Below are positions 1 through 64,000 of a stretch of 64,000 nt of DNA, one piece after another (positions within the stretch are counted from its first letter, which is position 1; the number at the start of each line of letters is the position of its first letter). The translations under genes were made by a program, and so were the position numbers. The DNA lies in contig CAWDKY010000016.1 of assembly GCA_963802945.1 (NCBI GenBank), forward strand, positions 160,001-224,000, in the 5' to 3' direction. This DNA is from an uncultured delta proteobacterium (GTDB lineage Bacteria; Desulfobacterota; RBG-13-43-22). The notes under the pieces are model-generated. The model had not been told where the DNA came from and searched no databases. It worked only from the letters and a program-made list of their open reading frames with translations.

Positions 1-2679
1 CTTTTCGGTTATGTCATTTTTTTACTGCCTCTTTGCCTCTATTTTGTAGAACTGACCTTGGAGAAGAAGCGTTTTATCTATGGGGGGGCGGCAGGGTTGT
101 GTATAATTCTCACGTCTTTCATGGAACATCATACTACTTTTTTAACGGCTTTGACCTTAGGGCTGTATTTACCCAGCCGCATCCTGCTTATTCGACCTTT
201 TCTTTTGGTTCAAAGAGGGAAAACCAAACCCCTTTGGCCTGGATTGCTGGGGGCTTTAATCGGCGGCCTGGCTTTTTCCTGTTTCCTCTGGATATGGTTA
301 GGCAAAAAATCCGACCTTCCTTTCTGGCATATGGATATGATCCAGCCCTTGATTCTGGGTACGTTAGCTGCCCTTTTGGCCTGGTTTTATGTGTCCGCCT
401 TATTGGCTCGAATAACTGTTCTCTCTTTTAGTGAGGCTCGACATTGGGTTGGAAAAGGATTTTTTCTTTTTACCCCTTCGTTGCTTTATTTATTGAAATA
501 CCGGCTGGAAATCCCCCGTCTCGGCTTGCTCCTGCCTTTGTTTTGTTTCATCTTATTCTCAATTTATCTGATTAGTCTCTTCTTAAAGCAAAGAGATCGG
601 TTCTTGATGTTCAACCGGCCTCAAATTGTTGCCGTTTTCTTAGGGGTCGGAATGGGCCTGGCTATCGCTTCAGTTTATTTGATGCATATCAGGACCACTG
701 TTTTATTACCCTCGATAGCCGGCAAAGGACGGACCATCACTGAAGTCCTTCTCTTTTCCCCCAAAATAGGCAACCTTTTCTTTTGGCAAGATATCAACTA
801 TGAACGATTCGTTATTTTAGGTTGGGGGTTGATTGTTTTGGCCGCTTTTGGACTGGTTCCTCTTTTTAGAGGCAACCCCAATAACCCTGGAAAATTGGCC
901 TTAGCCGGGATCTTGGCTTTTTTGGCTGTTCTTCTGACCGTTGGCCCGACATTGAACTATTTCCCTCTCTATCAAACCTTGTACCGATATTTTCCTTTTT
1001 TCAATTACCCGAGAGCACCCGGCCGGTTTGTTATGGTGGGTTTTATTTTCCTTTGTTTGTTGGCGGCGATGGCCTTGGCTGGTATACGGGAATGGCTGGC
1101 GGCGAAAGGGTGGGGCCGCCTTAGACAATGGCTACCCCTATTGATCATCTCTTTGGTCTTGGCCGAATATCATACTTATCAACCTATGGGACTCTCCCTT
1201 ATGACAAGGGACAATCGGATCTATAAGCAGATCGAGAAAGATTCGACCAAGGGAGGAAGGGTGCTGGAACTTCCTATTTGGCCGGGTGATTCCCATCAAT
1301 CTTCTGCCTATGAATACACCGTCACCAGGACCCGGAAGCCCATGATAAACGGCTACGCCCCGGTGGTATTCCGGGATTATATTCAACAAGTCTTTTGGCC
1401 ACTATATCCCCTTGATTTTGGGGAACTAAGAATTGAGCAGATCAAAGAATTAAAAAAACTCAAGGCAGATTTGATTACCTTTCATGATAATGCCCAGATT
1501 TATACCGAGAAGGTCAGCCCATTTCCGCCACGTTTGGCCCTGAAACGATTGATGAACTCTTCTGGATTGGAATTCTTGTCTCAAGATCAGGATATATACC
1601 TTTTCAAGTTCAATCCTCAATTTCAGAGAGCACCTTCGAATCATGAAAATCCTTCCCAACCCTCTTTATTAGAGGGTTGGGTGGAAAGCTCTCCTTTGAC
1701 CAAGGGGGATAGAGGGAGATTTAAAAATGGATCCTTCATCACCTCTCCGGTTTCGGCTGTTTTTTATGCCAACCATTTGTCCCAAGAAACCGGTAGGGTT
1801 GAGATGGATCCATCCGCTTCGGGCTATTATCTGCTGATGGACGAGAGACAATTAAATCAAGGACGGCTCATTCCCCGCCCTAGAGTGGGGGGCAATGTGG
1901 CTGTAAGTATTCCCGGACAGGACCCCCCTGGATATTTAATTAATGGCGCACACCGGTATTTTCCGGCAGGAAAATATCGAGCCAGGTTTCGTCTCAAAGC
2001 CGAGCAGTCCTCTCCAAGGGAAGAAATCGGACGCCTGGAAATCATCGAAAATCGTTCCAATATCATCACCCAAAAACCCCTTTTGGGAAAAGATTTCACG
2101 ACTGCTGAGACCTGGCAGGACATTCCTTTGGAATTTGAGATCACCCAAGCTAAGGATATTGGTTTTCGGATCTTTTTTTCAGGAAAGGCCCCGCTATATT
2201 TTAATTTGGCCATCATTGGGTTTTCCGATCAGATCAACGGGCCAGGATCAGTGGAAGCTGAGGATTTACTACGGCAGACTGGGACGGTGGTCTCCGATCC
2301 TTTGGCCTCAGGCAAGGAGGCGGTATTCGGGAAGGCTGGATTCCATCCGCCGATTTATCTGTGTTATGGACCTTATCGGACCCTTAAACCAGGGAGCTAC
2401 CAGGCTATTTTTTCCCTTCGGTTAAAAGATCTTTCCCCCCTCTCCGAGGAAACCAAAGTGGCCTTATTGGAAGTAGCCACAGATATGGGGAAGCGCATCT
2501 TCGGCCATCGGCTGGTCAAAGTTCAGGATCTGCGGACCGATGAATATCTGCCCATTGCAGTGGACTTTAACGTTCCTTTTCGTTGTGAGTTGGGTTATCG
2601 GGTTAAATTTTTAGGCCGGGCCGATCTGTTGGTGGATAGGGTGTCTATAAAGGCATTTAAGAAAGGACAAGAGCAATAG
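1..2679 (+). CDS. Polytopic membrane protein (YfhO/GT-C-like) with C-terminal periplasmic beta-sandwich repeats; 5'-truncated by the window edge
   Basis: Frame is open from base 1 (LFGYVIFLLP...). Many TM segments; motifs FFNYPRAPGRF, RVLELPIW and PMINGYAP typical of YfhO-like glycosylation membrane proteins; two C-terminal G(P)Y..L..G.Y...F.L repeats. Confidence 0.6.
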   Translation, partial: LFGYVIFLLPLCLYFVELTLEKKRFIYGGAAGLCIILTSFMEHHTTFLTALTLGLYLPSRILLIRPFLLVQRGKTKPLWPGLLGALIGGLAFSCFLWIWLGKKSDLPFWHMDMIQPLILGTLAALLAWFYVSALLARITVLSFSEARHWVGKGFFLFTPSLLYLLKYRLEIPRLGLLLPLFCFILFSIYLISLFLKQRDRFLMFNRPQIVAVFLGVGMGLAIASVYLMHIRTTVLLPSIAGKGRTITEVLLFSPKIGNLFFWQDINYERFVILGWGLIVLAAFGLVPLFRGNPNNPGKLALAGILAFLAVLLTVGPTLNYFPLYQTLYRYFPFFNYPRAPGRFVMVGFIFLCLLAAMALAGIREWLAAKGWGRLRQWLPLLIISLVLAEYHTYQPMGLSLMTRDNRIYKQIEKDSTKGGRVLELPIWPGDSHQSSAYEYTVTRTRKPMINGYAPVVFRDYIQQVFWPLYPLDFGELRIEQIKELKKLKADLITFHDNAQIYTEKVSPFPPRLALKRLMNSSGLEFLSQDQDIYLFKFNPQFQRAPSNHENPSQPSLLEGWVESSPLTKGDRGRFKNGSFITSPVSAVFYANHLSQETGRVEMDPSASGYYLLMDERQLNQGRLIPRPRVGGNVAVSIPGQDPPGYLINGAHRYFPAGKYRARFRLKAEQSSPREEIGRLEIIENRSNIITQKPLLGKDFTTAETWQDIPLEFEITQAKDIGFRIFFSGKAPLYFNLAIIGFSDQINGPGSVEAEDLLRQTGTVVSDPLASGKEAVFGKAGFHPPIYLCYGPYRTLKPGSYQAIFSLRLKDLSPLSEETKVALLEVATDMGKRIFGHRLVKVQDLRTDEYLPIAVDFNVPFRCELGYRVKFLGRADLLVDRVSIKAFKKGQEQ

Positions 2680-2758
2680 ATTCGGGCACTCCCTGTCAAG
2701 AAGAACACCCGGACCTTATAAGGTAAATATTCCTTTACGAGATTAACAGGAGTAATCC

Positions 2759-4573
2759 TTGGATAAAAAAGACCTTAAGGCCCTAATTGGCCAATATGCC
2801 TCTGAACCCTTGCCCCCATGGGAAGAACATTACTTGGACTATCATGCTGCCCGTTATCTGGATACCCTGGCAATCCTAGGCCCGGGTCAAGGACAGCGGC
2901 TTTTGGATGTAGGGGCTTTTCCGGGCCATATTACAGTGGCTGCCCACCATTTAGGTTTTCAGGTGGATGGGCTTACAGGCAGGGCTGAAAGCACCCCCAG
3001 CTTACAAATGATTGTTGATCGACTTGGTCGACATAATATCCCCGTGGCCCTTGCCGATGTTGAATCCGAACCTTTCCCTTTTGCTGATGAATCCTTTGAT
3101 GTGGTTCTGGCCTTAGAAATCATTGAACACCTTCATTTTAATCCTTTTCGATTGTTTCGAGAAGCCTTTCGAGTTCTTAAACCCAAAGGGCGGATACTAC
3201 TGTCCACCCCCAACTTGGCCCGCTTAGAAAATCATTTACGTCTTTTGGGCGGCCGATCTATACACTCGGATCTTAAGGGTCGGTTTTATGAGGTCTTCAG
3301 TTCAATCCTCTCAGCCCGACATGTCCGCGAATATACCGCTCACGAGCTGACGTATATGCTGGAATGGCAAAACAAAGAGATGTACCGTTTTGAAAAGGCA
3401 AGGATCTTTTATTCCGCATGTTTGGACCCTTCCTATTCTTGGCCTCGCTTGGCTAGGCTGATCAGTCGCTTTTGGCCTAGATTTCGATCCACCCTGCTGG
3501 TCGAAGCCTTGCGTCCCAGCCAGATGAAACTAATCCACCCGGAGGAGTTGGAACCCGTTCAAGGTTTTTATGCGGTTGAAAAACAGATGCCCGATATGGA
3601 AGGCATTGCCCAGATGCTGACCACCCTTTTTCGTTGGACCGGAGGGAGGGCTGAAATAAGCCTGCCAGCCAGCGAGGCCCCCTACCAGGTTTTTTACCTC
3701 AACCTGGTCTACTTGGTACCTTGGAGCCTTCCCCCTGGCTATTGGGATATCACGGTGGGCGGAAAGCCTGTGAGCCAGATTTGCCTGGCTCCAGATCGTA
3801 TGTTCACTCAACTCCGGCTTGTCCTGTCCCACGATCTGGCTCGCCAGGGGCGCTTTCCCTTGTGTATTTCCGGAAAGACTTGGCGACCCAGGGATCATCA
3901 GGGAACCGATGATTATGAATTCTCAATTAATGACGACCGTGACCTGGGCTTAGTGGTAGGATGGGATGGATTTCTGAGGGTGGATTGTGATAGTTATGAA
4001 GCACTTCTAGCCTTAGCCCGACGGGAATCTAGTCTAATGGAACAATATGAGAATAATCAGGCAATCAACTGGCGTAAGTATGATGACCGGTGGAGTCATT
4101 TTAAAACTCTTTATTTGCTCCAGGCTGATTTTAAACCAGTTCTACCTATGGGTAAGAAGGACTGGCGTCAGCTCGGCCAAGGGTGGTATTTCTTGGAAAA
4201 CTGGAATGAAGGCCCGATACGGTGGACCAGTCGGTATGCTGAGGCTTATCTTAGTGCTAAACTCGGCTCCCGGCATCTCCGTTTAAGGGTCTTTAGCGGG
4301 GAGTCTCGTTTAGGAACTCGCATTACAGGAACCCTGAAAATTGCCTTCAGCCAAGACCGATTTTCATTTATTCCCATAGCGGAAGACCCCTTTGAACTCC
4401 CTGCCGGGATTTGGACTGATTTGGGTGTGAAATTTCCACAAAAAATTCCTGCTCCGGGAATAATTCGACTGGTCCTTCAAACCGACCAATCTCGATCGCC
4501 TGCACGTCTTATCGCCGGTTCTACGGATACTCGGGAACTGGGTCTAGCGGTGGCCGGGATGGCTGTCAGATAA
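2759..4573 (+). CDS. Class I SAM-dependent methyltransferase with C-terminal beta-sandwich extensions
   Basis: LLDVGAFPG motif I, FDVVLALEIIEHL, LLSTPN and HVREYT motifs; two GF/WY..E....RWT repeats in the C-terminal half. Confidence 0.75.
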   Translation: MDKKDLKALIGQYASEPLPPWEEHYLDYHAARYLDTLAILGPGQGQRLLDVGAFPGHITVAAHHLGFQVDGLTGRAESTPSLQMIVDRLGRHNIPVALADVESEPFPFADESFDVVLALEIIEHLHFNPFRLFREAFRVLKPKGRILLSTPNLARLENHLRLLGGRSIHSDLKGRFYEVFSSILSARHVREYTAHELTYMLEWQNKEMYRFEKARIFYSACLDPSYSWPRLARLISRFWPRFRSTLLVEALRPSQMKLIHPEELEPVQGFYAVEKQMPDMEGIAQMLTTLFRWTGGRAEISLPASEAPYQVFYLNLVYLVPWSLPPGYWDITVGGKPVSQICLAPDRMFTQLRLVLSHDLARQGRFPLCISGKTWRPRDHQGTDDYEFSINDDRDLGLVVGWDGFLRVDCDSYEALLALARRESSLMEQYENNQAINWRKYDDRWSHFKTLYLLQADFKPVLPMGKKDWRQLGQGWYFLENWNEGPIRWTSRYAEAYLSAKLGSRHLRLRVFSGESRLGTRITGTLKIAFSQDRFSFIPIAEDPFELPAGIWTDLGVKFPQKIPAPGIIRLVLQTDQSRSPARLIAGSTDTRELGLAVAGMAVR

Positions 4574-4685
4574 GGATCGGGAAATTTTGACAGACAATTT
4601 TCGGGGAATTTACTTTTTCCAATGGAAATCCCTTCGAAAATTTATTATATTAACAAAATAAATTTATTAAGTCAGGAAGGCGGTT

Positions 4686-5528
4686 ATGAAACGTTTTCTA
4701 TTTATTATTATTTCTTTATTTCTTTTTTCTCCGGCGATAAGTCATGGAGAGACCACCCAAAAAGAAATACCCAAAATTGAAGAAGCTCAGGATGAAGCAC
4801 CAAAAGTTGAAGTCTCGAAGGTTGAAACGAGAACACGAGAATGGGGAGTGGCCTTAGGGTTCCGTTCAACCTATTTTGGAATGACACAAAATACCGGGGA
4901 AATATTCGGAAATATAAATTTGTTAAAAGAAAGTCAGAATTATTGGCCGATCAAGCCAATGGTCCAAGTCAATTTTTTAAAGTATTGGGCCCTTGAATTC
5001 GGCTATGATCAATTCAAAGCCACTGCTTTGTGTAAAGGGTTGTTTGGGTTCGCTAACGAAGACCCAAACTGGGCCGATGGGGCCGTTAAATGGAAGCCGA
5101 TCACGATGGCCTTACAGTTTCGGTGGCCTCATTTTCATAAATCCGTTGTCCCCTATGTTTTAGGGGGAATCAGTTACACTATAACTTCATGGGATCGCAA
5201 CGAATGGTATTATTACGGGTTTCCAAGCCTGGCTGAATATAACACTTGGATAAGTCAAGGCAATAGGCCTGAAGATTATCCAAACAACGGATACCGTCGT
5301 ATCTTTGAGACGGATGGCTATACTATCGGGACAGTGTTAGGCGTTGGGGTGGATTATTTTATATGGAAAAATTGGGCTTTAAATCTGGATTGGCGATACA
5401 ACTGGTCCCAGGTCAATTTTAAATATACACTTGCTTACGGTGGTGGGGCGGATGTGGTTCGGGTTGAGCACGGGACCTTTGTCCTGGATTCCTGGATCCT
5501 TGGCTTAGGTATAAAGTATTTTTTTTAA
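4686..5528 (+). CDS. Outer-membrane beta-barrel protein (OmpW-like)
   Basis: Signal peptide, amphipathic strands (PYVLGGISY, GVGVDYF, LNLDWRY), C-terminal aromatic ending GIKYFF. Confidence 0.7.
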   Translation: MKRFLFIIISLFLFSPAISHGETTQKEIPKIEEAQDEAPKVEVSKVETRTREWGVALGFRSTYFGMTQNTGEIFGNINLLKESQNYWPIKPMVQVNFLKYWALEFGYDQFKATALCKGLFGFANEDPNWADGAVKWKPITMALQFRWPHFHKSVVPYVLGGISYTITSWDRNEWYYYGFPSLAEYNTWISQGNRPEDYPNNGYRRIFETDGYTIGTVLGVGVDYFIWKNWALNLDWRYNWSQVNFKYTLAYGGGADVVRVEHGTFVLDSWILGLGIKYFF

Positions 5529-5684
5529 ACAAGGATAGCACTCAATAAGCCAAAAAATGTCATTCGTCGGCAACCCAGCCTAATTTTATCGCGCTTGTCG
5601 CGCTTCGGGGTTTTTTAAAGTCTAATCCAAGATGCTGAAATAAAGATATATGCAAAAACAATCTCTTTTTAAATTTAACTTGTA

Positions 5685-5796
5685 ATTCCCCGGAGCTTGC
5701 TACGGGGCACCAAAAAGGATGAGTTCGAGAACCCCTTGATTTTTCAATTAAAAAAAATTTACCATTCGAACCCCGAGGCTTGCTGTGGGAGTTTCA
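5685..5796. repeat. Two REP-like palindromes (CCCCGGAGCTTGCTACGGGG; CCCCGAGGCTTGCTGTGGG)
   Basis: Two related imperfect GC-rich hairpins with a CTTG loop in the intergenic region. Confidence 0.45.
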
Positions 5797-5805
5797 TCCC
5801 ACTAT

Positions 5806-5930
5806 AAGGCTTTCCGACCTGATCACCTAGAACTAATCAAACCTGAGAAGATTGAAGCCGAGGGTTTCTATGAACTGGAAGAGCACGATGCCTGAATGGA
5901 AAGTACCGGCGGGGTTCTGTCCACGTATCA
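5806..5930 (+). pseudogene. Relic fragment of a paralogue of the 2759-4573 methyltransferase
   Basis: Translates to KAFRPDHLELIKPEKIEAEGFYELEEHDA*MESTGGVLST, which aligns by eye with EALRPSQMKLIHPEELEPVQGFYAVEKQMPDMEGIAQMLTT; contains an internal stop. Confidence 0.6.
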
Positions 5931-5951
5931 CTCCCCCGATTTTCAAGACTT

Positions 5952-7919
5952 TTACTTAATGGCTGAAAGCGGTTTTCCGGAGGTAATTGAACGGAATAAC
6001 TGTTCGGCCATTATTTGATGGGTTTTAATGTTGGGATGGGCATCAAAGGGGCTGCACCAAGTCTTGATATTTTTCAAGTAGGGGAGTAAATCAACGACTT
6101 CTATTCCATAATCAACAGGCAACTGGATATAATCAAACCAGAGGTTTCCTTGGCCTAAATAATCGACCTGGAATTGGACCTGTTCATTTAAAGGTTTATT
6201 CATGAAAAAGGATAACATAATATCATACCAATCCCCATTTTTCTTGAAATCTTTTTTCGTCGGTTTCTTTTCTGATAGTAAGTGATCCCCGGCCATTACC
6301 TTAATATTTATCATTGGCTTTTTATCGAGTAGACTCCCTCTTAATCGAAACATGACCTGATGTTTTCCTTTTTCCAAATAAACCTTGGGAGTTGAAATGA
6401 TATTGCCCACGGGGGTTTTCTCCTGAGTAACATAAAGCGCTCTTCCCAGATAAGAACTAGGATCACGGACATCCTCTCCTCTTCCTTTTGAGGTCCAAGC
6501 GGCCGGAAAGGTTAACATGTTCGGAGAGGAAATCCTCTTCATCCGATCATTGATTGGTTTAAAAGGATATTCCCCTTTGTAGGGCAGACAAGGGTAAAGC
6601 AGAAGGATCCTTTTTTTAGAATAACACTTGGCTAACGTGGCCCAATCGTGGAACGTCAAACGGAACAAAAACCATCCTGGTGTCTTTTCGTCATAATCCT
6701 CTAAATAATATTGAGTATATGTGCGGTTCAAGGGTGGAAGGATAGTATCCAATTTATAATTCAGAAAATAATAAAGGTAAGAGCGTCTCATTAAAAACTG
6801 GTGAGTGGGAAAACCCTGCCAGAAACGTAGCCTGTATCCAGGATTGCTGTCGGGCCTGTTTTCCTTGTTTATTTCGAGATCGTTAATATACCATTCATAG
6901 ATGAGTATGTCCGGTTGTAGCCGTGATCCTATTTGGGCCAGGATGAAAAGATGGGAATCGATTTCCCACCCCGGATAGGTCCGGGTCTCCATATCATATT
7001 GGATATTTTTTCGGTTAAGGAGTTGCAAGAGTCGGAAGGGATAGGTGTCTTTCCAATCCCGCACCCCGACTCCCCAAGTAATTGAATCTCCCTGGATCAA
7101 TATCCTGGTAAGACCTGATCCTATAGGTTTTTTAAATACTGGTCCTCGATTCGTAAATGCCGGTCCTCGATCCCCCCCATTGGAGAGAAGATATTCGAAG
7201 GCCTTATTTCCTGGAGCTCCGGAAGTTTTCCTTCCTCCATCCCAAAAAACAATCCGAATAAAAAGTTCTCCCGCGACCAAAGATAATATTAATGAGAAAG
7301 AAATTAAGATAGCCCAGCGACGAAAAAACACAACTAACCAAATTATTAAAAGTCCCAGGGACCCCAGAAGACAAAAATTCTTCCCCCAAGAAACAATATC
7401 CAACCAGGTCTCGATGTTTCCAAGTTCCAGATAGGACAATTCATTTGTACTCATGAAGCAATAGTCGGCCTGGCCTGGCTCTGCTACTTCTATCTTGAGC
7501 CATCCCTGGTTAAGAATATTGTTAAGGTGTAATTCCAAAAAATGTGGGCCAGACGACAACCATCGTTTGGTTTCCCCAACATTATGGGAGCTGCTGCCGA
7601 TTAAGGTGATAATGGGGTGGTTATCAATTGAAATTTTTCCATTATCATTGCAGGTTAATCTTATATGGTAAAGACCTTCCTTAGGGACTTGCCAGATTGC
7701 ATAGGCGGTAAGAGAAGTGTCTGGTTTGTCTAAAAACAGAAAGGTGTTATCAACTCTATAGGGGGCATAAGACTCAACCCTCAGTTGGTGCTTTCCCGGT
7801 CGGGCGTGGGGAAGGAGGATTACATGCCAGACCATGGGCCAGAAAGCTAAGTAGAAGAGGAACAAAAACAGGGCTCCCCCTAAAAGAAAATAGTGGGAGA
7901 AGTTTTTTTTTCTAACCAT
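5952..7919 (-). CDS. Membrane-anchored SGNH/GDSL hydrolase or acyltransferase with PA14-like domain and inserted beta-sandwich
   Basis: GDSITWG block I, YINDL block III, C-terminal FDAHPN; PA14-like GLYHIRLTCNDNGKISID. Start moved to MVRKKNF (7919) because the upstream extension overlaps the DUF5989 relic. Confidence 0.7.
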   Translation of the reverse strand: MVRKKNFSHYFLLGGALFLFLFYLAFWPMVWHVILLPHARPGKHQLRVESYAPYRVDNTFLFLDKPDTSLTAYAIWQVPKEGLYHIRLTCNDNGKISIDNHPIITLIGSSSHNVGETKRWLSSGPHFLELHLNNILNQGWLKIEVAEPGQADYCFMSTNELSYLELGNIETWLDIVSWGKNFCLLGSLGLLIIWLVVFFRRWAILISFSLILSLVAGELFIRIVFWDGGRKTSGAPGNKAFEYLLSNGGDRGPAFTNRGPVFKKPIGSGLTRILIQGDSITWGVGVRDWKDTYPFRLLQLLNRKNIQYDMETRTYPGWEIDSHLFILAQIGSRLQPDILIYEWYINDLEINKENRPDSNPGYRLRFWQGFPTHQFLMRRSYLYYFLNYKLDTILPPLNRTYTQYYLEDYDEKTPGWFLFRLTFHDWATLAKCYSKKRILLLYPCLPYKGEYPFKPINDRMKRISSPNMLTFPAAWTSKGRGEDVRDPSSYLGRALYVTQEKTPVGNIISTPKVYLEKGKHQVMFRLRGSLLDKKPMINIKVMAGDHLLSEKKPTKKDFKKNGDWYDIMLSFFMNKPLNEQVQFQVDYLGQGNLWFDYIQLPVDYGIEVVDLLPYLKNIKTWCSPFDAHPNIKTHQIMAEQLFRSITSGKPLSAIK

Positions 7920-7993
7920 ACTTGCTGAGGCAACCTGTAGATCTCGAACCATTACATTCATTCCGTTTTTGCTTTTTGTTTGGGGAAAATTCG

Positions 7994-8152
7994 TTAAAAC
8001 AGGGTATATATTAAAGGGGCCAAGACTGAAGATTCGATCAACAGTACCAGGAGACCCAGTAATAACAGCAAAATCATTATGGGGCCAAGCCATCATTTCT
8101 TTCTAATCTTCATAAATGTCCACATCTCGCCCAAGATATAACATTTCTTCAA
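7994..8152 (-). pseudogene. DUF5989 family small membrane protein with in-frame TGA
   Basis: LKKCYILGEMWTFMKIRKK*WLGPIMILLLLLGLLVLLIESSVLAPLIYTLF matches the family pattern (RKK.WL.P ... LAP.IYTLF); TGA at 8093-8095. Confidence 0.8.
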
Positions 8153-8189
8153 TTATCCCATAAATCCTCTCTTTTTTACTTCGGGTAAC

Positions 8190-8600
8190 CGAGATAATCA
8201 GAACTGATGTCGGTAGCGTTCCAGATCTCCGGTTACCCGCTCACTTTTGATCCAATAGGTTTGCGTTTAACGATTACTCTTTTGATTAAGCAGATTCTTC
8301 CCGATAAGTTTTAATGCTAACCCGGTAAGGGTAATAACAGGATAAAAAATAGGCTTAGGAGTATCCTAGTATTCATCCAGGTCATCAAATAAGCAAACAG
8401 CATCCAACCATATAAATCGGACGTAATATAGGATACCCCCATAAGCGGAAATGAGGAAAAAGAGGGCTTCTAAAAACGACCATGGCCAATAAAGGCGATG
8501 ATAATAAAAAAGAAACATGGTCACCATGGTCCCCAAACAGCCCAATAATAATCCGAAACCCATAACTTTTTTGGATGAAATCTCTATCCTTTCAATCTAG
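8190..8600 (-). pseudogene. SxtJ family membrane protein, frameshifted and with a stop
   Basis: Pieces FGLLLGCLG..., WMLFAYLMTWMNTRILLSLFF, YPVITLTGLALKLIGKNLLNQK and TYWIK lie in different frames; end points approximate. Confidence 0.7.
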
Positions 8601-8654
8601 TTCATTGGTTTTCATCCAGTCCATTTCCGTTTCCAGTAATTGTTGTTCATTTTT

Positions 8655-9092
8655 ATATGGTTAGAAAAGTAGCCCGCTCAAAAGATGATGGGTAAAAAGC
8701 AGAGGCCGCATGAGCTTCATGATGTTCTATAAAAAGAACAGGCCCTTTGTATCCTAGATGATTTTCGATTAATGAAGGAATCCAGAGATTTTCTTTTACC
8801 CATAAGGGCATGGCCTTCAAAAATGACCGAATTCCGAATGAGGCTTAGGCCAAGTAAGTTTCGAGAATGCGATCAAAATTAAGCAGGGGTTTATCGTAAA
8901 AAACAACCAAGATAAATCTGAGACTTCAATATCCTTCTGGGTGAGACAGAAAGCAATAGCCTGGCTTGGAAAGGAGGAATCGTGTTTTCTTCTGGTAAAC
9001 CGTTCTTCCTGGGCAGCGGCAACAATCTTTCTATCCTGAAATAAAGCGGCCGCCGAATCATGATAGTAACAGAAGATGCCAAGGATATTCAT
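8655..9092 (-). pseudogene. Carbamoyltransferase (NodU/CmcH/SxtI family) N-terminal fragment
   Basis: MNILGIFCYYHDSAAAL...AAAQEERFTRRKHD, then shifted frames VFYDKPLL.FDRILETYL and EHHEAHAASAF; truncated after about 145 codons. Confidence 0.85.
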
Positions 9093-9101
9093 GGACTTTC
9101 C

Positions 9102-10334
9102 TTAATTTTGATCAGCAAGTGGGAATTTTTTGCTCGGTATAAGTCTGTCTGTGCTACCTTGAACCGACTTCCTGGATAATTTGATGATCCAGGGATAAAG
9201 GGCGTCAGCAATCAACTTGTCACCAAAAGGGGTCAAATGAGCATCATGTTTCCAGAAAATTTTTTTCCGACCGGCCGAGGACAAAACAGGGCCGAGTTCT
9301 ATAAAAGGAACTTTATGATCAAGGGACCATTCTCTAATCCAGCGTTCCGGCTGATGAGGATCAATCCCCTTTTCTTTACCCTTCCAAACTTTTTCCAGTC
9401 TCACGTCGCCTATGGCCTGAGGTCCAGCCAGAGAGGCGATAACAAGATTAGCCCCAATTCTTTTCGATTCGGTTTTGATCTCACTCAGAAGAGAGGAACT
9501 CCTTTCCCAGGCCTCCTGCCATTCGGCAGAAGGGGGATATTTATAGACTCCGAGTTCGGGACTGGTGATTTTTTCCAAAGAAAAGGAGGGGTGAAATAGA
9601 GTAAAATGCTGGGTATAAAAGTCGGTCAGGCGTTCAGCAATAAACCCATTTAACCGCGATCGAGGGAAAAGATAAGCATGAGAAAAGAAAGCGATCTTTC
9701 TTGGTGCTATTTCTCTCATATAAAAAAGGGCAAATTTTTGAGCTCTATGAAAGATGGTCGGCGAATTTTCCATGACATCATTTCCGCAAAAAAATAGGAT
9801 GAGGACCATGTCTGGCCGATAAGCGGGCCCGTATTGTCGAAGCCAGTTCAGTTCTTTTTGTTGAGCCGTGTTTCCTTGTCCGAAGGCCATGACTTGATAA
9901 GAATGGCGACCCAAGGGATCTTCAGTCGTCAGGCGCTGCTCAAGCCTTTTATGAAAACTTTCCTCCAAAGGCATCTCGTTGGCAGCCACGTAAGAGTCAC
10001 CAAGAACCATGATACGAAATGTTGAGGGGTAGGGACGGGCGAAGGGATAGTCCCGATCGTGAAATCCCAACCGGTTTAAAACAACTTGATTTTCGAAATC
10101 TTCAAAAGTTCCAGGAAGGTAACCCTTGTAAACGAAATGCCCGTAAGGCATTTCTAACTGGTAGGTGCTCTTTATATCCACGGGTAAGATGACCGGTGGA
10201 TGATACCCGATTATTCTTAAAAATATCTCGGCCGCTCCCAAGGCTACCCCCAGACTGAAGGCCACTAGGATAACTGTGCCGACAAACATCCAAAAATTAT
10301 TTTTCTTTGTCTGGTTTTCATTTAAAAAAAACAC
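9102..10334 (-). CDS. SGNH/GDSL hydrolase family protein (AlgX-like acyltransferase)
   Basis: N-terminal TM with AEIFLR, LNRLGFHD, VLGDSYV, CGNDV and DAHLTP motifs. Confidence 0.8.
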   Translation of the reverse strand: MFFLNENQTKKNNFWMFVGTVILVAFSLGVALGAAEIFLRIIGYHPPVILPVDIKSTYQLEMPYGHFVYKGYLPGTFEDFENQVVLNRLGFHDRDYPFARPYPSTFRIMVLGDSYVAANEMPLEESFHKRLEQRLTTEDPLGRHSYQVMAFGQGNTAQQKELNWLRQYGPAYRPDMVLILFFCGNDVMENSPTIFHRAQKFALFYMREIAPRKIAFFSHAYLFPRSRLNGFIAERLTDFYTQHFTLFHPSFSLEKITSPELGVYKYPPSAEWQEAWERSSSLLSEIKTESKRIGANLVIASLAGPQAIGDVRLEKVWKGKEKGIDPHQPERWIREWSLDHKVPFIELGPVLSSAGRKKIFWKHDAHLTPFGDKLIADALYPWIIKLSRKSVQGSTDRLIPSKKFPLADQN

Positions 10335-10623
10335 AGGAAATTCCTTTTATTTAAATTGATTGAAAGAAATGGAAATAAGGTTTTCCATAATCTGTTAAAT
10401 ATATTCGGACACCACAGGCGAGCAAAACGACTATCTAAGTCCGCAATCATTGTTGTCGAAACTGACTGATCAGCAACCATTTCTCGTACGCCCCTAGAAG
10501 GCTGTTGATCAGGATATTGATTCTTCATAGCCTTCGGAGAATATCCATCTCCTGGCCCGGGTAGGCCAGGACTATAAACCAGCCCAAACGCCTCCGCCCC
10601 GCCCAGTGCAAGTCTATACGTCT

Positions 10624-12021
10624 TTAGAATCCCTTGAGTGCGAGCTTCAAGGCCCTCCGGACCGGCCGCGTTATGCGGAGAACGGTTTCTCCGCTCGGCG
10701 AGTACAGTATCCAATTAGCCATCGCCTTGAACCAGGATGTCGGAAGGAAGACCCGGTACCCGAAAAGCCGGAAACACCTCTGGATGGCTTCACGGGGAAA
10801 CCCCGGCAGCGTCAACAGCGAATCCCGCCAGGACACGTAGTCGTCCGGCACCGAGTCGCCCGTCGGCAGGTATCCCTTCTCCAGACAGTAATGGTAGAGT
10901 TCGGTCCCCGGGTCGGGCTCGAACACATAGAGGGTGGCCACTTCCGGGTGGATCTCCTGGTTGAGGCGCACGGTATCCATGTGCAGGGCCTCCGTCTCCT
11001 CGGGTAGGCCCACCATGTTGAAGGTCTTCACTTGCAGCCCGACGGAGTGCGCCAAGTGGGCCACGCGGAGAATGTCCGCGTTGCTCATGTTCCGGTTCAG
11101 AATGCGCCGGCGCAGGTCTTCGTTGCCCGATTCCAACCCCATATCGAGCCGTCGCGCGCCCGCTTGCCGGAGGTCCCGGAGCATCTCCTCGTCGAGGATT
11201 TCTACGCGGCCGTTGAACAGGAACGGTTTGCCGATTTCGCGAGGATACCGTTCGCAAAACTCGCGGCGGATATCCTTCTTCATCATGAAGATGTCGTCAT
11301 CGAAGAAGATCTCGTTGAACCGGAACTCGCGCTTGAGTTCGTTGAGCTCCCCCAGGAGATGGGCGGCGGAACGGAAGCGGACGTATCGTCCGGGCTGCGC
11401 TTCGCTGATCCGCTTGTTGGCGCAATAGGTGCACTGGTAGGGGCATCCTCTTGATGACCGGACCCTGACCTGCGAAAGCCCATACGTGTCGATCGCGTGC
11501 TGGACGTCGAAAAGGTGGCGATCTTCGTAAGGCAACTCGTCGAGGTTCTCGATCAGCGGCCGCGTGGGATTGCGGACGATTGTGCCATTGCTTCGCGCCC
11601 AGAGGTTGCGGATCCCGGTGGGATTCCGGCCTTCCTTGAGAGCCGTCGCCAGTTCCAGCATCGGGTACTCGCCTTCCCCGACGCAAAGCGCGTCCAGGCG
11701 GGGTACCGACTCCAAGCACTGCGGATAGCACGTGAAGTGGGGGCCGCCAGCGATTGTGAAAATGCCCTTGGGCGTTCGCTCGATTAGAGGCTTTATGAAA
11801 CGGAACTGCGGCGCCGTGGCATGAAATCCGATCAGATCGGGTTCCAGCCGAGCCACGTCCGCCTCCCAGCCGGCCAGTTGGGCCCGGTTGGTGTAGTGAA
11901 CCACCGAGACGTTGGGAAAGCCGTTTTTCTTGAGGACGGCGGAAAGGAAGGAGAGTCCCCGTTGGTACCCCAACGGCCCGAATTTCTGGCTAAGCTCAGT
12001 GAATACTAATAGGATATTCAT
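10624..12021 (-). CDS. B12-binding domain radical SAM protein (class B methylase-like)
   Basis: GGPH and VGEGE B12-domain motifs, SRGCPYQCTYC CxxxCxxC, FDDDIF and GLESGN motifs. Confidence 0.9.
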   Translation of the reverse strand: MNILLVFTELSQKFGPLGYQRGLSFLSAVLKKNGFPNVSVVHYTNRAQLAGWEADVARLEPDLIGFHATAPQFRFIKPLIERTPKGIFTIAGGPHFTCYPQCLESVPRLDALCVGEGEYPMLELATALKEGRNPTGIRNLWARSNGTIVRNPTRPLIENLDELPYEDRHLFDVQHAIDTYGLSQVRVRSSRGCPYQCTYCANKRISEAQPGRYVRFRSAAHLLGELNELKREFRFNEIFFDDDIFMMKKDIRREFCERYPREIGKPFLFNGRVEILDEEMLRDLRQAGARRLDMGLESGNEDLRRRILNRNMSNADILRVAHLAHSVGLQVKTFNMVGLPEETEALHMDTVRLNQEIHPEVATLYVFEPDPGTELYHYCLEKGYLPTGDSVPDDYVSWRDSLLTLPGFPREAIQRCFRLFGYRVFLPTSWFKAMANWILYSPSGETVLRITRPVRRALKLALKGF

Positions 12022-12989
12022 GGTTTATAAAATTCCGTGAAGATATCTAATTTGATATAACTTCCTTTTTAATGGGAAGAGTATAGGGAACGAAAAAGAC
12101 ACAGTCAAGAAGAAAAATAGGGAAAAAGGCAAGGGGGCAAAGAGGGTCTTCTGGAGAAAATAGGACTTTGCAGGCTTAGACTTTACAAACAGAAGGTGAT
12201 AAGGAAAAAAGAAGAAGCAGACTTCCAAAATTTGGACAAGCTAATCCCTTTATATTTTGATCTTCCTTTATCTCAAACGGTCGAGTAATCCGCAGAAGAC
12301 CTAAAATCCTGTTCAAAGACTTCCAAGCCTATACCCTATCTGTATTTTTGTTTTTATGTTCGTCGTATTTAATATTTTTTCTTGCCCTATGGTATAAAAG
12401 GTCAACAAAAAAACAGTAAGTTAAACAAACCTTGTGACGGCAGGAGGGTGGCAATGCCGATCCATAATACAGACCTATATTATGATTTTTGTGATAGAAC
12501 GTATCCCAAAGTTGGTTTCTTAAAAATCTGGTGGAGCTTGTTGCATTTAGGAAAAAGTATTTTTTTGAAAAAAAAACCGGACAAGATCTAAGATCTTGGA
12601 TGTGGAGATGGTAAATTTCTTTTAACATTGGGTTCAAAAGGATACATTAATCTCGGAGGAATGGATGTTCGGCTTTCAAACCGGTATAAATACAAAAACC
12701 AGCAATTCAATATTGATCAGTAAAATATGTAAGAACTACCCTATAGTCCTTCTGGGTTCGATTCCTTAATATTTTTTAATTCTTTTCATCATCTCCTGGA
12801 TATAGGGCAATATGAAAAATGTGTGCTGTCTGTAATCTGTAAAAAGGGTTCTAAAAAATGATGGAACTATAGATAGCATGCATCTCCCCCCCACCCTACT
12901 GCTTTGGTTAGAGGGCGAACTTTAAAAATGCCGTTTTTGATCAAGGGGATCTTGAACTGGGTAGTTGTGATACTATCTCGACATCTTTT

Positions 12990-13601
12990 TCAGTCTGGTA
13001 CGGTGTTACCTATCGAGACACGATTACTAACGGATGACATCATCCCCATAGTTCCATGAGCAACAGAGGGTCCCCCTTGATCTGCAAAAGTATTGTTTAT
13101 AATAATAACAGCAGTGGTTTTAGGATATTTCTGCATGATCTGGACGATAGCCTGAATGTACCGAGCCCACCAGGCATAGATTTTATCTTGGTTGTCATAT
13201 AAATATTGGAGCTCGGGATCCATATTTGGAGCCCACAAAAATGCATTATTAACCGTTCGCGAAAAAGCATAATATTTAGCAAGATCTCGCCCTGGGAATC
13301 CGGCCTGTCCCATCTGGTTCGGAATCATATTTAAATCGCATATAATAAGTTGGGTCGGTCCGGCCTTACAGTAACCATCCAAGTTGGTCCAGAAGGTGGT
13401 ATTGAGTTGTTGGCCACTGAAAGGTGATTTTTCCAATATATTGTAGGTGACCTGTCCATGCGCCGGCTGGTCCGGGGGCGTTGTCCCGGAGCTGGAACCG
13501 GATTTGGTACCAGTTATATCTGCCAGCCAATCGCAACCGTTTAGAATCAATAAGAGCAGAGGAAGGAAAAGCATAAGTTGGATTATCTTTTTTTTTGTCA
13601 T
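12990..13601 (-). CDS. Hypothetical lipoprotein
   Basis: Basic N-terminus, hydrophobic stretch and LNGC lipobox followed by a Ser/Gly/Pro linker. Confidence 0.55.
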   Translation of the reverse strand: MTKKKIIQLMLFLPLLLLILNGCDWLADITGTKSGSSSGTTPPDQPAHGQVTYNILEKSPFSGQQLNTTFWTNLDGYCKAGPTQLIICDLNMIPNQMGQAGFPGRDLAKYYAFSRTVNNAFLWAPNMDPELQYLYDNQDKIYAWWARYIQAIVQIMQKYPKTTAVIIINNTFADQGGPSVAHGTMGMMSSVSNRVSIGNTVPD

Positions 13602-13943
13602 GGGTTCTCCAAAAAAGTTTTTATTATGAAAATGAATTAAAATTAATATGTGTCCCGTTAGCCGATCATTTTAAACAGGATATTTTTATGAAAATTTGCC
13701 CTGAATACACCGTTTGGGAGCGCAATGGACTTTAATTAATGTCATTTAACTCCATTTATTAAAATTAAAAGACATTAAAATATAGCCTAATATGATAGCA
13801 ATAATTCAAAAAGTCAATAAAAATATCATATTGGCAGAAATTATCTGGATTTAATATGTTGTTGACCTGAAGCAGGATATTGACTAAATTATAAAGGAAA
13901 TTGGTGTCAAAAAATTGTGGTCCTGAGAAATAAAGGAAAGCGT

Positions 13944-14618
13944 ATGCCCCTGATCATTTCCATTGTAGGTTATTCCAACAGCGGCAAAACCCGTCTATTG
14001 GAAAAAATGATTCCTATCCTGAAGGCCAAAGGTTATTCCGTAGGGGTGATTAAAAAAACCGGAGAGGAATTTTTGCTGGATCAACCGGGAAAAGATACCT
14101 ATAAATTCGGGCAAGCCGGGGCGGACGGGGTGGTCTTGTCCGGGGCCGGGCCTATCGCCTTTTTTGGCAAAATGGATGAAAGCGAGACCTCTATATTGGA
14201 TCGGATTGAACAGTCTTTTTTCTCTGAACAGGATATCGTTCTGACCGAAGGGTTTAAAAAAGAAAACAAACCCAAAATTGCGGTGTTGACCAAGGGAAAA
14301 GAAGAAAAGCTTTTTCAGGAAATCGCCGGGAGTATAGTGGCCACCGTGGGTGAAAAAGCTGTCCGGGCGGACCTTCCCCATTTTAAACCGGATGACCCCG
14401 AGGGTTTGGTCCGGATGTTGGAAGACCGCTTTCTGAAAGACCGGAAGAGGGCCCCCATCAGGGTCATCCTGGACGGGAAAAATATCCCTATGAATCATTT
14501 TGTCCAGGAGATAGTAACCAGCGGGATCATGGGGATGCTTTCCCCATTAAAAGGATTTATAGATTCCCGTAAAATTGAAGTCAAAATCCATCTCCCAGGA
14601 AAGGGGCCGTCGAAATGA
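13944..14618 (+). CDS. mobB: Molybdopterin-guanine dinucleotide biosynthesis protein B
   Basis: IVGYSNSGKT P-loop, DQPGKDTY and EGFKKE motifs; start taken at MPLIISIVG. Confidence 0.9.
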   Translation: MPLIISIVGYSNSGKTRLLEKMIPILKAKGYSVGVIKKTGEEFLLDQPGKDTYKFGQAGADGVVLSGAGPIAFFGKMDESETSILDRIEQSFFSEQDIVLTEGFKKENKPKIAVLTKGKEEKLFQEIAGSIVATVGEKAVRADLPHFKPDDPEGLVRMLEDRFLKDRKRAPIRVILDGKNIPMNHFVQEIVTSGIMGMLSPLKGFIDSRKIEVKIHLPGKGPSK

Positions 14619-15556
14619 AGAAACTTAACGTAGCCCTAATCACCGGAGGGTTTTCTAATGAAAGAGAGATTTCTCTTAAAAGTGGTGGTGAAGTTCAACG
14701 GGCCTTAAATCCTGACCGCTACCAAGTTTCGGTTTATGATCTAAAGGACGGGTTGTCTCCGCTGGTGGCCGATGCTCCCCGGATAGATGTGGCCTTGATC
14801 ATCCTGCACGGCCGGCTTGGGGAAGACGGCACCGTTCAGGGGCTGTTGGAATTGCTTGGCATCCCTTATCAAGGTTCCGGGGTTTTAGGTAGTGCCATTG
14901 CCATGAACAAGGGATTGACCAAGGCCTTATATCGTCTTGAAGGACTGCCTGTGGCCCGGGACCGGGTTATTCGGCAGGGGAGTCCTCTGGCCATGGAGTC
15001 CGTGGTTGAGGAACTGGGCTGGCCTATTGTGGTTAAACCCAATAGTGAGGGATCCAGTATCGGGGTACGAATGGCCAAAGATTTAAATGAACTGTGTGCG
15101 TTTATGGATAAGGCCTTCGCTTTGGATGAGGAGGTCTTACTGGAAGAATATATCAAGGGCCGGGAAATATCGGTGGGGGTGATAGGAAACCAATCCCTTC
15201 AAGCCCTGCCTGTCATTGAGATCATTCCCAACGAAGATCATGAATTTTACAATTATGAAGCCAAATACCAAGAAAAAGCGACTAAGGAAATTTGTCCGGC
15301 CGAGATGCCGGAGTCGATCACCCGTTTGGCTCAGGAATACGCCTTGAGGGCCCACAAGGCTCTTTATTTAAGGGGATACAGCCGAACCGATATGATTGTG
15401 CGGGGAGAGGATATCGTTCTGTTGGAAACCAACACCATACCAGGCATGACCAAGACCAGCCTGCTGCCCCTGGCCGCCAGGACCGCTGGCATGGATTTCA
15501 GCACCTTGCTGGATCGATTGATTGAGCTGGCCCTCGAAGATCGCCCTTTATCTTAG
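14615..15556 (+). CDS. ddl: D-alanine--D-alanine ligase
   Basis: GGFSNEREISLKSG, LHGRLGEDGTVQG, EGSSIG, YNYEAKY and ETNTIPGMT motifs. Confidence 0.95.
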   Translation: MKKLNVALITGGFSNEREISLKSGGEVQRALNPDRYQVSVYDLKDGLSPLVADAPRIDVALIILHGRLGEDGTVQGLLELLGIPYQGSGVLGSAIAMNKGLTKALYRLEGLPVARDRVIRQGSPLAMESVVEELGWPIVVKPNSEGSSIGVRMAKDLNELCAFMDKAFALDEEVLLEEYIKGREISVGVIGNQSLQALPVIEIIPNEDHEFYNYEAKYQEKATKEICPAEMPESITRLAQEYALRAHKALYLRGYSRTDMIVRGEDIVLLETNTIPGMTKTSLLPLAARTAGMDFSTLLDRLIELALEDRPLS

Positions 15557-15607
15557 TAAATCCCAACCAAAAATAATTGAGTTTCCAGACCGGATGGAAC
15601 GGACTAA

Positions 15608-15758
15608 CAGGTTGCTGAAAAAGGCCCATCTGCTGCGTTGCCCTTACCCCTTGTCATTGCGGCGTACTTCTATGTACGCCTCATTCCTCGGGATTTCGGG
15701 ACGCCTTGTATCTGGACCTTTTTGAGCAACCTGTAAAAAAGAGTTTTTCCGCATCCTG
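15608..15758. mobile_element. MITE with IS5/IS1182-like terminal inverted repeats and CTAA target duplication
   Basis: Left end CAGGTTGCTGAAAAA, right end TTTTTCCGCATCCTG (13/15 complementary), CTAA on both flanks; an internal extra end TTTTTGAGCAACCTG ends at 15733. Confidence 0.7.
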
Positions 15759-15893
15759 CTAATTTGATTTGATAATTATCTTGCTATAATAGGGACGAGT
15801 TCCTATAATTTAGGAAAGCTTTCAATATTTCCTGGCGGTTAAGGTTAATTTTCAACATTTTTATAACCTGTTGTTCCTTAGAAAGAATTAAAA

Positions 15894-18800
15894 ATGAAAG
15901 CAGAAAGAAAAACCAAAGCACAGCTCGCCAAAGAATTGGATAAACTTCAACGTCGGATCAATAAGCTGGAAGCCGGGGAGACCAAGGTTAAAAATGCCGT
16001 CTCGGCCCTAAAGGAATCTGAGAGCAGGTTCCGAAATATCTTTGAGAGCAGCAAAGATGGCATTATCTTTTTCGACGGCAAAACGAGAAAGATCATCCTG
16101 GGCAATAAGGCCATGACTAAGTTGCTGGGATGCTCCAAGAAGGAACTGGTTGGCCGATCCATCAAATCCCTGCATCCCTCCAAAGAATTGCCCGGAATAG
16201 AAAAGGAATTCCAGAAACACGTCAATGGTAACATTTCGATTTCTCCCGGGATCCCCGTGCTCCGCAAAGACGGCTCTGTCTTTTACGCCGACATCAGCTC
16301 AAGTCCGATAACCCTTGATAAGAGAACCTACTTCTCGGCCTTCTTTCGCGATACCACCGAACGCAAACAGGCGGAGATGGCCCTGATGGAATCGAGGGAA
16401 CAATATCGTTCCCTGGCATCGGCAGAAGACTCCATGTATCTTGTTGACAAAAAGTCCCGATTTCTTTTTATGAATGATTCCCACCTGTCAAGACTCGGTT
16501 TGTCATTAGATAAGGTTATAGGCAAATACTATGGTGACTTTCATTCCCTTGAAGACACCCACCGATTCAAGACGTCAGTTGAAAAGACATTTAGAACCAA
16601 TAGGTCCTGCCAAGTCGAACACTTTAGTGAAAGAGATCATAAGTATTTCCTCCGTACCTTTTCCCCGGTCAGAGATGCACAGGGAAGCATGACTGCGATA
16701 ACGGTGATTTCCAAAGATATCACCGAACGCAAGCGGGCGGAAGATGCGCTGCTGGAGAGCGAGGCGCGCTACCGTTCGCTTTTCGAGAACAGCGATGATG
16801 CTATTTTGTTGACGGCTCTCGACGGCAGTATTTTTCAAGCCAACGCCTCGGCCTGCCGTATGTTCGGACGCACCGAAGCCGAAATTATTCTGGTGGGCCG
16901 GAAGGGATTGGTTGATGAAACAGATCCGCGATTACCAGCTATATTGGAGGAGAGAAAACGGACCGGCAGAGTCAGAGGGGAACTGATGTGGAAACGGCGA
17001 GACGGCCAACTATTTCCCGGTGAAGCGACTTCTGTGGTGTTCCGAAGTAAAGACGGACTTAGAACTTGCATGATCATACACGACATCACCGAGAGGAATC
17101 AAGCGGAGGAGGCCCTTAAGGCAAAGGAAGAGGAATATCGTCTTGTTGTTGAGAATGCGGCAGAATCGATTTCTATTACCCAAGATGGAAGCCTAAAATA
17201 TGTCAATCCTGGAGGCGTTAAAATACTTGGATACCCTCCGGAGATGTTAGCCTCAAAGCCTTTTATTGAGTTTATCCATCCTGATGATCGTGAAATGGTA
17301 ATGGACCGTAATATTAAAAGAATGAGAGGTGAAGAAGTCCCCTCGGTTTATCCTTTCAGGGTTATCAGAAGGGATGGAGTGGTCAGGTGGGTTGAGGCTA
17401 AGGCAGTTGTTGTCCCATGGAAGGGGAAACCGGCTACTTTGAATTTTCTATATGACATCACTGAACGCAAGCGGGCGGAGGAGGCCTTGCGGGAGAGCGA
17501 GGCGCGTTTAAGGGCACAATATCAGGGGAGTCCTATCCCGACCTTTACCTGGCAAAAGAAGGGCGAGACGTTTGAATTGGTGGACTTCAATCCGGCGGCG
17601 CAAGTGACCACACAGGGGGAAGCCAAAAAGTATCTTGGGAAAACGGCCGCTGAAATGTATCAAGACCGACAGGAGATATTGCAGGATATTTATCGGTGCT
17701 TCATAGAAAAAAAAGTCATTAGAAAAGAATTGCAATCTCAGCATTTTCTGCCCGGCAGAACTATGATTACCACTTACGCCTTTGTCCCCCCGAATCTGGT
17801 TATGGTTCACACTGAAGACATTACCGACCGCAAGCGGGCGGAAGAGGCTCTGAAGGAAAACGAAGAGAAATACCGTAATCTCGTTGAGAGGGCCAATGAC
17901 GGGATTGGTATCGGGCAGGATGGGATTATGCAGTATGCCAATGCGAGGCTGGCCGGCATTGTAGGATATTCTATTGAAGAAATAGTCGGTAAGCCCTTCA
18001 CCGATTTTTTTATGCCCGATGAAGTCCCTAAAGTTTTGGATTACTACAAGCGGCGTATGGACGGTGAAGACTTATCAACCATCTATGAAACGGTCCTGCG
18101 ACATAAAGATGGGCGCAAAATCGATATTGAAGTCAATACCGGTATTATTATGTACAATGGAAAACCCGCCGACCTGGTCCTGTCCAGAGACATCACCGAA
18201 CGCAAGCGGGGGGAGGAGGCGCTGCTGGAGAGTGAGGAGAAATTTCGGAACATATTTGATAATTCCTCCATCGGCAAATCGATTATTTCTATAGACGGTT
18301 CTATCGAAGTCAACCAGGCCTTGAGTGAAATGCTGGGATATACGAAGGAAGAATTGTCCGGCCATAAATGGCAGGAATTTACTCATCCGGATGATGTTGA
18401 ATTGATTCAGGAACACCTTGAACAATTACTGTCCGGTGAAAAAACATCTGTCCGATTCATTAAGAGATACATCAAGAAGGATGGTTCCACCTTGTGGGGA
18501 GACGTGAATGATGTATTGCAAAAAGATAAAGACGGTAAGCCATTATATTACATTTCCGGGATTCTGGATATCACCGAGCGCAAGAGGTTAGAAGAAATTC
18601 TGGAAAAAGAACGGCAGGATCTTAAGCTCATTCTCGATACTACACCGATCATAGTTTTCTATAAAGATAAAGAAGGGAGATTTTTACGCGTTAATAAGAC
18701 ATTTGCCGAGGCGCTTAACATGCCTGAAAGCAATTTCGCAGGAAAAACAGTTTTTGACCTTTATTCCCCTAAGATTGCACAAGGCATGACCGACGATGAC

Positions 18801-19961
18801 CAAGAGGTTATACAATCACAACGTCCGAAACTTAAGATAGTAGAACAATATGAATCTGCAAGCGGCACAAGGTGGGTAAGGACAGATAAGATTCCGATTT
18901 GTGATACCAATGGCCTTCCGGTCGGTCTAGTAGGGTTTGCCGAGGACATCACCGAGCGCAAGCAGGCCGAGAAAGCGTTATTTCAGGCGGAAGAAAAATA
19001 CCGGGCCATCGTCGAGAATGCCGTAGAAGGCATCTTTCAGTCCACAAGCGATGGGAAATTTATTATGGCCAATAGCGCAGTGGCCAAATTTTTTGGTTAT
19101 GACTCTCCAGAGGAACTGATAGCCGCCATTTCCAACATTGCCGAACAACTTTATGCGCATCCCGAAGAGCGTCAAAGATATCGCCGGGTCCTGGCCGACG
19201 AAGGGGTGGTGAAAGGATTCGAGTCCCAGTTTTATCGGAAAGACGGCACGATCAATTGGGGTTCGATGAATGTGCGTTCCGTTCGAGACAATGAAGGGCG
19301 TATTCTCTATTATGAAGGTACGATTGAAGATATCACCGCCCGCAAAGAAGCGGAAGAAGGCTTGCAGAAAAGTCTGGAAAAGCTGCGTAAGGCCTTGGGA
19401 GGGATTATCCAGGCCATGTCCTTAACTGTCGAAACCAGGGATCCCTATACCGCCGGCCATCAGCGGCGAGTGGCCGACTTGGCCCGGGCCATCGCCCAGG
19501 AGATGGGACTTCCCGAAGATCAGGTGGATGCCCTGCGTATGGCCGGAACTGTCCATGATTTGGGAAAAATTTCCATCCCGGCTGAGATCCTCAGTAAACC
19601 GGTTCAATTGTCCGATATTGAATTCAACCTGATCAAGGGCCATCCGCAGATCAGTTATGACATCCTGAAGGATATCGATTTCGACTGGCCTGTGGCTCAG
19701 ATCGTTCTTCAGCATCATGAAAGGATCAATGGGTCGGGGTATCCCAATGGGCTGTCGGGAAAGGCCATTTATTTGGAGGCCCGCATCCTGGCTGTGGCCG
19801 ATGTCGTTGAAGCCATTTCTTCCCATCGGCCCTACCGGCCGGCTTATGGGATTGACGTGGCCCTGGAGGAGATCGAGAAGAACAAAGATGTCCTTTATGA
19901 TCCTAAAGTGGTGGAGGCCTGTGTGAAGCTGTTCAAGGAAAAGGATTTCAAACTTGAATAA
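15894..19961 (+). CDS. Multi-PAS (9 PAS/PAC) HD-GYP cyclic di-GMP phosphodiesterase
   Basis: Nine DITERK-like PAC ends; RDPYTAGHQRRV, HDLGKI, HHERINGSGYP and HRPYRPA motifs. Confidence 0.92.
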   Translation: MKAERKTKAQLAKELDKLQRRINKLEAGETKVKNAVSALKESESRFRNIFESSKDGIIFFDGKTRKIILGNKAMTKLLGCSKKELVGRSIKSLHPSKELPGIEKEFQKHVNGNISISPGIPVLRKDGSVFYADISSSPITLDKRTYFSAFFRDTTERKQAEMALMESREQYRSLASAEDSMYLVDKKSRFLFMNDSHLSRLGLSLDKVIGKYYGDFHSLEDTHRFKTSVEKTFRTNRSCQVEHFSERDHKYFLRTFSPVRDAQGSMTAITVISKDITERKRAEDALLESEARYRSLFENSDDAILLTALDGSIFQANASACRMFGRTEAEIILVGRKGLVDETDPRLPAILEERKRTGRVRGELMWKRRDGQLFPGEATSVVFRSKDGLRTCMIIHDITERNQAEEALKAKEEEYRLVVENAAESISITQDGSLKYVNPGGVKILGYPPEMLASKPFIEFIHPDDREMVMDRNIKRMRGEEVPSVYPFRVIRRDGVVRWVEAKAVVVPWKGKPATLNFLYDITERKRAEEALRESEARLRAQYQGSPIPTFTWQKKGETFELVDFNPAAQVTTQGEAKKYLGKTAAEMYQDRQEILQDIYRCFIEKKVIRKELQSQHFLPGRTMITTYAFVPPNLVMVHTEDITDRKRAEEALKENEEKYRNLVERANDGIGIGQDGIMQYANARLAGIVGYSIEEIVGKPFTDFFMPDEVPKVLDYYKRRMDGEDLSTIYETVLRHKDGRKIDIEVNTGIIMYNGKPADLVLSRDITERKRGEEALLESEEKFRNIFDNSSIGKSIISIDGSIEVNQALSEMLGYTKEELSGHKWQEFTHPDDVELIQEHLEQLLSGEKTSVRFIKRYIKKDGSTLWGDVNDVLQKDKDGKPLYYISGILDITERKRLEEILEKERQDLKLILDTTPIIVFYKDKEGRFLRVNKTFAEALNMPESNFAGKTVFDLYSPKIAQGMTDDDQEVIQSQRPKLKIVEQYESASGTRWVRTDKIPICDTNGLPVGLVGFAEDITERKQAEKALFQAEEKYRAIVENAVEGIFQSTSDGKFIMANSAVAKFFGYDSPEELIAAISNIAEQLYAHPEERQRYRRVLADEGVVKGFESQFYRKDGTINWGSMNVRSVRDNEGRILYYEGTIEDITARKEAEEGLQKSLEKLRKALGGIIQAMSLTVETRDPYTAGHQRRVADLARAIAQEMGLPEDQVDALRMAGTVHDLGKISIPAEILSKPVQLSDIEFNLIKGHPQISYDILKDIDFDWPVAQIVLQHHERINGSGYPNGLSGKAIYLEARILAVADVVEAISSHRPYRPAYGIDVALEEIEKNKDVLYDPKVVEACVKLFKEKDFKLE

Positions 19962-20397
19962 AGGCACCCTGGTCCGTCCCCCAAAACCCTACCGATTGAT
20001 TACCCACACCGCTGATCTGGGAATGTTGGTCAGAGGTGTGGACCTGCCCGATCTTTTCGTCCAGGCCGGCTGGGCTTTTTTTGATATCATGATGGAAGCC
20101 CGTCGAATTGACTTAAAGCAGGAAAGAATGATTAAAGTTACGGCCATTGACCAGGAAGCCCTTTTAGTTGCCTGGCTGGGAGAACTCTTATACCTGTTTG
20201 AGACCCAACACCTGGTTTTTGGCAAATTCTTGATTCATTCGATGACCCCGCAGTCTCTACAGACCTTGGGATGGGGGGAATTGTTTGACCTGAAAAAACA
20301 TCATTTGAAGTCGACCATCAAAGCCGTGACCTATCATCAGCTTCGTATCTGGGAAGAAAAGGGGGTTTGGCGGGCCAGGGTTATTTTTGATCTATGA
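19954..20397 (+). CDS. Archease
   Basis: HTADLG N-terminal motif, IKAVTYHQL and C-terminal VIFDL; directly upstream of rtcB. Confidence 0.93.
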   Translation: MNKGTLVRPPKPYRLITHTADLGMLVRGVDLPDLFVQAGWAFFDIMMEARRIDLKQERMIKVTAIDQEALLVAWLGELLYLFETQHLVFGKFLIHSMTPQSLQTLGWGELFDLKKHHLKSTIKAVTYHQLRIWEEKGVWRARVIFDL

Positions 20398-20410
20398 GGG
20401 AAATCGGAAA

Positions 20411-20496
20411 ATCCAGAATACAGAAGCCAGAAGTCAGAAGAAAAAACCTAAACAAAGAATCCGAAAAAAAATCTTTAATTCTGGATTCTGACTTCT
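20411..20496 (+). repeat. Heptamer tandem-repeat hairpin (CAGAAKY family)
   Basis: ATCCAGA ATACAGA AGCCAGA AGTCAGA ... TTCTGGA TTCTGAC TTCT. Confidence 0.8.
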
Positions 20497-20660
20497 AGTG
20501 TACTGTAACAGTATTCGCTTTACAAGGTTGTCATTCCGGACTTGATCCGGAATCCAGCATTTTCAACCTGGATTCCTGCTGGAGTCTATCCCGCACTTGA
20601 TGCGGGGCAGGAATGACGGATCAGGACTATTGTAAATCTGTTATTAAGACCCTACAATAG
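20495..20660. mobile_element. MITE/REP-like element (CTAGTG...GTCATTCC...GGAATGAC...TGTAAA family)
   Basis: GTCATTCCGG/GGAATGAC palindromic core; ends similar to 27284-27533; shares CTGGAGTCTATCCCGCACTTGATGCGGG with 40751-40778. Confidence 0.7.
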
Positions 20661-20683
20661 CTTCGCTTTTTTGGGGATATTTT

Positions 20684-22132
20684 TTGAGCGAAAAAATAAA
20701 AATCCAAAAATTGGACGATTATCGGTTCCAGATCCCCCGGGAGGGAAAGATGCGGACCGATGGTCTGGTCTTTGTCTCCGAGGCCATGCTTTCTGGTTTA
20801 CAGCAGGATCAAAGCCTCCAGCAGGTAGCCAATGTTGCCTGGCTGCCGGGGATCGTCGGTCCTTCGTTGGCCATGCCGGATATCCATTGGGGCTACGGCT
20901 TCCCCATCGGCGGGGTGGCTGCCTTTGATTCTGAACAAGGGATCGTCTCGCCGGGCGGGGTCGGATACGACATCAACTGTGGGGTGCGTTTACTGCGCTC
21001 CGGGTTGAGCCGCAAAGACTTAGAAGGCCGGATCAAGGAAATCGTCGTCGCCCTGTTTCGAAATATCCCTTCCGGAGTCGGCTCTCACCGTAAAGACTTT
21101 AAACTTTCCATCAATGATCAGGAAAAGGTTTTAAACTTTGGGGCCCGGTGGGCCGTCCAACAGGGTTTCGGCAGCCTGAAAGATCTGGAGCATATTGAAG
21201 AAGGCGGCTGTATCGAAGGGGCCAGGCCGGATCTGGTTTCTGCCAGGGCCTTGGAGCGGGGCAAAGACCAATTAGGCACCCTCGGTTCGGGAAACCACTT
21301 TGTCGAAGTGGGATATGTGGAATCCATTTACGATCCTGAAGCGGCCCGAGGCTTGGGCCTCTTTGATCAACAGGTGACGGTTATGGTCCATACCGGGTCC
21401 CGTGGTCTGGGACACCAGGTCTGTGATGACGCCATTAAAACACTTATCCAGGCCACGGCCAAATACGGCATTGAATTGCCGGACCGGCAATTGTGCTGCG
21501 CCCCTATCCATTCCCCCGAAGGCCGGGACTATTTGGCTGCCATGGCTGCAGCCGCCAACTTCGCCTTTGCCAACCGTCAGATTATTACCCATTGGGTGCA
21601 AGAGACATTGGAGCGGGTCTTGGGTATCGGTCCGAAGGACCTTCAATTGGAACTGATCTATGACCTGTGCCATAATATCGCCAAATTTGAGGATCACCTG
21701 GTGGATGGCCGAATGAAACGATTGTGTGTTCATCGAAAAGGGGCAACCCGGGCCTTCCCGCCCGGCCATCCTCAGATCCCTTCGGATTTCCAAGAGCTGG
21801 GTCAACCGGTCTTGATCCCCGGAGACATGGGCCGTTATTCTTATGTCCTGTTAGGGACCGATCAGGCCATGACCGAGACCTTCGGCAGCGCCTGCCACGG
21901 GGCCGGACGGGTCATGAGCCGTCAGGCCGCCAAAAAAGTGGCCAGAGGCCGGGCCGTGGTTCGGGAAATGGAAGATCAAGGGATCATTGTTCAAGGTGCC
22001 GGCCTGGGAACGATCGTCGAAGAAATCTCAGAGGCCTACAAAGATGTGGCCCAGGTGGTCGAAGTGGTGCACCAAGCCGGCATTGCCAAAAAAGTAGCCC
22101 GGCTGAGACCTATGGGTGTTATTAAAGGATGA
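20684..22132 (+). CDS. rtcB: RNA-splicing ligase RtcB (archaeal/eukaryote-like long form)
   Basis: MPDIHWGYGFPIGG, VGYDINCG, GSGNHF, HTGSRG, HNIAK, HRKGATR and CHGAGR motifs. Confidence 0.97.
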   Translation: MSEKIKIQKLDDYRFQIPREGKMRTDGLVFVSEAMLSGLQQDQSLQQVANVAWLPGIVGPSLAMPDIHWGYGFPIGGVAAFDSEQGIVSPGGVGYDINCGVRLLRSGLSRKDLEGRIKEIVVALFRNIPSGVGSHRKDFKLSINDQEKVLNFGARWAVQQGFGSLKDLEHIEEGGCIEGARPDLVSARALERGKDQLGTLGSGNHFVEVGYVESIYDPEAARGLGLFDQQVTVMVHTGSRGLGHQVCDDAIKTLIQATAKYGIELPDRQLCCAPIHSPEGRDYLAAMAAAANFAFANRQIITHWVQETLERVLGIGPKDLQLELIYDLCHNIAKFEDHLVDGRMKRLCVHRKGATRAFPPGHPQIPSDFQELGQPVLIPGDMGRYSYVLLGTDQAMTETFGSACHGAGRVMSRQAAKKVARGRAVVREMEDQGIIVQGAGLGTIVEEISEAYKDVAQVVEVVHQAGIAKKVARLRPMGVIKG

Positions 22133-22204
22133 CGGCTTTGAAAAATGTCCCATTTAACCGGTTTCTTTAGGTAATTTTTTTTGACTGTCTGAATTTGTTT
22201 TTTT

Positions 22205-24040
22205 TTATCGAATAAATTGGTGGGCGACTTTGCGCAAATCCGGACTTTCCAGGACGTGAAAGAAACGGATTTGGGTCAGCAGGACCGGTGAGAATTGTCC
22301 CAAGGGAAGATAGATGATTTTCCGGCCCTGGTTGTGGGCGAAGGTATGACAAAAGGATCGGGGAGGACGGGCGGCAATATAGGCCACCAGCCGTTCTTCA
22401 CTGTAATCAATGCCGGCCAAAAGCAGCCTCTCGGCCTTGGTTTGGGCCGTATTAAAAAAACGGTCTTTCCAGATGTCATACATACGATAAGGGGGATAAC
22501 TTAAAACAAACCCGCCGTATTCACAGCGGGAGATGCCCGGACCGATGACCTCTTCTCCGGCCGGGGTGGCATAGAAGGCCATATCCGATTCCTGATCGTG
22601 TTCCCCCAGCCAAGTCAATTTCCAGGGATATTGTTCTGGTTTTTCCGGAGCAGGTTCATCTTCATGGAAAATAAAAATCACCGAACCAACCCGGCCGCGC
22701 ACCTGGATCTCTTCCCGGACATAAATCTTTTTTTCGATAACCTGCCGCATCGTTTCCCGGATATCCAGGCCGTCCAGCAGAGACGAAGTAAAGGGGATCA
22801 CCCTGACCTGCTCCTGGGATAAAACCCCCCGGACTTTTTTCTTGACATAATCCCCAAGGCCTTCCACCCGGATATCCTCCGGGGGATAAGAACAGATGTA
22901 TTGGCCTTCCCACTGTTTTTTGTATTTCTCTTTTTCCGTCGTAGAAGGCCGTTTTTTTAAAGGCACAGGCACCAGACGGCGGCGGAAGGTCCGAAAATGT
23001 CGATAAAAACGGATCCGTTTTTGGTTGAGTCGCAGATCTTCGGCCGTTACCTCGATTTCCGGTAATTGGGGTGAGGCCTCCTGAAAAGGATAATGAGAGC
23101 CGATATCCCAAACCTCATAGGCAAAGTTGTCATTGACCATTCCCCGTGAGGCTATCAAAAGTTGGTAAAAATCCGGGAATAAGGCCCCTTGAAGCAAGGC
23201 CAGGTTGCGGGCGAATTTTTTTATCAGGTTCAAGGAATAGACCTCAACTTTTTCCCGGCTGTTTTTCAGATGCGCTTCCCTGGCTCGGTTCAGCAGGTCT
23301 TCCTGAACGGCCAGGCGATTCAGCTCCAAAAAGCCGGAAGCATCAGAAGCAGATCCGGCCCTTTCTTCTTCATATCTTTTCTGCAGAAAGGGCATTTCGG
23401 AGAGGACCTCCCGGCTGGAGGATTCCTTTAGGAAACCTACTAGGACCCCGGATCTTTTCTCCCGTCCCAAAGGCAAGCCCGGATTTTTTTCAAGCTGTTG
23501 AACAATACCTGGCCAGTGGGCCAACCCGCAGACCAGCAGGACCCGCTGGTATCGTTGGTTGAGCTTAAGGGCATGAAAAGCCATGGTTCGTTCCCTCAAG
23601 GCGTCATCCGGGGAAGGGGCCTCCTGTCCCCGTTCTTTCAGATAGGCCAGGCAATAAGGCTGATAGCCGATCCGGGTGACAGCATAGGGATCGGGCATGG
23701 AATCCATCCTTTGAGGATAGCCCTCGGTGTCCCGGTCGACAAAAAAGACCTCAAGATTTTTTTCCAGGCCCAGACGTACGGCCTCAATGATCCCATCCAC
23801 CGGTTCGATGGGCAAATAAACATGGCGACCTGATTTTTCCTGATAGAGGATCACGGAGAGATTGGGAAGTCTTTTGACCGCGGTCAAGACCGGATCCCGT
23901 AGTGTCGGGGGAAGTTCTATGGCCAGGGCTTGAGGCTGGAATTCAATCCATTGTCTGTGGACCTCCAGGGCAAACTCCAGACGGTTGTGGAGAATGGGCA
24001 GAAATTTTATATTTTGATATTGGAAAGGGTTGTCTTTCAT
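22205..24040 (-). CDS. Conserved hypothetical protein; N-terminal TraB/TIKI-like fold inferred
   Basis: 611-aa ORF; motifs PILH, AIELP, FVDRD, RERTMA and VCGLAH appear in TraB/PrgY-like order; C-terminal half unassigned. Confidence 0.6.
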   Translation of the reverse strand: MKDNPFQYQNIKFLPILHNRLEFALEVHRQWIEFQPQALAIELPPTLRDPVLTAVKRLPNLSVILYQEKSGRHVYLPIEPVDGIIEAVRLGLEKNLEVFFVDRDTEGYPQRMDSMPDPYAVTRIGYQPYCLAYLKERGQEAPSPDDALRERTMAFHALKLNQRYQRVLLVCGLAHWPGIVQQLEKNPGLPLGREKRSGVLVGFLKESSSREVLSEMPFLQKRYEEERAGSASDASGFLELNRLAVQEDLLNRAREAHLKNSREKVEVYSLNLIKKFARNLALLQGALFPDFYQLLIASRGMVNDNFAYEVWDIGSHYPFQEASPQLPEIEVTAEDLRLNQKRIRFYRHFRTFRRRLVPVPLKKRPSTTEKEKYKKQWEGQYICSYPPEDIRVEGLGDYVKKKVRGVLSQEQVRVIPFTSSLLDGLDIRETMRQVIEKKIYVREEIQVRGRVGSVIFIFHEDEPAPEKPEQYPWKLTWLGEHDQESDMAFYATPAGEEVIGPGISRCEYGGFVLSYPPYRMYDIWKDRFFNTAQTKAERLLLAGIDYSEERLVAYIAARPPRSFCHTFAHNQGRKIIYLPLGQFSPVLLTQIRFFHVLESPDLRKVAHQFIR

Positions 24041-24102
24041 GATAAGATCGTATCATGATATGAAATGATAATCTCCCAAAAAATAAAGGAGAGGACAGTG
24101 CT

Positions 24103-24765
24103 ATGACTATCTTCGAAGATGAATTAAGCGATCTCAAGGTACAGATCCTGAAGATGGGATCTCTGGTGGAAGAGGCCATCGTCCGGTCCATTAAATCTCT
24201 GGTGGAACGAAACAGCGCCTTGGCCCATCAGGTGATTGAAGATGATGTTCGCATCAACTCCTATGATGTGAAAATTGACGAGGAATGCATCCGGCTCATT
24301 GCCCTCCGCCAGCCCACGGCCGGCGACTTGCGATTTGTAACCACGGCCATGAAGATCACCACGGATCTGGAACGGATGGGGGATTATGCTGTTGATATCT
24401 GCGAAAGGGCCTTGGAACTTAATGAGGAACCTCAGCTTAAACCCTATATTGATATCCCTCGGATGGCCGAGATTGCCGAGGGGATGGTCCACGATGCCCT
24501 TCAGGCCTTCCTGGGAAAAAACACCGCCCTGGCCTATGAAGTGGTCAACAGGGATGATGAGGTGGATCAACTTACCGTGCAGATCTTTAATGAACTTTTA
24601 CTTTTTATGATTAAAGACAGCTCGACCATAACCCGGGCCATCAAGATCTCATACATTTCAAAATACCTGGAGCGGATTGCCGACCACGCCACCAATGTTG
24701 CCGAGATGGTGGTCTATATGATCGAAGGTAAGATGATCCGGCATATCAAGGACCTGGAAGAGTAA
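24103..24765 (+). CDS. phoU: Phosphate signalling complex protein PhoU
   Basis: LRQPTAGDLR, DLERMGDYA and YLERIADHATN motifs; GGAGAGG RBS. Confidence 0.96.
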   Translation: MTIFEDELSDLKVQILKMGSLVEEAIVRSIKSLVERNSALAHQVIEDDVRINSYDVKIDEECIRLIALRQPTAGDLRFVTTAMKITTDLERMGDYAVDICERALELNEEPQLKPYIDIPRMAEIAEGMVHDALQAFLGKNTALAYEVVNRDDEVDQLTVQIFNELLLFMIKDSSTITRAIKISYISKYLERIADHATNVAEMVVYMIEGKMIRHIKDLEE

Positions 24766-24814
24766 TCATAACATCCCACCCCAGTAAAAATCCATTTAAG
24801 GGAAACATATCACC

Positions 24815-25381
24815 ATGAGCACCTTAAAGGAACTAATCCCGGAAAACCCGGTCCATGAACGAAAGCTCGATATCTATACCTATCCTTTGGAAAACGGGCA
24901 GGTTGTCGTTGAAGGCTGGCTTCGGGACGAACGGCTGATTACCGGATATAACCGCGACGGCCGCTCCCGCCCGCCGGGCGTGGTTCATTGGATTGGCGTT
25001 CGTTTGCTCCTGGGAGGCCGGCCCATCACCATTCTTGAAGCCGAGGCGGAAATGCCCATTGTCCCTCACAAGCTATGCCCAACCGTAGCCGAGACTGTTA
25101 AGAAAATTGTCGGCCTGCCTATTGTTGCTGGGTTCAGCGATCAGGTACGCAAAAGATTGTACGGGGTGGAGGGATGCAGTCATCTGATGCACCTTATCCT
25201 GGCCATGGGTCCGGCAGGTCTGCACGGATACTGGGCCAGTCAGAACCGCAAGCCCCGTTCTGCCCCGCATTCTTTCGAAGATACTCCCGATCTGGAATAC
25301 CTGATCAACAGTTGCCAACTATGGAGAGAAGACGGACCGTTGATCCGGCAGATCCGGGAAACCTTAAAAAAAACCGAATAG
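24815..25381 (+). CDS. DUF2889 domain protein
   Basis: HERKL, EGWLRD, CP, GCSHL and LINSC pattern. Confidence 0.8.
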   Translation: MSTLKELIPENPVHERKLDIYTYPLENGQVVVEGWLRDERLITGYNRDGRSRPPGVVHWIGVRLLLGGRPITILEAEAEMPIVPHKLCPTVAETVKKIVGLPIVAGFSDQVRKRLYGVEGCSHLMHLILAMGPAGLHGYWASQNRKPRSAPHSFEDTPDLEYLINSCQLWREDGPLIRQIRETLKKTE

Positions 25382-25464
25382 CTTGACATTCCGCCCATAA
25401 ATGATTATTGAATAACCAACCTTAAAAGGATAAGGGTGATTTATTTTCTTAATCCAGCCATTTT

Positions 25465-26409
25465 ATGATTGAAGTTGAACAATTAACCAAATATTACGGT
25501 TTGCTGCCGGCCATTTCCGATCTTTCTTTTTCCGTTGGACAAGGGGAGGTGGTCGGCTTTTTAGGGCCCAATGGGGCAGGGAAAACCACCACCCTTAAAA
25601 TACTGACCTGTTTTCTCCCTCCTACATCCGGTAAAGTCCGAGTCAATGGCCTGGATGTCTCTCAGGATTCTTTAAAGATCCGGGAGCAATTGGGCTACTT
25701 GCCGGAAAATGTTCCCTTATACAACGAAATGACCGTCGAACGGTTTCTGGCATTTGCCGCCCAGGCCAAGGGAATTAGGGCCAAGGCCATCAAGTCGAGC
25801 CTGGATAAGGTCTTAGAGGACTGTGGCTTGCAGAAGGTCCGGGGCCGCATTATCGGGCATCTTTCTAAGGGATTTAAACAGCGAGTCGGACTGGCCCAGG
25901 CCCTTTTGAATAATCCTCCGGTCCTTATCCTGGATGAACCGACCATAGGACTGGACCCGGCCCAGGTGGTGGAGATAAGAGAATTGATCCGGTCGTTGGG
26001 CCGGGAACGAACCATTATTTTAAGCACGCATATCCTGCCCGAGGTCAGTCAAATCTGTCAGAAGGTGATCATCATCAATCGGGGCCGGATTGTGGCCATC
26101 GATACGGTTTCCAATCTGACAGCCCAGGTACAGACCTCACGCAAAATCCATTTAAACATTCAGGGTCCTGAGGAAGAGGTTTTACAAGCTCTGGGGTCCC
26201 AAAAAGGGGTCTTGAAGGCTGATAAAGAATCCGATGACGGTTCTGGAAGGTATGTGGTGGAGATGGAGAAGGATCAAGACATAAGGGCCGACCTGGCACG
26301 ATCAGTCGTTGAAAGGGGATGGGGATTGTTGGAGATGCACAGCCAGGAACTCAGTCTGGAAGAGGTCTTTGTCCAGTTGGTTACCGAAGAACCGGGAGGC
26401 CAGGCATGA
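25465..26409 (+). CDS. ABC transporter ATP-binding protein (GldA-like)
   Basis: GPNGAGKT, LSKGFKQR and LILDEPT motifs. Confidence 0.92.
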   Translation: MIEVEQLTKYYGLLPAISDLSFSVGQGEVVGFLGPNGAGKTTTLKILTCFLPPTSGKVRVNGLDVSQDSLKIREQLGYLPENVPLYNEMTVERFLAFAAQAKGIRAKAIKSSLDKVLEDCGLQKVRGRIIGHLSKGFKQRVGLAQALLNNPPVLILDEPTIGLDPAQVVEIRELIRSLGRERTIILSTHILPEVSQICQKVIIINRGRIVAIDTVSNLTAQVQTSRKIHLNIQGPEEEVLQALGSQKGVLKADKESDDGSGRYVVEMEKDQDIRADLARSVVERGWGLLEMHSQELSLEEVFVQLVTEEPGGQA

Positions 26410-27176
26410 AGGGATTTACAGCGATCTTCAAGCGGGAACTGTATGCCTTTTTCGCTTCCCCTATTTTTTATGTGATAGGGACTATCTTTCTGGCCCTGAG
26501 CGGCTATTTTTTTTATACCTCCGTGGCCTACTACAGTCTGATCAGTTTCCAGGCTGTCCAGAATCCCTATATGGGTGGGCAGGTCAATTTGAATGAGATG
26601 GTTGTCAAACCTCTATTTGACGATATGAGTATCATCCTGCTGTTGATTGTCCCTTTGCTGACCATGCGTCTTTTGGCCGAAGAAAAGAAAAACGGGACCA
26701 TTGAGCTCCTTCTGACCTATCCCGTACGGGAATTGGCCGTGGTGCTGGGAAAATATTTGGCTACGTTGTTGGTCATCGTCATCTTACTGGCCTTGACCGC
26801 CATCAATATTTTGATGATATCCCGGTTTGGGATTCTAGAGTGGGGGCCTGTTTTAACCGGCTATGGCGGGCTGATTTTACTGGCCGCCGCATTTGTTTCT
26901 CTGGGCCTGTTTGCCTCGGCCTTGACCCAGAACCAGATTATCGCTGCGGTCCTGGGATTCGGGGCTTTGCTTATGTTCTGGATCATCGGTTGGAGTGGTT
27001 CGGTCTCCGGTCCGGGAATTGGCAAGGTGGTCAATTACCTGTCCCTATTGGAGCACCAAGATCCGTTTACCAAAGGCATTTTGGATACTCGGGATATTAT
27101 CTATTACCTGACTTTTTTGGTATTTTTTATTTTTTTGACCTTGCGCTATCTGGATTCGCAGAAGATCAGGGGATGA
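26406..27176 (+). CDS. ABC-2 permease (GldF-like)
   Basis: KRELYAFFASP, TMRLLAEEKKNGTIELLLTYP and TQNQI motifs; ATG overlaps the upstream stop. Confidence 0.9.
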   Translation: MKGFTAIFKRELYAFFASPIFYVIGTIFLALSGYFFYTSVAYYSLISFQAVQNPYMGGQVNLNEMVVKPLFDDMSIILLLIVPLLTMRLLAEEKKNGTIELLLTYPVRELAVVLGKYLATLLVIVILLALTAINILMISRFGILEWGPVLTGYGGLILLAAAFVSLGLFASALTQNQIIAAVLGFGALLMFWIIGWSGSVSGPGIGKVVNYLSLLEHQDPFTKGILDTRDIIYYLTFLVFFIFLTLRYLDSQKIRG

Positions 27177-27180
27177 GAAC

Positions 27181-27274
27181 ATTGCGGATTTCAGAATTTG
27201 GATTGCGGAATTTGGAATACTGAATAGAAGGGGAAAATTTTTTTGATCTGGTTTTCACTTGAATCCTTGAACCC
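27181..27274 (+). repeat. Heptamer tandem repeat (TTGCGGA/ATTTGGA) followed by CTTGAAT-type units
   Basis: TTGCGGA TTTCAGA ATTTGGA TTGCGGA ATTTGGA ATACTGA; then CTTGAATCCTTGAACCCT. Confidence 0.65.
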
Positions 27275-27283
27275 TATTTCGTA

Positions 27284-27533
27284 CTAGTGAAGTGTAAGAG
27301 CAATCACTTTACATTCTTGTCATTCCGGACTAGGAGACTGTGTCGCAATTATATTTTTGTCATTCCGTGCAAGCGAAGCGCGACACGGAATCCAGTATTT
27401 CCATTAAGTTCTGGATGCCGGCTTTCGCCGGCATGACGGCTTTGATGGCGCTGTCCGCTATTACGACACAGTCTCTCCGCGGGAATGACGGCATGAGGAA
27501 TATTGTAAACCTGTTATTGAGACACCTCACAAG
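27284..27533. mobile_element. Nested MITEs: outer CTAGTG/GTCATTCC element with an inner element at 27334-27475
   Basis: Inner TIRs GAGACTGTGTCGCAAT / ATTACGACACAGTCTC (15/16); outer ends resemble 20495-20660. Confidence 0.75.
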
Positions 27534-27572
27534 AAGAGTTTAAATTAAAAGAAATAATTTTCAGAAGAAACT

Positions 27573-28976
27573 ATGATCTTGGCAAAGACAAGTAGATGGA
27601 AAGAAGGGTCTCTGTTAATCCTCCTGGCCCTGGTTTTCATTGCCATTCTGGTGGGGGTCAGCTTGATCGTCCATCGGTTTCCCTGGCGCTGGGATTTGAC
27701 GGAAGGGGGAAAGAACTCCATTTCCGACCAATCGAAAAAAATCGTCAAAAACATCAACCAGGACGTCTGGATCCGGGCCTTTTTTCAGGAAGGAAACACG
27801 GCCAAGAAGAATGCTCAGACCCTCCTTGAGATTTATGCCTACACCAATCCCCGTATTCATTACCAATTCATAGACCCTGACCGGCAGCCTGCCTTGGCTA
27901 AACAATATGGGGTGCGCAACTATGGGGCCTTGACCTTGGAATCTGCCGGGAAGACCCAGAATGTAACGACCGCGGATGAAGAAGGGATCAGCAGCGGTCT
28001 TTTGCGCCTTATACAACAGAAGACTAAAAAAGTGATTTTTCTTGCAGGCCATGGTGAAAAAAGCCTTCAGGATTCTCAAAGGACCGGGTTTTCTTTGGCC
28101 AAAGGACTGCTGGAAAAAGAAAATTACCAGGTGGAGGAGATCAATCTCTTGTCCTGGACCGGCCTTCCGGCCGAGACCCGCTGTCTGGTGATTGCCGGGC
28201 CGAAGAAGCCCCTGTTCCCGGAAGAGATCGAGGACCTGAAAAAATACGTCAAGGCAGGCGGCCGGGTGATCCTGATGCTTGAACCCTACCAAGATGGAGG
28301 GGTTAAAGAATGGCTTGCCTCTCTGGGGGTAACCATTGGTCAGGATATCGTAATTGACAAGATCAGCCGTGTCTTTGGTGGGGATTATTTGATCCCTATG
28401 GCCGGATCTTACGGCCGGCATCCGATAACAGAAAAATTTACTGTGGCCACCTTTTATCCTACGGCCCGATCCTTAACCCTGACCTCCCCTTCCCCAGCAG
28501 GCATCTCTTACGATATTCTGGTTTATTCTTCTCCCCAGAGCTGGGCAGAAACCAACAAAACCAAATTGGAAAAAGGAGAGACGGCCTTTGATGAAAGACA
28601 AGATAAAAAAGGACCGCTGCCCCTGGCTGTTTTAGTAACCCTTGCTTCCCAGGAAGAAAAAGGGGAGACCAAAGAATCCAAAGGACAGGAAACAAAATCT
28701 CCGAAAGGCCAGATCGCCGTTTTCGGCGATTCGGACTTTGCCAGTAACGGCTATTTTAACCTTGCCGGCAACGGCGACCTTTTTATAAATACCGTTAATT
28801 ACCTGACCGAAGAAGAGCATCTGATTTCTATCCGTCCGGACAAAACACCGGTTCGGCCCTTGTCCCTTACAGCCAATCAGGCCCAGATGCTGTTCCTGGT
28901 CCCGATGGTCTTGCTGCCTTTGGCGGTGGTTGCGGCTGGAATACTTGTTTGGCGCTCAAGGAGAAAGGCCCGGTGA
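27573..28976 (+). CDS. GldG-like ABC transporter auxiliary component
   Basis: WDLTE, FIDPD, FLAGHGE, AGPKKP, VFGDSDF and GNGDLF motifs. Confidence 0.88.
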   Translation: MILAKTSRWKEGSLLILLALVFIAILVGVSLIVHRFPWRWDLTEGGKNSISDQSKKIVKNINQDVWIRAFFQEGNTAKKNAQTLLEIYAYTNPRIHYQFIDPDRQPALAKQYGVRNYGALTLESAGKTQNVTTADEEGISSGLLRLIQQKTKKVIFLAGHGEKSLQDSQRTGFSLAKGLLEKENYQVEEINLLSWTGLPAETRCLVIAGPKKPLFPEEIEDLKKYVKAGGRVILMLEPYQDGGVKEWLASLGVTIGQDIVIDKISRVFGGDYLIPMAGSYGRHPITEKFTVATFYPTARSLTLTSPSPAGISYDILVYSSPQSWAETNKTKLEKGETAFDERQDKKGPLPLAVLVTLASQEEKGETKESKGQETKSPKGQIAVFGDSDFASNGYFNLAGNGDLFINTVNYLTEEEHLISIRPDKTPVRPLSLTANQAQMLFLVPMVLLPLAVVAAGILVWRSRRKAR

Positions 28977-29509
28977 ATTTAAAGAAGCTCTGGATATACC
29001 TCTCCATCCTGGTGGTGGTGGCCGGTCTGTGGGCGGCATCAGAATTTATTTTTCCTAAGAAAACGGAAGAATCGAAATCCCCGTCCCTTTTTTCCAATCT
29101 GCAAGCCGACAAAATTCAGGAAATAGAATGGCAAAGAGGCTCGGAGATTGTTCACCTGAAAAAAAACAAGGATTGGGAGATCATTCGGCCGATATCAGCT
29201 GCGGCCGATGCCCTGGTGGTGGAAAACATACTCCGTACTTTAAGCTCCCTTAAGCCGGAAAGGAGTTTTCCCTCTTCAGAACAGACCTTGAAAGAATTCG
29301 GTCTGGATTCACCTGGTGTAAAACTCCTTTTTTTGAACCAGGGGAAATGGTTTGAAATTCAGGTGGGAAATAAAACAGCGGTCGGCAATGGCTACTATGT
29401 CAGGTCCTCCAATTCAACAGACCTTTTTTTAATCCAGGACTTTCCTGTCCGTGAACTGGATCGGGACCTTTCGGCCCTGAAAGAAAAAAAGGTCAAGGAA
29501 GGTCCTTGA
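28973..29509 (+). CDS. DUF4340 domain protein
   Basis: N-terminal anchor, W.I..P, EFGLDSP and VGNKT..G..YYV; follows gldG; GTG start. Confidence 0.8.
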   Translation: MNLKKLWIYLSILVVVAGLWAASEFIFPKKTEESKSPSLFSNLQADKIQEIEWQRGSEIVHLKKNKDWEIIRPISAAADALVVENILRTLSSLKPERSFPSSEQTLKEFGLDSPGVKLLFLNQGKWFEIQVGNKTAVGNGYYVRSSNSTDLFLIQDFPVRELDRDLSALKEKKVKEGP

Positions 29510-29880
29510 TGTCCAAGATATTAAGCTGTTTAAAAAAAAGGGATTTGTTGCATAACCCCAATATCAACGCTGATGAACTGGCTCAATACGGATGGGAGTA
29601 TTTAAAGCAGGATCGGCCGGTCGATGCCCTGGATTTTTTTGAAAAGGCCCAGAACCAGGAAGGGATTCGGCGAATCAGGGAATGGAGCCTGGAGCAAGGG
29701 GATCCTTTTCTGTTGCAACAAACCAGTAAAATGCTGAAGGAGCAGGTCCCTGAAGAATCGTGGAGGAAGGTCGGAGAAAAAGCCAAGGCCGCCGGCCGGC
29801 ATCAACAGGCCTTGACGGCTTTTAAGGCCGTTGCCGACGAGGAAAAAATTCAGGAGATCCAGACTTTGATGAAGAGATAA
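29509..29880 (+). CDS. Hypothetical helical (TPR-like) protein
   Basis: About 124-aa helical ORF coupled to the upstream gene. Confidence 0.6.
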   Translation: MSKILSCLKKRDLLHNPNINADELAQYGWEYLKQDRPVDALDFFEKAQNQEGIRRIREWSLEQGDPFLLQQTSKMLKEQVPEESWRKVGEKAKAAGRHQQALTAFKAVADEEKIQEIQTLMKR

Positions 29881-29910
29881 GGACCATCTCCAAATTATAT
29901 TGGAAGAACG

Positions 29911-29970
29911 GGGTGGTGGAGTGGTGGACTGGAAAAAACAATACTCCAATACTCCATTACTCCACTACCA
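29911..29970 (+). repeat. Octamer tandem-repeat hairpin
   Basis: GTGGTGGA GTGGTGGA CTGGA ... AATACTCC AATACTCC ATTACTCC ACTACC. Confidence 0.75.
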
Positions 29971-29991
29971 CAATTAAAAAGCATTAGCTAA

Positions 29992-31125
<1,134 letters not shown>

Positions 31126-31225
31126 GCAACGCCTTTAAAATAAATTCAATTCGGAGAGATTATCCCCACCTATAACTCCTGTTGGACTATTCGAATCTTC
31201 TTGAAAAACAGCCCATCAGACATTG

Positions 31226-32938
31226 CTAATTGACCATGAATTTAGAAAATAAATAATAATTTCTTACCGACGGATCGAACTCAACTTTAATTTTATTCTC
31301 AGAGGTTTTATGTATTAAATTTTCCCCTCTGATAATAGTTTGTTTCTGGTTTAAATCAAACAGAGAATTTCCCAACCAATTTTTACCTTCCTGGATATTG
31401 AGCAGATGAGCAATAGTAGGTGCGATATCGACATGAGAACCAATGGTGTCATTTGTTTTTGGTGACAAATTCTTATGACAGATCAACAAAGGGATACATT
31501 CATCTATAGACGGGTCATTAAAGGCTCTTGATTTATGGTCAGCAAAAAGAATGATTATGGTATGCTCTATTAGACCAGCCCGGTCTAACCAATGAAATAA
31601 TTCCCCGATAGCCTCATCCACTTCATGTATCACCGAGATATAATTTCTTTCCAAGGTATTATAATCGGTGTTTTCAAAATGGAATAAGGATGGTGTTTCG
31701 GGGTGATAATTTCGAAAAGGCCCATGGCTTTGCACCGTGATCAAATAAGCAAAAAATGGTTTGGGCATCTTTTGGATATATTTCACGGATTGTTTAAAAA
31801 ATTCCTTATCCCACGAGTAAAAACCTTTAGCCTTCCCAGAAAAAGAATCTGCTGAATAAAAGTTATCGAAACCGAGTTTTTTAAATCCCGTTTCTCTGGA
31901 AAAAATATTTCCGTAATTGGCATGAAACCCGGCGGTTGAATAGCCGTGCCGTTTAAGGACATGGGCCAGGGATTCTACCTTACCGGGTACAATCGTTTGA
32001 AAACTGGGGTGATCACTAATGGGCAGTAAACTGGTAAGAGTCGATAATTCCGCATCCGAAGAACCACCGCCATAATGTTGAGAGTAAAAATGTTCAAAAA
32101 ATATGGAATGTTTTTTCAGGTTATTCAGAAATGGGGTGATTTCAATATTATTTATTTTTTTGTTCATAACTAACTTTTCTAGGGATTCTATTTGAATAAT
32201 AATAATATTGGAACCTTTCAATAAGGATGAGGGCAAAGTTGCTAAGGCGATTTTTTTGGAAATTTTTCCCGGGTAGGGAATAGCCGCCTCTTCTTTGAAA
32301 AAGTGATCACGAATACCCTTATAAGCCAGCCCAGCGGCAGTCCAGGTTATTCCATAGGCTCGGATAGCATCAGTGGAATGAAAATCAATTCGTTTGGCCG
32401 GACTCTCAATAATGAACTGAGAGCTGATATAGCTTGTATAAACTAACAATAGGCCGATAGCCACATATCTTACTGTTAGATTTTTAAAATGGTTAAGCTC
32501 TATTTTTTTGATAAACAAAAAGGACAAAATGATGACTATTGGCCAAAAGGCAATTAACCAATAATCCAGAGGTTGGAGCAATTGATAAAGAATCTGTTCC
32601 TTTATTATCCATAGTTCACTACTACTTGCAAAGAGGAGGGAAGGTTCAGGGGTGTCCTGGTAGTAATTAAAATAAAGCCTCAGGGCGATAAAGGTAAAAA
32701 AATAAATGGTATTAAAGCCAATAATGAAAAGTATTTTATATATTTTCGATCCGAGTTTTAAAAAGTAAAAATAAAATACTGGAACGATCGAAAACATCAT
32801 AAAGAGCTTTATAGATCGTTTAAGAATACTAAATAAGAGGTTATACCCAGGAGGCAGGATACTATGGAGGGCAATAAAAAAGTTTAGATAAGGTAATAAT
32901 AATAATAAAGATATTAATAAATATAATACGTAAATCAT
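31226..32938 (-). CDS. LTA synthase family / sulfatase-like membrane protein
   Basis: N-terminal TMs, IQIESLE, TPFLN, SSDAE, SHGPF, ADH and SHVDIAPT motifs; AT-rich. Confidence 0.85.
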   Translation of the reverse strand: MIYVLYLLISLLLLLPYLNFFIALHSILPPGYNLLFSILKRSIKLFMMFSIVPVFYFYFLKLGSKIYKILFIIGFNTIYFFTFIALRLYFNYYQDTPEPSLLFASSSELWIIKEQILYQLLQPLDYWLIAFWPIVIILSFLFIKKIELNHFKNLTVRYVAIGLLLVYTSYISSQFIIESPAKRIDFHSTDAIRAYGITWTAAGLAYKGIRDHFFKEEAAIPYPGKISKKIALATLPSSLLKGSNIIIIQIESLEKLVMNKKINNIEITPFLNNLKKHSIFFEHFYSQHYGGGSSDAELSTLTSLLPISDHPSFQTIVPGKVESLAHVLKRHGYSTAGFHANYGNIFSRETGFKKLGFDNFYSADSFSGKAKGFYSWDKEFFKQSVKYIQKMPKPFFAYLITVQSHGPFRNYHPETPSLFHFENTDYNTLERNYISVIHEVDEAIGELFHWLDRAGLIEHTIIILFADHKSRAFNDPSIDECIPLLICHKNLSPKTNDTIGSHVDIAPTIAHLLNIQEGKNWLGNSLFDLNQKQTIIRGENLIHKTSENKIKVEFDPSVRNYYLFSKFMVN

Positions 32939-33382
32939 GCTTTTGATGAATTCCAGTTCAAAGCCAAAGGGCTATTTTATTCAAATAAGTTAAGGACTTC
33001 AAGAAGAAGTCTATAACTTGACAAGGGCCAAATATTTTTCCTGTGTCTTAGAAAGGGACTTATTGCTGAAAGCTATTAGAATATTAGACAGCGAGGGGCT
33101 CACAAAGTTAAAATTAGCTTTTAATAGTTTCTTGTCGGACTCCGCGGCCTCTTGTTCTCGTATAGACCGGATGATTTTATAAGGTTAAATTTTTTAACTT
33201 AACTAAATTTCCTTCTGTCTAAACAAATTAGGTTGGCCTTTTTAAGAAAGACCCTGGGGTCTCCAAAGAAAAATCGAAAGGGGGTAGGCTGTAACCACAG
33301 GAAGATTATACGGTTTTTGGATTTCGAGACAGGGGGAAGCCATTAACGTTAACTTTAAAAAGAACCACGAAAGGAAGAAGAA

Positions 33383-33862
33383 ATGATCAGACAAACTAAA
33401 ATTTTAGTGTTTTTGTTCGCTTTACTTTTAATGAGCGGCAGCGTTTATGCCATGGACCCAGGAGATAGTGGTGCCAAAGAAGGATTTAAGGCCCATCACC
33501 CTAACCTATTGAATCTCACCCCGGAACAAAAAACCAAGCTTCAGGCCTTGTGGAAGAATTTTCGGAAGGAAACGGTGTTTCTACGCAATGACCTTAAGGT
33601 TAAACGGCTGGAGCTTAAAACCTTGTGGACTGTCCCTAACCCGGACAAAGACAAGATCATAGCCAAACAAAATGAACTTAACGACTTGAAAACCAAATTA
33701 CAAATGAAGGTCATCGATTTTCGGCTAGAAGCCAGGAGTTATCTCACCCCGGAGCAGGCCGCCCAGGTTGGGATGTGGGGTCCGAAGATTGGGCACCGGC
33801 GGCATATGGCCGGGAGAATGCGGGCAGGCCATCAGAAAGACCATGGCCATTTTCTAAATTAA
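33383..33862 (+). CDS. Spy/CpxP/ZraP-family periplasmic chaperone
   Basis: Signal peptide and two LTPEQ motifs; His-containing tail. Confidence 0.85.
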   Translation: MIRQTKILVFLFALLLMSGSVYAMDPGDSGAKEGFKAHHPNLLNLTPEQKTKLQALWKNFRKETVFLRNDLKVKRLELKTLWTVPNPDKDKIIAKQNELNDLKTKLQMKVIDFRLEARSYLTPEQAAQVGMWGPKIGHRRHMAGRMRAGHQKDHGHFLN

Positions 33863-34073
33863 CCCCCAATTCGTTCTTAACCCTTATATAAAAATATGGG
33901 GTAGAAGGCATCATCCTGTGTTTCGGGGAGAGGATTAGGGTTCCTAAGCGACAGAGCATCTTTTAATTGAAAGGGAGCTCTTATAAAAGAGTTCCCATAA
34001 AACAACTTGATTAAAAGGACCTTGGCCATTTTTTAAGAGAGAAGTCATTTCCGCCTCTCCCCAGGAGGAGAAA

Positions 34074-35662
34074 ATGGTCACTATTTTACATACCGAATGG
34101 TCCAGAGGATGGGACGGCCAGGAGATTGAAAATGGTGTCTATAATGACATTAAACGCAAAAAACGTTTTAAAAATAGTTTCCATGCTTTTCAACAGGTCG
34201 AAAAACAGAAGGAAGGGATTAAAAAGCTTCTTAAAAAGGGGAAACAGGATTTGGCGTTGCGATTTACTAAAGAGCTTATTGTCAGCCAACGTCACAATGG
34301 TGGACCTAAACATATAGCCAAATCTCTATGTGATCTTGCACAATTTGCTAAGGGATTGGGTAACCAAGAACTCCAGCTAGAATTTGCTTCAATGGCAGTT
34401 ACAGAAGCCCCTGGCGACGCTTGGTCATATGCAACCCTTGGGGACGCCTTCCGGTCCCTTACTGAGTTCCAACAATCTCTAGATATGTATCATACTGCAG
34501 AGGTGCTTGGAAATGTTTGTGTAGCATTATGCGGGCGTGCGGAGGTATTGAAGGACCTCGGGAAGATAGAAGAATCCCTTCAAATTTATGAGCAATGTAT
34601 TCGGGAATTTCCTACTGATCTTGTTCCCCGCAATGGTTGGGCAGACTGCCTTGGCGTATAATGGCAAACTCCAACAAGCATTGGACGCTTACGACGAAAT
34701 ATTACGAGAAACAACTTTTAATTTAGTTACTAATAGTGGTCGTGCCCAAGTACTTCGAGATATGGGACGACTCGATGAAGCCCTCAAAGAATTTAGTGAA
34801 CTTGCCAAGAGTCACCCTGAGGGTTTATTTCAGCAGTCTGCGCGTGCAGAAGTTCTCCGGGAGCTTGGCAAGTTAGAGAAGGCTGAGGAAGCTCTAGTTA
34901 TTATGATCGAGCATTTTCCTTTGGCTTCAGGACCACGAAATTTATATGCAAAATTGCTCCGAGATTTAGGACGTTTTTATGAAGCGTTAAACGAGTATAA
35001 TAAAACGATCATGAAATTCCCTTTGAACCCTTGGGCATACGTTGGCGTTGCCGAAACTTATAAGAAGACAGGAAGACTCCAGGAGGCACTGGATGCCTAT
35101 GAACAAGCTGTGAATCATTTTCCTCGTTCTGTAACTGCTCGAAATGGTAAGGCATCTGTTTTAGTAGCTATGGGGAATTACTTAACCGCCTTAAAAATTC
35201 TCCCTACTAACTTACCAGCAACTCAGAGTGAATGGGTTGCTTATCATATTCGGGGTATGGCCCAACTGCGTTCTGGTAAATTGGAATCGGCAGAGGAAAT
35301 TTTCGAATGGGGAGCAAGAGAGAGAGAATCCTTGGGTATTTCAACGTGCCTTCTTTAAAACAGCTCTTGCGAGCCTCCGCATTCAGCAAAAACGATATCC
35401 AGAGGTGTTCCCCCTTGTTCGGGAATTAATTCATCCATCTATTGAACCAATTACTCATACACTCATTATGCACGCCTCTGGTGAATTAGGTGATACACCT
35501 CGGTTCATCCAATCTTATAAATCTATTCGAAATACATCAGCACCTGTTGTTATAGAACTACGCAGAGCATTAGCAGAACGTTACAGGCAACAAACTACTT
35601 TTACCCCACCAGATAGTTGGTTCTTTCTTCATGAGTGTGACTCGTTACTTCTTGCTGCTTAG
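34074..35662 (+). pseudogene. TPR-repeat protein in three frames, fused to an 18-aa glycosyltransferase family 4 N-terminus
   Basis: MVTILHTEWSRGWDGQEI is GT4-like; continuous TPR motifs (GRAEVLKDLG, GRAQVLRDMG, ARAEVLRELG) across frameshifts near 34640 and 35320. Confidence 0.65.
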
Positions 35663-35735
35663 TTGTTCTATCTAAAACGCCCTGATGGATGATGGATGCT
35701 GGCCCTTAGCGCCTCTCCTTTCTCCTTGATCAATC

Positions 35736-35768
35736 AAAAGCAGGACCATCACTGGCCCTGCCTTTTTT
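35736..35768 (+). terminator. Probable intrinsic terminator
   Basis: AAAAGCAGGACCA-TCAC-TGGCCCTGCC-TTTTTT stem-loop with T-tract. Confidence 0.5.
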
Positions 35769-36338
35769 ATGCACATTTCAACCAGTAATCGTTAATTTTT
35801 GGAACGATCGTTTTAGAATAGTTATAGGTGAAGTCGAGAAAAATGGATTGAAGAGGCAAGTTACGTGGGAACTTGAAGACTTCTTCCTCAAACTTCAATT
35901 CTTGAAAAAACAGAAGAGTCAAACGGTAATCGTTATCCAGTCGGCAAGAGATTTAAACCATCGGCAACCCACCCAGAGACCCCAACCCTATTGAACTTCA
36001 GATAGACTCCTTGGGTTCCCAACTTTTTTACAATGAGGAAGTCTTAGACCAGGACTCTGCGGTTTCTGCAGATCACTCCACCGTTTAAGATAGGGGATGA
36101 TCGGGACATATTGGTAAAAATATTATCTCTTTTAAACGAACTTATTAGCCCAAAGAGAGACTTCCTTACAACTCAAAATCTATTATAGTCTCTTTCAAAT
36201 GGATTGAAGAGATGTGCCTGGAGATTGAGGGCGGCTGGCGTCACCCCGACGTATGGGGTGCTGAGTGGACCGCAGAGATATCGCCAAAGCAGGCTTCGGT
36301 GTCCGCGTAAACATCGAAGATCCTCCCCGACGAAAAAA

Positions 36339-37136
36339 TTAGACCCTTTTGGACTCGGAAATTTTCTCCTCCACTCTTTCCCCCTCAGCCGATTTCTTTA
36401 AAACAAAAAACATATCCTCCCCAAGGGACTCAAGGGGAAGCCCGAGGGACACCGCTATTGCCCGCATCTTATTCGCGTGCTCGGGCGGCATGATGTTCCA
36501 GACGTCTTTCGTATAAAACGTTTCAACGATGAATCCGGCGGTACTAAAAAATGCCGACAACTCCCCATAGGTGAACTCCCTGACGTGGGGTCGATACATC
36601 ATGGGCGGTTCGCCATGAAGGGCGCAATTAGCGGCCAATAAGCTCGCCCCGTTCGGCGTGGTCAAGATCATCGCCCCTCCGTGCTTCAGGATCCGGTAGC
36701 ATTCACGGATATTACACAGAACCCCGCTATTATTGAAAAGGGCCACCTGCAATTCCTCCTCCTGTGAGTTGCCGTCGAATTTAAGCGGGGGAGGGTCCTG
36801 GTCTTTTAGATGCTCCAGGACCTCACCGCTTACGATGAGGTCAAAGCGGTTGTCCGCCAGGTAGGGGAGTGGATATCGCAGATCGCTAATGGTATTCGTG
36901 ACCCTATGCCCAGGGAGAAATTTTCGGAGCGCCCAAGTGAAGATACACGATCCCCCCATCTCGCAGATTTCCCATCCCAAATGGGCAGATTGGAAGACCA
37001 GCTCAAGCGTTTCCAAGAACCTGGTTTTGTGACTCTTTATATAATTCGCGTCACTGTCACTGACCCGGGCGATCGCTTGGTCCAGATACAATTCCACATC
37101 GGCTCTGTTCATCTTAAACAAATTTTCGGTTTGCAT
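36339..37136 (-). CDS. Class I SAM-dependent methyltransferase
   Basis: ICEMGG, FDLIVSGEVLEHL, LTTPN and HVREFT motifs; start MQTENLF after an AGGAGAG RBS. Confidence 0.75.
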   Translation of the reverse strand: MQTENLFKMNRADVELYLDQAIARVSDSDANYIKSHKTRFLETLELVFQSAHLGWEICEMGGSCIFTWALRKFLPGHRVTNTISDLRYPLPYLADNRFDLIVSGEVLEHLKDQDPPPLKFDGNSQEEELQVALFNNSGVLCNIRECYRILKHGGAMILTTPNGASLLAANCALHGEPPMMYRPHVREFTYGELSAFFSTAGFIVETFYTKDVWNIMPPEHANKMRAIAVSLGLPLESLGEDMFFVLKKSAEGERVEEKISESKRV

Positions 37137-37619
37137 ATTCTCTCTCCTCTTAGTGGGAAATCTACCATATCCATGATCTACAGTAAAGTCTCCCGGGGGC
37201 CTTATCAAAAAGAAAATCCAGGATGCCCTTGATTCCCTTTCCATTTATGGAAATACTCTCCAAGCCGCCTCATCTGATCCAGGGGCGGATTAAATATTTC
37301 AAATTGTACTCGTTAATTTTTGGGACTATAGTTTTTGAGGACTTGCAGGTGAAAGCGAAAAATTCAAAGGCAGTGAATCAGATTTATAATATTTCGAGGA
37401 GTAGGTGACTTTTTTGGATAATCTTAATTTGATTTGTTGTCATCCTCGCAATAAAATTCCCCCAATAGTTATCGGCGATCCTGTTTATCAGGGGGACCTT
37501 AAGGCCCCTTTGCCTTCCCCTTTACAAACAAAAAAATGGTTGCGCATAGGTTGCAAATCGCAGTAATGTTGCCGTAATCTTGATTAAGTTACTATTAATA
37601 AAATTAAAAATTGCGCCTG

Positions 37620-39323
37620 TTACCTAATATAGGCTTCGGTCACGTAACGGCGCATCATTCGGTGGGTGTTGAAGTAATAAGCGTTTTTTCCGATGGCATT
37701 TTGCATCATCCTGAGCCAGATCCCTTTTTCCTCATAAAAGGTGGGGATGATGAGCTGTTCGAGTTTGAGGTAAAGATCCTGCGCATCCCGGGGATCATTG
37801 CCGTCCTCCAATTTGGTATCCGTCGGACTTGGTCCGATGGCCCAGCCGGTATATCCTTCAATATGACCCTCTATCCACCAGCCGTCCAGGACACTGAAAT
37901 TCAATACACCGTTATGGGCCGCTTTCATCCCGCTGGTGCCCGAAGCCTCCCGGGGTCGAAGCGGGGTATTAAGCCAGACATCCACACCGGAAACCAGTTT
38001 CAAGGCCAGGTCCATATCATAATTAGGAAGATAGACCATATTGATTTGGCCTTTCAGCTTTTCCTTAAACTGAAAAATTCTTTCGATCAGGGCCTTGCCC
38101 GGCTGATCATTGGGGTGGGCCTTGCCGGCATAGATGATTTGAAGCTTGCCCGCCCCAATGGCCTTTAATCGTTCCAGATCACTGAATAAAAGATCGGCCC
38201 TTTTGTAGGCTGTCGCCCGTCGGGCAAAGCCCAAAGTCAATAGGTCGGGCTTCATCTCCACACCGGTAGTCTCTCGAACATAATGGAATAATATCTTTTT
38301 GGCTTCCATATGGGCTTCCCAAATTTCTTCATCCGGTATCCTGCTCGACACGGACAAAAAATTCAGGCTCATTGGCCCATCCGGGCAGATACTTGTCATA
38401 AAGCTTTTTGAAACCTTCACAGGTCCAGGTATAGGAATGAACCCCATTGGTGATGGCGCTTATTTTGTATCCGGGAAACATAGTTCTGGAAACCTCCACG
38501 TGTTTTTTGGCCACCCCGTTAACAAATTCACTCAAGTTGAGGGCCAGCAGGGTCATGTTCAGGACCTCCTGACCGGCCAGCCCTTTAAGCACATCAAAGG
38601 GAACGGGCTCGCCCAAAATCTGCCGGACTAAGTCATAGGAAAACCGATCGTGCCCGGCTTCCACCGGGGTATGGGTGGTAAAAACACAAAGATCTTTGAC
38701 CCGGTCTATATCCCAGACCAGTTTCTCATCCCAAACCTCTTCAATAGGTTTTTTAAAAGTTTGCAGAAGTTCAAGGGTTAAAAGGCTGGCGTGACCTTCA
38801 TTGAGATGATATTTCTTTATTTCAAAGCCCAGTTTTTTCAGCATGTCGCGCCCCGCCTATGCCCAGGACGATTTCCTGCTTTAACCGGTAAGCCAGGTCT
38901 TTCCCATAAAGAAAAGAGGTGATATCCCGATCTTCGGGGGCATTTCCCTGTAGGTCGGTGTCGAGAAAGAAAATCGGGATCTGTCCCCCGGTAAAACTTT
39001 TTACGGTGTAATGCCAAGCTTTGAACCAAAACCTTCCGGCCTTCAATTTCCACTGAGATCTTGGGGGAAAGCCGGGTCATAAATTTGGCCGGCTCCCAAA
39101 AGACCGGGTGTTCGGTTTGCCTGCCTTTTTCATCGAGTTCTTGACGGAAGTATCCTTTTTTACTCAGCAAGGTAACCGCCACCATGGGGAGGTTAAGGTC
39201 GGCCCCGGATTTTATGGTATCCCCGGCCAGGACACCCAGACCACCGCTGTAGGTTGGGATACTGCTTTGAATGCCTATTTCCATGGAGAAGTAAGCGATC
39301 ATGGGTTCTTTGGTCAGTTCCAT
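37620..39323 (-). CDS. glgP: Alpha-glucan phosphorylase, split by frameshifts (probably assembly indels)
   Basis: [50 protein letters not shown] and EASGTSGMK motifs spread over four ORF pieces. Confidence 0.92.
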
Positions 39324-39463
39324 TAATAAAACGGCTTCAGGATTCATGGATTTCCCTTTACGAGTGGTATCTTTTAAAAAAATAGGTCAAAATTATGTAA
39401 CACAATGACAATTTGGATTAAAATTGATAATATTGTCAAGTGATTATTTATTGCATTATTTTC

Positions 39464-39492
39464 TTGCCAATAGCGGTCAAATCGGCTATAAA
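39464..39492 (+). promoter_or_regulatory. Sigma70-like promoter upstream of the bS22-like gene
   Basis: TTGCCA-17 nt-TATAAA. Confidence 0.4.
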
Positions 39493-39540
39493 CTTTTATT
39501 TTAATTTCTTGCTTCAGAAATTTTTCAAGAGGGGAACTGG

Positions 39541-39639
39541 ATGGGTAGCGTAGTCAAAAAAAGACGGAAAAAAATGAGGAAGCACAAACACAAAAAGTTG
39601 ATGAGAAAAACCCGTCATCAGCGTAAGAAGAGGGGTTAA
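39541..39639 (+). CDS. Small basic protein, AURKAIP1/COX24 (ribosomal bS22/mS38-like) family
   Basis: MGSVVKKRRKKMRKHKHKKLMRKTRHQRKKRG; GAGGGG RBS; too short for the ORF track. Confidence 0.9.
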   Translation: MGSVVKKRRKKMRKHKHKKLMRKTRHQRKKRG

Positions 39640-39741
39640 CCGCCCTCAATTGTCAGAAGGGCATCGTTACCAATCGTCCAGGCGTTTTCGATTTGGATTG
39701 TACCTGCCGATAAAAAAGAAAAGTTTTCCATTCTCCAAATC

Positions 39742-39772
39742 CAGGCCATCCCTTCGGGTATGGCCTGTTTTT
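39742..39772 (+). terminator. Intrinsic terminator
   Basis: CAGGCCATCCC-TTC-GGGTATGGCCTG-TTTTT. Confidence 0.65.
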
Positions 39773-39802
39773 ATTGGTGAGGGGGATTTTTGATCAACTC
39801 AG

Positions 39803-40603
39803 ATGGCCATCAATAAAAAACCTATCATTTTGACCATTGCCGGATCGGATCCCAGCGGGGGTGCGGGTATCCAGGCCGACTTGAAGGTCATTGCTTTATT
39901 AGGAGGATATGGAACATCAGTCATAACAGCCCTGACGGCCCAAAACACTTTGGAGATTCAAGGAGTCCTTCCTGTTCCGCCGTCTTTTGTTAAAAAACAA
40001 CTTCAGTCAGTCTTTTCCGATATTGATGTGGGTGCCGTTAAAACAGGAATGTTGGTCCAGTCCGAGGTCATTTCTCTGGTGGCCCAAACGATGAATAATT
40101 ATAAGGTAAAAAAACTGGTTGTTGATCCGGTCATGGTCTCCGGAAGCGGGCATTCGTTATTAGAGGGGAAAGCTGTTCAGATCCTCAAAGGTGAGCTTTT
40201 CCCAATAGCCGGTTTGGTTACCCCTAATCTCTCCGAGGCCTCTGTCTTATCCGGCCTTTCGGTTCAGACCCTGGCCGACATGAAAAGGGCAGCTAGGGTC
40301 ATTAAAGAAAAGATCAGGGGGAATGTGTTAATCAAGGGAGGGCATTTGTCCGGGGCGGCGGTTGATCTCTTTTTTGATGGGATATCTTTCCAAAAATTTT
40401 CCGGCCCCCGTATCCGGATCCGGAATACTCATGGAACCGGATGCACCTTTTCGGCCGCTATTGCCTTTTTCTGGGGTCAAGGTCTTTCCTTGAGGAATGC
40501 CCTTGGAAAAGCGAAAGAATTTATCACTGAGGCCATTGCCGGGGCCCAACCGATCGGCCATGGAATGTGGCCGACCGATCCCCATGCCTGGTTTCAAAAT
40601 TGA
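39803..40603 (+). CDS. thiD: Hydroxymethylpyrimidine/phosphomethylpyrimidine kinase
   Basis: IAGSDPSGGAGIQADLK, TAQNT, DPVM, KGGH and THGTGCT motifs. Confidence 0.96.
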   Translation: MAINKKPIILTIAGSDPSGGAGIQADLKVIALLGGYGTSVITALTAQNTLEIQGVLPVPPSFVKKQLQSVFSDIDVGAVKTGMLVQSEVISLVAQTMNNYKVKKLVVDPVMVSGSGHSLLEGKAVQILKGELFPIAGLVTPNLSEASVLSGLSVQTLADMKRAARVIKEKIRGNVLIKGGHLSGAAVDLFFDGISFQKFSGPRIRIRNTHGTGCTFSAAIAFFWGQGLSLRNALGKAKEFITEAIAGAQPIGHGMWPTDPHAWFQN

Positions 40604-40826
40604 TGAATTTCTAAAAAGTCATTAAATGGGACGGCACAGCGGAGGGACTTTTAGGAAGCCGTCAAAATTGATTAACATGTAAAAAGTCGTTACCCCGGCG
40701 AAAGCCGGGGTCCAGGAGAATTTTAATTGTTTTAACATACTAGATTCCGGCTGGAGTCTATCCCGCACTTGATGCGGGACCGGAATGACGTATTTTGGTT
40801 TTGGCGACTTTTTACGAAGCCGTCAA
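40600..40826. mobile_element. Two tandem MITEs of the TTGA...AAAAAGTC / GACTTTT...GTCAA family, the second carrying REP-like palindromes
   Basis: Copies at 40600-40665 and 40668-40826 with matching ends; internal CCCCGGCGAAAGCCGGGG and GGAATGAC. Confidence 0.7.
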
Positions 40827-40843
40827 AATTAAGGAGTATTGCT

Positions 40844-42130
40844 TTGACACAGATTGAATCAGCCAGAAAAGGGGATTTAACCCCAGAGATGAAGCAGGTG
40901 GCCCGAGTGGAAGGGCTTGATCCTGATCAGATCCTAAAAGGAGTGGCCAAAGGGACGATTATTGTCCCGGCCAACTCCGAGAGAAAGAAGGCCCGACCCG
41001 TGGGCATCGGTCAGGGATTGACCATAAAGGTCAACGCCAATATTGGGACCTCATCTGATCAGATAGACCTGGATCAGGAACTCCTCAAACTGAAAATTTG
41101 CGATGAGGCCAAGGCCGATACGGTCATGGATCTCAGTACCGGAGGCGATCTTAAAGAGATTCTCCAGACACTGATCGCCCATTCCCCCTTACCCTTGGGC
41201 ACGGTCCCGATCTATCAGGCGGCGGTTGAAACGGTACGGGAAAAAGGAGGGATAATCCATCTGACCGCTGATAAAATTTTCAAGGTGATTGAAAGTCAGG
41301 CCCGGGCCGGGGTAGATTTTGTCACTGTTCATTGCGGGGTCACCCTTAATTCCATAGAACGCTTGCAACGGCAAGGCCGGATCACCGATATCGTCAGCCG
41401 TGGCGGGGCCTTTCTGGCCACCTGGATGGTTTATCATGCGAAAGAAAATCCCCTTTACGAACAATATGACCGGTTAGTTGAATTAGCCCGGAAATACGAT
41501 CTGACCTTGAGCCTTGGAGACGGCCTGCGTCCCGGCTGCCTTCTTGATGCCACCGACCGGGCTCAGGTGCAGGAGCTGATTACTTTAGGTGAATTACGGG
41601 AAAAGGCCCTTGAAGAGGGAGTACAGGTCATGATCGAAGGGCCGGGGCATGTGCCGCTCAATCAGATCGAGGCCAATATCCTGCTTGAGAAACAGCTCTG
41701 TCGGGGAGCACCTTTTTATGTACTCGGTCCCCTGGTCACCGATATTGCCGCCGGGCACGACCATATTGCCTGTGCCATCGGGGGTGCTTTGGCCGGTATG
41801 GCCGGGGCCGATTTCCTTTGTTATGTAACCCCCTCAGAACATCTGAAACTCCCCTCCCCGGAAGATGTGCGGGAAGGGATCATCGCCACCCGAATAGCGG
41901 CCCATGCCGCCGATCTGACCCGGGGAAGCAAGCAGGCCTGGGAACAGGACCGGCAAATGGCCATGGCCCGTAAGTCGCTAAACTGGGAAAAGCAGATGGG
42001 CCTCTGTCTTGATCCGGAAAATGCCCGTAAAATAAGGGCCGAAAGTAGTCCTATGGAATCCGAGGTCTGTACCATGTGCGGGGAATTCTGCGCCATCAAA
42101 TTGATTCGTGATTTTTTGAAAAAGAAATAG
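40844..42130 (+). CDS. thiC: Phosphomethylpyrimidine synthase
   Basis: KVNANIG, DTVMDLS, SLGDGLRPG, EGPGH and CTMCGEFC motifs; TTG start after AAGGAG. Confidence 0.95.
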   Translation: MTQIESARKGDLTPEMKQVARVEGLDPDQILKGVAKGTIIVPANSERKKARPVGIGQGLTIKVNANIGTSSDQIDLDQELLKLKICDEAKADTVMDLSTGGDLKEILQTLIAHSPLPLGTVPIYQAAVETVREKGGIIHLTADKIFKVIESQARAGVDFVTVHCGVTLNSIERLQRQGRITDIVSRGGAFLATWMVYHAKENPLYEQYDRLVELARKYDLTLSLGDGLRPGCLLDATDRAQVQELITLGELREKALEEGVQVMIEGPGHVPLNQIEANILLEKQLCRGAPFYVLGPLVTDIAAGHDHIACAIGGALAGMAGADFLCYVTPSEHLKLPSPEDVREGIIATRIAAHAADLTRGSKQAWEQDRQMAMARKSLNWEKQMGLCLDPENARKIRAESSPMESEVCTMCGEFCAIKLIRDFLKKK

Positions 42131-42187
42131 GATCTCTTTTTAATAAACCGCTATACCAGTTTGCAGAGGTTGCCTAAGAAAATAGAT

Positions 42188-42278
42188 TATTGAATGTCGA
42201 ATAACGAATGATGAATGTATAGGTTAGGCAAAAACAAATCCATTCATGATTCGAAATTCGATGTTCGAAATTCAATAT
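42188..42278 (+). repeat. Heptamer tandem-repeat hairpin (NNGAATR family)
   Basis: TTGAATG TCGAATA ACGAATG ATGAATG ... TTCATGA TTCGAAA TTCGATG TTCGAAA TTCAATA. Confidence 0.8.
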
Positions 42279-42294
42279 TAGTCTTTTGTTAAAA

Positions 42295-43278
42295 ATGCAA
42301 AAATCTGTTCGTCATCCCAAAGAAATTATCCTGAGAGCCCTGACCCAAAGCGATTTTATTTCTGGAGAGGTCTTGGCCAAAAAATTAGGAATGACCCGCC
42401 CGGCTGTCTGGAAATATATAACCCAACTCAAAGAGGAGGGTTTTAGTATTGAATCCCTTCAGGGTAAAGGTTATCGTCTTAAGGCCGTCCCGGACATCTT
42501 ATATCCTGACCTGATTCGTCGGGAGATCAATACCCGTATATTCGGGCAAAAGATTTATCATTTTCTGCGCACCGATTCCACCAATCTTCAGGCCAGGGCT
42601 CTGGCCGCTAAAGGGGCTTTGGAAGGTACCCTTGTGGTGGCTGAATATCAGGAAAAGGGGAAAGGCCGTTTGAACCGCCTCTGGCAGTCTCCTTCTGGCA
42701 AAAATCTCCTTTTTTCTCTGATCCTCCGGCCGGAATGGCCGCCCCAACAGGCCTTTTACGGGACCGTCCTGGCTTCGGTTTCTCTTTGTCGGGTCATCCA
42801 GGAAGTTGCCGGGATCGAAGTGGGCATTAAATGGCCCAATGACATTTATGCCGGAGAAAAAAAAATGGCCGGGATCCTGACTGAATTTGCCACCGATCCG
42901 GATTGCATCGAATATATGATTGTCGGGATCGGGATCAATTGTAACTGGGGTCCGCCCAAACCACCTCCTGGAGGCCAGCCGGCCACAAGCCTTCTTAAAG
43001 AGACCGGCCATAAGATTTCCCGCCTCAAGCTTTTGACCCGCTTTTTGACTCTGGCAGAATCCCTCTACGGAAAGACTAAAATCGAAGGAGTCGGTTGCTT
43101 ACGGAAAGAGTGGGACCGGTATTCTTTGGTGAATGATCGGCGGGTCACGATTTCCAACAACCAAAATACCTGGTCCGGTATAGCTCGGGGTATTGACGAG
43201 CATGGGGCCCTGATCCTTTGTCTCGACAACAACCGAGAGGAAAAATTTCTGACCGGTGATGTGCATTTGAGGTTTTGA
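42295..43278 (+). CDS. birA: Bifunctional biotin repressor / biotin--ACC ligase
   Basis: N-terminal HTH (SGE.LA..LG.TR.AVWK), DSTN, GKGRLNR, KWPND and GDV motifs. Confidence 0.95.
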   Translation: MQKSVRHPKEIILRALTQSDFISGEVLAKKLGMTRPAVWKYITQLKEEGFSIESLQGKGYRLKAVPDILYPDLIRREINTRIFGQKIYHFLRTDSTNLQARALAAKGALEGTLVVAEYQEKGKGRLNRLWQSPSGKNLLFSLILRPEWPPQQAFYGTVLASVSLCRVIQEVAGIEVGIKWPNDIYAGEKKMAGILTEFATDPDCIEYMIVGIGINCNWGPPKPPPGGQPATSLLKETGHKISRLKLLTRFLTLAESLYGKTKIEGVGCLRKEWDRYSLVNDRRVTISNNQNTWSGIARGIDEHGALILCLDNNREEKFLTGDVHLRF

Positions 43279-43291
43279 AAATGAGTTACAA

Positions 43292-43383
43292 GAATCTGGA
43301 ATCCAGGAGTCAGAATTCAGTATAAAATTTCTTCTTTCTTTTATTGTTTTCATTCTGAATTCTGACTCCTGGATTCCAGATTC
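43292..43383 (+). repeat. Heptamer tandem-repeat hairpin with perfect 29-bp arms
   Basis: GAATCTGGAATCCAGGAGTCAGAATTCAG (43292-43320) and its exact reverse complement (43355-43383); 34-nt AT-rich loop. Confidence 0.9.
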
Positions 43384-43407
43384 ATAAATTCTTCTACGGA
43401 GGCTCTT

Positions 43408-43929
43408 ATGAAAATGAGGAAAAACAAGTCAGCCCCGTTGGTTGGGATCGTCATGGGCAGTGATTCCGATCTGCCGGTCATGGAAGGTGCGGCGAAGGTA
43501 TTGAGGGAATTTAACATCCCTTATGAGTTGATGGTCTCCTCGGCCCATCGCTCCCCCAAGAAGACCGCCGAATTTGCTCGAAAGGCTGCGGAACGCGGTT
43601 TCAAGGTAATCATCGCCGGGGCCGGAGCGGCGGCCCATCTGGCCGGCGTCCTGGCGGCGGAGACCACCCTGCCGGTTATCGGAGTGCCTATCGACTCTTC
43701 TTCTTTAAAAGGTTTAGATTCTCTTTTGGCCGTGGTTCAAATGCCCTCGGGCATCCCTGTGGCCACTATGGCCATCGGGGCCGCCGGGGCCAAAAATGCC
43801 GCCATCCTGGCCGCTCAGATCTTGGCTTTGAACTCCCCCTCTCTGGCCTCGGCCTTGAAAACCTACAAACAGAAACTGGAAACCGAGGTTTGGGAAAAAC
43901 ACAAAAAGATACACACCATCTGGCCATAA
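43408..43929 (+). CDS. purE: N5-carboxyaminoimidazole ribonucleotide mutase
   Basis: MGSDSD, SAHRSP, AGAAAHL and QMPSGIPVAT motifs. Confidence 0.97.
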   Translation: MKMRKNKSAPLVGIVMGSDSDLPVMEGAAKVLREFNIPYELMVSSAHRSPKKTAEFARKAAERGFKVIIAGAGAAAHLAGVLAAETTLPVIGVPIDSSSLKGLDSLLAVVQMPSGIPVATMAIGAAGAKNAAILAAQILALNSPSLASALKTYKQKLETEVWEKHKKIHTIWP

Positions 43930-43939
43930 AATCGGGCAG

Positions 43940-44032
43940 AAGGCGCAAGGTATACGGTATAAGGTTTTAACCCTGAACCTTACACATTGAACCTTGGACC
44001 TTTTGGGGCCCCTTGGCTCCTTGAATCTTTGA
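43940..44032 (+). repeat. Heptamer tandem-repeat hairpin (AAGGTNN family) plus CCTTG-type units
   Basis: AAGGCGC AAGGTAT ACGGTAT AAGGTT ... AACCCTG AACCTTA CACATTG AACCTTG. Confidence 0.75.
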
Positions 44033-44041
44033 GGATTTCTT

Positions 44042-45295
44042 ATGAAAATCATCGCCGACTTTCACGTCCATTCGGCCTACAGCCGGGCCACCAGCAAAGA
44101 GATGCATTTGCGGACCATGGCCCAGTGGGCCGGTCTGAAAGGGATTCATCTGCTGGGCAGCGGTGATTTCACCCATCCCGCTTACTTTGAAGAGATCAAA
44201 ACCGATCTGGAGGAAACCGGTCATGGCCTCCTGAAATTAAAGGAAGGAGACGCTTCTGCAATCCAATTTATTTTGACTGCGGAAACCAGTCACATCTATA
44301 CTCAGGCAGGCAAAGGCCGACGGGTGCACATGATGATCTTTGCCCCGGCGATCCGCTCGGTGGAAAAAATCAATCTTCACCTGGGCCGCATAGGCAATGT
44401 CAAATCCGACGGCCGTCCCATATTCGGGTTTTCCGCCAAAGACCTGGTGAAAATAGTCCTGGATATTGATCCCGAATGCCTGGTTGTTCCGGCCCATGCC
44501 TGGACCCCCTGGTTCTCGGTCTTTGGCTCTCATTCCGGTTTTGACAGTCTGGAAGAATGCTTTGAAGAAGAAACACCCAATATTTATGCCCTTGAAACCG
44601 GCCTTTCATCCGACCCGGCCATGAACTGGCGCTGGTCGGCCTTGGACCGGCTCAGCCTGATCTCCAATTCCGATGCCCATTCCCCGGCCAAGATCGGACG
44701 AGAGGCCAATATCTTTGACTGCCCGCTGTCCTTTAAGGATATTATTCAAACCATCAAGGCAAAAGATCCAAAACGGTTTTTGGCCACCATCGAGTTTTTT
44801 CCGGAAGAAGGTAAATATCACTTTGACGGCCATCGGAGTTGCGGGATCTGTTATTCCCCAGGACAAACCCGTGAGAAGGATTATCTCTGCCCGGTCTGTG
44901 GGAAAAATCTGGTGGTGGGGGTCATGCACCGGGTGGAAGCCTTGGCCGACCGGCCGCCAGGGTTTGTACCTGAAGGGGCTATTCCGGCCTTCCACCTGGT
45001 CCCTTTGGAAGAGATCCTGGGCGAGGTTTTTGAGGTCGGGGTCCAGTCCCGACGGATTCGAAAGGAATATCTTCGCCTGATTGAGCGAGGCGGTTCCGAG
45101 TTTCGTATCTTATTGGATCTTTCTGAAGAAGAACTGCGGTCTTTCTTGGACGACCGCCTGGCCGATGCAATCTTAAGGGTTCGCCAGGGCCTGGTTCAAG
45201 TCAAGCCCGGCTATGACGGGGTTTATGGGCAGGTAAAGATATTCAGGAACGAGGCCCCTGCCTCCAAACCTTCCTCTCAACTCAATCTTTTTTAG
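44042..45295 (+). CDS. Endonuclease Q family protein (PHP domain + zinc finger)
   Basis: DFHVHSAYSRATS, GDFTHP, PAHAWTPW, SNSDAHS, GKYHFDGHRSC, CPVCG and PGYDG.YG motifs. Confidence 0.92.
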   Translation: MKIIADFHVHSAYSRATSKEMHLRTMAQWAGLKGIHLLGSGDFTHPAYFEEIKTDLEETGHGLLKLKEGDASAIQFILTAETSHIYTQAGKGRRVHMMIFAPAIRSVEKINLHLGRIGNVKSDGRPIFGFSAKDLVKIVLDIDPECLVVPAHAWTPWFSVFGSHSGFDSLEECFEEETPNIYALETGLSSDPAMNWRWSALDRLSLISNSDAHSPAKIGREANIFDCPLSFKDIIQTIKAKDPKRFLATIEFFPEEGKYHFDGHRSCGICYSPGQTREKDYLCPVCGKNLVVGVMHRVEALADRPPGFVPEGAIPAFHLVPLEEILGEVFEVGVQSRRIRKEYLRLIERGGSEFRILLDLSEEELRSFLDDRLADAILRVRQGLVQVKPGYDGVYGQVKIFRNEAPASKPSSQLNLF

Positions 45296-45318
45296 CCGCC
45301 TTTAATAAATTTTTGTCG

Positions 45319-45404
45319 CCGAACTCCGAACTCTGAACCCCGAACTTTTTCATATGGTTCGCCTTTGGTTCTCTCTCCGAACTCCGAACTCAAAACTCCG
45401 AACT
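45319..45404 (+). repeat. Two tandem arrays of the CCGAACT heptamer
   Basis: CCGAACT CCGAACT CTGAACC CCGAACT and CCGAACT CCGAACT CAAAACT CCGAACT. Confidence 0.8.
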
Positions 45405-45475
45405 TTTTTGGCTTCCGGCAAAAAATCCTTGACTTCCTCCCTTTTTCCCTTTATTTTCTTGGCATTATCTTTACA
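45404..45475 (+). repeat. Spacer repeat A, copy 1 (copy 2 at about 49085-49155)
   Basis: TTTTTTGGCTTCCGGCAAAAAATCCTTGACTTCCTCCCTTTTTCCCTTTATTTTC versus TTTTTTGCCTCCAGCAAAAAAACCTTGACTTCCCCCCTTTTCCCTTATTTTC. Confidence 0.75.
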
Positions 45476-45549
45476 GTTTTAGGGTTAACTTGCATATTTT
45501 TCTCCGAACGACGAACACCGAATGTCTTTTAATCTGAAGGAGGTTTCAG

Positions 45550-45762
45550 ATGAAAAATAAAACTTTCACTGCTGTGCTCCATAAAGAAGATGAGTTGTAT
45601 GTTGCTGAATGCCCTGAAGTGGGTACAGTTAGTCAAGGGTATACGATTGAAGAAGCCATAGCCAATCTGAAGGAAGCAACTGAATTATATTTAGAAGAAC
45701 TTCCTGTTAAGGAACTCTCAAAGTCGCTTATGACCACTTTTGAGGCAGCAGTCAATGCCTAA
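45550..45762 (+). CDS. hicB: HicB family antitoxin (short form)
   Basis: YVAECPEVGTVSQGYTIEEAIANLKEATELYLE; AAGGAGG RBS. Confidence 0.9.
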   Translation: MKNKTFTAVLHKEDELYVAECPEVGTVSQGYTIEEAIANLKEATELYLEELPVKELSKSLMTTFEAAVNA

Positions 45763-45978
45763 ACTCACCAGGCTTTCCGGTGAAGAAACCATTAACAGAT
45801 TAGAAAAATTAGGTTTCTAGTGGGTTCGCCAACGCGGAGCCATGTTATACTCAAGAAACAAACCTCAAAAGGAGACATCGGGTGTGTTGTTCCCCTGCAT
45901 AAAGAATTGGCCATTGGTACATTACTCGGAATCCTTAAGCAGGCAAAGTTGAGCGTTGAAGAATTTCTTGACACATGA
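45755..45978 (+). pseudogene. hicA: HicA family toxin with premature TAG and frameshift
   Basis: MPKLTRLSGEETINRLEKLGF*WVRQR/SHVILKK...VVPLHKELAIGTLLGILKQAKLSVEEFL. Confidence 0.85.
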
Positions 45979-46002
45979 AATCTCAAATGTGTTTTCAGCC
46001 TT

Positions 46003-46200
46003 AAGTTTCTTTTTTTTCGACGAACGATCCGGCTCCCGTATGGGAGCCTCTCTGGAGCCCGGCAAAGCCGGGCGGAACGAACGCTGAACATCGGACGTCT
46101 TTTAAACCCTTTCACCCGTATTTTGTGAAGTTAACATTTCCCTGCTTGTTAATATATGTTTCCGGCCCTGATTGCCGGTTGAAGTGATAGCGGAACAAAC
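46003..46200 (+). repeat. Spacer repeat B, copy 1 (copy 2 at about 49172-49315)
   Basis: Shared blocks AAGTTTCTTTTTTT(T)CGACGA, ACGAACGCTGAAC, AAACCCTTTCACC, TTGTGAAGTTAACATTTC and GCCGGTTGAAGTGRTAGCGGA. Confidence 0.75.
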
Positions 46201-46357
46201 ATTTCTTTTTTCGAACGAATAAGTCTCAAAACTTTTTCTCGCCGCCATAATTCACCAATTTAAAGGGTACTCATTCCTTACCGTTCGGCCACATAAAACG
46301 TTTCCTCCTTTTGCCACTCTAAACAAATCAAGATCGGTAAGCCTGGTTTTAAGTGAA

Positions 46358-46382
46358 TACTATAGTCTGTAGACATATAATC
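46358..46382 (+). promoter_or_regulatory. C-box operator of an RM controller protein
   Basis: TACTATAGTC-TGTA-GACATATAATC fits the GACT..AGTC-TGTA-GACT..AGTC layout of PvuII/BamHI-type C boxes and lies upstream of the C gene. Confidence 0.75.
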
Positions 46383-46437
46383 TGCAAAAATTTAACATTC
46401 AACAGAATAACAATTTACACTTACAAGGAGGGTTCCC

Positions 46438-46701
46438 TTGACTCTGGAAAATATATTCGGCCAGGTCCTTAAAAAAATCCGTTTGGAAAAAGGCCTTTCG
46501 CAAGAGCAGCTTGCCGATGAGAGCGGTTACCATCGGACATATGTAAGTCTTCTTGAACGTGGCCAAAAAAATCCAACCCTTAGAACGATCTTTCAATTAT
46601 CCAAATCACTCAAGATCAATCCCTCGGATCTTCTTCAACACATTGAAATTCAAGCCAAGAAATCGCTGAAAGACGATTATTTGGAAAGGAGACGTGACTG
46701 A
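46438..46701 (+). CDS. XRE-family HTH, RM controller (C) protein
   Basis: LSQEQLADESGYHRTYVSLLERGQKNPTL; coupled to the endonuclease gene. Confidence 0.88.
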   Translation: MTLENIFGQVLKKIRLEKGLSQEQLADESGYHRTYVSLLERGQKNPTLRTIFQLSKSLKINPSDLLQHIEIQAKKSLKDDYLERRRD

Positions 46702-47306
46702 TGAAAATTATACAAGTGGAGCGACTTATTGACGCCGGAGGATTCTCGGCTACAAAAGAATGGAAGACGATTGAAGGGCAAATCTTACAAGCAATTAAGA
46801 CCATCCGATGGCCACTCGATTCCGACTCTTTTACTCTATATGATCAACCAGGAAAAGGCAGAGGGGAAGGAAATGGGGTTAAGCCGATAAAGGATGCCTG
46901 TATGCTTCATCTGAAATCTTTGGGTTGGGGCTTGAAACACATGTTGATATTGCCACTTTGAAAAAACCAGGGCCGATGGATGCAACCTATCCTGTTGGAA
47001 ATCGACTTTTTTGTGTTGAATGGGAGACCGGGAATATATCCTCCAGCCACCGAGCAATCAATAAGATGGCTCTTGGGATTATTAAAAAGGTCCTCATAGG
47101 TGGCTTATTGATCCTCCCAACAAGGAACATGTACAAATACCTCACTGATCGGATAGGAAATTTCCCTGATCGGGACCCTTATTTTCCTCTTTCCAAGGCT
47201 TTGAAAGTGGAAGAAGGTTTTCTTGCTGTTATTGCGATTGAACATGATGCAGTTAGCCTGTCCGTCCCGAATCCCTAAGGGAACCGACGGTAGGGCCATG
47301 CGGTAA
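46701..47306 (+). pseudogene. BamHI-like type II restriction endonuclease, frameshifted
   Basis: NGVKPIKD, GPMD, EWETGNISSSHRAINK, YLTDRIGNF and IPKGTDG parallel BamHI motifs; frameshifts near 46930 and 47270. Confidence 0.85.
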
Positions 47307-47310
47307 ATGG

Positions 47311-48702
47311 CTATCGTCGTTTTAACATGACGATAAATTCAGTTCTCATGGTATTTGCCATGCCGGTAATTTGCCGGCTAATTTTTCGGATAAGGTGAAG
47401 TCCATGAGGGGCTCCAAGTTCAATAAACAGTTCGTCAATCCCTTGAACATTATCAGGGGCTACTTCCCAAAATTTTACTTAATTGGTTATTATTGGTACC
47501 AACCACAATCGTACAGATTCGACCGGGACGTAACACCCGGCTACATTCGGAAAGGATTTTTTCCATATCTACTTTATAAAAATCAAATTTCTAGCGAAGC
47601 GCTCTTCCTCGAAGACCGACCATTTCTTCCCCTTAACTTCGATGTCTACCCCAAAAAGCCTAAATGGAAAGAGTCATTCTCCAAATAATCTATTGCAAAG
47701 CTATAGGGGGGGGGAAAATAATATGCCGTCTATACTTGAATCCGGCAGCTTTAACGATCGGGCATCTCCCAAGCCAGGTTTCGCTTCTGCCAGTTCGCCT
47801 TCAACTCCAACCAAAACCTTCTGGATCTTTTCGGACACAAAAAGTATCGTTCTAGGATGGCCTTGAATTGATCATATGGGGACTTCCGGTTACTTCTTTC
47901 TGAATAGCCGGCGCTGTCCAAGTAAGCCAACAGCAGAAAATTATAGACTTCTTTAGCCTCACACCCTTCAGGTAGCTTATTATCCCCTACCGGAACAGGC
48001 ACATAGTCAGCCATGGGTTCCATAAGGGAAAACAACTCTCCATAGGCTGGTTCAACGCGCATCTTTTTCCCTTGTTTCGGTTGCCCCCAGCCAAGGCTTT
48101 AAAATGTTCGAACACTTCCCGAGATTTTTTCAAGGCCGCCCGGATTGGGGGTAGAGGAACAGTGAGACCGTCTATTTTCGCTTGGACCATAAACCGGCAA
48201 AATGGGCTGGCATCAATACCAACCGACTTAATTCCCATCAATCGCGCTTCAATTAGAACGGTCCCCGAACCCATCATGGGATCGAGAATAGTATCTCCCG
48301 GTTTTAGTCCCATTATATTGATTAGCCCTTTAATCATTTGCGGGTGGAACTTTCCACGGTAAGGGAATAAACCATGGGTTCCATATCCGGTCTTAAACTG
48401 GTTAGTTTAGAAAAAGGAGCGCAACCTTGATGATGAATGCTGTGGCAATTGAACCGGTTCTCCGCTGCACATTAGAAAATGACGGGTAAACTTATTATCA
48501 ACACTGGCAAATACGCCCCATTTCTTATAATTTCCTCATCGTTAAGAAGCTGACTTTCATAAAAAGCCAACTGGAGTTCATAAACCTCACTCAGTTGGGG
48601 AACTAGTTCAAGGTGTTTGGGAAATAAATGATGGTACATGTTGGATGATAAGACTTCGGCAATATCCTGGCCTGACTTATTCCTATTTTGTGAAATCCTC
48701 AT
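47311..48702 (-). pseudogene. Amino (probably N4-C) DNA methyltransferase with several frameshifts and at least one stop
   Basis: THGLFPYRGKFHPQM, ILDPMMGSGT (motif I), then GDARSL and DGILFSPPY (motif IV), C-terminal MRTEFIVMLKRR. Confidence 0.8.
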
Positions 48703-48718
48703 TTAAAAGTCCTTTGAA

Positions 48719-48920
48719 TTATTTATTTTTTTTCTTTAAGTTGATGTCGGCCGCTGGCCGTTGCGCTTTCACCCATAAATCAATTTCATCCCGATCAAAC
48801 CGCCATTGATTACGTACCTTTGAACCGGGGAATATCTCTTTTTTGTGCCATGTCATAGATTTTATCATCACTCATTTGCAAATATTCAGCTATCTGCTTT
48901 ACAGTCATCCACTTAGGCAT
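48719..48920 (-). pseudogene. Excisionase-like HTH DNA-binding protein, one frameshift
   Basis: MPKWMTVKQIAEYLQMSDDKIYDMAQKRDIP/..KVRNQWRFDRDEIDLWVK; GGAG RBS. Confidence 0.75.
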
Positions 48921-49084
48921 TGCATTATCTCCCTAAGTTTTTCATGTCCTAAAAAAACATATTATTTCATAAAATAACCTAAAATATCGGAAGTTAAAAA
49001 TAAGGAATATTTTCCAAAATAGATAGGTTGTCCCTCCTAGTCTTTATTTACCCCAAGATGAAATTCTGAGCAAAAACTTCAAAC

Positions 49085-49315
49085 TTTTTTGCCTCCAGCA
49101 AAAAAACCTTGACTTCCCCCCTTTTCCCTTATTTTCATAACATTACCTTTGGTCTTTCAACTTTGAGGTTCAAGTTTCTTTTTTTCGACGACGACGAACG
49201 CTGAACGTCGAACGTCCTTTAAAACCCTTTCACCTATATTTGTGAAGTTAACATTTCTTGCTTTTTGAAGAAAGTTCCCGACTACATGGCCGGTTGAAGT
49301 GGTAGCGGAGCAAAT
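49085..49315 (+). repeat. Spacer repeats A+B, copy 2, adjacent to each other
   Basis: Imperfect direct repeat of 45404-45475 followed about 20 nt later by a repeat of 46003-46200. Confidence 0.75.
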
Positions 49316-49493
49316 AGTCTTTAATTCTGGGGACATAATACTAATTTATTAAAGTTAGGGCGGTGCAGAAAGTGGAAATATTGGGGACGGTTCCCTTTAT
49401 TTTCTTATAGGCTGGATTTAAGAGCAGGAAAAAATTTCCAGAAATGATGCTCCTACCGAAAACCTCTCCTCGCAACTCACTTTTTTAACCGAC

Positions 49494-49625
49494 TTATTCA
49501 CCAGGGCGTTTCTCGGCCCGCGCACTCCCTGGCGATCTGTCCAAAGGCCAGGGCTTCGGGCAGGTTACTCCCCCCCTGATAGAGATGACCCGAAAAACGA
49601 ACCCAACTCACCCGATGGTATGGAG
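49494..49625 (-). pseudogene. 3'-end relic of an FAD-dependent oxidoreductase (FAD_binding_2 type), copy 2
   Basis: GELGSFFG/HLYQGGSNLPEALAFGQIARE; about 75 bp nearly identical to 51115-51190. Confidence 0.7.
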
Positions 49626-49640
49626 GGGGGCAAATATTTC

Positions 49641-49669
49641 TTGACATCTGATGCAATAATAAATATCAT
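49641..49669 (+). promoter_or_regulatory. Sigma70-like promoter of vapBC
   Basis: TTGACA-17 nt-TATCAT, 9 nt before the ATG. Confidence 0.55.
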
Positions 49670-49678
49670 CTACTCATC

Positions 49679-49918
49679 ATGGCACGGACAACCGTTGATA
49701 TAGAAACTCCTATTCTAAAGGAAATCAAGGACCTCCAAAAAAAAGAAGGACGATCCTTGGGCCAAATCATCTCCCGGCTTCTGGCGGAGGCCTTGGGGTC
49801 CAGAAAAGCGGCAATCAAAGCCCCACCATTAAAATGGACCTCACGTCCCATGAAGGCCCTTGTAGACCTTTCCGACAAAAACACCATTTATCGGATTTTG
49901 GATAGGAGCGAGCCTTGA
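49679..49918 (+). CDS. VapB-type antitoxin (RHH)
   Basis: MARTTVDIE...GRSLGQIISRLL, VDLSDK; overlaps the PIN toxin start. Confidence 0.8.
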   Translation: MARTTVDIETPILKEIKDLQKKEGRSLGQIISRLLAEALGSRKAAIKAPPLKWTSRPMKALVDLSDKNTIYRILDRSEP

Positions 49919-50348
49919 GTTATTCGGTGGATGTAAATATTCTGCTCTATGCCTCGGACCAACAAAATCCGCATTATCCCCAGCGATTAAATTTCTTGAA
50001 AGCCGGGGGAAAGATCCGGAGCTTTTTTGTGTCGCCTGGTCAACCTTGATGGCTTATCTGAGAATATCCACTCATCCGAGTATCTTTGCTCATCCTTTGT
50101 TACCCGACGAAGCTTTGGGTAATATCGAAAAACTATTATTATTACCTCGGGTGCGTATTGTAACCAAGCAGGAAGGAATCTTAACCATCTATAAAAATGT
50201 GACTTCACGACTTCCTGTAAGGGGAAATCTTGTACCTGATGCTCACTTGGCCGCTTTATTACTACAACACGGAGTTCAAACTATATATACCTCGGACATG
50301 GATTTTCGGAAATTCGTTTTTCTTAAGATTCGTAATCCCCTTTTATAA
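49915..50348 (+). pseudogene. VapC PIN-domain toxin, one frameshift
   Basis: MSYSVDVNILLYASD, then shifted frame AYLRISTHP...GNLVPDAHLAALL...TSDMDFRKF. Confidence 0.8.
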
Positions 50349-50489
50349 ATTTTCATCCCCTAATACTAATAAAGGGGATGGTTCTAATTATTTATTGTTT
50401 CGCCTTAAAGAGAACCATCCCCTTTACCTTAGGTGCTCGCCAAACCGCACCCCCCCAATGAGCATTGCGTTAGCCCGTTGAAAAATAGC

Positions 50490-50519
50490 TTGACATGTGC
50501 ATACACATGTACATATACT
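50490..50519 (+). promoter_or_regulatory. brnTA promoter with palindromic operator
   Basis: TTGACA-18 nt-TATACT overlapping the perfect inverted repeat ACATGTG-CATA-CACATGT; ATG 6 nt downstream, probably leaderless. Confidence 0.7.
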
Positions 50520-50525
50520 TTTAAT

Positions 50526-50792
50526 ATGTTCAAGTGGGACCCGAACAAAGACCGACTGAACCAGAGGAAGCACGGAGTGGGTTTCGCGGATACCTTTGCC
50601 GTATTCGAGGCCCCGAAGGCTCTCACCATGGAGGACAACGAACACGGAGAAGACCGCCATGTGACCATGGGAATGGATTGCTTGGGCAGGATTCTTGTCG
50701 TGGTTTATAGGTGGCGTGAAGAAAACATCCGAATCATATCAGCGAGGAAAGCAACACGATCAGAGGTAAAAGGGTATGAAACTCAATTATGA
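50526..50792 (+). CDS. brnT: BrnT family toxin
   Basis: FKWDPNK...NQRKHGV.F, EDR...G and IRIISARKAT motifs. Confidence 0.9.
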   Translation: MFKWDPNKDRLNQRKHGVGFADTFAVFEAPKALTMEDNEHGEDRHVTMGMDCLGRILVVVYRWREENIRIISARKATRSEVKGYETQL

Positions 50793-51030
50793 TTTTAGTA
50801 AGGCTCGGCGGGGAGCAGTGATTCCTCCCTCGGGCAACAAAGTCAGGATTACCATTCGACTGGACAAGGATATTGTAGAGTGGTTCAAGGTGCGGGTGGA
50901 AGAATCGGGGGGGGGGAACTATCAGACCCTCATTAACAATGCCCTCCATGAGTACATCACGAATCGGAATGAGACTATCGAAAAGGTCCTTCGACGAGTT
51001 GTCCGCGAGGAGTTGCATGCTGTCCGTTAA
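50776..51030 (+). CDS. brnA: BrnA family antitoxin
   Basis: YDFSKARRG, ITIRLDKDIVEWFK and YQTLINNAL motifs. Confidence 0.9.
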   Translation: MKLNYDFSKARRGAVIPPSGNKVRITIRLDKDIVEWFKVRVEESGGGNYQTLINNALHEYITNRNETIEKVLRRVVREELHAVR

Positions 51031-51111
51031 GGTAAGGGCGAACCAAGGCATGCGCACCGGGGTCACCTATTAAAAGGCCACGGTTAAGAATAACCTCTCC
51101 TAACTCATTCT

Positions 51112-51308
51112 TTAGGCCAAGGCTTCGGCCAGGTTGCTCCCCCCCCTGATAGAGATGTCCGAAAAACGAACCCAACTCGCCCGGTGTGTAGAGCCTGGGG
51201 ATCGGGTTTCCCATCAAGGTTAAGGGTCTGGGCAAACTTGTTGTGTCTGGGACCCCCCTGAGTGTTCACAATAGCCAGACAGAGCTCGGCCGCATAAAAA
51301 GGTGGTGT
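51112..51308 (-). pseudogene. C-terminal relic of an FAD-dependent oxidoreductase, copy 1
   Basis: PPFYAAELCLAIVNTQGGPRHNKFAQTLNLDGKP/IPRLYTPGELGSFFGHLYQGG/SNLAEALA*. Confidence 0.75.
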
Positions 51309-51316
51309 CAGGTCAG

Positions 51317-51733
51317 CTAATTCTCGGGACTACTCTCTTTCACTGTTGGAGGGGTCAATTGTCGGGTTGTGGTCGGTTTATCGGGACTCTGAGGGATAAC
51401 TCCTTCATCAGGGCTGGTCAGCTCTTGCGAAGGGTAAGGCTTAACCTCTCGATAGGGATGGGTCAGCGTCCTGGGGTCGTTAGCAGTTTGTTCATATATT
51501 TGCTGATAATTTTCCTGACTGTCATACCATCGTCGAGGTTCTGTGCCATAAGCCTCGGCTGGCTTCTCCGGATTAATAACACTGTTTCCTGCGGCCGGGC
51601 CCTGATTTCGACCAGGTTCGTTTTGATAAGGATCATAGGGATTATACCTCGAACCACGATCAGAATCAGCCAAAGCAAAACTTGCCAGTCCAATAATCCA
51701 AAGGGCAGTGAATAAGACTATTAATCTTTTCAT
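51317..51733 (-). CDS. Hypothetical exported Pro-rich protein
   Basis: Signal peptide ending ALA; AGGAG RBS. Confidence 0.6.
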   Translation of the reverse strand: MKRLIVLFTALWIIGLASFALADSDRGSRYNPYDPYQNEPGRNQGPAAGNSVINPEKPAEAYGTEPRRWYDSQENYQQIYEQTANDPRTLTHPYREVKPYPSQELTSPDEGVIPQSPDKPTTTRQLTPPTVKESSPEN

Positions 51734-51900
51734 GTCTGGGCTCTCCTTTTTGGGGGCCTATTGAAAAAGTATGAGCAACCAATCCATTCAATTTTATTAA
51801 TTACCCCAATTAGAATTCTTTATAAAGGCAAATTTCAATCTTACACTTCCCGTGAGGGATGACCCAATCCCTTATCCCTCTTAAGGACCAAATGGTTTCG

Positions 51901-54419
51901 CTATACGGCCTGTTCTTCTTCCTTCAGGTAGCCTTGAATTTCTTCATTGCCGGGATCCTGTTTGAGGGCTTCTATAAAACACCCCTGGGCTTCCTTGTGT
52001 TTGCCCAGAGTTCGGAAAGAAAGACCCAGTAAGCCGGTAGACCTCTCTTGATGGACCCCCGTCGGGCCAGGGCTTGATGCAAGGCGTCCACTGCCTTTTG
52101 GGGAAAATCGTTCATGAGGAGGGCCTTCCCCAAATTCATCCAGTAAATCCCCTTGGTCGGCTCAATTCGGGTGGCCTGCTGGCAAAGGGATAAAGCCACC
52201 TTGATACTTTCACCCTGCTGAAGATAAAGGGCTCCCAGCCGGCTTAAACAAAAGGCGTCCTGCGGGTTGTATTTTAAGGCCTTTCTGAAACAGGACATGG
52301 CCTCTCTCCCTTTTCCTAGAGATTCCTCACTCTCTCCCAGCGTCCGGTAAATAAATCCTTTTTTATCCGGAGTTTCCTCGGCCCGTTTAAACCAATAATT
52401 GGCCTTTGTTAAATCACCTTGTTCACGGTGGAGCCTGCCCAAATTAAAGGCCAAATCAAAATTGGAGCTGTTTTTTTCAGATAGGGCTTCCCAGATCTGG
52501 ATGGCCTTTTCCTTGTTTCCCATCCGGGCCAGGGAAAATCCAAGATTGAATGAGGCCATGAAATCATCAGGGGAAAGGGCCAGTATCCGGCGGAAGGATT
52601 CAATGGCCTTTTCCAAATGGTCCTGGTTGGCATAACAGACCCCCAGGCTGTTCAAGGCATTAATATTGTTCGGATCCAGAAATAAGGCCCTTTCATATTC
52701 CCGTACGGCCCCATGAATATCTCCATGGTTGTACAGCTTATCTCCGCTGATATTTAGGCTGACGGAATCAAAGGCGACAAAGGAACCGGGTCCCAGGAAG
52801 GCAAGATGATCCAAGGCTTTAATCGTGTTATCAAGGATGTCGCCCTTATGGAAAGGAGCGCAGGGGTATTCAGCCAGGGCCAGGGAGAAAGAAAGATGGA
52901 GGTCCTGCTTAAATTGTTTTATTAAATCCCTGGCCCACTCGCCTCCCGCTTTCCCGTCCATTCCCGGGATAAAGAGGATAAATCCGTCACGACCATAAGG
53001 ACCGACCATTCCACCGGCCGGTAGCCGTCCTTTAAGGCCCAGGTCTATTTCTTTTTGGATTTCCAGGAGGCCCTTTTCTCCCCAAAGCTTGAGCCGGTCG
53101 GCATAATCATCTAATCGTCCGATGAGCAGGACAAACTTGTCGGTATCTTTCAATGCTTCTCGTAATTTCTGCTGAAACATTTGAAAAGACCGAAGGGAGC
53201 CGTTGGTTAAAAGGACCTCTTCTTTTAGATCTCCCATTTTTTCATCACTGGGGGAAACCAGACGAACCCGGTCGTTTGGCTGAATGTTCAGGCCCGATTC
53301 CCGAAGATAAATGACTTCCGCAATACTGATTTCTTCCTGGATCTCAAGGGGAACGGCCAGACCTTTTTCCCGTTCGGGATCACCCTCGTCCCTAATTGAG
53401 AACCGCATAAAAAAACCGACTCCGGCTTTTTGCCCCAAATTGATTACGATTCGATGACCGGGAAGAAGGTCCACGACCCTGCCGGCGCGAAACAATATTT
53501 CATCATAACTTAGGGTGATATTGTTTCCTAAAGGTTGAGCCAGTTCGAGGGCGGTCCAGGCCTGTTCCCACCAGAGGGTCATCAGAGAAGAATGGGAAGG
53601 GTTGCCTTGAAAAGTCTCCTGAGACCGGGTATTAAGGCCGGCCCAGCCTAGATGATAAATAAATTTATTCTCCACTTCCGGAGAACCTTGAAAGGGTAAG
53701 ATCGGAGCCTGTATTTCTTCCTCTAGGGATGGGATAACAAAACCTATGATCAGAGGGTTGTGATGAATTGTGGACAGGATCGTCTCCTTTGGGAAACTCT
53801 TTTTGATTTCTTTTATCCAGACTCGCCATTCTGACTCCTGGGAAAGGGAGAAGGGGTCTTCCGGGGTCTCTTTGGGTTGGAGAGAAAGAAAGCCAAGCAT
53901 CAAGGTCGGTGAAGAAAGTCCATCGGCAAGACTTAATTTTTCAGGTTGTTGATCGCCCCATTTTTGGGTGAATTCTTTTAACACCCCACTCACTATCTTT
54001 CGGAAGGCCCTTTCATGATAGAGGCCGGTTACCGGATCCAACTGAACCTGTTTTGTTAATGCCGTCATTTCCAGGGAAAGACCGGCCAATCGCTCTAAAA
54101 GAAGCCTTTCATTGTTCCCGGGAACCTGGGGCCAGCCGAACAGGACCAGGAATCCCAAGGTTCGGCCGTGATACATCAGGGGCCAATAAAGTCTTTTACG
54201 CAGGGGATCAAATTGCATTTTTTTTTGGTTGACCCAGTGGCTGTCTACAAATTCTTCCAGGTTTCCCCCTTCCTTCCAGGTCAAGGCAGATTGGGGGCGT
54301 TCGGGAAAATAAAAATTAAGGGAATGAAAAGAAAAGAGACCCTGGAAAATTTTGGAAAACAGGACACGAGAGGCCAATAGATCTTCCGGAGAAAGGTCGT
54401 GAATTGTTGAAAAAGGCAT
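51901..54419 (-). CDS. TPR protein with degenerate GGDEF-like domains (frameshift near the 3' end)
   Basis: LDPVTGLYH, YGRDGF and SFSLALAEYP motifs, then tandem TPRs; TPR reading continues in another frame to the TAG at 51901-51903. Confidence 0.7.
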
Positions 54420-54578
54420 CAGTGCCTATCCTTTGTTGTTTAGAAGTTCTTTAATAGGAAAGATATACGGGTGCTTGAATTTTGTCAACCATGAGTTCCT
54501 AGTATGATTTACAACTTGACAGAAAAAATAATTATAGAATACTGTTAGCCGTCGTCTTAAAAAGCTTAGGAGGTTTGA

Positions 54579-55478
54579 ATGAATATCTATGTCCGAGCTA
54601 TGCGCCTGCCCTTTTTAACCGGCTCTTTAGTTCCGGTCCTTTTGGCTGCCGGCCAGGCCTATCATCAGGGCTTTTTCCGGGGGTTTGAACTACTATTAAC
54701 TTTAATTGGAGTAGGTTCCCTTCATATCGCCGCCAACATGATCAATGATTATTTCGATGCCCCTGGAAGCGACATCATCAACCTTCATCCCACCCCGTTC
54801 AGCGGAGGAAGTCGGGTCATCCAGGAAGAATCGCTCAGTGCCCGTCGGGTATTAGGGATATCGATCTTTTTTTTCGCCTGGGCGGTACTTACCGGGTTGG
54901 TTCTTATTTTCATGGGCCGTCCTTATGTTGCCTTAATAGGCTTGTTAGGCCTTCTGGCCGGATTATTTTATTCAGCCGATCCTCTAAAGCTTATGTCTCG
55001 TGGTCTGGGGGAAGTTACTATCTTTTTGGCCTTCGGACCATTAATCACCTGGGGGACTTATTATGTTTTGGCCAATCACCTGACCTGGCCGGCTTTTTTT
55101 CTGGGCTTCCCCTTAGGTTTCCTGATCACAGCCGTTATTTGGATCAACCAATTCCCTGATTTTCAGGCCGATCGAGCGGCTCAAAAAAATAATCTTGTCG
55201 TTCGACTGGGACTTGAGTTCTCCCGCTGGATCTACTTATTGTTAATGATTATGCCCTTCCCCTTTCTCTTCTTCTTATGGGGAAGCCAACATTTTTCCTT
55301 CCTGATCCTTATGGCCTGGCTGGCCCTGCCTTTGGCTATAAAGGCCATCCGCATCTTCTGGAAAAACTATAATACCTATGAGCAGATCATTCCGGCCCAA
55401 TTGCTGACCATTCAAACCAATATGGCCGTTGGGGTGCTCATGCTGGCGGGCATACTGATCGGTCATTTTGTCCAATGA
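54579..55478 (+). CDS. menA: 1,4-dihydroxy-2-naphthoate polyprenyltransferase (UbiA family)
   Basis: NMINDYFD, FSGGSR, GLGE and INQFPDFQAD...K motifs. Confidence 0.88.
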   Translation: MNIYVRAMRLPFLTGSLVPVLLAAGQAYHQGFFRGFELLLTLIGVGSLHIAANMINDYFDAPGSDIINLHPTPFSGGSRVIQEESLSARRVLGISIFFFAWAVLTGLVLIFMGRPYVALIGLLGLLAGLFYSADPLKLMSRGLGEVTIFLAFGPLITWGTYYVLANHLTWPAFFLGFPLGFLITAVIWINQFPDFQADRAAQKNNLVVRLGLEFSRWIYLLLMIMPFPFLFFLWGSQHFSFLILMAWLALPLAIKAIRIFWKNYNTYEQIIPAQLLTIQTNMAVGVLMLAGILIGHFVQ

Positions 55479-55511
55479 TTTTTATTGATAACAGAACTCT
55501 TTCAATGGGTC

Positions 55512-55617
55512 GATACTGGATAAAACCAAAAACCGATACTGGATACTTGATAAAAACCTCGCATCCGGTATCTAGCATCAAGTATCCAGTATCCGCAGTT
55601 TGATCCAGTATCCAGTA
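55512..55617 (+). repeat. Heptamer tandem-repeat hairpin (GATACTG family)
   Basis: GATACTG GATACTT GATA ... GCATCCG GTATCTA GCATCAA GTATCCA GTATCC ... ATCCAGTATCCAGTA. Confidence 0.8.
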
Positions 55618-55892
55618 ATTGCCGATGGGACTTCATCAGCCCTTCATCTCCGATAGAACCCCTTTTCTACTCGAGCCGTTATCAAAGAAATACGCCATTT
55701 CCCCTTGACCAGGATAATGGGTTGTTATATAAAAGAAAATGACGAACAGGATTTAGGCCCCAAGGGTTCAAAGATTCCTGGGTTACAGGGAAAATGTTCA
55801 GAAATTACAACGAGCTGAATGTTTAGGAAAAGACTGAGAAGATTTTTTGATTGTTTGATTTTTTTCGGCAGGTTGCTTAGGCAAGTATTTTT

Positions 55893-56270
55893 ATGATTTA
55901 TGGTATTGGGGTCGATTTGGTGAAGATGTCCAGAATCCAGGCAGCCATGGAAACCTGGGGGGAACGATTTCAACAAAAGATCTTCACCGAAAAAGAGCGA
56001 TCCCTGTGCTTAAGCAAACCCCGTCCCACCCGCTATTGGGCCATGCGCTTCGCAGCCAAAGAGGCCTTCTCCAAGGCAATCGGGTTGGGAATGCGGCATG
56101 GAATTTTTTGGAAGGATATTGAGGTAACCTCCGATTCTTTCGGGAAACCGGAACTGAGGCTTTATGGTCAAGCCCGTGAAATCTGCGCTCGAGTTGGAAT
56201 TAAAAACAGTTTTTTAACCTTAAGCGACGAAGACGGTTACGCAGTGGCCGTGGTGGTTCTGGAAGTATAA
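55893..56270 (+). CDS. acpS: Holo-[acyl-carrier-protein] synthase
   Basis: GIGVDLV, RFAAKEAFSKA.G and GKP motifs. Confidence 0.96.
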   Translation: MIYGIGVDLVKMSRIQAAMETWGERFQQKIFTEKERSLCLSKPRPTRYWAMRFAAKEAFSKAIGLGMRHGIFWKDIEVTSDSFGKPELRLYGQAREICARVGIKNSFLTLSDEDGYAVAVVVLEV

Positions 56271-56275
56271 ACAAA

Positions 56276-56334
56276 CTGGAATCCAGAATCCAGGAGCCAG
56301 TAGTCAGAATAAAGGCCTTATATTCTGGATTCCT
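56276..56334 (+). repeat. Heptamer tandem-repeat hairpin (CAGAAKY family)
   Basis: CTGGAAT CCAGAAT CCAGGAG CCAGTAG TCAGAAT ... ATTCTGGATTCCT. Confidence 0.75.
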
Positions 56335-56350
56335 TCTTAGGTGTATTACT

Positions 56351-57949
56351 ATGATCTTAGCTACAGCCCAACAAATGAAACAACTGGATCAACGGACCAT
56401 TGAAGAGTTCGGCTTGCCGGGACCGGTCCTGATGGAAAATGCAGCCCGCGGGGCGGTCCAGATGATCCAAAGTCATTATCCTCAGGCCAGATCTATAGCC
56501 GTCTTCTGCGGAAAAGGAAACAATGGGGGAGATGGTTTGGTCATAGCTCGTTATTTCCATTCTCTGGGTCTAAAAGCAAAGGTCTATTTAGCCGGAGCGA
56601 AGAGGGAATTGAAAGGTGATGCCGCTCTTCAACTCCTTCTGACGGACAAACTGAAGGTCCCTTTGGTTGAATTAACCGACAAAATGGATCTTCCGGCCCT
56701 AAGGCATGAATTAATCCAATACGACCTTTTAGTGGACGCCCTTTTAGGGACCGGATTGGAAAAGAATGTCCAAGGTCTTTTTCGAAACGTGATCCAGTTG
56801 ATAAACGAGCTTCCCTTGCCAAAAATAGCGATCGACATCCCTTCCGGTTTATCTTCCGACAGTGGCCAACCCCTTGGATTATGCACCCTGTCCGATTTGA
56901 CCGTCACTTTCGGCTTGCCCAAGGTCGGTCAAGTCTTGTTTCCCGGATGCCGTTTTGTGGGAAGGCTTTTTTGGGTCGATATCGGCATTCCACCGATGTT
57001 CTATCCCCCTGCAAATGAACGGGTGGAATTACTGGAGCCCAAAACCCTGGCCCCATTCCTGCCCAAGAGAGATCCCGAAGGCCACAAGGGTCTTTATGGT
57101 CATGTGCTAGTATTAGCCGGTTCGAAAGGTAAAACCGGGGCCGCGGCCATGACCTGCCTGGGGGCCTTGCGGGCCGGGGCCGGATTGGTGACCTTGGGTA
57201 TACCGGAAAGTTTAAATGCCATCATGGAAGTCAAATTGACCGAGGCCATGACCGAACCTCTGCCCGAAGGGCAATCAGGGACTTTAGGCCCAAAGGCCCT
57301 CAAAAGAATCCAGTCCCTTTGTGAGGGGAAAAAGGCTCTGGCCGTTGGCCCCGGTCTTTCCCAATCCCAGGGGACCAAGTCTTTAGTACAAACTCTGCTA
57401 AAGCGATTAAAAGACATCCCGTTGGTCCTCGATGCTGACGGATTGAATGCCCTGGCTGACAATCCGCAAACATTAAAGACCCTGACCGGCCGGGCCATTT
57501 TAACTCCCCATCCGGGGGAGATGTCGCGATTGTCAGGACAATCGGTTAAGGAAATTCAGGCCGACCGCATCCAATCGGCCCGTGCCTTTGCCAGAAAATA
57601 TGGAGTGGTCGTTGTTTTAAAGGGGGCCAGAACCGTCATTGCCGATCCGGAAGGGCCGGTTTATCTGAATCCTGTGGCCCATTCGATATTGGCCAGCGGT
57701 GGAACCGGAGATATTTTAACCGGTTTGATCCTTGGTCTGTTGGCCCAAGGATTGTCCCTGACCGAAGCCGCTTGTCTGGGGGTGTTCCTCCACGGACAGG
57801 CCGGGACCTGGCTGGCCCGCGAGCGAGGGGGGCAGGGGATTCTGGCTTCGGAATTATTGGAAAAAATTCCCAGGCTTCTTTCTCAAAAGGACTACTGGGA
57901 TTGCCCGGAAACAGAGCCCATTCCGTTGATCCGGGAGGTGAAGTTGTAG
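56351..57949 (+). CDS. nnr: Bifunctional NAD(P)H-hydrate epimerase/dehydratase
   Basis: LMENA, GKGNNGGDG, DALLGTG, DIPSG, HKG.YG, DADGLN, TPHPGE and GGTGDIL motifs. Confidence 0.95.
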   Translation: MILATAQQMKQLDQRTIEEFGLPGPVLMENAARGAVQMIQSHYPQARSIAVFCGKGNNGGDGLVIARYFHSLGLKAKVYLAGAKRELKGDAALQLLLTDKLKVPLVELTDKMDLPALRHELIQYDLLVDALLGTGLEKNVQGLFRNVIQLINELPLPKIAIDIPSGLSSDSGQPLGLCTLSDLTVTFGLPKVGQVLFPGCRFVGRLFWVDIGIPPMFYPPANERVELLEPKTLAPFLPKRDPEGHKGLYGHVLVLAGSKGKTGAAAMTCLGALRAGAGLVTLGIPESLNAIMEVKLTEAMTEPLPEGQSGTLGPKALKRIQSLCEGKKALAVGPGLSQSQGTKSLVQTLLKRLKDIPLVLDADGLNALADNPQTLKTLTGRAILTPHPGEMSRLSGQSVKEIQADRIQSARAFARKYGVVVVLKGARTVIADPEGPVYLNPVAHSILASGGTGDILTGLILGLLAQGLSLTEAACLGVFLHGQAGTWLARERGGQGILASELLEKIPRLLSQKDYWDCPETEPIPLIREVKL

Positions 57950-58017
57950 ACACCTAGAATTTGGAATATGAGAATTTATCCATCACCATTTTGCAACCAG
58001 ATTTTTTATACAAAGCT

Positions 58018-58117
58018 TGGAATCCAGGAGTCAGGAGTCAGAATCCAGAATATAATCATAAGGCGGTGCTACGATATATCTTCATTCTGAATTCTGACTT
58101 CTGGATTCTGAATTCCA
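58018..58117 (+). repeat. Heptamer tandem-repeat hairpin (CAGAAKY family)
   Basis: 34-nt arms TGGAATCCAGGAGTCAGGAGTCAGAATCCAGAAT / ATTCTGAATTCTGACTTCTGGATTCTGAATTCCA. Confidence 0.85.
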
Positions 58118-58200
58118 ATATACATTTTGTTGGGTTGGTTTAACTTACTCCTGTTTTTTTATTTCTTAAATTGAATAACTACTCTGCTTAGGAGCCCGTT

Positions 58201-58650
58201 ATGATCCAGGCCAAAGATATCATGACTCAGGAAGTCATTACCGTTAAGGAAGACACCCCGATCTCTGAGGTGGCTCAAATCCTGACCGAAAAACATATCA
58301 GCGGGGTGCCTGTTTTGAATCCCGAAAAAGAGATGGTTGGGATCGTTTGTGAAAGTGACATTATCGACCAGACCAAACGATTACATCTGCCGACCGTGAT
58401 TAATTTAATGGGTTATATCGTTTTTTTGGAAAGCGGAAAAAAATTTGAGAAAGAATTGAAAAAAATGATAGGTCTGGCGGCTGCAGACATCATGACCCGA
58501 ACGGTCAAAACCGTCTCCCCAGAGACTTCGTTGGAAGAAATAGCCACGCTCATGGCCGAAAACCGTGTTCATTCCATCCCGGTCCTTAGAGGAAAAGATC
58601 TGGTTGGGATCATAGGCAAGAAGGATATTATCCGTTCTTTGGCTAGATAA
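58201..58650 (+). CDS. CBS domain pair protein
   Basis: AKDIMT, ISGVPV, GIV..SD, DIMT and LVGII motifs. Confidence 0.9.
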   Translation: MIQAKDIMTQEVITVKEDTPISEVAQILTEKHISGVPVLNPEKEMVGIVCESDIIDQTKRLHLPTVINLMGYIVFLESGKKFEKELKKMIGLAAADIMTRTVKTVSPETSLEEIATLMAENRVHSIPVLRGKDLVGIIGKKDIIRSLAR

Positions 58651-58661
58651 AGGATGCATCT

Positions 58662-59153
58662 TTGGAAGAGTCCATCCTTGAAGTGATGGTTGAAAGTGAA
58701 GAGGCCACGGAACAACTGGGCCGTAAATTAGCTTCTTTGCTTTCACCCGGAGATGTGATCGCCCTCCATGGAGAATTAGGGGCCGGGAAAACTTGTCTGG
58801 TTCACGGCCTGTCCAAAGGTCTGGGGATTGAAGAAGGGTTTGTAGCCAGTCCTTCTTTTTCTTTAATTAATGAATATCCGGGACCCAGTCCTCTTTTTCA
58901 TATCGACTGTTATCGCCTCCATTTGGAAGAGGAAATCCAGGAACTCGGGCTGGAAGAATATTTCGACGGTCCTGGAATCACGGTCATTGAATGGGCCGAA
59001 CGGATCAGAGATTTGCCGGAAGAGCGGCTGGATATTTCATTCACCATTGTGGATGAATCCCGGAGACAAATTCAGGTTAAAGGATCCGGGGCATGGGTCA
59101 AACGTTTGCAAAATTGGAATCTTAAATTTCAGAATCCAGGAGTTGGAAGTTAG
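58662..59153 (+). CDS. tsaE: tRNA threonylcarbamoyladenosine biosynthesis ATPase
   Basis: GELGAGKT, SPSF, HIDCYRL and IEWAE motifs. Confidence 0.95.
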   Translation: MEESILEVMVESEEATEQLGRKLASLLSPGDVIALHGELGAGKTCLVHGLSKGLGIEEGFVASPSFSLINEYPGPSPLFHIDCYRLHLEEEIQELGLEEYFDGPGITVIEWAERIRDLPEERLDISFTIVDESRRQIQVKGSGAWVKRLQNWNLKFQNPGVGS

Positions 59154-59216
59154 AAGTCGGAAGTAAAACGGACTGGCAAAGAGTTTTTTTCTTCTGGATT
59201 CTGAATCCTGACTTCT
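59128..59216 (+). repeat. Heptamer tandem-repeat hairpin overlapping the tsaE 3' end
   Basis: TTCAGAA TCCAGGA GTTGGAA GTTAGAA GTCGGAA ... CTTCTGG ATTCTGA ATCCTGA CTTCT. Confidence 0.8.
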
Positions 59217-59265
59217 ATATTCTATCTTGAAAAAATAATATTTTTTTCTAGTGAGGAGGAATTTC

Positions 59266-60490
59266 ATGTCCCTGATTGTTCAAAAATATGGTGGGACCTC
59301 AGTCGGCTCCTTAGAAAAAATTCGTAATGTGGCTGAGCGGGTCATCGAAATGAAGAAAAAAGGCCACGATATGGTGGTCGTCCTTTCGGCCATGTCGGGA
59401 GAAACGGACAGACTGATCCGATTGGCCTATGAGATAACCGGATCGCCCAATCCTCGAGAATTGGATGTCCTGCTTTCCACCGGAGAACAGGTTTCGGTGG
59501 CCCTGTGCAGCATGACTATCCAAAGCCTGGGATTCAAAGCCTCGTCCCTTTTAGGGCATCAGGTCAGGATTGTTACCGATGAGGCTTATGGCCGGGCCAG
59601 GATCAGCGAGATTGATACCCGGCGGATTATGGAAGAGATAAGAAAAGACAACATTGTGGTCGTGGCCGGCTTTCAAGGCCAGGATGAAAAAGGGAATATC
59701 ACCACCCTTGGCCGGGGGGGTTCGGATACCACGGCCGTGGCTGTGGCTGCCGCCTTAAAAGCCCAGGTCTGCGAGATTTTTACCGATGTGGAAGGGGTCT
59801 ATACATCGGACCCCAATATCTGTCCCAAGGCCAGAAAGATGAAAAAAATCTCCTATGAAGAAATGCTGGAAATGGCCAGTCTGGGGGCAAAAGTCCTGGA
59901 GATTCGATCGGTGGAATTTGCTAAAAAATTTAAGGTCCCGGTACACGTACGCTCGACCTTTACCAATAAGGAGGGAACAATGGTGGTTCAAGAAGATAAA
60001 AGCATGGAAAAGATCTTGGTTTCAGGAGTCACTTACAACAAAAATGAGGCGCGGATTACCATTACCAAGGTGCCGGATCGTCCGGGGATTGCCACCAAGA
60101 TATTTTCTCCCCATCTCTGAAGCAGGGGTAGTGGTGGACATGATCATCCAGAATACCAGTGCCGAAGGGTTGGCCAATGTGACCTTTACGGTATCTAAAA
60201 ACGATTATAAAAAAACCATGACTATCGTTAAAAAAGTGGCCAAGGAGATCAAGGCCGAACAGGTCCTGGGAGACGAAAACATCGCCAAGGTTTCCATCGT
60301 CGGATTGGGGATGCGCAACCACGCCGGAGTGGCCACCACCATGTTTTCTGCCCTGGCTAAAGAAGGGATCAACATCCTGATGATTTCCACCTCTGAGATC
60401 AAGATCTCCTGCGTCATCGAAGAGAAATATACCGAACTGGCAGTAAGAACCTTGCACAGTGCTTTTAATTTGGATGAAGAACTGAAATAA
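59266..60490 (+). CDS. lysC: Aspartate kinase (single frameshift near 60110, probably an assembly indel)
   Basis: [21 protein letters not shown] and [10 protein letters not shown] motifs; two ACT domains ([21 protein letters not shown]). Confidence 0.95.
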
Positions 60491-60497
60491 TTTGTGC

Positions 60498-60581
60498 AGG
60501 TTCAAGGTGTAAGGTGCAAGGCTTTTGATTCAAGAGTTATTTCTTTCCGTATTTCTACCGTGCAACGTTTACCGTTTACCT
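60498..60581 (+). repeat. Heptamer tandem-repeat hairpin (AAGGTNN family)
   Basis: AGGTTC AAGGTGT AAGGTGC AAGG ... ACCGTGC AACGTTT ACCGTTT ACCT. Confidence 0.7.
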
Positions 60582-60606
60582 AAGACCAAAAGGTGTTGAG
60601 TAACCC

Positions 60607-62191
60607 ATGAAACCCATCGATATCTACGATTGTACCCTACGGGATGGAACCCAGGCCGAGGATTTTAATCTGTCGGTCGAAGACAAAATCCGAATCGCCA
60701 AAAAACTCGACGAATTGGGACTCGCTTATATCGAAGGAGGTTGGCCGGGGTCCAATCCCAAGGATGTGGAATTTTTTAAGGCCATGAAAGGGATTTCCCT
60801 TAAACAGGCCCTGCTCTCGGCCTTTGGAAGTACCCATAATCCAAAGACCCAACCGGCGAAAGATCCCAATCTGAAGGCCCTGCTCCAGGCCCGGACCCCG
60901 GTCGTCACGATCTTCGGCAAGAGCTGGGATGTCCATGTCCGGGACGCTTTGCGCATCACTTTGGAAAGAAACCTCCGGATTATCGAAGACTCCCTGGCCC
61001 TGGTTCGGCCTAAAGTGAGCAAACTCTTTTACGATGCCGAACATTTTTTCGACGGCTATCAAGCCAACCCGGAATACGCCCTGGCCACTTTAAAAGCCGC
61101 AATTCGGGCCAAGGTGGATTGCCTGATCCTTTGTGACACCAACGGCGGGACTTTGCCCGGCAAATTAGCCTCCATTATCCAGGCCGTTAAGAAAGAAATT
61201 AAAGGGACCCCCCTGGGAATTCACGCCCATAACGACTGCGACTGTTCCGTGGCTAATGTAGTGGCTGCTGTGGAATTGGGTATCAGGCATGTGCAGGGAA
61301 CGATCAATGGATTCGGGGATCGCTGTGGCAATGCCAATCTTTGTTCCATCATTCCCAACTTGCAATTGAAACTCGGGTTGCCGGTTCTGAAGCCCGATCA
61401 GCTTAAAAAAATCCGGGACGTCTCCCGGTTCGTCGATGAACTGGCCAATATCCGTCAGAATAAATATCAACCTTATGTGGGGGACAGTGCCTTCTCCCAT
61501 AAAGGTGGAATCCATGTCAGTGCCGTAGTAAAAAATCCGGAAACCTATGAACATATCCGTCCGGAGTTGGTTGGGAATGTTCAAAGAATCCTGGTCTCGG
61601 ATCTGGCCGGCCGGAGCAACATCCTTTCTAAAGCCAAAGGGTATGGGCTGGATGTATCCAGCAAGGATCCGGCAGTATCCACCATCCTGTCATCAGTTAA
61701 AGGAATTGGAACATCAAGGATTCCAGTATGAAGGGGCTGAAGGTTCATTTGAATTATTAATGAATCGGGCCATGGGCGACCGTCAGCAATATTTTGATCT
61801 GGAATGGTATCGGGTTACTGTTCAGAAAGTTCGGGAAGACCAGCCTCCCATAGTTGAAGCGAGCATTATCGTCAAGGTCAAAGATCAGGTTGAACATACG
61901 GCCGCCCTGGGAAATGGTCCGGTCAATGCTTTGGACAATGCCTTAAGAAAGGCCTTGCTGCGTTTTTATCCGGAATTAAATGAAATGAGTCTGGACGACT
62001 ATAAAGTCCGTGTCCTGTCCAGTGTCGAAGGGACGGGGGCTCGGGTCAGGGTCCTGATCGAATCTGGAGACAGAGAAGACAAATGGGGGACGGTCGGGGT
62101 TTCCACCGACATCCTGGAGGCCTCCTGGCAGGCCCTGGTGGACAGCATTACCTATAAACTGTATAAGGAAGAAAAGAAAACCAAAAAATGA
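60607..62191 (+). CDS. cimA: Citramalate synthase (single frameshift near 61695)
   Basis: DCTLRDG.Q.E, EGGWPGSNPKD, YDAEHFFDG, HAHND, HKGGIH and YEGAEGSFEL motifs; C-terminal GNGPVNALD...DYKVR regulatory domain. Confidence 0.92.
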
Positions 62192-62775
62192 CTTCTCGGA
62201 ACTCCCTCATTCCCGAATTCACCCGTCTCCGGCAAAAAGGGCTTTTTATTTTTTCCATTTTAATTCTGGGTTTTATTGGATTCCAATATTGGGCAATGGA
62301 TCAAAAACCAAACTTGCCGGGAAACACCCCTTGGCCTGAAATAATTATAACGATTGAACTTAACGGTGAAGTCAATAGGCCCGGCCTCATCTCCTATTCT
62401 CAACCGACTATGATTCAACAAGTGATCCAGGATGCCGGAGGGTTTCCTATAAATCAAATTTTATCTTCAAAAGAGGGAACAAGAATCCTCGATCAGGATA
62501 CGACCTTGACGGTTACATCTAAGGATCATGGAATTCTCATCCTGCAGGATTCCCTGTCAGCTAAAGCCCTCTGGGTCCTCGGGAGACCCATTCCGCTTAA
62601 CCGGGCCACTAAAGAGGACCTGGACCGGCTTCCCGGGATCGGCCCCAGCCTGGCCCAGCGTATTGTTGAATACCGGGAGAAGCGTGGAGGATTTTCATCA
62701 TTGGATGAATTAATGGGAGTAAACGGCATCAAAGAAAAGACCTTTAAGAAAATAAAAGGGTATCTGACCTTATAG
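62188..62775 (+). CDS. comEA: ComEA family DNA-binding protein (SLBB + helix-hairpin-helix)
   Basis: GEVNRPG, LNRAT.EDLDRLPGIGPSLAQRIVEYRE..G.F and VNGI motifs. Confidence 0.85.
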   Translation: MTSRNSLIPEFTRLRQKGLFIFSILILGFIGFQYWAMDQKPNLPGNTPWPEIIITIELNGEVNRPGLISYSQPTMIQQVIQDAGGFPINQILSSKEGTRILDQDTTLTVTSKDHGILILQDSLSAKALWVLGRPIPLNRATKEDLDRLPGIGPSLAQRIVEYREKRGGFSSLDELMGVNGIKEKTFKKIKGYLTL

Positions 62776-62828
62776 CTGAAAGCTGAAAGCCGAAAGGAAA
62801 TTCGGTTCTTCAAACCTTGGGCTTTCAG
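62774..62828 (+). repeat. Heptamer tandem repeat (AGCTGAA family) with short complementary arm
   Basis: AGCTGAA AGCTGAA AGCCGAA AG ... GCTTTCAG. Confidence 0.65.
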
Positions 62829-62844
62829 GGTTGAATTAACCTCA

Positions 62845-62931
62845 CAGGATTCTGTAAACTCGTTTTTCTCGGGTAGCTCATGAGGGCAATCCAGCCGTTG
62901 GCGGGATAGATGGACTTTTTTTAGCAACCTG
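62845..62931. mobile_element. Degenerate MITE related to 15608-15758
   Basis: CAGGATTCTGTAAACTC ... GGACTTTTTTTAGCAACCTG ends. Confidence 0.5.
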
Positions 62932-62952
62932 TTTAAACAAGGAGGATTTATT

Positions 62953-64000
62953 ATGTCTTCTAAAAATATTAAAAGGATCGGGATTATTACCAGCGGCGGG
63001 GATTGCGGCGGACTGAATGCCGTTATCAAAGGGATTGCCCGGGAGGCTTATTCCCTGGGAATTGAATCGGTGGTTATCCCTAACGGCTATGCCGGTCTTT
63101 ATAACCTGGTGGATCTGAGCGACGTAGTCTTGCTCGATGCCGACAGGGTAAGCCGCATCGAGGCCTCTCTGGCCGGATCGGAGGCCGGCCATTCCCGGGT
63201 CAAGATCAGCAAGATTGCCGATCCCAAAAAATACGAGCGCATAAAAGAAGGTCTCAAAAAATTCCACATCGATGCCCTGATCATCAGCGGAGGCGACGAC
63301 ACCGGCAGTGTGGTGGTGGATCTGAGTTCCCGGGATATTCCTTGCGTCCATGTCCCCAAAACCATGGATCTGGATCTGCAACCTTATAGTGTCGGCGGGG
63401 ATTCCTCCATCAATCGTATTGCTCTTTTTGCCAGGGATTTAAAGACAACGGGCTTAAGCCACAACCGTATTCTGGTCATTGAGGTCTTTGGACGATATGT
63501 CGGACATACGGCCTTTCGGGGCGGAGTGGGGGCCGAAGCCGACTGTATCCTGATACCGGAAATCCCGGTTGATTTTGATGTGGTCTATGAACACCTGTGG
63601 AAGACCTACTGCGGCCGAATAGAAAGAAGTGATGTCAAGGCCGGTACCTATATTATCGTCGTTTCTGAAGGGATCACAGACGCCAGCGGGCAATTGCTTT
63701 ATGATGAATCTGCCGGGGTCGATGCCTTTGGACATAAAAAATTGGCTGGCGCCGGAAGATATGTAAGACAGCAATTGGAAAAACGATTAAAGGAAGACTC
63801 CGAAGTGAAAGCGTTTATGAAACGAGTCGGTATGTATGCCCCGGGTGTTTATGAAATACCCGAGGTGCGGGAAGTGACCCCTGGTCACCTGGTCCGCTCC
63901 GGTCAGTCATCTGCTTTTGATGTCAACTTTGGCCAAAAGGCCGGGGCGGCTGCCGTCCTACTTTTATTAAAAGATAAAATCGGAACAACCCTGGTCAGTG
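62953..64000 (+). CDS. pfkA: 6-phosphofructokinase family protein; 3'-truncated by the window edge
   Basis: ITSGGDCGGLNAVI, GGDDT, PKTMD.D, EVFGR and GHLVRSG motifs; GGAGG RBS; absent from the ORF track because no stop is reached. Confidence 0.9.
   Translation, partial: MSSKNIKRIGIITSGGDCGGLNAVIKGIAREAYSLGIESVVIPNGYAGLYNLVDLSDVVLLDADRVSRIEASLAGSEAGHSRVKISKIADPKKYERIKEGLKKFHIDALIISGGDDTGSVVVDLSSRDIPCVHVPKTMDLDLQPYSVGGDSSINRIALFARDLKTTGLSHNRILVIEVFGRYVGHTAFRGGVGAEADCILIPEIPVDFDVVYEHLWKTYCGRIERSDVKAGTYIIVVSEGITDASGQLLYDESAGVDAFGHKKLAGAGRYVRQQLEKRLKEDSEVKAFMKRVGMYAPGVYEIPEVREVTPGHLVRSGQSSAFDVNFGQKAGAAAVLLLLKDKIGTTLVS

Follow-up and report, generated by a model that had tools for sequence, protein, structure and literature searches.

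Heptamer hairpins at operon junctions of an uncultured Thermodesulfobacteriota genome are probably gene-less derivatives of intervening-sequence-type cassettes

Thirteen tandem-repeat elements occupy gene junctions in a 64,000-nt stretch of an uncultured Thermodesulfobacteriota genome (G000; assembly GCA_963802945.1, contig CAWDKY010000016.1, positions 160,001 to 224,000; hereafter the window). Sequence comparison suggests that they are probably gene-less, shortened or decayed copies of a mobile cassette family, MITE-like derivatives of the intervening sequences (IVS) of rRNA. A full cassette would consist of a run of 3–9 purine-rich heptamers or octamers and a short leader, followed by a gene for a four-helix-bundle protein of ~120 aa (PF05635/TIGR02436) and a mirrored, reverse-complement run. 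This design is already known from the IVS that split 23S rRNA, and the intergenic gene-less copies look like derivatives of it. We show here that arms and gene travel together as lineages, one of which is found at unrelated sites in different genomes, and that copies have been gained, lost, internally deleted and nested at a single junction.

All 13 arrays proposed in an earlier note on this DNA are present, as evidenced by TRF rows and sequence inspection, and all lie between protein genes according to a Pfam gene check (Table 1). RNA folding of each element against 200 shuffles supports the proposed hairpin architecture for ten of them, six strongly (matched by 0/200 shuffles each) and four moderately; the other three have no usable partner arm and do not fold above shuffle level. 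Two of these, 27181 and 45319, had been recognised as lacking a proper complementary arm, while the third, 60498, had not been flagged and has a decayed partner arm. None of the 13 elements contains an ORF because their loops are too short, and the window yielded no Rfam matches at gathering thresholds. Gene names checked by Pfam agree with the reported four occupied junctions in acpS-nnr-CBS-tsaE-lysC-cimA and three in thiC-birA-purE-next gene, although the name endoQ given to this next gene was not upheld, its TIGR00375 match being below cut-off only. The accessory regions had been described as free of arrays, but an orphan array at 49191–49216 had been missed. The hairpin at 20411 is followed by a different MITE-like repeat, and stretches of 60–140 nt of element 55512 match dispersed copies in its own genome and in congeners.

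Table 1. Periodic arrays in the window, with folding class and z score against 200 shuffles per element.
Element	Positions	Strand	Description	Location	Folding	z
20411	20411..20498	.	family A (CAGAATC-type) heptamer hairpin	archease/RtcB spacer	moderate	-2.8
27181	27181..27225	.	orphan 5'-type array, ATTGCGG/ATTTGGA units, no partner arm	spacer of ABC-2 permease/ABC auxiliary gene (Pfam)	shuffle level	-0.5
29911	29911..29972	.	family H octamer hairpin, TGGAGTAA-type	upstream of dnaJ	strong	-5.8
42188	42188..42277	.	family E (CGAATAT-type) hairpin	thiC/birA	strong	-5.1
43292	43292..43383	.	family A hairpin, arms 36 nt, 94% complementary	birA/purE	strong	-12.5
43940	43936..44005	.	family B (AAGGTTC-type) hairpin	purE/TIGR00375-like gene	moderate	-2.4
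45319	45319..45404	.	two direct arrays, family D 3'-arm type (reverse complement of GAGTTCG), no hairpin		shuffle level	-0.3
	49191..49216	.	orphan heptamer array, CGAACGT-type	'accessory' stretch		
55512	55503..55621	.	family C (GGATACT-type) nested hairpin	ubiA/acpS	strong	-7.6
56276	56276..56333	.	family A hairpin	acpS/nnr	strong	-4.2
58018	58017..58118	.	family A hairpin, arms 35 nt	nnr/CBS	strong	-5.2
59128	59131..59222	.	family A variant hairpin	tsaE/lysC	moderate	-3.0
60498	60494..60585	.	decayed family B element, arms no longer pairing	lysC/cimA	shuffle level	-0.3
62774	62774..62828	.	family F (GCTGAAA-type) hairpin	comEA/pfk	moderate	-2.6

The units had been taken for completely different sequences from unrelated families; instead they fall into shared families, and every family in the window recurs across this MAG. 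One family (A; CAGAATC/CAGGAGT) is common to elements 20411, 43292, 56276, 58018 and 59128, and a further one (B) is shared by 43940 and 60498. Units of families B, D, E, G and H have 5–6 conserved and 1–2 free positions; per-position profiles of families A and C are unusable because the reverse complement of C is one mismatch from A, which mixes the two sets. Genome-wide, TRF returned 546 rows of period 7 and 300 of period 8, compared with 102 and 149 after a dinucleotide-preserving shuffle. The intergenic share is 73% for period 7, 64% for period 8 and 20% for period 6, in a genome that is ~20% intergenic. Intergenic hairpins with periodic arms number 80 for period 7, 20 for period 8, five for period 5 and four for period 6; these counts are lower bounds since the ungapped scan recovers only three of the ten window hairpins. 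Genome-wide, loops span 4–188 nt, and the arms, with 43% GC, measure 21 nt at the median. Abundant intergenic tandem heptamers of a few families are a feature of this genome.

Association with a single gene family connects these hairpins to cassettes. Inverted arrays flank five of this genome's six PF05635 genes ("23S rRNA intervening-sequence protein"); they belong to families A, B, C, E and G, all of which also occur as gene-less hairpins. For families D, F and H, the assembly contains hairpins but no copy that carries the gene. We examined 34 PF05635 loci in 24 genomes of the phylum: arrays stand on both sides of the gene in 27 and on one side in seven, and in 26 of the 27 the unit (≤2 mismatches) and the period agree between the two sides. 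This genome and its relatives bear out the earlier suggestion of four-helix-bundle cargo between 7-mer flanks. On the protein tree, from which G000_C14 was omitted because its frame has only 89 aa, the arm-unit labels require 18 changes, the minimum for 19 labels, and 300 shuffles never fell below 22. Copies of the octamer lineage have flanking genes in common in none of ten pairs and hence occupy different sites; clades U1, U4, U5 and U6 are found at orthologous positions, a pattern accounted for by simple vertical descent. Purifying selection acts on the cassette gene, with pN/pS of 0.09–0.27 in the eight pairs computed (the other nine of 17 were skipped because matched lengths differ). Of 32 loci, 26 have the gene in the same orientation as both neighbours, and none has it antisense between co-directional neighbours. 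In 200-kb samples, which are small, four genomes with PF05635 have 7–18 period-7 arrays per 100 kb, and three relatives without it have 2.0–3.5 per 100 kb, the chance level, and no periodic hairpins. The relatives compared in this work are not independent of one another.

Gene-less copies outnumber gene-bearing ones by ~20 to 1 and retain traces of the cassette interior. The loops of family G hairpins share a ~30-nt core matching the cassette at G000 C33:67699-67731 in its leader and start codon, and these cores occur in either orientation relative to host genes. The earlier suggestion of a mobile cassette system holds, but 'empty sites' is not the best wording, as hairpins that keep cassette-interior pieces are at least partly reduced copies rather than unoccupied attachment sites. 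A nested case nevertheless has one cassette lying within the arms of another family.

A comparison of empty, filled and absent alleles, as proposed earlier, was positive among congeners at pfk|tsaD, just beyond the window, where absent, gene-less, filled, internally deleted and nested states were all observed. G005 has a ~25 nt spacer and no element. The junction is gene-less in G000, G002, G003, G008 and G011, with three families among these, and filled in G001, G006 and G007. G009 has both arms and, of the gene, the final ~35 codons only, in an element with 80% identity over 258 nt to that of G006. In G004 and G010, the cassette of a second family sits inside the arms of the first. Other junctions vary as well: element 42188 is retained in the nearest relative and missing from four congeners, the purE/TIGR00375-like junction is occupied in the nearest relative by a heptamer family other than B. 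The comEA/pfk junction carries family F in most congeners too.

The 23S IVS combines a PF05635/S23p four-helix-bundle ORF with terminal inverted repeats whose pairing gives a long, heptamer-containing stem. The Coxiella burnetii IVS is reported to have a 28-bp stem, with tandem heptamers in its 5' part, before the S23p start, that vary in number among strains, and to be cut experimentally by RNase III at the first repeat; its ORF is described as decaying and the element as selfish, and ORF-bearing 23S IVS in Leptospira and others are cited in the same source (PMC4990558). Ten of the 13 window elements fold into such a stem with tandem heptamers (arms of up to 36 nt and 94% complementarity), but none has the ORF, which is present in five cassettes elsewhere in the genome. 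They also differ in lying in mRNA spacers between protein genes rather than in 23S rRNA helices, in that most copies no longer carry the ORF and many unit families coexist per genome, and in that the ORF here is under purifying selection rather than decaying. As in MITEs, many short gene-less copies carry the ends and interior remnants of a few gene-bearing ones, family G loops matching the C33 cassette leader and G009 representing an internal-deletion intermediate; unlike MITEs, the gene-bearing form has no recognisable transposase and the ends are tandem arrays, not unique terminal repeats.

Several other repeat systems are similar in part. The STRR heptanucleotide repeats of heterocystous cyanobacteria, reportedly described by Mazel and colleagues in 1990, are said to be abundant and intergenic, to comprise several families and to have no known function; the elements here are likewise abundant intergenic tandem heptamers from several families, but the host and its relatives are Thermodesulfobacteriota MAGs rather than cyanobacteria, and neither hairpin pairing nor a link to a cassette gene is known to be a feature of STRR. 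Integrons have one attC per cassette and an IntI integrase, whereas each gene here has two mirrored arms, a difference on the face of the architecture. TAACTGA direct repeats in Beggiatoaceae, cyanobacteria and Bacteroidetes are also intergenic heptamer arrays, reported in 2–6 copies a few bases before start codons and with a patchy spread over phyla that suggests horizontal transfer (PMC4679880). They differ in lacking hairpin architecture, the sets reported comprising 169 direct and one indirect repeat with one dominant unit, and the terms 'intervening' and 'Deltaproteobacteria' are absent from the text of that paper (PMC4679880). Avd of diversity-generating retroelements is described as belonging to a related protein fold family (PMC10053308), but the NF033474 match reaches only 22.6 bits where the cut-off is 80. 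A literature search found no paper linking intergenic heptamer hairpins to these cassettes.

We posit that copying at the DNA level, by inverted duplication or template switch, and not selection for RNA pairing, may keep the arms mirrored, a mirroring that extends to variable unit positions. By analogy with the Coxiella 23S IVS, stems of 20–36 bp in operon read-through transcripts would be candidate substrates of RNase III, for which G000 has one gene, and the main effect on the host would be cleavage of polycistronic mRNA at the junction. The cassette protein is a four-helix bundle with no transposase domain, and nothing in the data ties a transposase, integrase or reverse transcriptase to the elements. 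We know of no DNA-cutting activity for this fold, and the case for mobility is therefore a purely comparative one. Retro-mobility via a resident reverse transcriptase was dropped, as the genome has no RVT_1 match.

We consider it unlikely that the elements are instead host-selected intercistronic RNA stems which process or stabilise operon mRNA, like REP in E. coli, with an incidental link to cassettes. Their placement is consistent with such a role. Gene calls, here as elsewhere in the analysis, were made by a crude longest-ORF caller. Of the 97 hairpins classified, 77 are flanked by co-directional genes, compared with 61 expected by intergenic length (p 0.002), although the excess over the 70 expected by junction count is not significant (p 0.22). 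Median distances are 19 nt from the upstream stop codon to the hairpin and 44 nt from the hairpin to the next start, and some periodic hairpin is present at acpS|nnr in all eight congeners examined despite belonging to four different families. It had also been claimed that the purine-rich arm comes first on the mRNA strand, which is true of 92/100 hairpins genome-wide but uninformative on orientation or transcription, because an inverted repeat with complementary arms presents an identical 5' arm whichever strand is read. Selection on RNA pairing should be weighed against the absence of a wobble signature: on the sense strand of the 77 co-directional hairpins, stem mismatches show no G·U excess (44 G·U vs 49 A·C, p 0.68; the 1694 positions include 106 other mismatches). 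Furthermore, pairing has been lost in three window elements, family G cores occur in both orientations, pfk|tsaD is without an element in the nearest relative, and acpS|nnr spacers in other genera measure 4–40 nt.

Rather unlikely, too, is a trans-acting network in which each four-helix-bundle ring, with a repeat for every subunit, binds its own heptamer arrays on RNA or DNA and so controls the many cognate junctions. Each protein clade has its own unit, with the largely conserved positions noted above, and the protein is under purifying selection. The homologue 2GSC was deposited with five chains and is cited as a homopentamer in the Coxiella paper (PMC4990558), and heptamer-repeat binders of unknown identity have been proposed in Beggiatoaceae (PMC4679880) and likewise for Nostoc heptamer repeats (bioRxiv 10.1101/2022.06.06.494920). 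However, co-inheritance of arm and gene alone would yield the match of clade and unit without binding, five is not a favoured copy number among the arrays, and families D, F and H have hairpins in this genome but no cognate gene among the 72 contigs of the assembly. TRAP on its triplet repeats is an analogy for a ring-shaped repeat binder. We hold at low confidence that each subunit of the ring would recognise one repeat of its own arrays in a sequence-specific manner, and that the protein might thereby either copy its cassette into the tips of existing hairpins or control in trans at least 100 operon junctions carrying cognate arrays.

Neutral microsatellite slippage or ordinary intrinsic terminators are very improbable sources of the elements, and are already largely refuted by family recurrence and gene association. 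Slippage can create tandem short units, and a run of ≥4 T lies within 12 nt past the stem in 20 of 77 hairpins; but the enrichment is limited to periods 7 and 8, arms are mirrored even at variable positions, a few families keep recurring and share non-periodic cores, and the tie to one gene family is tight. The short GC-rich stem and U run of an intrinsic terminator contrast with the arm length, GC content and T-run frequency found here. A terminator scan identified one stem only among the elements, a weak 5-pair stem on the - strand at 56276, and consensus terminator and promoter scans of 54–64 kb gave counts at shuffle level. Least probable of all are REP/BIME/REPIN-type repeats mobilised by a RAYT (Y1/HUH) transposase, which are also intergenic palindromes at operon junctions and for which G000 has ten Y1_Tnp matches, but only two of the ten Y1 genes have a period-7/8 array within 500 nt (all-gene background 27%), both arrays being weak (2–3 copies) with unrelated units, and the arms here are periodic and from many families. 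The RAYT idea was rejected, as Y1 transposase genes are not flanked by cognate arrays.

Intergenic tandem heptamers in bacteria have been described for decades and remain unexplained, and the same holds for the intervening sequences of rRNA with their "S23p" protein. In this genome and its congeners the two are connected, since arm families occur both with and without the gene, and a single junction showing every intermediate state turns a descriptive puzzle into testable questions: whether RNase III cuts operon mRNAs at the stems, whether the protein binds its own repeats, and what transposase-free mover is involved. For annotation, the elements occupy stop-to-start space in housekeeping operons of many uncultured bacteria and change faster than the surrounding genes. 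If the protein ring does bind its own arrays, a single protein family would have left its footprint in the 7-nt period seen in many phyla, and if cassettes are copied into hairpin tips, this would be a new, transposase-free way of moving DNA.

The arrays at 13 places in the window read as three to six degenerate heptamers, and at most of these places the array is followed by a short unrelated stretch and then by its mirrored reverse complement. The hairpin architecture described in the earlier note held in part: when the RNA folding of each of the 13 elements was compared with 200 shuffles, six folds were strong and four moderate, whereas three elements folded at shuffle level. In a separate inverted-repeat search of the window, the elements came near the top for both length and pairing. 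Flanking genes, with names checked by Pfam, include the pairs archease/RtcB (one element), ABC-2 permease/auxiliary protein, unnamed ORF/DnaJ and ComEA/Pfk, as well as two runs with elements in their spacers, namely ThiC/BirA/PurE/TIGR00375-like gene (the TIGR00375 match being below cut-off) and UbiA/AcpS/Nnr/CBS/TsaE/LysC/CimA. The window corresponds to C16:160001-224000 of the source genome; the closest public relatives of this DNA are Thermodesulfobacteriota MAGs, with a BirA identity of 94% in the nearest.

The 4.37-Mb source genome contains 546 TRF rows at period 7, 300 at period 8 and 88 at period 6, compared with 102, 149 and 35, respectively, in a dinucleotide-preserving shuffle. Based on gene calls from a crude longest-ORF caller (3994 genes, 80% coding), the intergenic share is 73% for period-7 and 64% for period-8 rows, against 20–28% for periods 6 and 9. 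An ungapped scan for intergenic hairpins with periodic arms returned 80 at period 7, 20 at period 8, five at period 5 and four at period 6, while a tighter ungapped scan returned 44 period-7 and 10 period-8 hairpins and none at other periods; these totals are lower bounds because the ungapped scan recovers three of ten window hairpins. Genome-wide, 77 hairpins lie in co-directional, 12 in convergent and 8 in divergent spacers, where 61, 15 and 20 are expected from intergenic length (p 0.002) and 70, 14 and 13 from junction count (p 0.22).

The elements are real, but they had been partly misdescribed with respect to unit relatedness and orientation. The claim that their unit sequences are unrelated fails, as units are shared among window elements and each family recurs genome-wide. 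Family A (CAGAATC/CAGGAGT/CAGAAGT) is common to five window elements and family B (AAGGTTC) to two; further window elements belong to families C (GGATACT), D (complement of GAGTTCG), E (CGAATAT), F (GCTGAAA) and H (octamer TGGAGTAA) or consist of an orphan ATTGCGG-type array, and family G (octamer AAGGATTC/AAGGGGTC) recurs across the genome alongside the others. A purine-rich arm does come first in 92 of 100 genome hairpins, but this is not an orientation towards transcription since a complementary inverted repeat shows an identical 5' arm on either strand; what it reflects is a polarity inherent in the element itself. AGGA, GGAG or AAGG is present in 55 of the 100.

Four-helix-bundle cargo genes between 7-mer flanks, mentioned in the earlier note, were recovered in the source genome, where inverted arrays of families G, A, B, C and E bracket five of six PF05635 matches; the remaining one, weak and within a 249-aa frame, has no arrays. 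Further matches of the cassette protein are to TIGR02436 and to 2GSC, the solved structure of XCC0516. PF05635 is said to resemble Avd in a DGR survey (PMC10053308); the DGR Avd model matches the cassette protein far below cut-off, and no reverse transcriptase match was found in the source genome. Of 31 genomes searched, 26 have PF05635 matches (3–15 each), among them the source genome and all 13 congeners. Arrays flank both sides in 27 of the 34 PF05635 loci examined (29 from relatives, five from the source genome) and one side in the remaining seven, and the two sides share a unit (within 2 mismatches), in inverted orientation, in 26 of the 27 doubly flanked loci. On a tree of 33 PF05635 proteins (one short row omitted), 19 arm-unit labels need 18 changes, the minimum, compared with 22 in the best of 300 shuffles. 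This shows joint inheritance of arms and gene rather than binding of the arms by the protein, because kin share labels. The cassette gene is under purifying selection (pN/pS 0.09–0.27; eight pairs computed, nine skipped). In 26 of 32 loci it points the same way as both neighbours, and in none of the 32 is it antisense between co-directional neighbours, which suggests that it relies on read-through from the host operon. In a small, non-independent set of 200-kb stretches, period-7 density was at chance level and periodic hairpins were absent in three genomes of the phylum that lack PF05635, and four genomes with PF05635 had 7–18 period-7 rows per 100 kb, with periodic hairpins in two of the four.

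The octamer lineage comprises five copies in five genomes, two of them nearly identical, and none of its ten pairs share flanking genes. A family A pair of PF05635 loci likewise occupies different sites; four other PF05635 clades occupy orthologous sites. At acpS/nnr, a periodic hairpin is present in each of the eight congeners examined, but its family varies (A, the window's type, in three, B in three, D in one and G in one). Of three genomes from other genera, one has a spacer of 4 nt here, one a spacer of 37 nt and one a different repeat. At thiC/birA, a family E hairpin is common to the window and its nearest relative, with short bare spacers in four congeners and other inserts in two. Empty, filled and absent alleles, which the earlier note had proposed to seek by aligning junctions, were all found among congeners at pfk/tsaD, the clearest case of turnover, ~160 nt beyond the window's end. 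Here the closest relative (G005) has no element in a ~25-nt spacer, the source genome (G000) has a gene-less hairpin of an AGGCAAC-type family, G002 has a tiny gene-less ATTGCGG hairpin, and G003, G008, G011 and G012 have a gene-less family B hairpin, with a further insert in G012. ATTGCGG arms enclose a PF05635 gene in G001, G006 and G007 and only the gene's last ~35 codons in G009 (80% identity over 258 nt to G006), and in G004 and G010 a CGTTCGG-armed cassette with another PF05635 gene is nested inside them. Family G loops in the source genome share a core, found in both orientations relative to host genes, whose sequence matches the cassette leader and start codon on contig C33 (octamer lineage).

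The spacer between cimA and a ferredoxin-like gene holds chimeric elements in G007 and G009 (loci L051 and L049), in which a 5' arm of family D precedes a 3' arm of family B, and in G011 a complete hairpin of family D together with a partnerless B arm, suggesting that the chimeras arose from deletions between adjacent elements. The ferredoxin-like gene itself (~60 aa, two CxxC-type motifs) lies between cimA and comEA in most relatives (L038–L052), with heptamer hairpins on both sides. Further observations are collected in the table. Copies related to the second MITE-like repeat listed there occupy junctions in relatives (L003, G011). A PurD-PurE fusion follows the birA hairpin in six relatives, and the sole PurD-like match elsewhere in the source genome is 28% identical; the window purE reflects either an in-frame purD deletion or a gap in purine synthesis. 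The lysC and cimA splits are either real frameshifts or assembly errors.

Locations of individual elements and neighbouring features (window positions unless a contig or locus is named)
Feature	Location	Strand	Observation
Octamer array	29911		Octamers in place of heptamers
Elements at shuffle-level folding	27181, 45319, 60498
Second MITE-like repeat	20498-20660, 27310-27510		GTCATTCCGG...CCGGAATGAC inner palindromes; adjoins two heptamer elements
Copy of this repeat	Source contig C29:189318-189539		Inside family A hairpin loop
611-aa ORF	22205-24040	-	No Pfam or NCBIfam match
124-aa ORF	29506-29880	+	No Pfam or NCBIfam match
purE	43408-43929		Fusion's start codon kept, ~420 PurD codons missing
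PurD-PurE fusion	Locus L001, 5178-6965		595 aa
lysC	59251-60490		Two overlapping frames; single 1-base gap versus closest relative
cimA	60607-62191		Two overlapping frames; single 1-base gap versus closest relative
cimA/comEA junction	about 62188		No ferredoxin-like gene, as in closest relative

The arms of the elements mirror one another even at variable unit positions, which points to one arm having been copied from its partner at the DNA level. In the stems of the 77 co-directional hairpins, mismatches number 44 of the sense-strand G·U type, 49 A·C and 106 of other kinds, and with G·U and A·C so similar in number, no sense-strand selection at the RNA level is visible in them. A Y1 transposase was rejected as the mover, the ten Y1 genes of the source genome not being associated with arrays.

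Intergenic heptamer arrays near start codons, with unknown binders proposed, are described in reports on MacGregor's TAACTGA repeats (PMC4679880) and on Nostoc (bioRxiv 10.1101/2022.06.06.494920). No paper tying intergenic heptamer hairpins at dispersed sites to PF05635 cassettes was found in the literature covered, from which many subscription papers are missing, and an earlier printed account may exist. The elements are alike in design to the Coxiella intervening sequence (IVS) of 23S rRNA which, as described in PMC4990558, has a 28-bp terminal stem and three tandem heptamers, variable in number between strains, preceding the start of its PF05635-type ORF S23p, with RNase III cutting at the first repeat; the Coxiella IVS, however, sits in rRNA. 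The source genome encodes one RNase III, and by analogy the element stems may reasonably be expected to undergo RNase III processing. Tests on the source genome and its relatives back and sharpen the proposal of a mobile cassette system: the window elements are probably MITE-like derivatives of IVS-type cassettes, decayed or lacking the gene, that reside in operon spacers.
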